Source: Nemertoderma westbladi
Lineage: Eukaryota; Animalia; Xenacoelomorpha
Assembly: GCA_032718475.1 (NCBI GenBank)
Contig: JAUCBJ010004680.1
Span: forward strand, 1-58,960
Direction: 5' to 3'
Length of the DNA stretch: 58,960 nucleotides
Within the stretch, counting starts at the first letter, position 1. Each line of letters opens with the position of its first letter. Position numbers and translations under genes: made by a program. The notes beneath the pieces were generated by a model. That model saw nothing but the letters and a program-made list of their open reading frames with translations. It searched no databases and was not told the origin of the DNA. This document shows, piece by piece, positions 1-58,960 of this stretch.

Positions 1-3000
1 ACTTGGCCTTAGTTGCCTCGTAAACGTCTACCATCGAACTGGCTAGTTGTAGAATCCGGGCCTGGGATCCCCAAACGTTATGTTCTGCGAGACTACGGTG
101 TAATACCGGCGTTAGGTAGGCCGCGTATATGCTCTTCAGCTGCTCTCTGTCGGGGTATCCCATCGAGTGGATACGGACTATAGAACTGAATCGCGTTGTG
201 AGTTTATGTCGACCCATACTGGCTCCCGGGTTCACACTACCCACAATCTGGACGTTCTCTAAGCCGACGAACTCGAGATTCTTATCGAAGAAACCCTTGA
301 AGGTGAGCAACTGCTGAAGGAACGCGATTAACTGGGAGGTTCCCCATTTATCCGGCTTCGGGAGATTTAAATCCTTAAAGTATAGAATCAACCGCTCGCA
401 GTCCTTGGGTCTGTAGACACGGCCAGCGTTGGTGTTGACAACCATGCAGACCTGATTTAGTTTCTGTAGCACGTGTTCTGGAGAGGTCTGGGCACTGCAG
501 TAGACGTAGCCAACCTGGACCGATCGTAGTTTCTCGAAGGCCGCTTGTAGGACCAACGACTTCCCGCATCCATCGGGTCCCGCCAGTAGAAACGGGTAGC
601 GAACGGGTCCGTTCAACCACTTCGCTACGATATCAATCCCCCGCTGGACCCCTACGGTCGACACAACCGGTAGACGACGGGGATCCTTGAAGTCGTTGAC
701 GGTTAACGATTCCGGCATCCGCAGCTGGTACATCGCCAGTCGACCAGACGTCTGGTCCCAGTAGGTGTCCCAGGGCTGCTTGGAGTCCGGCGGGATCTCG
801 TGGGTCCAATGAAACATCTGTTTAGCGAATTCTTCCCGTTTATCTCCCATATTGCCACCGAGTCCGCGCATTAAACCAACTGCGAACTCCGACTTAGATC
901 GCACGTCGACCAGATGACTCAACCCGTCGAACACACACCCGACCAGACTTGTCTCAACCACGAAGTCGTTAGCCTTCAGGGTCCACTCCAATGCCACGTA
1001 GAAATAATCCTCGATTAGTTGACTGAGATTGGGACGAAGCTCCTCTGGCTGCTGTTCCAACCAACTCTGAACCAACGCCCGCACATCGATGTCTTCTTCC
1101 GAGACAAACACCATCCCCATCCGGGATATCGTCGCCGGCGAGGCGCAGCTAAGATCATGTGTCTCGAACATGAAGTTTACGTTGGGACCGAACTGGATCC
1201 GCTCACCGGATGGCATTGTGAGCAGACGGTTGTCGTCGAGAACCGAGTTGAGGGACTCGATCCACTCGGGGTCGATGTCTCCATCGCAGATGATCCAAGA
1301 CTGAACATCGATTGGTTCCTTGACCACCTGTCGCGCACTGTAAGTCAGCACGCCATCGCTCCACTCCCGGGTGTCGTGGTCTATCTGACCCAGCAACTGG
1401 GTACGTGGAATCGCTTTGGGGTTCATCGTGTAGATTTTAACCTGCTGTCCGGTTTTTATCATTGCGGATCGGAGGAGTCTCCAGAGCGTGGTCTTACCGG
1501 AACCGCTGGGACCCACCAACACGATACCCATCCGCTGCTGCAACTGGGCGTACAACTCCAAGGCTTTTTTGATCTGCCGGTCTATCGTCTGTAATTTCAT
1601 CTCGTTCGCCGACTCTTTCACACCTTTCTCTATCTGAATGTAATCCACATCCCTGAATGCGACCCCAGTAAAAACATCCCGAATAACCCCGTCGAAACGT
1701 TTACTATCCGCGAATGTCAATTTAGAAAGTGTGTTTAAGCGAAGTACTTGAACGATAATCCTCTTCTCGTCTTCAAACGATGGCTGTAAACCGTCGCGTC
1801 TCTCTGAAGCGAGCAGATCTCCGCAGCCTTTGAGGATGGTTTTGAGCGCCCGTAGTCCCCAATCGTAATGCTGCTGAACCGTCAAAAGTTGTCGCGACAT
1901 CTTAAAAACCTCAACGAGCTTCTTTCCCAGAATTTTCGCTTCTTTGAATCCCTCAGCGTAAAGTAACACCTCAGCGATTTGATCGTTATCTGGGGCCGAC
2001 ATCGCGACGGGTCGAAACAATTGCTTCAAATTATCAGGAAGTTTCTGACGACCACCATAGCCCTTCCCGGCGGGATTCAGCGTAATAAATATACCGGCAT
2101 TGAAGTCAATTTCGACCTGTTTATTTTGGAGGTCACAGGACCCTTGTTTGCTCTTGATAGCTAATTGGATCTTCTGTATGTCCATGCTGACAGCGCTGAG
2201 TACAGCCTCTTCGAGCCGGTTGAATTCATCGAAACATCCCCACGCGCCGCACTTTACGATCCCAGTAAATATCCGACCCATCGACTTTAAATCGATCCCC
2301 TCGTCGCAGTTAAATACGAGAACTTGGCGTCCAAAGAGGCCTCCCAACGCCTTCACCGATTCCGTTTTCCCGGTTCCAGCGGGGCCGTAAGGATTCCCCC
2401 CCATCCCCATATGCATCCCCTGTGTCAGCGTGAGGTAGCACTTATCCGTGAGCGGTGTGTATACGAGTTTAGGCGCATTCCCTTGATACTCATAAGTGTA
2501 GTTGAATTCAGCATCGACCATCCGAATAATGCAACGATCATTCGCGTTGTGGTAAAAGCGAAGTTGTTTCTGCCACGGCCATTCCTTGATCGATGTGATA
2601 CCGGCATTGTTGATGTATTCGATGATATCGAGATTATGAATGGTATCTAAGATCAATGCTTTCAATTTGAGATCCAGGACGCGAGTATCTGGATCATTTG
2701 GATCAGATTGACTGAGATCCACCGAGGTGTAAGTCTGCAGATGTTTGTGAAGGTTCTTGTTTAAGGATGACAGATCCGCACTGGATAGCGCTTGCTCACA
2801 TTGCTCCGTGAAGGTGATTTGCTCCGTCACGCAAAGAACTTGCGACGGATACTGACTGGGATCGAGGTCAGATTTAGAAACGACGCGAATACAGTTGGTC
2901 AATTCGTTAGCGAGTGTAACTTTCATCACCTCAGAGAGTTTACTCAACCAAATTTCGACTTCCGTAACAACTTGAACTGGAGTACTAAGAGAGACAACCT

Positions 3001-4280
3001 CTCCACAAATGCTCTTCATAGACTTAATATATTTGCAGTCGTTGTCGAACACCACGGAATGAATCCCCTGGAATAGTTTCTTTAAGTGGCTTTGGATTAC
3101 ATTTGGGTTAGTAGATTGTCCGAGGATTTCCAGTAAATCGTCATCGCCGATGAAATAAAACCGTGGGAAGGACGACCGTTTATCCTCGAGAAACTCAGCC
3201 AGGGCTTTCTGACATCGACCCAACTGATCCAACAACTGAACCAAAGTGTTCCTAATTCCGGAGCGACCAACCAAACTGACAACCCGATTATCGTAGCTAA
3301 TATCCGAGAGAATGTGTCTGTAGTCATCGTCGAGACGTTGGAAGCGCTGTTGTTCCCTAGGCAACGCGCCTCGACCGAATATAGGCTCCAGATAGACCCA
3401 CTTCCGTTGGACCTGGTTGAGATTCTGGAGGTATTCGTCGAGATCAGCCAATCGCTGCTCCCAGATCGAGGCTTTATCCTCGAAAAGGGCATAGTAAGGC
3501 GAGTCCTTGAGGGACTGTAACAAACACTGGTTGTCTCCAACTTCGTTAACCAAATCCTTCCAATCTTTGATGATCTTCAGTGGCTGCCCTGCCGTATCTT
3601 TGTAGGGAGTCAACGTAAACACGGTGGCAGCTCCCCACAACTCCAGTTCCCGTATCGCTTCTCGGATAGAAACCTCTCCGGTCGCTCTCGCCGTCAACTC
3701 CTTCAACTGTTCAGCCTTCGCAACGATAACATCCTCGACCCCCAGAATGTCCATGAAGGTCAACTTCTCCAAGGTTGTGCCTTTGGGCATTCCAAGGAGT
3801 CGGAACAACTCGAGCCAGTGGTCCTGGGACAGCATATCGCCTCGAACCCACTTGAGTAGCGGTGCGACCAGTCGATGTTTATCGATCTCCTTCCCGAGTA
3901 TTACCGTCATACCGGTCGCTTCGCCCGCCAACGCGAGCTGTTTCGTCTCGTCCGCCCAAATCTGCAGAAACTCGTCAAATTTGTAGGTGCTTGAGCGGAA
4001 ACTGATCCAGTCCTGGTCACCCAGCGCTTCCAGACCCAGTTGATACTTCTCAAAGAGCAACCACGTGTCCTCAACCTCCTTGAGATCCTGGCCCAACTCC
4101 AGTGACAATTGGAACTCGGGTTTCTCCAATCCAAACGCCTCACAATCCTTAACGACATCTTCCTGTGCCGACATTAACTCGTCGAATTCTACTCGTCTTT
4201 CCTTCACATTTATCGCGTTCTTCTTGAGTTTACTTATATTATTCTCCAAAACATCATCTTTTGGCTTTAATTGATGATAA
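1..4280 (-). CDS. DYNC2H1: Cytoplasmic dynein-2 heavy chain 1, giant internal exon (end of tail, linker, AAA1, AAA2, AAA3); runs off the window edge at base 1
   Basis: Acceptor tttacattccag|T TAT CAT CAA TTA AAG CCA (YHQLKPKDDVLEN). Three Walker A motifs follow: AAA1 [40 protein letters not shown]...WGCFDEFNRLEE (~2386-2210), AAA2 GPSGSGKTTLW (~1513-1481) and AAA3 PFLLAGPDGCGKS...KDLNLPKPDKWGTSQL (~595-330); AAA1 and AAA3 checked to be in the acceptor-defined frame. These motifs are typical of dynein-2 heavy chain. It is absent from the ORF track, as expected for an ORF with no stop before the window edge. Confidence 0.96.
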
Positions 4281-4656
4281 CTGGAATGTAAATATAAATA
4301 GACCAATAAAAATGCCATAAATTAAACCACGACAATGTAAATGTAAACCTTTCCCGAGCGACGGCGGTTATGTAAACCTCTCTCGCTGCGCTCGCTCGGT
4401 ACATAAATACCATGGGGTAATATCATAACTATGAAAAGTGCAACTTTTTACACAATCAAGTAAATAGTTATAATAGAAAATTGGGATATTATTTTACTGC
4501 GACAATAAAGTATGTCAAGGATACTATTTTCAACATCCATTCCACCTTGAAACATAGTGTGGCAAAATAATATACGTAAACGAAAACCATCTCTACCGCT
4601 CTGTCATAGTTTGTAAAAGTAAATGAAGCGCAAAATAACGTAAACATAAAACTAAC

Positions 4657-4814
4657 CGAGCTGAGAATCTTTCAACTTCCTGTTGATGGGATTCCACTCG
4701 ACTCTTCATGTTCGTCTTCATTATCTCAATTTGTTCCTCGATCATCATCTGGAAGGATTCAGAAAGTATCTCAAACTTCTCCCATCTTGCAGACATTGCG
4801 CTCATTGCTTCAAT
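4657..4814 (-). CDS. DYNC2H1: DYNC2H1 exon (tail), IEAMSAMSARWEKFEILSESFQMMIEEQIEIMKTNMKSRVESHQQEVERFSAR
   Basis: Acceptor gtctccgtag|ATT GAA; donor GCT CG|gttagt. CG plus the first T of the next exon gives Arg and keeps the frame. Resembles the recalled dynein-2 segment WDKFELMMESHQLMIKDQIEVMKGNVKSR. Confidence 0.93.
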
Positions 4815-4934
4815 CTACGGAGACAAAAACAACAACCTCACAATAAGTTAATAAATCTATATTAACTCTTAAATCGTAAAATAATTAGAAATCCAATGAA
4901 GTTCACATGGTGAAAGTCAGATTATATAGACTAA

Positions 4935-5059
4935 CCCAATCTACTGAGTATGGACGCATGACGGCCCAATCTACTGAGTAAGGACGCATGACGGCCCAAT
5001 CTACTGAGTATGGACGCATGACGGCCCAATCTACTGAGTAAGGACGCATGACGGCCCAA
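4935..5059. repeat. 30-bp minisatellite, ~4 copies (cccaatctactgagtawggacgcatgacgg)
   Basis: Direct tandem copies visible, with alternating T/A variant. Confidence 0.92.
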
Positions 5060-5423
5060 AATAAGACAGCTTAACATACGGGTGCCGTTATATCAATTGT
5101 TAAATGTTGGTCTGCCTGACTGCAAATGTTTAAGGCTAATAAGTCAATCCTTGATGAACTTGGTACACATGAGGCTTAGTCTGACAAAAAAACTGAGATT
5201 AATTTGCATGGGGAATTCAGCAGTTCTCCAGGCTCTCGCTAGAGGACGAATACGAAACTGTTGAATAATTGTACCCCGATACTAAGCTTGCTTACTTCAT
5301 TAGTCACCATACTGCTACAACCCAGCACGACCCTGCATACACACAAGATATGAGTTTTGCCAGACGCTGCCATCGTAAAACTGATCAACCGGCGCGTTAT
5401 CTTGTTCTATGGCCACAGCCAGT

Positions 5424-5648
5424 TGGTTGGTGAGAGGAAACGTGATGGACAGCCATTGGCTACGGTTGGTGAGAGGAAACGTGGTGGACAGCCATTAGCT
5501 AGGAAACGTGGTGGACAGCCATTGGCTAGGAAACGTGATGGACAGCCATTGGCTAGGAAACGTGGTGGACAGCCATTGGCTACGGTTGGTGAAAGGAAAC
5601 GTGGTGGACAGCCATTGGCTAGGAAACGTGGTGGACAGCCATTGGCTA
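5424..5648. repeat. 27-bp minisatellite (ggaaacgtggtggacagccattggcta) with a 39-bp variant, ~7 copies
   Basis: Tandem copies; source of the RKRGGQPLA artefact ORF. Confidence 0.9.
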
Positions 5649-5833
5649 AATGAGATGAATTGGTGCTTTACATGGATGATCGCAAACTGACGGAGTGTTG
5701 TGTTACAGAAGAAGGCTGGCAATACAACTCGGCTCATAGGCAAACCCCATATGTATGTATTGCCATTTAGGGTGCCATTATCGACCAAACAACGGATGTA
5801 AATAGTCAATAAAATATAAATAAGACCACTCGA

Positions 5834-8800
5834 CTTAGAACACTCGACTAGTTTCAGCTACTAGTTTCAGCTACACTGCTTAGAACACTCGACTAGTTTC
5901 AGCTACACTTCTTAGAACAAACATTATTAGTTTCAGCTACACTACTTAGAACACTCGACTAGTTTCAGCTACACTTCTTAGAACAAACATTATTAGTTTC
6001 AGCTACACTGCTTAGAACACTCGACTAGTTTCAGCTACACTTCTTAGAACAAACATTATTAGTTTCAGCTACACTGCTTAGAACACTCGACTAGTTTCAG
6101 TTACACTTCTTAGAACACTCGACTAGTTTCAGCTACACTTCTTAGAACAAACATTATTAGTTTCAGCTACACTACTTAGAACACTCGACTAGTTTCAGCT
6201 ACTAGTTTCAGCTACACTACTTAGAACACTCGACTAGTTTCAGTTACACTTCTTAGAACAAACATTATTAGTTTCAGCTACACTGCTTAGAACACTCCTA
6301 GTTTCAGCTACTAGTTTCAGCTACACTGCTTAGAACAAACATTATTAGTTTCAGCTACACTACTTAGAACACTCGACTAGTTTCAGCTACTAGTTTCAGC
6401 TACACTACTTAGAACACTCGACTAGTTTCAGTTACACTTCTTAGAACAAACATTATTACTTTCAGCTACACTACTTAGAACACTCGACTAGTTTCAGTTA
6501 CACTTCTTAGAACAAACATTATTAGTTTCAGCTACACTGCTTAGAACACTCGACTAGTTTCAGCTACACTTCTTTGAACAAACATAACATTATTAGTTTC
6601 AGCTACACTACTTAGAACACTCGACTAGTTTCAGCTACTAGTTTCAGCTACACTACTTAGAACACTCGACTAGTTTCAGTTACACTACTTAGAACACTCG
6701 ACTAGTTTCAGTTACACTTCTTAGAACAAACATTATTAGTTTCAGCTACACTACTTAGAACACTCGACTAGTTTCAGTTACACTTCTTAGAACAAACATT
6801 ATTAGTTTCAGCTACACTGCTTAGAACACTCGACTAGTTTCAGTTACACTTCTTAGAACAAACATTATTAGTTTCAGCTACACTACTTAGAACACTCGAC
6901 TAGTTTCAGCTACACTTCTTAGAACAAACATTATTAGTTTCAGCTACACTGCTTAGAACACTCGACTAGTTTCAGCTACTAGTTTCAGCTACACTACTTA
7001 GAACACTCGACTAGTTTCAGCTACACTTCTTAGAACAAACAATATTAGTTTCAGCTACACTACTTAGAACACTCGACTAGTTTCAGTTACACTTCTTAGA
7101 ACAAACATTATTAGTTTCAGCTACACTGCTTAGAACACTCGACTAGTTTCAGTTACACTTCTTAGAACAAACATTATTAGTTTCAGCTACACTACTTAGA
7201 ACACTCGACTAGTTTCAGCTACTAGTTTCAGCTACACTACTTAGAACACTCGACTAGTTTCAGCTACACTTCTTAGAACAAACAATATTAGTTTCAGCTA
7301 CACTACTTAGAACACTCGACTAGTTTCAGTTACACTTCTTAGAACAAACATTATTAGTTTAAGCTACACTGCTTAGAACACTCGACTAGTTTCAGCTACA
7401 CTTCTTAGAACAAACATTATTAGTTTCAGCTACACTGCTTAGAACACTCGACTAGTTTCAGCTACACTTCTTAGAACAAACATTATTAGTTTCAGCTACA
7501 CTAGTTAGAACACTCTTAGTTTCAGCTACACTGCTTAGAACACTCCTAGTTTGAGCTACACTACTTAGAACACTCGACTAGTTTCAGTTACACTGCTTAG
7601 AACAAACATTATTAGTTTAAGCTACACTGCTTAGAACACTCGACTAGTTTCAGCTACACTTCTTAGAACAAACATTATTAGATTCAGCTACACTACTTAG
7701 AACACTCTTAGTTTCAGCTACACTGCTTAGAACACTCCTAGTTTCAGCTACACTACTTAGAACACTCGACTAGTTTCAGTTACACTGCTTAGAACAAACA
7801 TTATTTGTTTCAGCTACACTGCTTAGAACACTCGACTAGTTTCAGCTACACTTCTTAGAACAAACATTATTAGTTTCAGCTACACTACTTAGAACACTCG
7901 ACTAGTTTCAGCTACACTTCTTAGAACAAACATTATTAGTTTCAGCTACACTACTTAGAACACTCGACTAGTTTCAGTTACACTTCTTAGAACAAACATT
8001 ATTAGTTTCAGCTACACTGCTTAGAACACTCGACTAGATTCAGCTACACTTCTTAGAACAAACATTATTAATTTCAGCTACACTACTTAGAACACTCGAC
8101 TAGTTTCAGTTACACTTCTTAGAACAAACATTATTAGTTTCAGCTACACTGATTAGAACACTCGACTAGTTTCAGCTACACTGCTTAGAACACTCCTAGT
8201 TTCAGCTACACTACTTAGAACACTCGACTAGTTTCAGTTACACTTCTTAGAACAACCATTATTTGTTTCAGCTACACTACTTAGAACACTCCTAGTTTCA
8301 GCTACACTACTTAGAACACTCGACTAGTTTCAGTTACACTTCTTAGAACAACCATTATTTGTTTCAGCTACACTGCTTAGAGCACTCGACTAGTTTCAGC
8401 TACACTGCTTAGAACACTCGACTATTTTCAGTTACACTTCTTAGAACAAACATTATTAGTTTCAGCTACACTACTTAGAACACTCGACTAGTTTCAGTTA
8501 CACTTCTTAGAACAAACATTATTAGTTTCAGCTACACTGCTTAGAACACTCGACTAGATTCAGCTACACTTCTTAGAACAAACATTATTAATTTCAGCTA
8601 CACTACCTAGAACACTCTAGTTTCAGCTACACTGCTTAGAACACTCGACTAGTTTCAGTTACACTTCTTAGAACAAACATTATTAGTTTCAGCTACACAG
8701 CTTAGAACACTCGACTAGTTTCAGCTACTAGTTTCAGCTACACTACTTAGAACACTCGACTAGTTTCAGTTACACTTCTTAGAACAAACATTATTAGTTT

Positions 8801-11800
8801 CAGCTACACTGCTTAGAACACTCGACTAGTTTCAGTTACACTTCTTAGAACAAACATTATTAGTTTCAGCTACACTGCTTAGAACACTCGACTAGATTCA
8901 GCTACACTTCTTAGAACAAACATTATTAATTTCAGCTACACTACCTAGAACACTCTAGTTTCAGCTACACTGCTTAGAACACTCGACTAGTTTCAGCTAC
9001 ACTTCTTAGAACAAACATTATTAGTTTCAGCTACACTACTTAGAACACTCTTAGTTTCAGCTACACTGCTTAGAACACTCCTAGTTTGAGCTACACTACT
9101 TAGAACACTCGACTAGTTTCAGTTACACTGCTTAGAACAAACATTATTAGTTTAAGCTACACTGCTTAGAACACTCGACTAGTTTCAGCTACACTTCTTA
9201 GAACAAACATTATTAGATTCAGCTACACTACTTAGAACACTCTTAGTTTCAGCTACACTGCTTAGAACACTCCTAGTTTCAGCTACACTACTTAGAACAC
9301 TCGACTAGTTTCAGTTACACTGCTTAGAACAAACATTATTTGTTTCAGCTACACTGCTTAGAACACTCGACTAGTTTCAGCTACACTTCTTAGAACAAAC
9401 ATTATTAGTTTCAGCTACACTACTTAGAACACTCGACTAGTTTCAGCTACACTTCTTAGAACAAACATTATTAGTTTCAGCTACACTACTTAGAACACTC
9501 GACTAGTTTCAGTTACACTTCTTAGAACAAACATTATTAGTTTCAGCTACACTGCTTAGAACACTCGACTAGATTCAGCTACACTTCTTAGAACAAACAT
9601 TATTAATTTCAGCTACACTACTTAGAACACTCGACTAGTTTCAGTTACACTTCTTAGAACAAACATTATTAGTTTCAGCTACACTGATTAGAACACTCGA
9701 CTAGTTTCAGCTACACTGCTTAGAACACTCCTAGTTTCAGCTACACTACTTAGAACACTCGACTAGTTTCAGTTACACTTCTTAGAACAACCATTATTTG
9801 TTTCAGCTACACTACTTAGAACACTCCTAGTTTCAGCTACACTACTTAGAACACTCGACTAGTTTCAGTTACACTTCTTAGAACAACCATTATTTGTTTC
9901 AGCTACACTGCTTAGAGCACTCGACTAGTTTCAGCTACACTGCTTAGAACACTCGACTATTTTCAGTTACACTTCTTAGAACAAACATTATTAGTTTCAG
10001 CTACACTACTTAGAACACTCGACTAGTTTCAGTTACACTTCTTAGAACAAACATTATTAGTTTCAGCTACACTGCTTAGAACACTCGACTAGATTCAGCT
10101 ACACTTCTTAGAACAAACATTATTAATTTCAGCTACACTACCTAGAACACTCTAGTTTCAGCTACACTGCTTAGAACACTCGACTAGTTTCAGTTACACT
10201 TCTTAGAACAAACATTATTAGTTTCAGCTACACAGCTTAGAACACTCGACTAGTTTCAGCTACTAGTTTCAGCTACACTACTTAGAACACTCGACTAGTT
10301 TCAGTTACACTTCTTAGAACAAACATTATTAGTTTCAGCTACACTGCTTAGAACACTCGACTAGTTTCAGTTACACTTCTTAGAACAAACATTATTAGTT
10401 TCAGCTACACTGCTTAGAACACTCGACTAGATTCAGCTACACTTCTTAGAACAAACATTATTAATTTCAGCTACACTACCTAGAACACTCTAGTTTCAGC
10501 TACACTGCTTAGAACACTCGACTAGTTTCAGTTACACTTCTTGAACAAACATTATTAGTTTCAGCTACACTGCTTAGAACACTCGACTAGTTTCAGTTAC
10601 ACTTCTTAGAACAAACATTATTAGTTTCAGCTACACTGCTTAGAACACTCGACTAGATTCAGCTACACTTCTTAGAACAAACATTATTAATTTCAGCTAC
10701 ACTACCTAGAACACTCTAGTTTCAGCTACACTGCTTAGAACACTCGACTAGTTTCAGTTACACTTCTTAGAACAAACATTATTAGTTTCAGCTACACAGC
10801 TTAGAACACTCGACTAGTTTCAGCTACTAGTTTCAGCTACACTACTTAGAACACTCGACTAGTTTCAGTTACACTTCTTAGAACAAACATTATTAGTTTC
10901 AGCTACACTGCTTAGAACACTCGACTAGTTTCAGTTACACTTCTTAGAACAAACATTATTAGTTTCAGCTACACTGCTTAGAACACTCGACTAGTTTCAG
11001 TTACACTTCTTAGAACAAACATTATTAGTTTCAGCTACACTACTTAGAACACTCGACTAGTTTCAGTTACACTTCTTAGAACAAACATTATTAGTTTCAG
11101 CTACACTACTTAGAACACTCGACTAGTTTCAGTTACACTTCTTAGAACAAACATTATTAGTTTCAGCTACACTACTTAGAACACTCGACTAGTTTCAGTT
11201 ACACTTCTTAGAACAAACATTATTAGTTTCAGCTACACTGCTTAGAACACTCGACTAGTTTCAGTTACACTTCTTAGAACAAACATTATTAGTTTCAGCT
11301 ACACTACTTAGAACACTCGACTAGTTTCAGTTACACTTCTTAGAACAAACATTATTAGTTTCAGCTACACTGCTTAGAACACTCGACTAGATTCAGCTAC
11401 ACTTCTTAGAACAAACATTATTAATTTCAGCTACACTACCTAGAACACTCTAGTTTCAGCTACACTGCTTAGAACACTCGACTAGTTTCAGTTACACTTC
11501 TTAGAACAACATTATTAGTTTCAGCTACACTGCTTAGAACACTCGACTAGTTTCAGTTACACTTCTTAGAACAAACATTATTAGTTTCAGCTACACTGCT
11601 TAGAACACTCGACTAGATTCAGCTACACTTCTTAGAACAAACATTATTAATTTCAGCTACACTACCTAGAACACTCTAGTTTCAGCTACACTGATTAGAA
11701 CACTCGACTAGTTTCAGTTACACTTCTTAGAACAAACATTATTAGTTTCAGCTACACAGCTTAGAACACTCGACTAGTTTCAGCTACTAGTTTCAGCTAC

Positions 11801-14800
11801 ACTACTTAGAACACTCGACTAGTTTCAGTTACACTTCTTAGAACAAACATTATTAGTTTCAGCTACACTGCTTAGAACACTCGACTAGTTTCAGTTACAC
11901 TTCTTAGAACAAACATTATTAGTTTCAGCTACACTGCTTAGAACACTCGACTAGTTTCAGTTACACTTCTTAGAACAAACATTATTAGTTTCAGCTACAC
12001 TACTTAGAACACTCGACTAGTTTCAGTTACACTTCTTAGAACAAACATTATTAGTTTCAGCTACACTGCTTAGAACACTCGACTAGTTTCAGTTACACTT
12101 CTTAGAACAAACATTATTAGTTTCAGCTACACTACTTAGAACACTCGACTAGTTTCAGTTACACTTCTTAGAACAAACATTATTAGTTTCAGCTACACTG
12201 CTTAGAACACTCGACTAGTTTCAGCTACTAGTTTCAGTTACACTTCTTAGAACAAACATTATTAGTTTCAGCTACACTGCTTAGAACACTCGACTAGTTT
12301 CAGCTACACTTCTTAGAACAAACATTATTAGTTTCAGCTACACTGCTTAGAACACTCGACTAGTTTCAGCTACTAGTTTCAGCTACACTTCTTAGAACAA
12401 ACATTATTAGTTTCAGCTACACTGCTTAGAACACTCGACTAGTTTCAGCTACTAGTTTCAGCTACACTACTTAGAACACTCGACTAGTTTCAGTTACACT
12501 TCTTAGAACAAACATTATTAGTTTCAGCTACACTGCTTAGAACACTCGACTAGTTTCAGCTACTAGTTTCAGCTACACTACTTAGAACACTCGACTAGTT
12601 TCAGTTACACTTCTTAGAACAAACATTATTAGTTTCAGCTACACTGCTTAGAACACTCGACTAGTTTCAGCTACACTTCTTAGAACAAACATTATTAGTT
12701 TCATCTACACTGCTTAGAACACTCGACTAGTTTCAGCTACTAGTTTCAGTTACACTTCTTAGAACAAACATTATTAGTTTCAGCTACACTGCTTAGAACA
12801 CTCGACTAGTTTCAGCTACTAGTTTCAGCTACACTTCTCAGAACAAACATTATTAGTTTCAGCTACACTACTTAGAACACTCGACTAGTTTCAGCTACTA
12901 GTTTCAGCTACACTACTTAGAACACTCGACTAGTTTCAGTTACACTTCTTAGAACAAACATTATTAGTTTCAGCTACACTGCTTAGAACACTCGACTAGT
13001 TTCAGCTACTAGTTTCAGTTACACTTCTTAGAACAAACATTATTAATTTCAGCTACACTACTTAGAACACTCGACTAGTTGCAGTTACACTTCTAAGAAC
13101 AAACATTATTTGTTTCAGCTACACTGCTTAGAACACTCAAATAGTTTCAGTTACACTTCTTAGAACAAACATTATTAGTTTCAGCTACACTGCTTAGAAC
13201 ACTCGACTAGTTTCAGCTACACTACTTAGAACACTCGACTAGTTTCAGTTACACTGCTTAGAACACTCCTAGTTTCTGCTACACTGCTTAGAACACTCCT
13301 AGTTTCTGCTACACTGCTTAGAACACTCCTAGTTTCTGCTACACTGCTTAGAACACTCCTAGTTTCTGCTACACTGCTTAGAACACTCCTAGTTTCTGCT
13401 ACAATGCTTAGAACACTCCTAGTTTCTGCTACACTGCTTAGAACACTCCTAGTTTCTGCTACACTGCTTAGAACACTCCTAGTTTCTGCTACACTGCTTA
13501 GAACACTCCTAGTTTCTGCTACACTGCTTAGAACACTCCTAGTTTCTGCTACAATGCTTAGAACACTCCTAGTTTCTGCTACACTGCTTAGAACACTCCT
13601 AGTTTCTGCTACACTGCTTATAACACTCCTAGTTTCTGCTACAATGCTTAGAACACTCCTAGTTTCTGCTACACTGCTTAGAACACTCCTAGTTTCTGCT
13701 ACACTGCTTAGAACACTCCTTAGAACACTCCTAGTTTCTGCTACACTGCTTAGAACACTCCTAATTTCTGCTACACTGCTTAGAACACTCCTAGTTTCTG
13801 CTACACTGCTTAGAACACTCCTAGTTTCTGCTACACTGCTTAGAACACTCCTAGTTTCTGCTACAATGCTTAGAACACTCCTAGTTTCTGCTACACTGCT
13901 TAGAACACTCATAGTTTCTGCTACACTGCTTAGAACACTCGACTAGTTTCAGCTACTAGTTTCAGCTACACTACTTAGAACACTCGACTAGTTTCAGTTA
14001 CACTTCTTAGAACAAACATTATTAGTTTCAGCTACACTGCGTAGAACACTCGACTAGTTTCAGCTACACTTCTTAGAACAAACATTATTAGTTTCAGCTA
14101 CACTGCTTAGAACACTCGACTAGTTTCAGCTACTAGTTTCAGCTACACTTCTTAGAACAAACATTATTAGTTTCAGCTACACTGCTTAGAACACTCGACT
14201 AGTTTCAGCTACTAGTTTCAGCTACACTACTTAGAACACTCGACTAGTTTCAGTTACACTTCTTAGAACAAACATTATTAGTTTCAGCTACACTGCTTAG
14301 AACACTCGACTAGTTTCAGCTACTAGTTTCAGCTACACTTCTCAGAACAAACATTATTAGTTTCAGCTACACTACTTAGAACACTCGACTAGTTTCAGTT
14401 ACACTTCTTAGAACAAACATTATTAGTTTCAGCTACACTGCTTAGAACACTCGACTAGTTTCAGCTACACTTCTTAGAACAAACATTATTAGTTTCATCT
14501 ACACTGCTTAGAACACTCGACTAGTTTCAGCTACTAGTTTCAGTTACACTTCTTAGAACAAACATTATTAGTTTCAGCTACACTGCTTAGAACACTCGAC
14601 TAGTTTCAGCTACTAGTTTCAGCTACACTTCTCAGAACAAACATTATTAGTTTCAACTACACTACTTAGAACACTCGACTAGTTTCAGCTACTAGTTTCA
14701 GCTACACTACTTAGAACACTCGACTAGTTTCAGTTACACTTCTTAGAACAAACATTATTAGTTTCAGCTACACTGCTTAGAACACTCGACTAGTTTCAGC

Positions 14801-16227
14801 TACTAGTTTCAGTTACACTTCTTAGAACAAACATTATTAATTTCAGCTACACTACTTAGAACACTCGACTAGTTGCAGTTACACTTCTAAGAACAAACAT
14901 TATTAGTTTCAGCTACACTGCTTAGAACACTCAAATAGTTTCAGTTACACTTCTTAGAACAAACATTATTAGTTTCAGCTACACTGCTTAGAACACTCGA
15001 CTAGTTTCAGCTACACTACTTAGAACACTCGACTAGTTTCAGTTACACTGCTTAGAACACTCCTAGTTTCTGCTACACTGCTTAGAACACTCCTAGTTTC
15101 TGCTACACTGCTTAGAACACTCCTAGTTTCTGCTACACTGCTTAGAACACTCCTAGTTTCTGCTACACTGCTTAGAACACTCCTAGTTTCTGCTACAATG
15201 CTTAGAACACTCCTAGTTTCTGCTACACTGCTTAGAACACTCCTAGTTTCTGCTACACTGCTTAGAACACTCCTAGTTTCTGCTACACTGCTTAGAACAC
15301 TCCTAGTTTCTGCTACACTGCTTAGAACACTCCTAGTTTCTGCTACAATGCTTAGAACACTCCTAGTTTCTGCTACACTGCTTAGAACACTCCTAGTTTC
15401 TGCTACACTGCTTATAACACTCTAGTTTCTGCTACAATGCTTAGAACACTCCTAGTTTCTGCTACACTGCTTAGAACACTCCTAGTTTCTGCTACACTGC
15501 TTAGAACACTCCTTAGAACACTCCTAGTTTCTGCTACACTGCTTAGAACACTCCTAGTTTCTGCTACACTGCTTAGAACACTCCTAGTTTCTGCTACACT
15601 GCTTAGAACACTCCTAGTTTCTGCTACACTGCTTAGAACACTCCTAGTTTCTGCTACAATGCTTAGAACACTCCTAGTTTCTGCTACACTGCTTAGAACA
15701 CTCCTAGTTTCTGCTACACTGCTTAGAACACTCCTAGTTTCTGCTACATGCTTAGAACACTCCTAGTTTCTGCTACACTGCTTAGAACACTCCTAGTTTC
15801 TGCTACAATGCTTAGAACACTCCTAGTTTCTGCTACACTGCTTAGAACACTCCTAGTTTCTGCTACACTGCTTAGAACACTCCTAGTTTCTGCTACACTG
15901 CTTAGAACACTCCTAGTTTCTGCTACACTGCTTAGAACACTCCTAGTTTCTGCTACACTGCTTAGAACACTCCTAGTTTCTGCTACACTGCTTAGAACAC
16001 TCCTAGTTTCTGCTACAATGCTTAGAACACTCCTAGTTTCTGCTACACTGCTTAGAACACTCCTAGTTTCTGCTACACTGCTTAGAACACTCCTAGTTTC
16101 TGCTACACTGCTTAGAACACTCCTAGTTTCTGCTACACTGCTTAGAACACTCCTAGTTTCTGCTACACTGCTTAGAACACTCCTAGTTTCTGCTACACTG
16201 CTTAGAACACTCCTAGTTTCAGCTACA
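5834..16227. repeat. ~10.4-kb satellite of related 30/32/34-bp monomers (cttagaacactcgactagtttcagctacactg; cttagaacaaacattattagtttcagctacacta; cttagaacactcctagtttctgctacactg)
   Basis: A 32+34-bp dimer dominates 5.8-13.2 kb and 13.9-15.0 kb. Homogeneous 30-bp blocks lie at ~13257-13935 and ~15051-16227. Confidence 0.97.
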
Positions 16228-16304
16228 ATAATTGGATCTATCCTATATTGAGTTATTATGTTTGGAAAGTGTGAGCTACATTAGTTGGGCCGATATAAAC
16301 TAAC

Positions 16305-16487
16305 CCCGCCCCCTGCCACACTTCGGAGTAGTCTGTTTTTATCTTCAGCGAGTTTGAACTTAGCGAACATTTCAGCTTTCCTCGATGTGAGTTCCGAGTG
16401 CTTCCCATTGGCCAGTCCGATCTCCTGTATAGTCTGGGGTCGTTCCGATAGCAGGGTCAATCCTTCATCCACATAGCTTTCAATAGC
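16305..16487 (-). CDS. DYNC2H1: DYNC2H1 exon (tail), AIESYVDEGLTLLSERPQTIQEIGLAN...EDKNRLLRSVAGGG
   Basis: Acceptor tgtctttag|GCT; donor GGC GGG|gttagt; 183 nt, phase 0-0; contains the KNRLLR.VAGGG motif of dynein-2. Confidence 0.93.
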
Positions 16488-17141
16488 CTAAAGACATACA
16501 AGAAAACAACATGACGACCAGTCGTCCTGGCATGATGGCCCTAGCGGTCCGTGAATCAAGTCGTAAGAGACAGTACGAGTCAAGTGAAAGCTTTTTGTTC
16601 TGTCCGATAAATTAGTCTGAAAGTAGTCCCGGTGTACGAACAACAATTTTATACACAGCCTCAAACTATAATTATTTTGTTGTAATCATCTAATGAATTA
16701 TAACAGCTGTTGTGATTATAGAAGATAGAGAGCAGTTAGCGAAATGATTATTTGTTCTGTAGAGTAGTCGGAGAGTCGAGGTGTCAGTAGATTAATAATA
16801 ATAGTTGTTGTCATGAATTCAATACAATCACGCCAAAGAAGTAATAAGACAAATTCGTTCTTATTTTTGTAAATAAAACAAGTTGAGATGTTTCAATTTA
16901 AACCACGATTTAACATTTATATTAATTAAATACAACAATTATATTATTATTATAGCAGAGTACATTTAGTACACTTAGTACCCGATAGTCAACAGAAGTA
17001 CTTTGTCAAACTAAAATTCATTCAGCTGGCCAGCCACCTAACATAGCAGAGTGAGTAACCTTGTAGATATTCCCATAGGATTCACTGGAAAGAGCTATCT
17101 GCTGACGGGGTAGTACATTATAAAATAACAGTTGATGTTTG

Positions 17142-17221
17142 CTTACTGCCTGAGATAGAGTGAGAGAGTAAACACAACCTTACTGCCTGGGATAGAGTGA
17201 GAGACTAAACACAACCTTACT
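17142..17221. repeat. Two-copy 37-bp direct repeat (cttactgcctgrgatagagtgagagastaaacacaac)
   Basis: Two adjacent near-identical copies. Confidence 0.8.
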
Positions 17222-17662
17222 AAAACTTGACAAGTAAATATACTTATCTGCAGTTTGGGCCTATCGACTCATTAGCATTACTATAGGCCCTCACCCCTCA
17301 CTATCACTTTTTAATGAGCACCAGCTCGTGTTTCTATCATTGAGTCTATTAGAATATTCGTGTTTTGGGGCTATTTTTCGAAATTAAAAATGTGAGACGT
17401 TTCAATTGAAACCGTGATTTCACAAGTACCCATATAAATCTATTTTCATGGTTCATACAAAATTTCATCAAAATCGTTTTAGAGCCGTTTTTGCTCTAGG
17501 TCAGTAGCCAGTAGCCAGTAGTCAGTAGCTTTTTTTTTTTTTACAATAATCAAGTTAATTTAACGATAATATAAAATGGTGTAAAGCATTGATTTGTTTA
17601 CAGTTTATTCTTGGGTATTTATTTTTAAAACAATTATTGTGTATACATAACATCCGTAACTG

Positions 17663-20420
17663 CACCCATCCCCTAAACAACAGACCTGGTACCCACACCC
17701 ATCCCCTAAACAACAGACCTGGTACCCACACCCACCCCCTAAACAAACAACAGACCTGGTACCCACACCCATCCCCTCAAACAACAGATCTGGTACCCAC
17801 ACCCATCCCCTAAACAACAGACCTGGTACCCACACCCATCCCCTAAACAACAGACCTGGTACACACACCCATCCCCTAAACAACAGACCTGGTACCCACA
17901 CCCATCCCCTAAACAAACAACAGACCTGGTACCCACACCCATCCCCTCAAACAACAGACCTGGTACCCACACCCATCCCCTAAACAACAGACCTGGTACC
18001 CACACCCATCCCCTAAACAACAGACCTGGTACCCACACCCATCCCCTAAACAACAGACCTGGTACCCACACCCATCCCCTAAACAACAGACCTGGTACCC
18101 ACACCCATCCCCTAAACAACAGACCTGGTACCCACACCCATCCCCTAAACAACAGACCTGGTACCCACACCCATCCCCTAAACAAACAACAGACCTGGTA
18201 CCCACACCCATCCCCTAAACAACAGACCTGGTACCCACACCCATCCCCTAAACAAACAACAGACCTGGTACCCACACCCATCCCCTAAACAACAGACCTG
18301 GTACCCACACCCATCCCCTAAACAACAGACCTGGTACCCACACCCATCCCCTAAACAACAGACCTGGTACCCACACCCATCCCCTAAACAACAGACCTGG
18401 TACCCACACCCATCCCCTAAACAACAGACCTGGTACCCACACCCATCCCCTAAACAACAGACCTGGTACCCACACCCATCCCCTAAACAACAGACCTGGT
18501 ACCCACACCCATCCCCTAAACAACAGACCTGGTACCCACACCCATCCCCTAAACAACAGACCTGGTACCCACACCCATCCCCTAAACAACAGACCTGGTA
18601 CCCACACCCATCCCCTAAACAACAGACCTGGTACCCACACCCATCCCCTAAACAACAGACCTGGTACCCACACCCATCCCCTAAACAACAGACCTGGTAC
18701 CCACACCCATCCCCTAAACAACAGACCTGGTACCCACACCCATCCCCTAAACAACAGACCTGGTACCCACACCCATCCCCTAAACAACAGACCTGGTACC
18801 CACACCCATCCCCTAAACAACAGACCTGGTACCCACACCCATCCCCTAAACAACAGACCTGGTACCCACACCCATCCCCATTATAAACAACAGATCTGGT
18901 ACCCACACCCATCCCCTAAACAACAGACCTGGTACCCACACCCATCCCCTAAACAACAGACCTGGTACCCACACCCATCCCCTAAAACAACAGACCTGGT
19001 ACCCACACCCATCCCCTAAACAACAGACCTGGTACCCACACCCATCCCCTAAACAACAGACCTGGTACCCACACCCATCCCCTAAACAACAGACCTGGTA
19101 CCCACACCCATCCCCTAAACAACAGACCTGGTACCCACACCCATCCCCTAAACAACAGACCTGGTACCCACACCCATCCCCTAAACAACAGACCTGGTAC
19201 CCACACCCATCCCCTATAAACAACAGACCTGGTACCCACACCCATCCCCTAAACAACAGACCTGGTACCCACACCCATCCCCTAATAAACAACAGACCTG
19301 GTACCCACACCCATCCCCTAAACAACAGACCTGGTACCCACACCCATCCCCATTATAAACAACAGATCTGGTACCCACACCCATCCCCTAAAACAACAGA
19401 CCTGGTACCCACACCCATCCCCTAAACAACAGACCTGGTACCCACACCCATCCCCTAAACAACAGACCTGGTACCCACACCCATCCCCTAAACAACAGAC
19501 CTGGTACCCACACCCATCCCCTAAACAACAGACCTGGTACCCACACCCATCCCCTAAACAACAGACCTGGTACCCACACCCATCCCCTAAACAACAGACC
19601 TGGTACCCACACCCATCCCCTAAACAACAGACCTGGTACCCACACCCATCCCCTAAACAACAGACCTGGTACCCACACCCATCCCCTATTATAAACAACA
19701 GATCTGGTACCCACACCCATCCCCTAAACAACAGACCTGGTACCCACACCCATCCCCTAAACAACAGACCTGGTACCCACACCCATCCCCTAAACAACAG
19801 ACCTGGTACCCACACCCATCCCCTAAACAACAGACCTGGTACCCACACCCATCCCCTAAACAACAGACCTGGTACCCACACCCATCCCCTAAACAACAGA
19901 CCTGGTACCCACACCCATCCCCTAAACAACAGACCTGGTACCCACACCCATCCCCTAAACAACAGACCTGGTACCCACACCCATCCCCTAAACAACAGAC
20001 CTGGTACCCACACCCATCCCCTAAACAACAGACCTGGTACCCACACCCATCCCCTATAACAACAGACCTGGTACCCACACCCATCCCCTAAACAACAGAC
20101 CTGGTACCCACACCCATCCCCTAAACAACGGACCTGGTTACCCACACCCATCCCCTAAACAACAGACCTGGTACCCACACCCATCCCCTAAACAACAGAC
20201 CTGGTACCCACACCCATCCCCTAAACAACAGACCTGGCTGTACCCACACCCATCCCCTACAAACAACAGACCTGGTACCCACACCCATCCCCTAAACAAC
20301 AGAGCTGGTACCCACACCCATCCCCTAAACAACAGACCTGGTACCCACACCCATCCCCTAAACAACAGACCTGGTACCCACACCCATCCCCTAAACAACA
20401 GACCTGTCACCCATCCCCTA
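17663..20420. repeat. 33-bp minisatellite (acccacacccatcccctaaacaacagacctggt), ~83 copies
   Basis: Highly homogeneous tandem array ending ~16 bp from the exon donor at 20436/20437. Confidence 0.97.
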
Positions 20421-20436
20421 TCTATAACCTACTGAC

Positions 20437-20670
20437 CTGGCACCCATCTGCTATCGACTTTCTAAGACTGCCCATCAAAGCGTCATGTAGCTTCTGTATG
20501 TGGTCGTCTATGGCGAGATGAACCGGTAGACAGTTTACAACAATACAGTCTACTCGAATCTCGTGGGGCAGTTTCTCTGCGTCACGTCCGCGGGACTTAA
20601 TAGCTCGAAAGTTTTTCTCCCAATCGGAAACCTCAGACAGATTGCTCTCAATAAGGTCGTCAATGTCGAC
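20437..20670 (-). CDS. DYNC2H1: DYNC2H1 exon (tail), VDIDDLIESNLSEVSDWEKNFRAIKSRGRDAEKLP...SLRKSIADGCQ
   Basis: Acceptor ctttttacag|GTC; donor TGC CAG|gtcagt; 234 nt, phase 0-0; DWEKNF motif. Confidence 0.93.
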
Positions 20671-20887
20671 CTGTAAAAAGTAATAAAATATTATATTAAA
20701 ATAGTACATAGTCTAATAGTCTAAACAAATATTAAATATTGTCGTGACACACAAAGATAGTCCGCGGTATGAAATTATCCTGCCAAACATATTTGGATGG
20801 AATCACAGTGGATGCATTTTACTTATTATACTATTGGATCCATGATAGTAATCAACTGTTATCATTCAGGAAACCATACCAACTTAC

Positions 20888-21155
20888 TTGACCAATCACA
20901 ACCCAGTCGGCGAACTTATCCAAACAGTTCTCCAATCGGAACAAAAGATCTTCGGCCTTCTGATAGACGGCAGTGAAGCAGGAAGCGTTGCGTTCGATGA
21001 TGGATGGGAAGCAGACACCCGCCCCCGTCCCAGATACACCTCGGAAGTGTAGAGGAATACACATAAACTTCTTTAGGTCCCGGTAGTATTTGGCGCGGAT
21101 CTCCTCCAGAGGAGGTTTAAACTGTAAACGTCCTTGACGAAAAACCACGTCGACT
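20888..21155 (-). CDS. DYNC2H1: DYNC2H1 exon (tail), VDVVFRQGRLQFKPPLEEIRAKYYR...DWVVIGQ
   Basis: Acceptor ttttccaacag|A GTC; donor GGT CAA|gtaagt; QGRLQF.PP.EEIRAKYYR motif. Confidence 0.93.
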
Positions 21156-21390
21156 CTGTTGGAAAATAATAAATGTTGTAAAATAATATATCATACTTAA
21201 TGAGTAAACATAAAATAATGGATTAATAAAGGAAAAATAAAGGTAATTGTAATAAAAACTTTATATACATAAAAAAATATTATAATAATACGCCATGATG
21301 AATTTTCAAAATGTTCTAGAAAATGCCATGAAAGCCAATATTACAGCGTAGTTTACAATAATAAATTACAAACAACATTATAATTCCCAC

Positions 21391-21556
21391 CTTATCTCCG
21401 GTAAGTTCTCATTGAGTGACTCCAGACCCAACTGATACTGGTGCTCCAACACTTTATACAACTGCCTATCCCAATGTATCTTCCATGACATCATGTTGCT
21501 TTCCTTGAATCCTTGATTCTGCAGATCTTCCATAACGTGCCGGATATCCATTAAAC
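21391..21556 (-). CDS. DYNC2H1: DYNC2H1 exon (tail), GLMDIRHVMEDLQNQGFKESNMMSWKIHWDRQLYKVLEHQYQLGLESLNENLPEIR
   Basis: Acceptor gtaaaatag|GT TTA; donor ATA AG|gtggga; HW..QLYK.LEHQYQ.GLE.LNENLPEI motif. Not in the ORF track. Confidence 0.92.
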
Positions 21557-21831
21557 CTATTTTACAATAAATATTGATAGAACCCTAAGCCTGATATATA
21601 AACCACTTCAGTATATACCACCTAAATCTTCATATGGCGAATCGATATGGGATATACGAACACAATTATATTGTTAAAGATAATTTAACTCAATTTTAAT
21701 AGATTTATAAATTAAATTTAGTAGGTTTTTAATCTCTTTTATACTAATATATATATTATATATTTTATTTCTCGAAATAACTCAGACCTACTTATTATGG
21801 TGTAATAATTAATTAATGTTAGACAAATAAG

Positions 21832-22389
21832 CTTCCACCCATTTCGGGAGTTGAATGGGTTTATCCACTCCATACCTACTAAATATATCTTTAGTAGGTC
21901 ATGTCCACTCACCTTCCACCCATTTCGGGAGTTGAATGCGTTTATCCACTCCATACCTACTAAAGATATCTTTAGTAGGTCATGTCCACTCACCTTCCAC
22001 CCATTTCGGGAGTTGAATGGGTTTATCCACTCCATACCTACTAAAGATATCTTTAGTAGGTCATGTCCACTCACCTTCCACCCATTTCGGGAGTTGAATG
22101 CGTTTATCCACTCCATACCTACTAAAGATATCTTTAGTAGGTCATGTCCACTCACCTTCCACCCATTTCGGGAGTTGAATGGGTTTATCCACTGCATACC
22201 TACTAAAGATATCTTTAGTAGGTCATGTCCACTCACCTTCCACCCATTTCGGGAGTTGAATGCGTTTATCCACTCCATACCTACTAAAGATATCTTTAGT
22301 AGGTCATGTCCACTCACCTTCCACCCATTTCGGGAGTTGAATGCGTTTATCCACTCCATACCTACTAAAGATATCTTTAGTAGGTCATG
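21832..22389. repeat. 81-bp tandem repeat, ~7 copies, each with a 26-bp palindrome (perfect except one mismatch in the leftmost copy)
   Basis: Unit ccttccacccatttcgggagttgaatgsgtttatccactccatacctactaaagatatctttagtaggtcatgtccactca. Confidence 0.96.
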
Positions 22390-22445
22390 GATTTATCAAC
22401 TCTCCTTCCTCCCATATCGGCAGTTTAATGGATTCATCAACTTAC

Positions 22446-22620
22446 CTTCCTTCCATTTAGGCAGTTGTCTTAGTAAATCGACCCCGATCAGCTGAACAAC
22501 ACGGTCACAGATATCGAAGTGGCATTTCCTGAGTCGTCTGTTATCCGTGGTCAGTCGGTCTGCCGATTTCTGAAGTTTGTCGATGTAGGTCTCCAGTTGT
22601 TCGGGGTTGTCCCAGGTTAC
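22446..22620 (-). CDS. DYNC2H1: DYNC2H1 exon (tail), VTWDNPEQLETYIDKLQKSADRLTTDNRRLRKCHFDICDRVVQLIGVDLLRQLPKWKE; the most 5' exon found in the window
   Basis: Acceptor ctttatccag|GTA ACC TGG; donor GAA G|gtaag; TWDNP..LE.YI.KLQ and DLLRQ motifs. Not in the ORF track. Confidence 0.92.
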
Positions 22621-23079
22621 CTGGATAAAGATATACGTGTTTAGTATATTTAAAATTTATTAAGTATAAATAGGAGCGCTTTCTTACACGCCGACCCAGT
22701 AGTGATGTATAGCTTGCCGAGCGAGTGGGATAAATAATACATGTACGAGTCGCAAGGGAAATAATGCTATATATTATGTAAAACGTAATTTTATTCTTAT
22801 TATTGCCTTTCCTCCTCTCGAATTCACTGAAAATTCGCGTCTTGGTTATCCATGTTACGCGTAAACACTATGTACGGACCCACCGTGGCAATAAGCAGCA
22901 AACATTTATAGGGCATATACGTATATATTATATGCCCAACAAAGTATATCGTACATACTGGATGCAATCGGAATTAAACTGTTTTCATTGTAAAATATAC
23001 GCTTATTACAGCTTATTCCGAGCAACAATTAAACTGTAACAATGTATTAATATACTATGAATCACATGCAACAGTAACC

Positions 23080-23505
23080 TGCTCCTTTATCTTAATATGT
23101 AAGTCATGGGGTGCCCAGTCCACCATGCTTATTTTCCCCATGGCGATGGGTTGCCAAAGCACTAGAGCCCTTCAGGCTAGTCAGTCCTCACGGCGAACGA
23201 AAGCAATGTCCTTCAAAGGGAAGGGAGGTATCACCTCCACAATGTTGTATAGTCTGATTGGAGTTGTGTTCTTTGTACTTGACACAATGAACCCGGCGTA
23301 GCACCAGCATGTACTCACATAAATCAGTACTAGTTCTACTGCTGCCCTAAATAATGAAACCTTGGGATTCCGTTTTTTTCTATTATTATAACTTTTTTTG
23401 GCAAAGCATTGCAAAGTCGTCAATGACGTACAGGTGGGATCGAACTGGTGACCTCCGGGTTGGAAGTCTGATGCTCTAACCATGGGACTAACCCTGGGGA
23501 GGCTA
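23080..23505 (-). mobile_element. Probable tRNA-derived SINE (head ~23503-23430; 3' boundary uncertain)
   Basis: The minus strand reads ...tagtcccatggttagagcatcagacttccaacccggaggtcaccagttcgatcccacctg. This has A-box-like and B-box-like (GTTCGATCCC) pol III elements at tRNA-like spacing, but no intact cloverleaf. Confidence 0.5.
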
Positions 23506-23871
23506 TTCAATGCTGCCCATGCCGGTTCTCATACTTACTCAATCAGACTGAGATTTTAATATAGTTAGAGCTTCGTAGACTTAGTAATGCGCAATGGAAC
23601 CATAACGTGTTGTTTTAACTCGATTCGGTAGAGTAAATCACGTTCTGTACTATATTGTTGATCCAATAGAACAATAACGCTCTAAACAAACCGAACTTGT
23701 TTAAATCCGTACGAATTTCAGGTTCTGATAAAAAGGGCACCTTTCCCACAACGCTAGGGTTGCCTAATCAAGCAAATTAGTACCACATTCGTCAGGGTGT
23801 CTGTCCCCTGTAACGACATGTACCCTGTATTGGGTTTGTTTGTCATTCAGTCACTTTGGATCGATTCATAG

Positions 23872-24050
23872 GGTTGGGTGAATTCTTAGCCCGCGAGTAT
23901 TCTTAGCCCGCGGGTATTCTTAGCCCGCGAGTTAGTAAAGGTGCAGGTTTCATAAGCGTATTGGGGGAACCAAAACAATAAACGTTATTGTTTTGCGGGC
24001 TAAGAATGCCCACGGCTAAGAATACTCGCGGGCTAAGAATTCCTGAGATC
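23872..24050. mobile_element. MITE/foldback-like element with internally repeated inverted arms and candidate 8-bp target-site duplication attcatag
   Basis: gaattcttagcccgcgagtattcttagcc (from 23880) is the exact reverse complement of ggctaagaatactcgcgggctaagaattc (ending 24042). attcatag occurs at 23864-23871 and 24051-24058. Confidence 0.7.
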
Positions 24051-24319
24051 ATTCATAGCCTATTGAATACGATACAAAGATATGATACTGTTGAATACGA
24101 TACAAAGACATGATACGTTGAATACGTTATTATTTATATTTATATTACAATTAACTATACAGCTTGCCAACACATTGTTACTATCATTTATATTTATAAA
24201 AATCGATTAGTAGTGGAGTTTCTGTGTTGTAATATAATAAATTAATTAAATATTATAAGAAATATATTTGGAAATGGCAATAATTACAAACATAATAAAT
24301 CTCACATATTAACAATTAT

Positions 24320-24490
24320 ATTATTAAATAGCATTAATTATTAACATTATTAAATAGGATTAATTATTAACATTATTAAATAGCATTAATTATTAACATT
24401 ATTAAATAGCATTAATTATTAACATTATTAAATAGGATTCCTTTATTCAGTTAATTATTAACATTATTAAATAGGATTCCTTTATTCAGT
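24320..24490. repeat. AT-rich ~26-bp tandem repeat (attaattattaacattattaaatags) in the 3' UTR/flank of the nested gene
   Basis: About 5-6 copies; the last two carry a tttatt (minus-strand AATAAA) extension. Confidence 0.8.
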
Positions 24491-24518
24491 TTTCATTTAT
24501 TACAAGGTTACACCGGTT

Positions 24519-25865
24519 CTATTGTTTTTTATCTTGACATTTGAAGTGAGTATCCATAACGAATAAGCTCAAGGCGCACAGAATAACAAAAAATGACGTC
24601 AGAAAGGCAGTGAGAGCGCCTAGTGGCCATTTAACGTCATAGACCTGAAAGCAAACCGAAACGCCAATCATTATGATGTATAACGAGCAGAAAATAACGA
24701 ACAAAGCGAGGCGATTCCTTAGCAGCCGAGACACACCGACCCAAATCTTAGACCGAGATAAATAGGTTACAAACAAAAGAAGGAGCCCCAGAACAGTGTA
24801 CTCGATAACTGGAATACGAATAACTTCGGTTAGCCGTAGAAAGTAGGATTCGCCAGGTTTCTGTAGGAATTTATATGAGATGAGAGTGGCGGTGGTAAAA
24901 CTAAGTGGCATAATCCACCGGCATAAATGTAAGTTTCTTTTAATAAATGGAATTGTAAAGATTTGAGTGAAAGAGAAAATAAAGAAAAATCCAAAAAAGA
25001 ACATTGGCCAGAAAACGATAGGGCCGCCTGTCTGATAAGCGACGATTCCAGAATGTATAGTGACCCACGATTCTAGGAAGACTCGCCAATACGGGTTGAG
25101 ATGCACTCTAGTGTAAGCGAGACTACCTTGTAACATTATAGTGTAGGTGTGTACCACGCCGCCAAAATGGCCCACAGTGTTCTCCATCGGGTGGTACCAG
25201 AACGTGTAGACAGAGGCCCACATAAAGGCGTACCCATGGTAACGTCTCAGTACTCTAGTCCCGTACGCAGTAGCGGCAGTTAACGCGGGGGATGAACCCA
25301 GGAGGAAACCTCTGGATGGGTATTCCATAGCGAGAACGAATATTAGAAGCATTATAACGGAGGACTGGCTGCTCGCGATAGAAACATCCTGAGCTAACCC
25401 GTCGTAGAATAAATGAGTGTGAATTAAATGAAGACAATGGAAGATGACATTGACGGCGAATAGACGGAAGTTAAACAAACGGTAACTCCCGATGTACTTC
25501 GTCGGTGGATGCTGCGATTGAGCGCCGTACAGGATCAACCAGTTGGCTAGGAGATGGGTTGTAAACAGGGCCCATACGGAGACTCTGCTACCGATAGTGA
25601 CTCGAGACGGGGGCAGCTTCCAGTAGTACCAACGGGCCTCGCGGTCCAGGCCGTGTCTGCCCACCGCTCCGGGCCCCTCGTCCAGGCTCGGTTCCGGGAG
25701 GAACCGATCTCTCGAGGTTCTACTGGCGTTGTGGACCCATCCCGAATCGGCGTCCCATCCCCGCCAACCACCCACGCTGAATATTGCGACGCATAACAGC
25801 AGTAAGTAGACAATGCCCAAACCCCAACCGAGTATGTCTTGTCGAATTCCCGATTTATAATCCAT
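24519..25865 (-). CDS. Intronless 448-aa multi-pass membrane protein of unknown function (His/Trp-rich), nested in a DYNC2H1 intron on the same strand
   Basis: Uninterrupted 1347-nt non-repetitive ORF with higher GC than its AT-rich flanks and a good Kozak context (acaATGG). About ten hydrophobic segments. Motifs WYYWKLP, HTHLFYDGLAQDVS..SSQ.SVI, YHGY, YTFWYHPME, LQGSL..TR.H.N and WPMFFFGF. AATAAA signals lie downstream on the minus strand (~24441-24446, 24481-24486). Confidence 0.88.
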   Translation of the reverse strand: MDYKSGIRQDILGWGLGIVYLLLLCVAIFSVGGWRGWDADSGWVHNASRTSRDRFLPEPSLDEGPGAVGRHGLDREARWYYWKLPPSRVTIGSRVSVWALFTTHLLANWLILYGAQSQHPPTKYIGSYRLFNFRLFAVNVIFHCLHLIHTHLFYDGLAQDVSIASSQSSVIMLLIFVLAMEYPSRGFLLGSSPALTAATAYGTRVLRRYHGYAFMWASVYTFWYHPMENTVGHFGGVVHTYTIMLQGSLAYTRVHLNPYWRVFLESWVTIHSGIVAYQTGGPIVFWPMFFFGFFFIFSFTQIFTIPFIKRNLHLCRWIMPLSFTTATLISYKFLQKPGESYFLRLTEVIRIPVIEYTVLGLLLLFVTYLSRSKIWVGVSRLLRNRLALFVIFCSLYIIMIGVSVCFQVYDVKWPLGALTAFLTSFFVILCALSLFVMDTHFKCQDKKQ

Positions 25866-26932
25866 TGTTACCGGTACAAACTAATTATAATGTACTAACT
25901 AATAATTAATTAATAATAAATTAATATTTTTTAATTCTTTTATTATTTAATTAATAATAATTAATCAAGGAGATAGCTGTAAGGCTGTAATACAAATTAG
26001 CTGCATATGGTCCCTATTCCAGTCGCTTCCAATCAACTAGAAAGCCAGCAAGCTGGCTGGAAGGAGCCCGGGGGAAGAAGCCTATTAAAAGACTATTACA
26101 AATAAACCTTGTCGGTCAGCAGTAAGTAAACTAAACAATTGTCTAAACTATAAGGCGTGGGGCTAGCTGACTTTGTGGCTCGTCCCACATAATAAAAAAT
26201 GAAACTTTGCTATGACAACACACCCGGTTCATTTAAATTTGCGTGATTTGCGTTTTATGCTCGCACTCCTATTTGTAAGAAATGTTAAAACTTATCTTAC
26301 AGTATGCCAATGTAGTAATGGTATTAAAATATAATTAAATTAATTTACACTATTAATGCTTCAGCTAAGAAATGATGCTAATCCTATGTAATAATAATTA
26401 CAAACAACTGCTATCCTGCTATGTATTGGTACATGGAAAAAAAAACAACTTCAAACACGAGCATAACTGTAACAGAAGCCGCCATGAACAGCAGGTGGTG
26501 ACGTTACCAGAAAAGCGAAATATACAATTTTAATTTACTGGGCACTACTGGCCAGTACAGTTGTTACCAGTACTGCCATATACTATGTAAATGTAAATAA
26601 AATTGCACACGCAGGAAGGGATGGGACCTTTGATCTTTACATTCTACAGTGTTATCACCAACAATTTAAGACTATCATCAGACACGGCCTTCTAAACAAT
26701 CCCTATTTATTTCCAATTTAGCTATTCCTCAACGACATTAAACGGATGGAACGGCAACGGGTGGAATCCATGCACGGCGAGATTTGCCATAGTAGGCCTA
26801 CTTACAAATCTCGAATAATAAAGGTAACGGTAGTGTAACTGGTATTAACTATATCGACAGATAGAGCTTTTTTAAACGCTTGTAGTTTATGATTGAAAGC
26901 AAAAATAAAAATGCTAATTGAAAAAATAAACA

Positions 26933-29900
26933 CAGCACCAACAACCCACAGTACATACAAACCACAGCACGTACCACCCACAGGCCACAGCACCTACAAC
27001 CCGCATCACCTATAACACACAGCACCTACAACCCGCATCACCTTCAACCCTCAGCACCTACAACACACAGCACCTACAACCCGCATCACCTTCAACTCTC
27101 AGCACCTACACCACGGAGCCCCTACAACCCACAGCACCTACAACACACAGCACCTACACCACGCAGCCCCTACAACCCACAGCACCTACAACACACAGCA
27201 CCTACAACCCGCATCACCTTCAACCCTCAGCTCCTACACCATACATCACCTACAACACACAGCACCTACAACCCGCATCACCTTCAACCCTCAGCACCTA
27301 CAACCCGCATCACCTACAACCCGCATCACCTTCAACCCTCAGCACCTACACCACGCAGCACCTACAACCCGCATCACCTACAACACACAGCACCTACAAC
27401 CCGCATCACCTACAACCCGCATCACCTACAACACACAGCACCTACAACCCGCATCACCTTCAACCCTCAGCACCTACAACACACAGCACCTACAACCCGC
27501 ATCACCTTCAACCCTCAGCACCTACACCACGCAGCCCCTACAACCCACAGCACCTACAACACACAGCACCTACACCACGCAGCACCTACAACCCACAGCA
27601 CCTACAACACACAGCACCTACAACCCGCATCACCTTCAACCCTCAGCACCTACACCACGCAGCCCCTACAACCCACAGCACCTACAACACACAGCACCTA
27701 CACCACGCAGCACCTACAACCCGCATCACCTACAACACACAGCACCTACAACCCGCATCACCTACAACCCGCATCACCTACAACACACAGCACCTACAAC
27801 CCGCATCACCTTCAACCCTCAGCACCTACAACACACAGCACCTACAACCCACAGAACCTACAACACACAGCACCTACACCACGCAGCACCTACAACCCAC
27901 AGCACCTACAACACACAGCACCTACAACCCGCATCACCTTCAACCCTCAGCACCTACACCACGCAGCCCCTACAACCCACAGCACCTACAACACACAGCA
28001 CCTACACCACGCAGCCCCTACAAGCCACAGCACCTACAACACACAGCACCTACAACCCGCATCACCTTCAACCCTCAGCACCTACACCACGCAGCCCCTA
28101 CAACCCACAGCACCTACAACGCACAGCACCTACAACACACAGCACCTACACCACGCAGCCCCTACAACCCACAGCACCTACAACACACAGCACCTACACC
28201 ACGCAGCACCTACAACCCGCATCACCTACAACACACAGCACCTACAACCAGCATCACCTTCAACCCTCAGCACCTACAACACACAGCACCTACAACCCGC
28301 ATCACCTTCAACCCTCAGCACCTACACCACGCAGCCCCTACAACCCACAGCACCTACAACACACAGCACCTACACCACGCAGCACCTACAACCCACAGCA
28401 CCTACAACACACAGCACCTACAACCCGCATCACCTTCAACCCTCAGCACCTACACCACGCAGCCCCTACAACCCACAGCACCTACAACACACAGCACCTA
28501 CACCACGCAGCACCTACAACCCGCATCACCTACAACACACAGCACCTACAACCAGCATCACCTACAACCCGCATCACCTACAACACACAGCACCTACAAC
28601 CCGCATCACCTTCAACCCTCAGCACCTACAACACACAGCACCTACAACCCGCATCACCTTCAACCCTCAGCACCTACACCACGCAGCCCCTACAACCCAC
28701 AGCACCTACAACACACAGCACCTACACCACGCAGCACCTACAACCCACAGTACCTACAACACACAGCACCTACAACCCGCATCACCTTCAACCCTCAGCA
28801 CCTACACCACGCAGCCCCTACAACCCACAGCACCTACAACACACAGCACCTACACCACGCAGCCCCTACAAGCCACAGCACCTACAACACACAGCACCTA
28901 CAACCCGCATCACCTTCAACCCTCAGCACCTACACCACGCAGCCCCTACAACCCACAGCACCTACAACACACAGCACCTACACCACGCAGCCCCTACAAG
29001 CCACAGCACCTACAACACACAGCACCTACAACCCGCATCACCTTCAACCCTCAGCACCTACACCACGCAGCCCCTACAACGCACAGCACCTACAACACAC
29101 AGCACCTACACCACGCAGCCCCTACAACCCACAGCACCTACAACACACAGCACCTACACCACGCAGCACCTACAACCCGCATCACCTACAACACACAGCA
29201 CCTACAACCCGCATCACCTTCAACCCTCAGCACCTACAACACACAGCACCTACAACCCGCATCACCTTCAACCCTCAGCACCTACACCACGCAGCCCCTA
29301 CAACCCACAGCACCTACAACACACAGCACCTACACCACGCAGCACCTACAACCCACAGCACCTACAACACACAGCACCTACAACCCGCATCACCTTCAAC
29401 CCTCAGCACCTACAACACGCAGCCCCTACAACCCACAGCACCTACAACACACAGCACCTACACCACGCAGCCCCTACAAGCCACAGCACCTACAACACAC
29501 AGCACCTACAACCCGCATCACCTTCAACCCTCAGCACCTACACCATACATCACCTACAACCCGCATCACCTTCAACTCTCAGCACCTACACCACGCAGCC
29601 CCTACAACCCACAGCACCTACAACACACAGCACCTACACCACGCAGCCCCTACAAGCCACAGCACCTACAACACACAGCACCTACAACCCGCATCACCTT
29701 CAACCCTCAGCACCTACACCATACATCACCTACAACCCGCATCACCTTCAACCCTCAGCACCTACAACACACAGCACCTACAACCCGCATCACCTTCAAC
29801 ACACAGCATCTACACCACGCAGCCCCTACAACCTACAGCACCTACAACACACAGCACCTACACCACGCAGCCCCTACAACCCACAGCACCTACAACACAC

Positions 29901-32900
29901 AGCACCTACACCACGCATCCCCTACAACCTACAGCACCTACAACACACAGCACCTACACCACGCAGCCCCTACAACCCACAGCACCTACAACACACAGCA
30001 CCTACACCACGCATCCCCTACAACCCACAGCACCTACAACACACAGCACCTACAACCCGCATCACCTTCAACACACAGCATCTACACCACGCAGCCCCTA
30101 CAACCTACAGCACCTACAACACACAGCACCTACACCACGCAGCCCCTACAACCCACAGCACCTACAACACACAGCACCTACACCACGCAGCACCTACAAC
30201 CCGCATCACCTACAACACACAGCACCTACAACCCGCATCACCTACAACCCGCATCACCTACAACACACAGCACCTACAACCCGCATCACCTTCAACCCTC
30301 AGCACCTACAACACACAGCACCTACAACCCACAGAACCTACAACACACAGCACCTACACCACGCAGCACCTACAACCCACAGCACCTACAACACACAGCA
30401 CCTACAACCCGCATCACCTTCAACCCTCAGCACCTACACCACGCAGCCCCTACAACCCACAGCACCTACAACACACAGCACCTACACCACGCAGCCCCTA
30501 CAAGCCACAGCACCTACAACACACAGCACCTACAACCCGCATCACCTTCAACCCTCAGCACCTACACCACGCAGCCCCTACAACCCACAGCACCTACAAC
30601 GCACAGCACCTACAACACACAGCACCTACACCACGCAGCCCCTACAACCCACAGCACCTACAACACACAGCACCTACACCACGCAGCACCTACAACCCGC
30701 ATCACCTACAACACACAGCACCTACAACCCGCATCACCTTCAACCCTCAGCACCTACAACACACAGCACCTACAACCCGCATCACCTTCAACCCTCAGCA
30801 CCTACACCACGCAGCCCCTACAACCCACAGCACCTACAACACACAGCACCTACACCACGCAGCACCTACAACCCACAGCACCTACAACACACAGCACCTA
30901 CAACCCGCATCACCTTCAACCCTCAGCACCTACACCACGCAGCCCCTACAACCCACAGCACCTACAACACACAGCACCTACACCACGCAGCACCTACAAC
31001 CCGCATCACCTACAACACACAGCACCTACAACCAGCATCACCTACAACCCGCATCACCTACAACACACAGCACCTACAACCCGCATCACCTTCAACCCTC
31101 AGCACCTACAACACACAGCACCTACAACCCGCATCACCTTCAACCCTCAGCACCTACACCACGCAGCCCCTACAACCCACAGCACCTACAACACACAGCA
31201 CCTACACCACGCAGCACCTACAACCCACAGTACCTACAACACACAGCACCTACAACCCGCATCACCTTCAACCCTCAGCACCTACACCACGCAGCCCCTA
31301 CAACCCACAGCACCTACAACACACAGCACCTACACCACGCAGCCCCTACAAGCCACAGCACCTACAACACACAGCACCTACAACCCGCATCACCTTCAAC
31401 CCTCAGCACCTACACCACGCAGCCCCTACAACCCACAGCACCTACAACACACAGCACCTACACCACGCAGCCCCTACAAGCCACAGCACCTACAACACAC
31501 AGCACCTACAACCCGCATCACCTTCAACCCTCAGCACCTACACCACGCAGACCCTACAACGCACAGCACCTACAACACACAGCACCTACACCACGCAGCC
31601 CCTACAACCCACAGCACCTACAACACACAGCACCTACACCACGCAGCACCTACAACCCGCATCACCTACAACACACAGCACCTACAACCCGCATCACCTT
31701 CAACCCTCAGCACCTACAACACACAGCACCTACAACCCGCATCACCTTCAACCCTCAGCACCTACACCACGCAGCCCCTACAACGCACAGCACCTACAAC
31801 ACACAGCACCTACACCACGCAGCACCTACAACCCACAGCACCTACAACACACAGCACCTACAACCCGCATCACCTTCAACCCTCAGCACCTACAACACGC
31901 AGCCCCTACAACCCACAGCACCTACAACACACAGCACCTACACCACGCAGCCCCTACAAGCCACAGCACCTACAACACACAGCACCTACAACCCGCATCA
32001 CCTTCAACCCTCAGCACCTACACCATACATCACCTACAACCCGCATCACCTTCAACTCTCAGCACCTACACCACGCAGCCCCTACAACCCACAGCACCTA
32101 CAACACACAGCACCTACACCACGCAGCCCCTACAAGCCACAGCACCTACAACACACAGCACCTACAACCCGCATCACCTTCAACCCTCAGCACCTACACC
32201 ATACATCACCTACAACCCGCATCACCTTCAACCCTCAGCACCTACAACACACAGCACCTACAACCCGCATCACCTTCAACACACAGCATCTACACCACGC
32301 AGCCCCTACAACCTACAGCACCTACAACACACAGCACCTACACCACGCAGCCCCTACAACCCACAGCACCTACAACACACAGCACCTACACCACGCATCC
32401 CCTACAACCTACAGCACCTACAACACACAGCACCTACACCACGCAGCCCCTACAACCCACAGCACCTACAACACACAGCACCTACACCACGCATCCCCTA
32501 CAACCCACAGCACCTACAACACACAGCACCTACAACCCGCATCACCTTCAACACACAGCATCTACACCACGCAGCCCCTACAACCTACAGCACCTACAAC
32601 ACACAGCACCTACACCACGCAGCCCCTACAACCCACAGCACCTACAACACACAGCACCTACACCACGCATCCCCTACAACCCACAGCACCTACAACACAC
32701 AGCACCTACAACCCGCATCACCTTCAACCCTCAGCACCTACAGCACACAGCACCTACACCACGCATCCCCTACAACCCACAGCACCTACAACACACAGCA
32801 CCTACAACCCGCATCACCTTTAACCCTCAGTACCTACACCACGCAGCCCCTACAACCCACAGCACCTACAACACACAGCACCTACACCACACAGCCCCTA

Positions 32901-33770
32901 CAACCCACAGCTCCTACAACACACAGCACCTACACCACGCATCCCCTACAACCCACAGCACCTACAACACACAGCACCTACACCACGCAGCCCCTACAAC
33001 CCACAGCACCTACAACACACAGCACCTACACCACGCATCCCCTACAACCCACAGCACCTACAACACACAGCACCTACAACCCGCATCACCTTCAACCCTC
33101 AGCACCTACAGCACACAGCACCTACACCACGCATCCCCTACAACCCACAGCACCTACAACACACAGCACCTACAACCCGCATCACCTTTAACCCTCAGTA
33201 CCTACACCACGCAGCCCCTACAACCCACGGCACCTACAACACACAGCACCTACACCACACAGCCCCTACAACCCACAGCACCTACAACACACAGCACCTA
33301 CACCACGCATCCCCTACAACCCACAGCACCTACAACACACAGCACCTACAACCCGCATCACCTTCAACCATCAGCACCTACAACACACAGCACCTACACC
33401 ACGCATCCCCTACAACCCACAGCACATACAACACACAGCACCTACAACCCGCATCACCTTCAACCCTCAGCACCTACAACACACAGCACCTACACCACGC
33501 AGCCCCTACAACCCACAGCACCTACAACACACAGCACCTACAACCCCCATCACCTTCAACCATCAGCACCTACAACCCGCATCACCTACAACCCGCATCA
33601 CCTTCAACCCTCAGCACCTACAACACACAGCACCTACACCACGCATCCCCTACAACCCACAGCACCTACAACACACAGCACCTACAACCCCCATCACCTT
33701 CAACCATCAGCACCTACAAGCTACAACACACAGCACTTACAACCCACAACACAAGACATAGAGCACCTAC
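26933..33770. repeat. 16-bp CA-rich minisatellite (cacctacaacacacag and variants), ~6.8 kb, ~425 copies
   Basis: Strict 16-bp period with a small set of recurring variants (cacctacaacccgcat, caccttcaaccctcag, cacctacaccacgcag, cccctacaacccacag). Confidence 0.97.
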
Positions 33771-34007
33771 AATTTTTAACACAAAACTTTTATTTAACTT
33801 TTTTTAGACCAATTTTAAACTTTATCTTAAACTTTATCACTGACCAGATAATAAATCATGCATATATATAATGATGAGTTCACTAACTAAATTGTCTAAT
33901 AATATACTGAGAGCCAGAGTGGGTATTAGATATTGCCTTAACCACAGGGGTTAATAACCATGGCTTTGTGAATTAAGCCCCAGGTAGTATAATAGATTCC
34001 ACCTGAA

Positions 34008-35023
34008 ATAAACGGTTTGTCTGGCAGTTCGAGAGTAGTAGAGGGTGCAACAAGTGGTTTGTCTGGTAGTTTGAGGGTAGTAGAGGGTGCAACAAGTGGT
34101 TTGTCTGGTAGTTTGAGGGTACAATAAACGGTTTGTCTGGCTGATTCGGAATATTCTTTATCATCACCATCTTTATAGTCTACTTGCAAGCAATAAATAA
34201 CCAGAAACATCTGTATCTTCTATCTTCAAGTGACTTTAAAAAATCTTTAAAGTTGACAAATTATCGTCGTCTTGTACTTTCAGAATAAGGCAGGCCTAAA
34301 ATTGTGACAAGATAAAATGTTATATTATATTATATATATTTAATTCACCGTCTCTCACCATAATTCATTTTTATTAGTGATGTGATCCCATTGAATGGTC
34401 TGGTCAGTGGAAGTGAACTGCCAGACTAACCGTTTATTGCACCCTCTAACTAACTGCCAGACAAACCGTTTATGCACCCTCTAACTGCCAGACTAACCGT
34501 TTAACAAACCTCTAACTCCCAGACAAACCGTTTATGCACCCTCTAACTCCCAGACAAACCGTTTATGCACCCTCTAACTGCCAGACAAACCGTTTATTGC
34601 ACACTCTAACTGCTAGACAAACCGTTTATGCACCCTCTAACTGCCAGACTAACCGTTTAACAAACCTCTAACTCCCAGAAAAACCGTTTATGCACCCTCT
34701 AACTCCCAGACAAACCGTTTATGCACCCTCTAACTGCCAGACAAACCGTTTATTGCACACTCTAACTGCCCGACAAACCGTTTATGCACCCTCTAACTGC
34801 CAGACAAACCGTTTATTGCACCCTCTAACTGCCAGACAAACCGTTTATGCACCCTCTAACTCCCAGACAAACCGTTTATGCACCATCTAACTGCCAGACT
34901 AACCGTTTAACAAACCTCTAACTCCCAGACAAACCGTTTATGCACCCTCTAACTCCCAGACAAACCGTTTATGCACCATCTAAATGCCAGACTAACCGTT
35001 TAACAAACCTCTAACTCCCAGAC
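34008..35023. repeat. 31-bp repeat (aactgccagacaaaccgtttatgcaccctct) in two oppositely oriented blocks: ~34008-34142 (reverse) and ~34417-35023 (forward, ~19 copies)
   Basis: The left block reads aaacggtttgtctggcagtt...agagggtgcaa, the reverse complement of the right-block unit. Confidence 0.88.
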
Positions 35024-35296
35024 TTTAAATTAGACCAAATTTTAATGAAATAGCTTGAAATTTGAAACAGAGATAGTTTCACCTCCCTCCTCCTTGCTGG
35101 GTGAGCCAGAATTTTTATTTTTGCCTTCATTCTTTAGCTACAAGCGTTTGAAAAAAGTGTCTCCGGTGATATTGCGCCAGTTACACTCCAGTTATTCTTC
35201 AACCGTATAGTGATTTGTTGGTACTGATAGAAAGCTGACCGTACAAGGATTCCAAATAATTATGTATCACAATCTGAATTTCGTCGTAAAACAGCA

Positions 35297-35554
35297 GAGA
35301 TATGAGCATTCTAAAGTTGCATGGTTTTACACCTGCACAAGGATATTTTATTATATTAAAAAAATCCACCATATTCTAGAACATGTTGTTTATCCCATAC
35401 GTAGCTGGGCAACAATGTAGTAACTCTGTAATCATACTATTGCGTAGCTATTGGTACATAAACAAAGTGTTCTAGAATAGGGATTATTAATTAAATAGAA
35501 TAAAATAGCCTCGCGCAGATGCGAAATCATTTAACATTTGAACGCTCATATCTC
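35297..35554. mobile_element. Degenerate long inverted repeat (old MITE/foldback), arms ~95 bp
   Basis: gagatatgagcattc...tattctagaacatgttgtttat pairs imperfectly with ataaacaaagtgttctagaata...gaacgctcatatctc. Confidence 0.65.
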
Positions 35555-35926
35555 AGCTATTATCTCAGCTTTCTGTTTACGTTACTGAGATACATTTAAT
35601 AATGTTTATTTCAATTCCAGTAATAAAAATATAATATAAATAAATATTAATGGTATATTAATACCCCCCCCCCCCCCCCCCCCCGACCCCCCCTCATAAA
35701 ATTTCACGCCCCATTATTATTCTAGCACTCCACAATGAAACCCTTTTAGAAATGTTTGATTGCTACACACACCACGGGTAACTGTAACTGCTCAATAAAA
35801 AAAATAATTGTAAAGGCGAAAGTATTTTATTTAATATTAGGGTGTTATTTAGCCGAGTTAAGTAAACATCTGAAAATAAAGCTCCCGGGTAAAATAACTG
35901 GTTAATAATATAGTAATAGATACGTT

Positions 35927-38133
35927 ATTAGAGTTAGTTAGAGATTGTATGAGATTGCGGAATTAGAGTTAGTTAGAGATTGTATGAGATTGCGGAATTA
36001 GAGTTAGTTAGAGATTGTATGAGATTGCGGAATTAGAGTTAGTTAGAGATTGTATGAGATTGTGGAATTAGAGATTGTATGAGATTGCGGAATTAGAGTT
36101 AGTTAGAGATTGTATGAGATTGCGGAATTAGAGTTAGTTAGAGATTGTATGAGATTGTGGAATTAGAGATTGTATGAGATTGCGGAATTAGAGTTAGTTA
36201 GAGATTGTATGAGATTGCGGAATTAGAGTTAGTTAGAGATTGTATGAGATTGTGGAATTAGAGTTAGTTAGAGATTGCATGAGGTTGCGGAATTAGAGTT
36301 AGTTTGAGATTGTATGAGATTGCGGAATTAGAGTTAGTTAGAGATTGTATGAGATTGCGGAATTAGAGTTAGTTAGAAATTGTATGAGATTGCGGAATTA
36401 GAGTTAGTTAGAGATTGTATGAGATTGCGGAATTAGAGTTAGTTAGAGATTGCATGAGGTTGCGGAATTAGAGTTAGTTTGAGATTGTATGAGATTGCCG
36501 AATTAGAGATTGTATGAGATTGCGGAATTAGAGTTAGTTAGAGATTGTATGAGAATGCGGAATTAGAGTTAGTTAGAGATTGTATGAGATTGTGGAATTA
36601 GAGTTAGTTAGAGATTGTATGAGGTTGCGGAATTAGAGTTAGTTAGAGATTGCATGAGGTTGCGGAATTAGAGTTCGTTAGAGATTGTATGAGATTGCGG
36701 AATTAGAGTTAGTTAGAGATTGTATGAGATTGTGGAATTCGAGTTAGTTAGAGATTGTATGAGATTGCGGAATTAGAGTTAGTTAGAGATTGTATGAGAT
36801 TGCGGAATTAGAGTTCGTTAGAGATTGTATGAGATTGCGGAATTAGAGTTAGTTAGAGATTGTATGAGATTGTGGAATTAGAGTTAGTTAGAGATTGTAT
36901 GAGATTGCGGAATTAGAGTTAGTTAGAGATTGTATGAGATTGCGGAATTAGAGTTAGTTAGAGATTGTATGAGATTGCGGAATTAGAGTTAGTTAGAGAT
37001 TGTATGAGATTGTGGAATTAGAGTTAGTTAGAGATTGTATGAGATTGCGGAATTAGAGTTAGTTAGAGATTGTATGAGATTGCGGAATTAGAGTTCGTTA
37101 GAGATTGTATGAGATTGCGGAATTAGAGTTCGTTAGAGATTGTATGAGATTGCGGAATTAGAGTTAGTTAGAGATTGTATGAGATTGCGGAATTAGAGAT
37201 TGTATGAGATTGCGGAATTAGAGTTAGTTAGAGATTGTATGAGATTGTGGAATTAGAGTTAGTTAGAGATTGTATGAGATTGCGGAATTAGAGTTAGTTA
37301 GAGATTGTATGAGATTGCGGAATTAGAGTTCGTTAGAGATTGTATGAGATTGCGGAATTAGAGTTAGTTAGAGATTGTATGAGATTGTGGAATTAGAGTT
37401 AGTTAGAGATTGTATGAGATTGCGGAATTAGAGTTAGTTAGAGATTGTATGAGATTGCGGAATTAGAGTTCGTTAGAGATTGTATGAGATTGCGGAATTA
37501 GAGTTAGTTAGAGATTGTATGAGATTGCGGAATTAGAGATTGTATGAGATTGCGGAATTAGAGTTAGTTAGAGATTGTATGAGATTGCGGAATTAGAGAT
37601 TGTATGAGATTGCGGAATTAGAGTTAGTTAGAGATTGTATGAGATTGCGGAATTAGAGTTAGTTAGAGATTGTATGAGATTGCGGAATTAGAGTTAGTTA
37701 GAGATTGCATGAGATTGCGGAATTAGAGTTAGTTAGAGATTGTATGAGATTGCAGAATTAGAGATTGTATGAGATTGCGGAATTAGAGTTAGTTAGAGAT
37801 TGTATGAGATTGCGGAATTAGAGTTAGTTAGAGATTGTATGAGATTGCGGAATTAGAGTTAGTTAGAGATTGTATGAGATTGCCGAATTAGAGATAGTTA
37901 GAGATTGTATGAGATTGCGGAATTCGAGTTAGTTAGAGCTTGTATGAGATTGCGGAATTCGAGTTAGTTAGAGATTGTATGAGATTGCGGAATTTCGAGT
38001 TAGTTAGAGATTGTATGAGATTGCGGAATTTCGAGTTAGTTAGAGATTGTATGAGATTGCGGAATTAGAGTTAGTTAGAGATTGTATGAGATTGCGGAAT
38101 TAGAGTTAGTTAGAGATTGTATGAGATTGTGGA
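35927..38133. repeat. 35-bp minisatellite (attagagttagttagagattgtatgagattgcgga), ~64 copies, with a 25-bp deletion variant
   Basis: Tandem array directly visible. Confidence 0.97.
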
Positions 38134-38276
38134 AAATGTCCAGTGTATCTTAGACATAATCATTTCCGCAGCTGCAATCTCCGCAATTTTACGCTCAGGT
38201 GACAAACGGTAGATGTATATTCTAATTGGATTACCGTTTTATTTGCTTAAGTGCAACCTGTAGTGATATTCCGTGG

Positions 38277-41200
38277 ATATACAACCCACCTGTACTTTGT
38301 CACCATAGAGAGAGATACTCCATATACAACCCACCTGTACTTTGTCACCATAGAGATACTCCATATACAACCCACCTGTACTTTGTCACCATGGAGATAC
38401 TCCATATACAACCCACCTGTACTTTGTCACCATAGAGATACTCCATATACAACCCACCTGTACTTTGTCACCATAGAGATACTCCATATACAACCCACCT
38501 GTACTTTGTCACCATGGAGATACTCCATATACAACCCACCTGTACTTTGTCACCATGGAGATACTCCATATACAACCCACCTGTACTTTGTCACCATAGA
38601 GATACTCCATATACAACCCACCTGTACTTTGTCACCATAGAGATACTCCATATACAACCCACCTGTACTTTGTCACCATGGAGATACTCCATATACAACC
38701 CACCTGTACTTTGTCACCATGGAGATACTCCATATACAACCCACCTGTACTTTGTCACCATAGAGAGAGATACTCCATATACAACCCACCTGTACTTTGT
38801 CACCATAGAGATACTCCATATACAACCCACCTGTACTTTGTCACCATGGAGATACTCCATATACAACCCACCTGTACTTTGTCACCATAGAGATACTCCA
38901 TATACAACCCACCTGTACTTTGTCACCATGGAGATACTCCATATACAACCCACCTGTACTTTGTCACCATAGAGATACTCCATATACAACCCACCTGTAC
39001 TTTGTCACCATGGAGATACTCCATATACAACCCACCTGTACTTTGTCACCATGGAGATACTCCATATACAACCCACCTGTACTTTGTCACCATAGAGATA
39101 CTCCATATACAACCCACCTGTACTTTGTCACCATGGAGATACTCCATATACAACCCACCTGTACTTTGTCACCATAGAGATACTCCATATACAACCCACC
39201 TGTACTTTGTCACCATAGAGATACTCCATATACAACCCACCTGTACTTTGTCACCATGGAGATACTCCATATACAACCCACCTGTACTTTGTCACCATAG
39301 AGATACTCCATATACAACCCACCTGTACTTTGTCACCATGGAGATACTCCATATACAACCCACCTGTACTTTGTCACCATGGAGATACTCCATATACAAC
39401 CCACCTGTACTTTGTCACCATAGAGATACTCCATATACAACCCACCTGTACTTTGTCACCATAGAGATACTCCATATACAACCCACCTGTACTTTGTCAC
39501 CATGGAGATACTCCATATACAACCCACCTGTACTTTGTCACCATGGAGATACTCCATATACAACCCACCTGTACTTTGTCACCATAGAGATACTCCATAT
39601 ACAACCCACCTGTACTTTGTCACCATGGAGATACTCCATATACAACCCACCTGTACTTTGTCACCATGGAGATACTCCATATACAACCCACCTGTACTTT
39701 GTCACCATGGAGATACTCCATATACAACCCACCTGTACTTTGTCACCATGGAGATACTCCATATACAACCCACCTGTACTTTGTCACCATAGAGATACTC
39801 CATATACAACCCACCTGTACTTTGTCACCATAGAGATACTCCATATACAACCCACCTGTACTTTGTCACCATAGAGATACTCCATATACAACCCACCTGT
39901 ACTTTGTCACCATGGAGATACTCCATATACAACCCACCTGTACTTTGTCACCATGGAGATACTCCATATACAACCCACCTGTACTTTGTCACCATGGAGA
40001 TACTCCATATACAACCCACCTGTACTTTGTCACCATAGAGATACTCCATATACAACCCACCTGTACTTTGTCACCATAGAGATACTCCATACACAACCCA
40101 CCTGTACTTTGTCACCATGGAGATACTCCATATACAACCCACCTGTACTTTGTCACCATGGAGATACTCCATATACAACCCACCTGTACTTTGTCACCAT
40201 GGAGATACTCCATATACAACCCACCTGTACTTTGTCACCATGGAGATACTCCATATACAACCCACCTGTACTTTGTCACCATGGAGATACTCCATATACA
40301 ACCCACCTGTACTTTGTCACCATAGAGATACTCCATATACAACCCACCTGTACTTTGTCACCATGGAGATACTCCATATACAACCCACCTGTACTTTGTC
40401 ACCATGGAGATACTCCATATACAACCCACCTGTACTTTGTCACCATAGAGATACTCCATATACAACCCACCTGTACTTTGTCACCATGGAGATACTCCAT
40501 ATACAACCCACCTGTACTTTGTCACCATGGAGATACTCCATATACAACCCACCTGTACTTTGTCACCATAGAGATACTCCATATACAACCCACCTGTACT
40601 TTGTCACCATAGAGATACTCCATATACAACCCACCTGTACTTTGTCACCATAGAGATACTCCATATACAACCCACCTGTACTTTGTCACCATGGAGATAC
40701 TCCATATACAACCCACCTGTACTTTGTCACCATAGAGAGAGATACTCCATATACAACCCACCTGTACTTTGTCACCATAGAGATACTCCATATACAACCC
40801 ACCTGTACTTTGTCACCATGGAGATACTCCATATACAACCCACCTGTACTTTGTCACCATAGAGAGAGATACTCCATATACAACCCACCTGTACTTTGTC
40901 ACCATAGAGAGAGATACTCCATATACAACCCACCTGTACTTTGTCACCATAGAGATACTCCATACACAACCCACCTGTACTTTGTCACCATAGAGAGAGA
41001 TACTCCATATACAACCCACCTGTACTTTGTCACCATAGAGATACTCCATATACAACCCACCTGTACTTTGTCACCATAGAGATACTCCATATACAACCCA
41101 CCTGTACTTTGTCACCATAGAGAGAGATACTCCATATACAACCCACCTGTACTTTGTCACCATAGAGATACTCCATATACAACCCACCTGTACTTTGTCA

Positions 41201-44200
41201 CCATAGAGATACTCCATATACAACCCACCTGTACTTTGTCACCATAGAGATACTCCATATACAACCCACCTGTACTTTGTCACCATAGAGAGAGATACTC
41301 CATATACAACCCACCTGTACTTTGTCACCATAGAGATACTCCATATACAACCCACCTGTACTTTGTCACCATAGAGATACTCCATATACAACCCACCTGT
41401 ACTTTGTCACCATAGAGATACTCCATATACAACCCACCTGTACTTTGTCACCATAGAGAGAGATACTCCATATACAACCCACCTGTACTTTGTCACCATA
41501 GAGATACTCCATATACAACCCACCTGTACTTTGTCACCATAGAGATACTCCATATACAACCCACCTGTACTTTATCACCATAGAGATACTCCATATACAA
41601 CCCACCTGTACTTTATCACCATAGAGATACTCCATACACAACCCACCTGTACTTTGTCACCATAGAGATACTCCATATACAACCCACCTGTACTTTGTCA
41701 CCATAGAGAGAGATACTCCATATACAACCCACCTGTACTTTGTCACCATAGAGATACTCCATACACAACCCACCTGTACTTTATCACCATAGAGATACTC
41801 CATACACAACCCACCTGTACTTTGTCACCATAGAGATACTCCATATACAACCCACCTGTACTTTGTCACCATAGAGAGAGATACTCCATATACAACCCAC
41901 CTGTACTTTGTCACCATAGAGAGAGATACTCCATACACAACCCACTGTACTTTATCACCATAGAGATACTCCATACACAACCCACCTGTACTTTGTCACC
42001 ATAGAGATACTCCATATACAACCCACCTGTACTTTGTCACCATGGAGATACTCCATATACAACCCACCTGTACTTTGTCACCATAGAGATACTCCATACA
42101 CAACCCACCTGTACTTTGTCACCATAGAGATACTCCATACACAACCCACCTGTACTTTGTCACCATAGAGATACTCCATATACAACCCACCTGTACTTTG
42201 TCACCATAGAGAGAGATACTCCATATACAACCCACCTGTACTTTATCACCATAGAGATACTCCATACACAACCCACCTGTACTTTATCACCATAGAGATA
42301 CTCCATACACAACCCACCTGTACTTTGTCACCATAGAGATACTCCATATACAACCCACCTGTACTTTGTCACCATAGAGAGAGATACTCCATACACAACC
42401 CACCTGTACTTTATCACCATAGAGATACTCCATACACAACCCACCTGTACTTTATCACCATAGAGATACTCCATACACAACCCACCTGTACTTTGTCACC
42501 ATAGAGATACTCCATATACAACCCACCTGTACTTTGTCACCATAGAGAGAGATACTCCATATACAACCCACCTGTACTTTATCACCATAGAGAGAGATAC
42601 TCCATATACAACCCACCTGTACTTTATCACCATAGAGAGAGATACTCCATATACAACCCACCTGTACTTTATCACCATAGAGAGAGATACTCCATATACA
42701 ACCCACCTGTACTTTATCACCATAGAGAGAGATACTCCATACACAACCCACCTGTACTTTGTCACCATAGAGATACTCCATATACAACCCACCTGTACTT
42801 TGTCACCATAGAGAGAGATACTCCATATACAACCCACCTGTACTTTATCACCATAGAGATACTCCATATACAACCCACCCGTACTTTGTCACCATGGAGA
42901 TACTCCATATACAACCCACCTGTACTTTGTCACCATGGAGATACTCCATATACAACCCACCTGTACTTTGTCACCATGGAGATACTCCATATACAACCCA
43001 CCCGTACTTTGTCACCATGGAGATACTCCATATACAACCCACCTGTACTTTGTCACCATGGAGATACTCCATATACAACCCACCTGTACTTTATCACCAT
43101 AGAGATACTCCATATACAACCCACCTGTACTTTGTCACCATGGAGATACTCCATATACAACCCACCCGTACTTTGTCACCATGGAGATACTCCATATACA
43201 ACCCACCTGTACTTTGTCACCATGGAGATACTCCATATACAACCCACCTGTACTTTATCACCATAGAGATACTCCATATACAACCCACCCGTACTTTGTC
43301 ACCATGGAGATACTCCATATACAACCCACCTGTACTTTGTCACCATGGAGATACTCCATATACAACCCACCTGTACTTTGTCACCATGGAGATACTCCAT
43401 ATACAACCCACCCGTACTTTGTCACCATGGAGATACTCCATATACAACCCACCCGTACTTTGTCACCATGGAGATACTCCATATACAACCCACCTGTACT
43501 TTGTCACCATGGAGATACTCCATATACAACCCACCTGTACTTTGTCACCATAGAGAGAGATACTCCATATACAACCCACTGTACTTTATCACCATAGAGA
43601 TACTCCATATACAACCCACCTGTACTTTATCACCATAGAGATACTCCATACACAACCCACCTGTACTTTGTCACCATAGAGATACTCCATATACAACCCA
43701 CCTGTACTTTGTCACCATGGAGATACTCCATATACAACCCACCTGTACTTTGTCACCATAGAGATACTCCATACACAACCCACCTGTACTTTATCACCAT
43801 AGAGATACTCCATATACAACCCACTGTACTTTATCACCATAGAGATACTCCATATACAACCCACCTGTACTTTGTCACCATGGAGATACTCCATATACAA
43901 CCCACCCGTACTTTGTCACCATGGAGATACTCCATATACAACCCACCCGTACTTTGTCACCATGGAGATACTCCATATACAACCCACCTGTACTTTGTCA
44001 CCATGGAGATACTCCATATACAACCCACCTGTACTTTGTCACCATAGAGAGAGATACTCCATATACAACCCACTGTACTTTATCACGATAGAGATACTCC
44101 ATATACAACCCACCTGTACTTTATCACCATAGAGATACTCCATACACAACCCACCTGTACTTTGTCACCATAGAGATACTCCATATACAACCCACCTGTA

Positions 44201-47200
44201 CTTTGTCACCATGGAGATACTCCATATACAACCCACCTGTACTTTGTCACCATAGAGATACTCCATACACAACCCACCTGTACTTTATCACCATAGAGAT
44301 ACTCCATATACAACCCACCTGTACTTTGTCACCATGGAGATACTCCGTATACAACCCACCGTTACTTTGTCACCATAGAGATACTCCATACACAACCCAC
44401 CTGTACTTTGTCACCATGGAGATACTCCATATACAACCCACTGTACTTTGTCACCATGGAGATACTCCATATACAACCCACCTGTACTTTGTCACCATAG
44501 AGATACTCCATACACAACCCACCTGTACTTTATCACCATAGAGATACTCCATATACAACCCACCTGTACTTTGTCACCATGGAGATACTCCGTATACAAC
44601 CCACCGTTACTTTGTCACCATAGAGAGAGATACTCCATACACAACCCACCTGTACTTTGTCACCATGGAGATACTCCATATACAACCCACCTGTACTTTG
44701 TCACCATAGAGATACTCCATACACAACCCACCTGTACTTTATCACCATGGAGATACTCCATATACAACCCACCTGTACTTTGTCACCATAGAGATACTCC
44801 ATATACAACCCACCTGTACTTTGTCACCATGGAGATACTCCGTATACAACCCACCGTTACTTTGTCACCATAGAGAGAGATACTCCATACACAACCCACC
44901 TGTACTTTGTCACCATGGAGATACTCCATATACAACCCACCTGTACTTTGTCACCATAGAGATACTCCATATACAACCCACTGTACTTTGTCACCATGGA
45001 GATACTCCATACACAACCCACCTGTACTTTGTCACCATAGAGATACTCCATATACAACCCACCTGTACTTTGTCACCATGGAGATACTCCGTATACAACC
45101 CACCGTTACTTTGTCACCATAGAGAGAGATACTCCATACACAACCCACCTGTACTTTGTCACCATGGAGATACTCCATATACAACCCACCTGTACTTTGT
45201 CACCATAGAGATACTCCATACACAACCCACCTGTACTTTATCACCATGGAGATACTCCATATACAACCCACCTGTACTTTGTCACCATAGAGATACTCCA
45301 TATACAACCCACTGTACTTTGTCACCATGGAGATACTCCATACACAACCCACCTGTACTTTGTCACCATGGAGATACTCCATATACAACCCACCTGCACT
45401 TTGTCACCATAGAGATACTCCATATACAACCCACCTGTACTTTGTCACCATAGAGATACTCCATATACAACCCACCTGTACTTTGTCACCATGGAGATAC
45501 TCCATATACAACCCACCTGTACTTTGTCACCATAGAGATACTCCATATACAACCCACCTGTACTTTGTCACCATAGAGATACTCCATATACAACCCACCT
45601 GTACTTTGTCACCATGGAGATACTCCATATACAACCCACCTGTACTTTGTCACCATAGAGATACTCCATATACAACCCACCTGTACTTTGTCACCATAGA
45701 GATACTCCATATACAACCCACCTGTACTTTGTCACCATAGAGATACTCCATATACAACCCACCTGTACTTTGTCACCATGGAGATACTCCATATACAACC
45801 CACCTGTACTTTGTCACCATAGAGATACTCCATATACAACCCACCTGTACTTTGTCACCATGGAGATACTCCATACACAACCCACCTGTACTTTATCACC
45901 ATAGAGATACTCCATATACAACCCACTGTACTTTATCACCATAGAGATACTCCATACACAACCCACCTGTACTTTGTCACCATGGAGATACTCCATATAC
46001 AACCCACCTGTACTTTGTCACCATAGAGATACTCCATATACAACCCACCTGTACTTTGTCACCATAGAGATACTCCATATACAACCCACCTGTACTTTAT
46101 CACCATAGAGATACTACATATACAACCCACTGTACTTTGTCACCATAGAGATACTCCATACACAACCCACCTGTACTTTGTCACCATGGAGATACTCCAT
46201 ATACAACCCACCTGTACTTTGTCACCATAGAGAGAGATACTCCATACACAACCCACCTGTACTTTATCACCATAGAGATACTCCATACACAACCCACCTG
46301 TACTTTGTCACCATGGAGATACTCCATATACAACCCACCTGTAATTTGTCACCATAGAGATACTCCATACACAACCCACCTGTACTTTATCACCATGGAG
46401 ATACTCCATATACAACCCACTGTACTTTATCACCATAGAGATACTCCATACACAACCCACCTGTACTTTGTCACCATAGAGATACTCCATATACAACCCA
46501 CCTGTACTTTGTCACCATAGAGAGAGATACTCCATACACAACCCACCTGTACTTTATCACCATAGAGATACTCCATACACAACCCACCTGTACTTTGTCA
46601 CCATGGAGATACTCCATATACAACCCACCTGTAATTTGTCACCATAGAGATACTCCATACACAACCCACCTGTACTTTATCACCATGGAGATACTCCATA
46701 TACAACCCACTGTACTTTATCACCATAGAGATACTCCATATACAACCCACCTGTACTTTGTCACCATAGAGATACTCCATATACAACCCACCTGTACTTT
46801 GTCACCATAGAGATACTCCATATACAACCCACCTGTACTTTATCACCATAGAGATACTCCATACACAACCCACCTGTAATTTGTCACCATAGAGATACTC
46901 CATATACAACCCACCTGTACTTTATCACCATGGAGATACTCCATATACAACCCACTGTACTTTATCACCATAGAGATACTCCATATACAACCCACTGTAC
47001 TTTATCACCATAGAGATACTCCATACACAACCCACCTGTAATTTGTCACCATAGAGATACTCCATACACAACCCACCTGTACTTTATCACCATGGAGATA
47101 CTCCATATACAACCCACTGTACTTTATCACCATAGAGATACTCCATACACAACCCACCTGTACTTTGTCACCATAGAGATACTCCATATACAACCCACCT

Positions 47201-50200
47201 GTACTTTGTCACCATAGAGAGAGATACTCCATACACAACCCACCTGTACTTTATCACCATAGAGATACTCCATACACAACCCACCTGTACTTTGTCACCA
47301 TGGAGATACTCCATATACAACCCACCTGTAATTTGTCACCATAGAGATACTCCATACACAACCCACCTGTACTTTATCACCATGGAGATACTCCATATAC
47401 AACCCACTGTACTTTATCACCATAGAGATACTCCATACACAACCCACCTGTACTTTGTCACCATAGAGATACTCCATATACAACCCACCTGTACTTTGTC
47501 ACCATAGAGATACTCCATATACAACCCACCTGTACTTTATCACCATAGAGATACTCCATACACAACCCACCTGTAATTTGTCACCATAGAGATACTCCAT
47601 ACACAACCCACCTGTACTTTATCACCATGGAGATACTCCATATACAACCCACTGTACTTTATCACCATAGAGATACTCCATACACAACCCACCTGTAATT
47701 TGTCACCATAGAGATACTCCATACACAACCCACCTGTACTTTATCACCATGGAGATACTCCATATACAACCCACCTGTACTTTATCACCATAGAGATACT
47801 CCATATACAACCCACCTGTACTTTGTCACCATAGAGATACTCCATACACAACCCACCTGTACTTTGTCACCATAGAGATACTCCATACACAACCCACCTG
47901 TAATTTGTCACCATAGAGATACTCCATACACAACCCACCTGTACTTTATCACCATGGAGATACTCCATATACAACCCACCTGTACTTTATCACCATAGAG
48001 ATACTCCATACACAACCCACCTGTAATTTGTCACCATAGAGATACTCCATACACAACCCACCTGTACTTTATCACCATGGAGATACTCCATATACAACCC
48101 ACCTGTACTTTGTCACCATAGAGATACTCCATATACAACCCACCTGTACTTTATCACCATGGAGATACTCCATATACAACCCACTGTACTTTATCACCAT
48201 AGAGATACTCCATACACAACCCACCTGTACTTTGTCACCATAGAGATACTCCATACACAACCCACCTGTACTTTGTCACCATAGAGATACTCCATATACA
48301 ACCCACCTGTACTTTGTCACCATAGAGATACTCCATATACAACCCACCTGTACTTTATCACCATGGAGATACTCCATATACAACCCACTGTACTTTATCA
48401 CCATAGAGATACTCCATACACAACCCACCTGTACTTTGTCACCATAGAGATACTCCATATACAACCCACCTGTACTTTGTCACCATAGAGAGAGATACTC
48501 CATACACAACCCACCTGTACTTTATCACCATAGAGATACTCCATACACAACCCACCTGTACTTTATCACCATAGAGATACTCCATACACAACCCACCTGT
48601 ACTTTATCACCATAGAGATACTCCATACACAACCCACCTGTACTTTATCACCATAGAGATACTCCATACACAACCCACCTGTACTTTATCACCATAGAGA
48701 TACTCCATACACAACCCACCTGTACTTTGTCACCATAGAGATACTCCATATACAACCCACCTGTACTTTGTCACCATAGAGAGATACTCCATACACAACC
48801 CACCTGTACTTTATCACCATAGAGATACTCCATACACAACCCACCTGTACTTTATCACCATAGAGATACTCCATACACAACCCACCTGTACTTTATCACC
48901 ATAGAGATACTCCATACACAACCCACCTGTACTTTATCACCATAGAGATACTCCATACACAACCCACCTGTACTTTATCACCATAGAGATACTCCATACA
49001 CAACCCACCTGTACTTTATCACCATAGAGATACTCCATACACAACCCACCTGTACTTTGTCACCATAGAGATACTCCATATACAACCCACCTGTACTTTG
49101 TCACCATAGAGAGATACTCCATACACAACCCACCTGTACTTTATCACCATAGAGATACTCCATACACAACCCACCTGTACTTTGTCACCATAGAGATACT
49201 CCATATACAACCCACCTGTACTTTGTCACCATGGAGATACTCCATATACAACCCACCTGTACTTTGTCACCATAGAGATACTCCATATACAACCCACCTG
49301 TACTTTGTCACCATAGAGATACTCCATATACAACCCACCTGTACTTTGTCACCATGGAGATACTCCATATACAACCCACCTGTACTTTGTCACCATAGAG
49401 ATACTCCATATACAACCCACCTGTACTTTGTCACCATAGAGATACTCCATATACAACCCACCTGTACTTTGTCACCATAGAGATACTCCATATACAACCC
49501 ACCTGTACTTTGTCACCATGGAGATACTCCATATACAACCCACCTGTACTTTGTCACCATAGAGATACTCCATATACAACCCACCTGTACTTTGTCACCA
49601 TAGAGATACTCCATATACAACCCACCTGTACTTTGTCACCATAGAGATACTCCATATACAACCCACCTGTACTTTGTCACCATAGAGATACTCCATATAC
49701 AACCCACCTGTACTTTGTCACCATAGAGATACTCCATATACAACCCACTGTACTTTGTCACCATAGAGATACTCCATACACAACCCACCTGTACTTTGTC
49801 ACCATGGAGATACTCCATACACAACCCACCTGTACTTTATCACCATAGAGATACTCCATATACAACCCACTGTACTTTGTCACCATAGAGATACTCCATA
49901 TACAACCCACCTGTACTTTGTCACCATAGAGATACTCCATACACAACCCACCTGTACTTTATCACCATAGAGATACTCCATATACAACCCACCTGTACTT
50001 TGTCACCATAGAGATACTCCATATACAACCCACCTGTACTTTGTCACCATAGAGATACTCCATATACAACCCACCTGTACTTTGTCACCATAGAGATACT
50101 CCATATACAACCCACTGTACTTTGTCACCATAGAGATACTCCATACACAACCCACCTGTACTTTGTCACCATGGAGATACTCCATACACAACCCACCTGT

Positions 50201-53200
50201 ACTTTATCACCATAGAGATACTCCATATACAACCCACTGTACTTTGTCACCATAGAGATACTCCATATACAACCCACCTGTACTTTGTCACCATAGAGAT
50301 ACTCCATACACAACCCACCTGTACTTTGTCACCATAGAGATACTCCATATACAACCCACCTGTACTTTGTCACCATAGAGATACTCCATATACAACCCAC
50401 TGTACTTTGTCACCATAGAGATACTCCATACACAACCCACCTGTACTTTGTCACCATAGGAGATACTCCATACACAACCCACCTGTACTTTATCACCATA
50501 GAGATACTCCATATACAACCCACTGTACTTTGTCACCATAGAGATACTCCATATACAACCCACCTGTACTTTGTCACCATAGAGATACTCCATACACAAC
50601 CCACCTGTACTTTATCACCATAGAGATACTCCATATACAACCCACCTGTACTTTGTCACCATAGAGATACTCCATACACAACCCACCTGTACTTTATCAC
50701 CATAGAGATACTCCATATACAACCCACCTGTACTTTATCACCATAGAGATACTCCATATACAACCCACCTGTACTTTGTCACCATAGAGATACTCCATAT
50801 ACAACCCACTGTACTTTGTCACCATAGAGATACTCCATACACAACCCACCTGTACTTTGTCACCATGGAGATACTCCATACACAACCCACCTGTACTTTA
50901 TCACCATAGAGATACTCCATATACAACCCACCTGTACTTTGTCACCATAGAGATACTCCATATACAACCCACCTGTACTTTGTCACCATAGAGATACTCC
51001 ATACACAACCCACCTGTACTTTATCACCATAGAGATACTCCATATACAACCCACCTGTACTTTGTCACCATAGAGATACTCCATACACAACCCACCTGTA
51101 CTTTATCACCATAGAGATACTCCATATACAACCCACTGTACTTTGTCACCATAGAGATACTCCATATACAACCCACCTGTACTTTGTCACCATAGAGATA
51201 CTCCATATACAACCCACTGTACTTTGTCACCATAGAGATACTCCATATACAACCCACCTGTACTTTGTCACCATAGAGATACTCCATACACAACCCACCT
51301 GTACTTTATCACCATAGAGATACTCCATATACAACCCACCTGTACTTTGTCACCATAGAGATACTCCATACACAACCCACCTGTACTTTATCACCATAGA
51401 GATACTCCATATACAACCCACTGTACTTTGTCACCATAGAGATACTCCATATACAACCCACCTGTACTTTATCACCATAGAGATACTCCATACACAACCC
51501 ACCTGTACTTTGTCACCATAGAGATACTCCATATACAACCCACCTGTACTTTGTCACCATAGAGATACTCCATATACAACCCACTGTACTTTGTCACCAT
51601 AGAGATACTCCATATACAACCCACCTGTACTTTATCACCATAGAGATACTCCATATACAACCCACCTGTACTTTGTCACCATAGAGATACTCCATATACA
51701 ACCCACCTGTACTTTGTCACCATAGAGATACTCCATATACAACCCACCTGTACTTTGTCACCATAGAGATACTCCATATACAACCCACCTGTACTTTATC
51801 ACCATAGAGATACTCCATATACAACCCACCTGTACTTTGTCACCATAGAGATACTCCATATACAACCCACCTGTACTTTGTCACCATAGAGATACTCCAT
51901 ATACAACCCACCTGTACTTTGTCACCATAGAGATACTCCATATACAACCCACTGTACTTTGTCACCATAGAGATACTCCATATACAACCCACCTGTACTT
52001 TGTCACCATAGAGATACTCCATATACAACCCACCTGTACTTTGTCACCATAGAGATACTCCATATACAACCCACCTGTACTTTGTCACCATAGAGATACT
52101 CCATATACAACCCACCTGTACTTTGTCACCATAGAGATACTCCATATACAACCCACCTGTACTTTATCACCATAGAGATACTCCATATACAACCCACCTG
52201 TACTTTGTCACCATAGAGATACTCCATATACAACCCACCTGTACTTTGTCACCATAGAGATACTCCATATACAACCCACCTGTACTTTGTCACCATAGAG
52301 ATACTCCATATACAACCCACCTGTACTTTGTCACCATAGAGATACTCCATATACAACCCACCTGTACTTTGTCACCATAGAGATACTCCATATACAACCC
52401 ACCTGTACTTTGTCACCATAGAGATACTCCATATACAACCCACCTGTACTTTGTCACCATAGAGATACTCCATATACAACCCACCTGTACTTTGTCACCA
52501 TAGAGATACTCCATACACAACCCACCTGTACTTTATCACCATAGAGATACTCCATATACAACCCACCTGTACTTTGTCACCATAGAGATACTCCATACAC
52601 AACCCACCTGTACTTTATCACCATAGAGATACTCCATATACAACCCACCTGTACTTTGTCACCATAGAGATACTCCATATACAACCCACCTGTACTTTGT
52701 CACCATAGAGATACTCCATATACAACCCACTGTACTTTGTCACCATAGAGATACTCCATATACAACCCACCTGTACTTTGTCACCATAGAGATACTCCAT
52801 ACACAACCCACCTGTACTTTATCACCATAGAGATACTCCATATACAACCCACCTGTACTTTGTCACCATAGAGATACTCCATACACAACCCACCTGTACT
52901 TTATCACCATAGAGATACTCCATATACAACCCACTGTACTTTGTCACCATAGAGATACTCCATATACAACCCACCTGTACTTTATCACCATAGAGATACT
53001 CCATACACAACCCACCTGTACTTTGTCACCATAGAGATACTCCATATACAACCCACCTGTACTTTGTCACCATAGAGATACTCCATATACAACCCACTGT
53101 ACTTTGTCACCATAGAGATACTCCATATACAACCCACCTGTACTTTATCACCATAGAGATACTCCATATACAACCCACCTGTACTTTGTCACCATAGAGA

Positions 53201-56200
53201 TACTCCATATACAACCCACCTGTACTTTGTCACCATAGAGATACTCCATATACAACCCACCTGTACTTTGTCACCATAGAGATACTCCATATACAACCCA
53301 CCTGTACTTTGTCACCATAGAGATACTCCATATACAACCCACCTGTACTTTATCACCATAGAGATACTCCATATACAACCCACTGTACTTTATCACCATA
53401 GAGATACTCCATACACAACCCACCTGTACTTTGTCACCATAGAGATACTCCATATACAACCCACCTGTACTTTATCACCATAGAGATACTCCATATACAA
53501 CCCACTGTACTTTGTCACCATAGAGATACTCCATATACAACCCACCTGTACTTTGTCACCATGGAGATACTCCATATACAACCCACCTGTACTTTGTCAC
53601 CATAGAGATACTCCATATACAACCCACTGTACTTTATCACCATAGAGATACTCCATACACAACCCACCTGTACTTTGTCACCATGGAGATACTCCATATA
53701 CAACCCACCTGTACTTTGTCACCATAGAGATACTCCATATACAACCCACTGTACTTTATCACCATAGAGATACTCCATACACAACCCACCTGTACTTTGT
53801 CACCATAGAGATACTCCATATACAACCCACCTGTACTTTGTCACCATAGAGATACTCCATATACAACCCACCTGTACTTTATCACCATAGAGATACTCCA
53901 TATACAACCCACTGTACTTTGTCACCATAGAGATACTCCATATACAACCCACCTGTACTTTGTCACCATGGAGATACTCCATATACAACCCACCTGTACT
54001 TTGTCACCATAGAGATACTCCATATACAACCCACTGTACTTTGTCACCATGGAGATACTCCATATACAACCCACCTGTACTTTGTCACCATAGAGATACT
54101 CCATATACAACCCACTGTACTTTATCACCATAGAGATACTCCATACACAACCCACCTGTACTTTGTCACCATAGAGATACTCCATATACAACCCACCTGT
54201 ACTTTATCACCATAGAGATACTCCATATACAACCCACTGTACTTTGTCACCATAGAGATACTCCATATACAACCCACCTGTACTTTGTCACCATGGAGAT
54301 ACTCCATATACAACCCACCTGTACTTTGTCACCATAGAGATACTCCATATACAACCCACTGTACTTTATCACCATAGAGATACTCCATACACAACCCACC
54401 TGTACTTTATCACCATGGAGATACTCCATATACAACCCACCTGTACTTTGTCACCATAGAGAGATACTCCATACACAACCCACCTGTACTTTATCACCAT
54501 AGAGAGAGATACTCCATATACAACCCACCTGTACTTTGTCACCATAGAGATACTCCATATACAACCCACCTGTACTTTATCACCATAGAGATACTCCATA
54601 TACAACCCACTGTACTTTGTCACCATAGAGATACTCCATATACAACCCACCTGTACTTTGTCACCATAGAGATACTCCATATACAACCCACTGTACTTTA
54701 TCACCATAGAGATACTCCATACACAACCCACCTGTACTTTGTCACCATGGAGATACTCCATACACAACCCACCTGTACTTTGTCACCATAGAGATACTCC
54801 ATATACAACCCACCTGTACTTTGTCACCATAGAGATACTCCATATACAACCCACTGTACTTTGTCACCATAGAGATACTCCATATACAACCCACCTGTAC
54901 TTTGTCACCATAGAGATACTCCATATACAACCCACCTGTACTTTGTCACCATAGAGATACTCCATATACAACCCACTGTACTTTATCACCATAGAGATAC
55001 TCCATATACAACCCACCTGTACTTTGTCACCATAGAGATACTCCATATACAACCCACTGTACTTTATCACCATAGAGATACTCCATATACAACCCACCTG
55101 TACTTTGTCACCATAGGAGATACTCCATATACAACCCACTGTACTTTATCACCATAGAGATACTCCATACACAACCCACCTGTACTTTGTCACCATAGAG
55201 AGATACTCCATATACAACCCACTGTACTTTATCACCATAGAGATACTCCATACACAACCCACCTGTACTTTGTCACCATAGAGATACTCCATATACAACC
55301 CACCTGTACTTTGTCACCATAGAGAGAGATACTCCATATACAACCCACTGTACTTTATCACCATAGAGATACTCCATATACAACCCACCTGTACTTTGTC
55401 ACCATAGAGAGATACTCCATACACAACCCACCTGTACTTTGTCACCATAGAGATACTCCATATACAACCCACCTGTACTTTGTCACCATAGAGAGATACT
55501 CCATATACAACCCACTGTACTTTGTCACCATAGAGATACTCCATATACAACCCACCTGTACTTTGTCACCATAGAGATACTCCATATACAACCCACTGTA
55601 CTTTGTCACCATAGAGATACTCCATATACAACCCACCTGTACTTTGTCACCATAGAGAGAGATACTCCATATACAACCCACCTGTACTTTGTCACCATAG
55701 AGATACTCCATATACAACCCACTGTACTTTGTCACCATAGAGATACTCCATATACAACCCACTGTACTTTATCACCATAGAGATACTCCATATACAACCC
55801 ACCTGTACTTTGTCACCATAGAGATACTCCATATACAACCCACCTGTACTTTGTCACCATAGAGATACTCCATACACAACCCACTGTACTTTATCACCAT
55901 AGAGATACTCCATACACAACCCACCTGTACTTTGTCACCATAGAGATACTCCATACACAACCCACCTGTACTTTGTCACCATAGAGAGAGATACTCCATA
56001 TACAACCCACCTGTACTTTGTCACCATAGAGATACTCCATATACAACCCACCTGTACTTTGTCACCATAGAGATACTCCATATACAACCCACCTGTACTT
56101 TGTCACCATAGAGATACTCCATATACAACCCACCTGTACTTTGTCACCATAGAGATACTCCATACACAACCCACCTGTACTTTGTCACCATAGAGAGATA

Positions 56201-58960
56201 CTCCATATACAACCCACCTGTACTTTGTCACCATAGAGATACTCCATATACAACCCACTGTACTTTGTCACCATAGAGAGATACTCCATATACAACCCAC
56301 TGTACTTTATCACCATAGAGATACTCCATATACAACCCACCTGTACTTTATCACCATAGAGATACTCCATACACAACCCACCTGTACTTTATCACCATAG
56401 AGATACTCCATACACAACCCACCTGTACTTTGTCACCATAGAGATACTCCATACACAACCCACCTGTACTTTGTCACCATAGAGAGATACTCCATACACA
56501 ACCCACCTGTACTTTGTCACCATAGAGATACTCCATATACAACCCACTGTACTTTATCACCATAGAGATACTCCATACACAACCCACCTGTACTTTGTCA
56601 CCATAGAGATACTCCATATACAACCCACCTGTACTTTGTCACCATAGAGAGATACTCCATATACAACCCACTGTACTTTATCACCATAGAGATACTCCAT
56701 ACACAACCCACTGTACTTTATCACCATAGAGATACTCCATACACAACCCACCTGTACTTTGTCACCATAGAGATACTCCATATACAACCCACCTGTACTT
56801 TGTCACCATAGAGATACTCCATATACAACCCACTGTACTTTATCACCATAGAGATACTCCATATACAACCCACTGTACTTTATCACCATAGAGATACTCC
56901 ATACACAACCCACCTGTACTTTGTCACCATAGAGATACTCCATACACAACCCACCTGTACTTTGTCACCATAGAGATACTCCATACACAACCCACCTGTA
57001 CTTTGTCACCATAGAGATACTCCATACACAACCCACCTGTACTTTGTCACCATAGAGATACTCCATACACAACCCACCTGTACTTTGTCACCATAGAGAT
57101 ACTCCATACACAACCCACCTGTACTTTGTCACCATAGAGATACTCCATATACAACCCACCTGTACTTTGTCACCATAGAGATACTCCATATACAACCCAC
57201 TGTACTTTGTCACCATAGAGATACTCCATATACAACCCACTGTACTTTATCACCATAGAGATACTCCATACACAACCCACTGTACTTTATCACCATAGAG
57301 ATACTCCATACACAACCCACCTGTACTTTGTCACCATAGAGATACTCCATATACAACCCACTGTACTTTGTCACCATAGAGATACTCCATATACAACCCA
57401 CCTGTACTTTATCACCATAGAGATACTCCATACACAACCCACCTGTACTTTGTCACCATAGAGAGAGATACTCCATATACAACCCACTGTACTTTATCAC
57501 CATAGAGATACTCCATACACAACCCACTGTACTTTGTCACCATAGAGATACTCCATATACAACCCACCTGTACTTTGTCACCATAGAGATACTCCATATA
57601 CAACCCACCTGTACTTTGTCACCATAGAGATACTCCATATACAACCCACCTGTACTTTGTCACCATAGAGAGATACTCCATATACAACCCACTGTACTTT
57701 GTCACCATAGAGATACTCCATATACAACCCACCTGTACTTTATCACCATAGAGATACTCCATATACAACCCACCTGTACTTTGTCACCATAGAGATACTC
57801 CATATACAACCCACTGTACTTTGTCACCATAGAGATACTCCATACACAACCCACCTGTACTTTGTCACCATAGAGATACTCCATATACAACCCACCTGTA
57901 CTTTATCACCATAGAGATACTCCATATACAACCCACCTGTACTTTGTCACCATAGAGATACTCCATATACAACCCACTGTACTTTGTCACCATAGAGATA
58001 CTCCATATACAACCCACTGTACTTTATCACCATAGAGATACTCCATACACAACCCACCTGTACTTTGTCACCATAGAGATACTCCATATACAACCCACCT
58101 GTACTTTATCACCATAGAGATACTCCATATACAACCCACCTGTACTTTGTCACCATAGAGATACTCCATATACAACCCACTGTACTTTGTCACCATAGAG
58201 ATACTCCATATACAACCCACTGTACTTTATCACCATAGAGATACTCCATATACAACCCACCTGTACTTTGTCACCATAGAGATACTCCATATACAACCCA
58301 CTGTACTTTATCACCATAGAGATACTCCATACACAACCCACCTGTACTTTGTCACCATAGAGATACTCCATATACAACCCACCTGTACTTTATCACCATA
58401 GAGATACTCCATATACAACCCACCTGTACTTTGTCACCATAGAGATACTCCATATACAACCCACCTGTACTTTGTCACCATAGAGATACTCCATATACAA
58501 CCCACCTGTACTTTGTCACCATAGAGATACTCCATATACAACCCACCTGTACTTTATCACCATAGAGATACTCCATATACAACCCACCTGTACTTTATCA
58601 CCATAGAGATACTCCATATACAACCCACTGTACTTTATCACCATAGAGATACTCCATATACAACCCACTGTACTTTGTCACCATAGAGATACTCCATATA
58701 CAACCCACCTGTACTTTGTCACCATAGAGATACTCCATATACAACCCACCTGTACTTTGTCACCATAGAGATACTCCATATACAACCCACCTGTACTTTG
58801 TCACCATAGAGATACTCCATATACAACCCACCTGTACTTTGTCACCATAGAGATACTCCATATACAACCCACCTGTACTTTGTCACCATAGAGATACTCC
58901 ATATACAACCCACTGTACTTTATCACCATAGAGATACTCCATATACAACCCACTGTACTT
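38277..58960. repeat. 41-bp satellite (atatacaacccacctgtactttgtcaccatagagatactcc), >20.6 kb, ~500 copies, runs off the window end
   Basis: Tandem array with 40, 43 and 45-bp length variants and a few recurring SNP variants. It explains all ORFs from 38.2 kb onwards. Confidence 0.98.

What the first reader, a model, noticed from the sequence alone, without database searches (positions are those of the whole stretch)
17663..58960. Recurrent pattern: intronic satellites seeded from the host gene's own exon/5' splice-site junctions
Seen in sequence: in two introns the repeat unit aligns with the end of the upstream exon plus its donor, and the array starts right behind that donor. For the 33-bp array, gatgggtgccag|gtcagt (exon) matches gatgggtgtgggtaccag|gtctgt (unit). 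For the 81-bp array, caactgcctaaatggaaggaag|gtaag matches caactcccgaaatgggtggaag|gtgag. A third array (41 bp) has ggtgacaaagtacag|gtgggt on the sense strand and lies toward the 5' end of the giant intron. Inference: tandem duplication repeatedly starts across the donor junction and then amplifies. This would be a systematic intron-expansion process that leaves hundreds of decoy donors, possibly affecting splice-site choice, recursive splicing or U1 loading. I know of no named system matching this.
Basis: partly seen in the sequence, partly recalled or inferred. Interest (0 to 1): 0.85.

Follow-up and report, generated by a model that had tools for sequence, protein, structure and literature searches.

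The report
Three splice-donor satellites in dynein-2 gene
In an animal's dynein-2 motor gene, three exon ends and their splice signals are each repeated head-to-tail into the next intron (about 7, 82 and over 500 copies), an unusually large case of a known repeat type ("mirage" minisatellites) whose spare signals are likely ignored during splicing.

Summary
The window holds part of DYNC2H1 (minus strand, seven exons, open 1,821-codon spliced frame). The 33-bp and 81-bp units each match their own upstream donor better than all 5,370 background 34-mers. The 41-bp unit reads G-D-K-V-Q|GT, the residues homologs have just before the next exon. DNA contigs from two samples join an off-window exon straight into this unit. 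So 3 of 7 introns open with a donor-seeded array, together 45% of the window's intron DNA; 4 other large arrays match no junction. The exon copy, not the array, keeps the conserved codons, so copying ran exon to intron (shown for one array, likely for two).

The claim that no named system matches is wrong. These are 'mirage' minisatellites (lancelet Adh3 and globins), also known from human F7, IFI6, CBS, LMNB2 and PDGF, where mostly the first donor is used. New here are the scale (over 500 copies against 3-25) and the recurrence. The scan found this before on other DNA of the same genome (34 of 79 notes mention it; unchecked). No RNA was available, so decoy use is untested. A true bias toward donors is not proven from one window.

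The parts
38277..58960 (-). 41-bp donor-seeded array in the giant intron; at least 502 copies, runs off the window; unit = exon tail encoding G-D-K-V-Q + GT donor + intron start
   Evidence: 412 intact CAG|GTGGGT sites, 79 with one G lost
22446..22620 (-). DYNC2H1 exon a (VTWDNP...WKEG); its donor seeds the 41/81-bp array, and its phase-0 acceptor receives the off-window exon that seeds the 41-bp array
22405..22445 (-). primary 41-nt duplication of the exon-a junction; its donor GT is lost (GA)
21832..22404 (-). 81-bp array: the 41-nt junction copy plus the start of another plus a perfect 26-nt palindrome; 6 decoys AAG|GTGAGT
21391..21556 (-). DYNC2H1 exon b
20888..21155 (-). DYNC2H1 exon c
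20437..20670 (-). DYNC2H1 exon d; its donor (CAG|GTCAGT) seeds the 33-bp array
20404..20436 (-). diverged first copy of the 33-bp unit, directly behind the real donor
17663..20403 (-). 33-bp donor-seeded array, about 82 copies, 76 intact CAG|GTCTGT decoys
16305..16487 (-). DYNC2H1 exon e (its donor does not match the 66/30-bp array that follows)
4657..4814 (-). DYNC2H1 exon f
1..4280 (-). DYNC2H1 exon g, at least 4.28 kb without an intron (DHC_N2, AAA_6, DYNC2H1_AAA_dom)

Best explanation
Three introns of this dynein-2 gene open with tandem arrays whose unit is the upstream exon's end plus its 5' splice site, and these likely arose as short tandem duplications across the donor that then expanded like ordinary minisatellites and are likely tolerated because the first donor is used. 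Steps: (1) shown: each unit is homologous to its own junction and to no other donor at that level; (2) shown for the 81-bp array, inferred from conserved residues for the 41-bp array and by analogy for the 33-bp array: the exon is the template; (3) inferred from diverged edge copies and homogeneous interiors: expansion by slippage, unequal exchange or conversion, at three different ages (30/30, 18/22 and 25/31 identity to the junction); (4) inferred, untested: splicing takes the most upstream donor, and transcripts that use a decoy meet a stop within 12, 47 or about 70 nt (or shift frame) and would be degraded. A duplication wholly inside an exon would be purged, whereas one across a donor leaves the exon intact, so it can survive and grow.
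For: Cognate-only alignment scores above all 5,370 background 34-mers. Profile test 0 of 1,632 GT sites. Exon-to-unit contigs in two samples. Exon d, donor, first copy and array start are bridged by single contigs in X1 and X2 with no difference listed between 20377 and 20478. The exon keeps W-K-E-G while the copies read W-E-E and W-V-E; W-[KR]-[DE]-[GSA] is found in 106 of 120 homologs. Diverged boundary copies, as in lancelet mirages. Early stops behind each donor. First-donor use is reported for F7, LMNB2 and PDGF, and lancelet mirages do not disturb splicing.
Against: No RNA evidence was obtained for this gene. The 81-bp decoys (AAG|GTGAGT) are consensus-quality donors. Human IFI6 and CBS do use the next one or two pseudo-sites. 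4 of 7 large arrays here are not junction-derived, so array birth is not confined to junctions. The residues at the exon-d end are poorly conserved, so direction is not shown for the 33-bp array. No contig bridges the more than 20 kb between the off-window exon and the window's 41-bp array.
Confidence: 0.8

Rival explanations
1. There is no special pull toward splice junctions. This genome spawns minisatellites everywhere in introns, ancestral introns were short (about 220-380 nt), and so many surviving seeds overlap a junction by geometry. This accepts the origin of the three arrays and denies only the 'systematic' bias.
For: The array-free introns are 217, 235 and 376 nt. With 250-nt introns, P(at least 3 of 7 at donors) = 0.056, and 0.29 for either junction. 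4 of 7 arrays are not junctional.
Against: With today's residual intron DNA, P = 0.0014 for donors and 0.0099 for either junction. All three are donors and none is a clear acceptor. Earlier scan notes report many such genes in this genome (unchecked and selected).
Confidence: 0.35
2. The decoy donors are kept for a function: they load U1 snRNP along giant introns (protection from premature polyadenylation), act as a recursive-splicing ladder, or tune dynein-2 levels through unproductive splicing.
For: Hundreds of intact GT sites; 6 of 7 large arrays have a G-rich sense strand.
Against: The decoys have fewer T (3-5 of 17) and pyrimidines (5-7) upstream than all 7 real acceptors (T 7-12, Y 8-13), so they are poor ratchet points. 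Donor-weakening variants accumulate rather than being purged: 5 of 7 changed bases in the 33-bp array hit the +1 G, the first 41-nt copy at exon a lost its GT, and the G-loss variant of the 41-bp unit falls from 17 of 50 on the exon side to 0 of 51 at the far end.
Confidence: 0.1
3. The arrays came first (a dispersed satellite or mobile element) and supplied or resemble the donors by insertion, conversion or chance.
For: The 81-bp unit holds a 26-nt palindrome of unknown origin. No whole genome was available to look for dispersed copies.
Against: Three unrelated units each match their own adjacent junction in register and in sense. The exon versions carry residues conserved across animals.
Confidence: 0.04

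Closest known systems
Lancelet 'mirage' minisatellites (Adh3, globins BflGb6 and BflGb9, troponin C, PGBD5). Seen: passages of PMC3087553 and PMC3902484; the original Adh3 and troponin C papers and the supplements were not seen
   Same: [quoted passage not shown]
   Different: Copy number is 3-6 in BflGb6 against about 7, 82 and over 500 here. Three arrays lie in seven consecutive introns, all at donors. The host is not a lancelet (64% protein identity to Branchiostoma).
Human junction-spanning VNTRs: F7 IVS7 (37 bp, 5-9 copies), IFI6/6-16 (25 pseudo-sites), CBS IVS13 (15-20), LMNB2 (10-15), PDGF intron 4 (16-18). Seen: abstract, Introduction and Discussion of PMC1557585
   Same: The first monomer holds the authentic donor; pseudo-donors are reiterated into the intron.
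   Different: One array per gene and at most 25 copies. Splicing was measured there (first donor, sometimes also the next two) and not here.
Drosophila Y-linked dynein genes (kl-3, kl-5) with satellite-filled giant introns. Seen: search listing and abstract starts only (PMC6508621, PMC11207136)
   Same: A dynein heavy-chain gene whose introns are mostly tandem repeat (82% of intron DNA here, summed).
   Different: Those introns reach megabases. That their repeats are simple satellites not derived from junctions is recalled, not read. The dynein link is probably a coincidence, as scan notes list many other genes.

Membership tests
mirage / junction-spanning minisatellite | tandem unit spans an exon-intron boundary of the host gene | tested here: met
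mirage / junction-spanning minisatellite | first monomer is the authentic junction and the array adjoins it | tested here: met
   33-bp and 41/81-bp arrays; 41-bp unit joined to the exon in contigs; the link to the window's array is not bridged
mirage / junction-spanning minisatellite | many copies keep a splice signal | tested here: met
   76 of about 82, 6 of 8 exon-end copies, 412 of about 503
mirage / junction-spanning minisatellite | concerted evolution: homogeneous interior, diverged edge copies | tested here: met
   62 of 83 pieces identical in the 33-bp array, first copy diverged; the same pattern at exon a
mirage / junction-spanning minisatellite | regular splicing at the authentic site is undisturbed | not testable with these tools
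   no run behaved as RNA
mirage / junction-spanning minisatellite | copy-number polymorphism between alleles | tested here: inconclusive
   unit variants appear in both samples, but contigs cannot count copies
recursive-splicing ratchet points | AG|GT preceded by an acceptor-type pyrimidine tract | tested here: not met
   the three donor decoys have T 3-5 and Y 5-7 of 17, against T 7-12 and Y 8-13 at 7 real acceptors (the requirement itself is recalled)
recursive-splicing ratchet points | saw-tooth nascent RNA or recursive junction reads | not testable with these tools
   no RNA run

The most novel reading that the evidence does not exclude
This animal has a genome-wide, transcription- or splicing-coupled mutational bias that seeds tandem duplications at 5' splice sites and inflates them into satellites of tens of kilobases. 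Splice junctions would then be a main engine of its intron growth, and its genes a natural test of how the spliceosome picks one donor among hundreds of near-identical ones.
Probability: 0.3. Interest if true: 0.75.

Novelty: new variant of a known kind. Interest (0 to 1): 0.45.

Why it matters
In the papers read, junction-spanning minisatellites are small oddities (3-25 copies, single genes). Here they reach satellite scale and make up 45% of the intron DNA in this window. If the donor bias holds genome-wide, it is a route of intron and genome expansion I did not find described as a systematic process. It would also make the 'first donor wins' rule testable at 500 or more competing sites, and it bears on the duplication model of intron gain. 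If only short introns plus a high repeat birth rate are behind it, it is a large but ordinary example.

Tried and rejected
Whole-genome test: impossible, no genome is held. RNA: no RNA holder listed; the five runs laid (X1-X5) showed no spliced joints and X5 laid nothing. This is no evidence on expression or splicing. The 66/30-bp array of intron 5 as junction-derived: a by-eye resemblance to exon e failed (1,381 and 284 of 5,000 shuffles at the donor; 609 and 288 of 1,500 against the whole exon). Its 30-bp variant weakly resembles the first 77 intron bases (23 of 1,500), not counted. The 16/48-, 31-, 35-, 27-, 37-, 17-, 28-, 26- and 42-bp repeats match no junction. Searching units against all exon DNA without anchoring has no power: even the true pairs are lost (16 and 78 of 100 shuffles). 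The first exon coordinates were off by 1-2 bases and were corrected. Extending the 41-bp profile test beyond five codons lowers the score (6 codons still 0 of 1,632; 9 codons 1-13 of 1,630), as expected if the unit holds only about 16 exon bases. Lineage: the quick tree leaves the gene on a long unplaced branch (no acoel sequences among the 22 references; the careful tree did not finish), so the 'acoel' label in earlier notes is unconfirmed. Literature searches for a genome-wide description found none (open-access library only). PMC10565955 (passages) gives acoelomorph intron sizes but those passages mention no such arrays.

Full report
Host gene. The window carries part of cytoplasmic dynein-2 heavy chain (DYNC2H1) on the minus strand. 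The best homologs are 62-65% identical, and Pfam finds DHC_N2, AAA_6 and DYNC2H1_AAA_dom. tblastn with 8 homologs places six short exons. With the 4.28-kb exon they splice at GT-AG junctions into 1,821 codons without a stop: a 22620-22446, b 21556-21391, c 21155-20888, d 20670-20437, e 16487-16305, f 4814-4657, g 4280 to the window edge. No earlier exon was found between 22621 and 58960, so that intron exceeds 36 kb. Three introns are short and array-free (217, 235, 376 nt); four are 69-90% tandem repeat. The organism is an animal on a long branch, not a lancelet (64% to Branchiostoma), and is otherwise unplaced (quick tree, 22 references chosen from 120 hits).

Checking the observation. I aligned the modal unit of 15 repeats to all 13 junctions in the window, against 5,370 background 34-mers. 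Only two pairs exceed the whole background, and both are cognate. They are the 33-bp unit with the exon-d donor (18 of 22 matches; 1 of 5,000 shuffles as good) and the 81-bp unit with the exon-a donor (25 of 31; 0 of 5,000). The next best were the 81-bp unit with the non-cognate exon-d donor (p 0.003) and a 30-bp repeat with the exon-f acceptor (p 0.004), which is about what 195 comparisons can give. Walking in from the exon shows a gradient. Behind exon d comes one diverged 33-nt copy, then near-identical units. Behind exon a comes a 41-nt copy whose GT has become GA, then 81-bp units built from that 41-nt copy, the start of another and a perfect 26-nt palindrome.

The third array. Read in frame up to its GT, the unit gives G-D-K-V-Q. 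In 32 invertebrate homologs, the five residues before the [IV]TWDNP motif that opens exon a are most often G, G/E/D, K, V, Q. A profile from these positions scores the unit above all 1,632 GT sites in the window's non-array DNA, and the phase (0) fits exon a's acceptor. This predicted that the missing upstream exon runs straight into the unit. Laying public contigs on the array edge confirmed it. In X1, which may be the source of the window, and in X3, another sample and study, a contig matches a unit for 30 nt and continues into the same unique sequence. For X3 the match is 30 of 30: 16 exon bases and 14 intron bases. By my hand translation, the 30 loose letters shown are an open frame with an N-P pair whose N lies 15 codons before the donor. 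55 of 110 homologs have this N at -14 or -15, 2 elsewhere, and 53 have none. No contig bridges from that exon to the window's array, but the identity of the exon makes the assignment secure. The exon-d junction with its first copies is also bridged in X1 and X2, so these structures are not assembly artefacts.

Direction and age. At exon a the exon encodes W-K-E-G, matching a motif found in 106 of 120 homologs. The copies read W-E-E and W-V-E, so the exon is the template. For the 41-bp array, exon and unit are identical and the residues are conserved, so the same direction is likely. For the 33-bp array the exon end is poorly conserved and the direction is inferred only by analogy. Identity to the junction (30/30, 18/22, 25/31) points to independent events of different age.

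How general. Three of seven introns open with a donor-seeded array, together 24 kb, or 45% of intron DNA in the window (summed). The other four large arrays (66/30, 16/48, 31 and 35 bp) match no junction. Random seeding gives P = 0.0014 for at least 3 of 7 at donors on today's residual intron DNA, but 0.056 if introns were 250 nt at the time, and 0.29 if either junction counts. The window was also selected for this pattern. Earlier notes of this scan describe the same structure in many other genes of this genome: 34 of 79 notes contain the word 'mirage'. They are unchecked AI notes on selected windows, so I take them as a lead, not as support. No genome was held for a direct test.

Likely consequences. 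Intact decoys number 76, 6 and 412. Their match to an 11-base U1-complementary consensus (recalled) is 7 of 11, against 9 and 8 for the real exon-d and exon-a donors; the 81-bp decoys still fit the MAG|GTRAGT consensus given. Use of any decoy at exon d or exon a would include an in-frame stop 12 or 47 nt into the intron. In the 41-bp array the first decoy shifts the frame and a stop follows at about nt 70. The decoys lack the T-rich tract of this gene's acceptors, which argues against recursive splicing. There are hints of mild selection against decoys. In the 33-bp array, 5 of 7 changed bases hit the +1 G, though from perhaps 2-3 events. In the 41-bp array a G-loss variant, also seen in contigs of both samples, falls from 17 of 50 units on the exon side to 0 of 51 distally. 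Local homogenisation could produce both patterns. No RNA could be examined, so the splicing outcome is inferred from known cases.

What is known. PMC3087553 (passages) describes tandem duplications of exon-intron boundaries in lancelet globins and Adh3, names them 'mirages', and reports undisturbed splicing, concerted evolution with excluded edges and an unclear mechanism. PMC3902484 (one passage) adds PGBD5 and troponin C. PMC1557585 (abstract, Introduction, Discussion) lists F7, 6-16, CBS, LMNB2 and PDGF, and shows that F7 pseudo-donors are functional but lose to the most upstream site. I found F7 by my own search; the mirage lead came from earlier scan notes and I checked it in the papers. 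Supplements and the original Adh3 paper were not seen and could hold larger copy numbers. Seven searches of the open-access library found no genome-wide or satellite-scale description.

Verdict. It is a known kind, with new scale and density. Interest 0.45; 0.75 if a genome-wide donor bias beyond short-intron geometry is shown (probability about 0.3).

Noticed in passing
window 24522-25865 (-): An uninterrupted 447-codon ORF for a hydrophobic, probably membrane, protein is nested on the same strand inside the giant dynein intron. No Pfam family. Best hits are uncharacterised marine invertebrate proteins (40-44%, E about 1e-100), with shorter bacterial relatives, many actinobacterial.
   Followed up: partly
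window 1-4280 (-): A single exon of at least 4.28 kb covers much of the dynein stem and the first AAA domains, next to six ordinary short exons; it suggests local intron loss (that other animals have many introns here is recalled, not tested).
   Followed up: no
window 4935-5059: A 30-bp repeat (4 copies) 120 nt upstream of the exon-f acceptor matches that acceptor at 11 of 12 bases (11 of 5,000 shuffles). It may be an old acceptor-type mirage, or chance given the number of tests.
   Followed up: partly
window 5847-58960, large arrays: 6 of 7 large arrays have a G-rich sense strand (skew +0.27 to +0.73; unique intron DNA +0.03); only the 35-bp array is reversed (-0.81). This would fit transcription-coupled (R-loop) expansion; untested.
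   Followed up: partly
window 21832-22389: Each 81-bp unit holds a perfect 26-nt palindrome found nowhere else in the window, with a second donor-like site (TAG|GTATGG) at its end.
   Followed up: partly
window 34014-34140 and 34416-35023: The 42/32-bp repeat and the 31-bp array look like the same unit family in opposite orientation about 280 bp apart (by eye), possibly the ends of a foldback-type element.
   Followed up: no
window 5862-16227: The 66/30-bp array shows higher-order duplication: the block near 12900-13760 recurs near 14700-15550, and the unit shifts from a 66-bp dimer to a 30-bp monomer toward the exon-e side.
   Followed up: no

What the first reader, a model, noticed from the sequence alone, without database searches (positions are those of the whole stretch)
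24519..25865. Intronless His-rich membrane-protein gene nested on the same strand inside the dynein intron; possible bacterial origin or retrogene
Seen: an intact 448-aa ORF with no introns, between repeat blocks, in the same orientation as DYNC2H1. About 700 N-terminal dynein residues are still missing upstream, so the ORF should be intronic. Same-strand nesting is less common than antisense nesting, and the host transcript must read through the nested gene's poly(A) signals. The motifs (WYYWKLP, YDGLAQDV, YHGY, YTFWYHPME, WPMF) recall, from memory and unverified, an uncharacterised membrane family found in bacteria and patchily in eukaryotes. The many histidines in or near the membrane segments suggest a haem- or metal-binding enzyme (inference).
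Basis: partly seen in the sequence, partly recalled or inferred. Interest (0 to 1): 0.7.

Follow-up and report, generated by a model that had tools for sequence, protein, structure and literature searches.

The report
Unnamed membrane enzyme nested in dynein
An intact, uninterrupted gene for a predicted 12-helix membrane protein of an unnamed family (shared by marine invertebrates, other eukaryotes and bacteria) lies on the same strand inside what is very likely a giant dynein-2 intron; it was likely inherited from animal ancestors rather than taken from bacteria, and it likely works as a membrane redox enzyme fed by cytochrome b5.

Summary
The 448-aa ORF (25865-24519, minus strand) is real and keeps 61 of 65 conserved family positions. 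DYNC2H1 residues 1-661 are absent from the window. However, the 41-bp satellite filling 38277-58960 reads GDKVQ|GTGGGT, the expected end and phase-0 donor of the missing upstream exon (0 of 5000 shuffles match as well), so nesting in a >36-kb intron is very likely. Same-strand, intronless nesting is a known pattern.

Recent bacterial origin is not supported. The best hits are 16 marine invertebrate species, the protein carries a luminal loop typical of animals and two extra helices that bacteria lack, and relatives have introns. An AU test alone did not reject a position next to bacteria (p=0.12). Retrogene origin is untested.

The family has no Pfam or NCBIfam model and no clear solved relative. 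Seven histidines are conserved in two predicted clusters across the membrane. Seven of 144 representatives are fused to cytochrome b5, two of them also to its reductase. 28 of 152 prokaryotic loci lie near CarH-type regulator, photolyase or lycopene cyclase genes. Best reading: a b5-fed, likely haem-binding membrane oxidoreductase acting on lipids or isoprenoids; substrate and cofactor are inferred only.

The parts
24519..25865 (-). Nested ORF, 448 aa (P0001), predicted 12 membrane helices; conserved H104, H146, H210, H225, H233, H255, H271, D155, R185, Q246, E265
24442..24501 (-). Three AATAAA hexamers 17-77 nt downstream of the stop, candidate poly(A) signals of the nested gene; use untested
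25881..25882 (-). In-frame (phase 0) AG 15 nt before the ATG; possible acceptor for a 5' exon, but weak (rank 60 of 336 intronic AG)
22621..58960 (-). DYNC2H1 intron that holds the ORF, at least 36,340 bp, runs off the window
38277..58960 (-). 41-bp satellite, 502.5 copies, 95% matches; the unit reads GDKVQ|GTGGGT, likely the amplified 3' end and donor of the missing upstream DYNC2H1 exon ('mirage' type)
22446..22620 (-). DYNC2H1 exon directly downstream of the nested gene; starts VTWDNP in phase 0 (reference residue 662)
21832..22445 (-). 81-bp array copied from the donor of exon 22620-22446 (internal control for donor-derived satellites)
   Evidence: best match to that donor, 0 of 300 shuffles
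17663..20406 (-). 33-bp array copied from the donor of exon 20670-20437 (internal control)
   Evidence: best match to that donor, 1 of 300 shuffles
16305..21556 (-). Four DYNC2H1 exons: 21556-21391, 21155-20888, 20670-20437, 16487-16305
2..4814 (-). DYNC2H1 exon 4814-4657 and a single exon of at least 4279 bp (4280-2) encoding the linker and motor region

Best explanation
The ORF is an intact member of an unnamed membrane-protein family, likely inherited vertically within animals and likely moved into a giant DYNC2H1 intron in this lineage, and it likely encodes a membrane oxidoreductase that takes electrons from cytochrome b5. Shown: the ORF, its family, seven conserved histidines, b5 and b5-reductase fusions in relatives, and the donor-like satellite. 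Inferred: N- and C-termini face the cytosol (12 helices). NAD(P)H passes electrons through a b5 reductase and b5, separate proteins in this animal, to a cytosol-side site (H210/H255 with R185, Q246), likely a haem b. From there they would cross the membrane along helices 5 and 7 to a luminal site (H225/H271 with H233, H104, H146, D155) that reduces or modifies a lipid or isoprenoid substrate. The gene would have its own promoter and poly(A) site inside the intron, and the dynein pre-mRNA would splice over it. Rough odds by step: nested 0.9, vertical animal gene 0.9, b5-linked redox protein 0.65, two-site haem wire 0.4.
For: Nesting: the 41-bp unit reads GDKVQ|GTGGGT on the dynein strand (403 of 502 copies encode GDKVQ), and the next exon starts VTWDNP in phase 0. 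The 32 invertebrate references end in words such as DGKVQ, GDRVQ and GDSVQ. Score 14.9; reached by 0 of 5000 shuffles and 0 of 820 GT sites in unmasked sequence. Two other arrays in the window copy the donor they abut. Ancestry: the top 35 hits (235-371 bits) include 19 named proteins of 16 marine invertebrate species; the best named bacterium has 228 bits over 63% of the query. Loop 32-79 has 20-29 of 48 identities with 16 of 18 named animal rows, while prokaryote-type rows, except P0290, align at most 15 positions. Helices 11-12 are absent from prokaryote-type rows, except a hydrolase-fused one. Full-length trees place the query among animals (26-row clade, SH-aLRT 96; sister to Ptychodera 97/94). 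Genomic relatives carry canonical splice sites (L081, L082, L085, L095, L123). In 9 of 9 species listed with both proteins from comparable records, the two contig lengths differ, so the nesting looks derived. Function: H210, H225 and R185 are invariant in 146 of 146 rows; H104, H146, H233, H255 and H271 in 93-99%. Loop charge alternates cleanly over 11 loops, and loop 1-2 has an N-glycosylation sequon in 33 of 33 animal-type rows against 591 of 5000 random 45-mers. Cytochrome b5 is fused in 7 of 144 representatives, at either end, all with HPGG and the second His; two also carry FAD- and NAD-binding domains. 28 of 152 prokaryotic loci have a MerR+B12 regulator, photolyase or lycopene cyclase within the flank.
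Against: The upstream dynein exon itself is outside the window and no genome is held. The satellite test was made after a lead from earlier AI notes, and only 2 of the 9 other satellite units tested match a neighbouring junction. The AU test did not reject query+bacteria (p 0.121) or animals without the query (p 0.077). Named animals plus query have only 62/86 support. The core-domain tree put the query beside long-branch unnamed rows instead of animals, and its animal sister changes between trees. Codon usage correlates less with the dynein exon (r 0.22) than dynein blocks do with each other (0.39-0.56). 137 of 144 representatives have no b5 domain, and H146 is replaced in three b5-fused rows. 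The 9 named loci with light-response neighbours are all Chloroflexota (9 of 44 such loci), so they are not independent, and no random-gene control was run. I could not see model coordinates, so His pairing rests on topology and spacing only.
Confidence: 0.55

Rival explanations
1. Same gene history, but the protein is a non-haem metal enzyme: the luminal and mid-membrane histidines with D155/E265 bind a di-iron or similar centre that desaturates or hydroxylates a lipid, fed by cytochrome b5 as in fatty acid desaturases and sterol desaturases.
For: b5 and b5-reductase fusions are typical of that class (established knowledge). Five His plus D155 fall on the luminal half. Lipid and isoprenoid enzymes recur among neighbours (DUF1295, short-chain dehydrogenases, lycopene cyclase).
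Against: No HxxHH-type box among the conserved histidines. In the known class the His boxes face the same side as b5 (recalled), whereas here most conserved His are predicted on the opposite side.
Confidence: 0.2
2. The protein is not an electron carrier: it is a zinc-dependent lipid hydrolase like the CREST group (alkaline ceramidase, adiponectin receptor), or a haem-handling or transport protein, and the b5 fusions are incidental.
For: Most members stand alone (137 of 144 without b5). Neighbours include alpha/beta hydrolases and MFS transporters, and one member is fused to a hydrolase. The top, non-significant match of the core model is the haem-handling CcsBA (Z 7.3, rmsd 5.7, 172 aligned).
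Against: b5 fusions occur at both ends, and two members carry a complete reductase-b5 chain. Conserved His lie on both membrane faces. The CcsBA Z is tied with unrelated helical bundles.
Confidence: 0.15
3. The gene reached the intron as a retrocopy of a parent elsewhere in the genome. This concerns the route and is compatible with the best explanation; the alternative route is DNA-level relocation of an already intron-poor gene.
For: No coding intron, while animal-type genomic relatives have 1-2. The location looks derived.
Against: Relatives already hold 350-490 codons in one exon. The host carries a 4279-bp dynein exon, suggesting general intron loss. No poly(A) run follows the ORF. The parent could not be sought.
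Confidence: 0.35
4. Recent horizontal transfer from a bacterium into this lineage.
For: No coding intron; core identity to bacteria (up to 124 identities over 261 aligned positions) is close to that to animals (up to 143 over 286); the loop after R185-G186 is shorter than in other animals; the AU test did not reject query+bacteria.
Against: The animal-type luminal loop with its glycosylation sequon and the two C-terminal helices cannot come from the bacterial form. All best hits are eukaryote-type. The long branch matches the host's fast rate (dynein branch 0.65 against a median of 0.15).
Confidence: 0.03
5. The ORF is not nested: the dynein gene is truncated, or the assembly is joined wrongly within the satellites.
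For: No upstream exon in 36 kb; most of the interval is tandem repeat.
Against: The satellite at the far end carries the missing exon's end on the right strand and in the right phase. The seven exons present are intact. An 11.5-kb repeat-filled intron occurs in the same gene.
Confidence: 0.07

Closest known systems
Same-strand nested intronless genes (Drosophila survey, Assis 2016, PMC5174743; passages read)
   Same: Small internal gene without coding introns in a long intron of a large host gene, same strand; the paper finds intronless genes over-represented in same-strand nestings (71.5%).
   Different: The host intron is over 36 kb and mostly tandem repeat; the internal gene belongs to an old family rather than being a recognisably young duplicate.
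'Mirage' minisatellites of amphioxus (PMC3087553; passages read)
   Same: Tandem copies of an exon-intron boundary next to the real junction; three donor-type arrays occur in this gene.
   Different: Over 500 copies and more than 20 kb, against 3-6 units in BflGb6; here the array serves as a marker for an exon outside the window.
Transmembrane di-haem electron carriers (ferric reductase/NOX/STEAP, MsrQ, cytochrome b561, cytochrome b; features recalled)
   Same: Two parallel helices each with two His 15-16 residues apart (H210/H225, H255/H271), an invariant Arg on the cytosolic side, and a link to NAD(P)H/FAD input in fused members.
   Different: No Pfam match; 10-12 helices; three further conserved His and an Asp on the luminal half; electron input apparently through cytochrome b5; structural scores stay in the non-specific range (STEAP2 Z 5.6, rmsd 5.6, 165 aligned; complex III chains Z 5.7-7.4, rmsd 4.1-6.5, 148-157 aligned).
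Cytochrome b5-fused membrane desaturases and hydroxylases (FADS, FA2H, sterol desaturases; features recalled)
   Same: Membrane-embedded, His-rich, fused at either end to an HPGG-type b5 in some members.
   Different: No HxxHH or HxxxH boxes among the conserved residues; many more helices; His on both faces.
UniRef label 'Serine active site containing 1-like protein' on bacterial members
   Same: Same sequence family.
   Different: No hydrolase domain in the family core; only one fused member (P0296) has one. The label looks like a propagated annotation (inference).

Membership tests
Same-strand nested gene | Whole gene lies between two exons of a host gene on the same strand | tested here: inconclusive
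   Downstream exon at 22620 shown. The upstream exon is outside the window; its amplified end and donor are at 38277-58960. Strongly indicated, not directly seen.
Same-strand nested gene | Own transcript separate from the host mRNA | not testable with these tools
   No run was available to lay on the locus.
Recent bacteria-to-animal horizontal transfer | Closest relatives bacterial, absent from other animals | tested here: not met
   19 named proteins of 16 animal species outrank all bacteria; animal-type loop and C-terminal helices are present.
Recent bacteria-to-animal horizontal transfer | Tree nests the gene among bacteria | tested here: inconclusive
   None of three trees does, but the AU test did not reject query+bacteria (p 0.121).
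Retrogene | Introns of a parent gene are missing | tested here: inconclusive
   Relatives have 1-2 introns at differing positions; the host also shows a very long dynein exon.
Retrogene | Genomic poly(A) remnant or target-site duplication | tested here: inconclusive
   No poly(A) run downstream and no flanking direct repeat pair; old retrogenes lose both.
Retrogene | Intron-bearing parent elsewhere in the genome | not testable with these tools
   No genome held.
Mirage minisatellite (41-bp array) | Unit spans an exon-intron boundary of the gene it lies in | tested here: met
   GDKVQ|GTGGGT on the dynein strand, phase 0; 0 of 5000 shuffles and 0 of 820 GT sites score as high.
Mirage minisatellite (41-bp array) | Array abuts the real junction | not testable with these tools
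   The array runs off the window; met for the 33-bp and 81-bp arrays.
Transmembrane di-haem cytochrome b-type carriers | Two His pairs on two parallel helices, one pair per membrane face | tested here: inconclusive
Transmembrane di-haem cytochrome b-type carriers | Shared fold or family profile | tested here: inconclusive
   Best Z 7.4 (rmsd 6.5, 157 aligned) and 7.3 (rmsd 5.7, 172 aligned), under the tool's mark.
Transmembrane di-haem cytochrome b-type carriers | Bound haem b, redox-active | not testable with these tools
   Needs purified protein.
Membrane di-iron desaturases/hydroxylases | Three His boxes (HxxxH, HxxHH, HxxHH/QxxHH) | tested here: not met
   Conserved His are isolated: 104, 146, 210, 225, 233, 255, 271.
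Membrane di-iron desaturases/hydroxylases | Coupling to cytochrome b5 | tested here: inconclusive
   Fusion in 7 of 144 representatives; not in this protein; physical coupling not shown.
CREST hydrolases (PAQR, alkaline ceramidase) | Seven-helix fold with SxxxH and HxxxH zinc motifs | tested here: inconclusive
   Motifs not evident among conserved columns; adiponectin receptors appear only at Foldseek E about 1.

The most novel reading that the evidence does not exclude
The family is an unrecognised class of transmembrane oxidoreductase with its own fold: an NADH to b5 reductase to b5 chain feeds a haem wire and a luminal multi-histidine site that modifies carotenoids or related isoprenoid lipids. 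It serves the light-stress gene clusters of Chloroflexota and was kept by marine invertebrates, where it would be a candidate for carotenoid conversions whose enzymes are unassigned (that gap is recalled, not checked here).
Probability: 0.12. Interest if true: 0.75.

Novelty: new variant of a known kind. Interest (0 to 1): 0.42.

Why it matters
The arrangement that drew attention, an intronless gene nested on the same strand, is ordinary, and the transfer idea fails. Two things remain useful. First, a family found in bacteria, archaea (Atlas clusters), other eukaryotes and at least 16 marine invertebrate species, with no Pfam or NCBIfam model and no clear solved relative, now has a testable function: one bacterial member or one self-contained reductase-b5-membrane fusion (P0340) can be assayed for haem and NADH-driven reduction. 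Second, junction-derived satellites in this genome can mark exons that lie beyond a window or an assembly gap.

Tried and rejected
Family and structure searches: Pfam found nothing for the ORF; NCBIfam gave one sub-threshold hit; PDB sequence search found nothing with the protein and only E>=0.07 with a profile. Foldseek gave no match at E<=0.001 in PDB (full model) or BFVD (core model). VIA-align gave no Z>=8; a weak match shows neither a different nor a new fold. The Atlas gave only unnamed or 'Serine active site' clusters for P0002 and no usable named hit for P0038.

Complex prediction of P0329's b5 domain with its membrane domain and haem returned no answer (score 0.13, mark 0.34); it is evidence neither way. 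No RNA holder was listed for the ORF, so expression and splicing were not examined.

A chimeric splice from the upstream dynein donor (phase 0) to the in-frame AG at 25881 was considered. That AG scores -0.23, rank 60 of 336, under a model built on only 7 acceptors; not supported, not excluded.

Seven of the nine other satellite units tested did not match any dynein junction in the window. ARAGORN found no tRNA; Rfam over 22600-38300 gave one sub-threshold hairpin.

Trees: the 89-row core tree was quick only and had long-branch warnings; 39 rows (long branches, composition outliers, near-duplicates) were dropped, and 15 more; the mixture-model careful searches did not finish. The host could not be placed beyond a long-branched bilaterian.

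Literature: searches for two motifs and four locus tags, a b5-fused uncharacterised family, nesting in dynein and CarH clusters in Chloroflexi returned no paper; some searches were seen as listings only. The library lacks most subscription papers and no supplements were read, so a description of the family may exist unseen.

Full report
Observation. The ORF runs from ATG 25865 to a stop at 24519 on the minus strand and gives 448 aa without interruption. Seven DYNC2H1 exons lie downstream on the same strand; with canonical splice sites they read 1821 aa without a stop and match reference residues 662-2479 at 64%. No exon for residues 1-661 was found in the remaining 36 kb. No genome is held for this window.

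Is it nested? Earlier AI notes on this genome reported giant introns built from copies of splice junctions, a kind known from amphioxus as 'mirages' (PMC3087553, passages read). I took this as a lead and tested it here. The 41-bp satellite at 38277-58960 (502.5 copies) reads GGT GAC AAA GTA CAG | GTGGGT on the dynein strand, that is GDKVQ followed by a donor. The first exon in the window starts VTWDNP in phase 0, and 32 invertebrate DYNC2H1 references have words such as DGKVQ, GDRVQ or GDSVQ just before that point. The match was reached by 0 of 5000 shuffled units with five codons (at most 1 of 5000 with three, four or six) and by 0 of 820 GT sites in unmasked minus-strand sequence. As internal controls, the 33-bp and 81-bp arrays match the donors they abut (1 and 0 of 300 shuffles); seven other units match no junction. 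The simplest reading is that the missing exon lies just past the window and the ORF sits in an intron of at least 36,340 bp. The exon itself was not seen.

Is the arrangement unusual? In D. melanogaster 71.3% of nestings are opposite-strand, and 71.5% of same-strand internal genes are intronless (PMC5174743, passages read). The window has 22 AATAAA on the minus strand, three of them just after the ORF and three in other dynein introns. Reading through such hexamers is routine for long genes (recalled).

Origin. Of 1445 hits among 7998 candidates, 120 were listed. The top 35 include 19 named proteins from 16 echinoderm, hemichordate, amphioxus, tunicate, brachiopod, mollusc, annelid, nemertean and bryozoan species. 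The best named bacterium follows at 228 bits over 63% of the length. No vertebrate, arthropod, nematode or cnidarian name appears among the listed rows; this is not proof of absence. The query shares with animals a luminal loop (20-29 of 48 identities with 16 of 18 named rows) and, with eukaryote-type rows, two C-terminal helices; prokaryote-type rows lack both, with single exceptions. The core-only tree placed it on the eukaryote-type side but beside long unnamed branches. Full-length trees placed it among animals, next to Owenia (50 of 89 rows) or Ptychodera (35 rows). AU tests rejected neither query+bacteria (p 0.121) nor animals without the query (p 0.077), so the trees support but do not prove the animal position; the shared loop is the stronger character. 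The host's dynein is itself a long branch among bilaterians, which accounts for the divergence. GC and GC3 are close to the dynein exon's (0.48/0.54 against 0.50/0.60), though the codon-usage correlation is lower than within dynein. Of 80 metagenome loci, 8 looked eukaryotic and were examined; five show splice signals in or next to the coding region, for example a 0.5-kb GT-AG intron at G32 in L082 and a donor near residue 337 in L081, while the animal-type loci L081 and L082 keep 350-490 codons in one exon (introns inferred from DNA only). Lack of introns therefore says little. In 9 of 9 species with comparable records the family gene and DYNC2H1 have different contig lengths (Apostichopus left out as likely from different assemblies), so the nesting is probably specific to this lineage. 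Retroposition and DNA-level relocation cannot be told apart here.

The protein. It keeps 61 of 65 strongly conserved columns. AlphaFold gives pLDDT 93.9 and pTM 0.93 with about twelve long helices; the core alone gives 94.2. Net charge alternates over all eleven loops, and loop 1-2 carries a sequon in 33 of 33 animal-type rows (background 12%), which sets both termini in the cytosol. On that topology H210, H255, R185 and Q246 are cytosol-side; H225, H233, H146 and D155 are luminal; H271 and H104 lie in the middle to outer half (inference). H210/H225 and H255/H271 lie 15 and 16 residues apart along two parallel helices, the layout of di-haem carriers (recalled).

Guilt by association. Among 144 newly listed 50%-identity representatives (of 433 found), seven carry a cytochrome b5 domain, five N-terminal and two C-terminal. 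Two of them (P0340, P0345) also carry FAD- and NAD-binding domains, a complete electron chain on one polypeptide. In 152 prokaryotic loci the recurrent neighbours are an MFS transporter (19), a MerR+B12 regulator (18; CarH/LitR type, described as a light-sensing carotenoid regulator in the abstract of PMC6739363, listing only), a DUF1731 epimerase (16), a molybdenum oxidoreductase (16), AhpC (14), photolyase (9), Staygreen (8) and lycopene cyclase (4), besides a small regulator seen mostly in actinomycete loci (20). Regulator, photolyase or cyclase occur in 28 of 152. All named ones are Chloroflexota, so this is a hint to a light or oxidative-stress lipid context and not an independent count.

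Mechanism. Most likely the protein is a membrane oxidoreductase. Electrons would pass from NAD(P)H through b5 reductase and b5 to a cytosol-side haem, then to a luminal multi-His site that acts on a lipid or isoprenoid. The fusions and conserved residues are shown; cofactor, geometry and substrate are inferred. Rivals are a b5-fed non-haem metal enzyme and a non-redox hydrolase or haem-handling protein.

Verdict. Observation confirmed; nesting very likely; bacterial transfer not supported; retrogene open. The genomic arrangement is a known kind. The value lies in a first testable function for an unnamed family and in using a junction-derived satellite to locate a missing exon. Interest 0.42.

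Noticed in passing
window 2-4280 (-): A single DYNC2H1 exon of at least 4279 bp covers the linker and motor region, while upstream exons are 158-268 bp; suggests 3'-biased intron loss (vertebrate DYNC2H1 has many small exons, recalled).
   Followed up: partly
window 23880-24042: 163-bp element with perfect 29-nt terminal inverted repeats and internal 17-nt repeats, MITE-like; it gives the sub-threshold Rfam hairpin hit.
   Followed up: partly
window 34004-35034 and 35290-35561: Foldback-like stretch of 31- and 42-bp units in inverted orientation, and a 104-nt inverted repeat at 77%.
   Followed up: no
window about 23380-23500 (-): Stretch with tRNA-like A and B boxes seen by eye, possibly a SINE; ARAGORN and Rfam found nothing there.
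   Followed up: partly
window 26931-33719, 5859-16227, 35927-38134: Large satellites (16/48/128-bp higher-order, 30-66-bp, 35-bp) that match no dynein junction in the window; the first is rich in AG|GT words on the minus strand and yields spurious ORFs of up to 2313 aa on the plus strand.
   Followed up: partly
P0340, P0345: Three-part fusions b5 + FAD/NAD reductase + family domain, with H146 and D155 replaced; good stand-alone assay targets.
   Followed up: partly
P0325, P0329, P0340, P0345, P0293, P0380 in the tree: These b5-fused members group with prokaryote-type sequences, apart from the animal-containing clade, hinting at more than one entry of the family into eukaryotes (long branches; unsure). 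A named fungal member (Chlamydoabsidia, P0420) appears.
   Followed up: no
L027, L033, L040, L047 and L012, L022, L029, L035: A molybdenum-cofactor oxidoreductase with a 2Fe-2S subunit lies next to the family gene in 16 of 152 loci, in both actinomycetes and Chloroflexota.
   Followed up: partly
L081:880-920, L085:150-170: Two echinoderm-like loci have an in-frame AG 5 and 14 codons before the RQD-type motif, similar to the weak AG 12 codons before it in the window; the nested gene may have an unseen 5' exon.
   Followed up: partly
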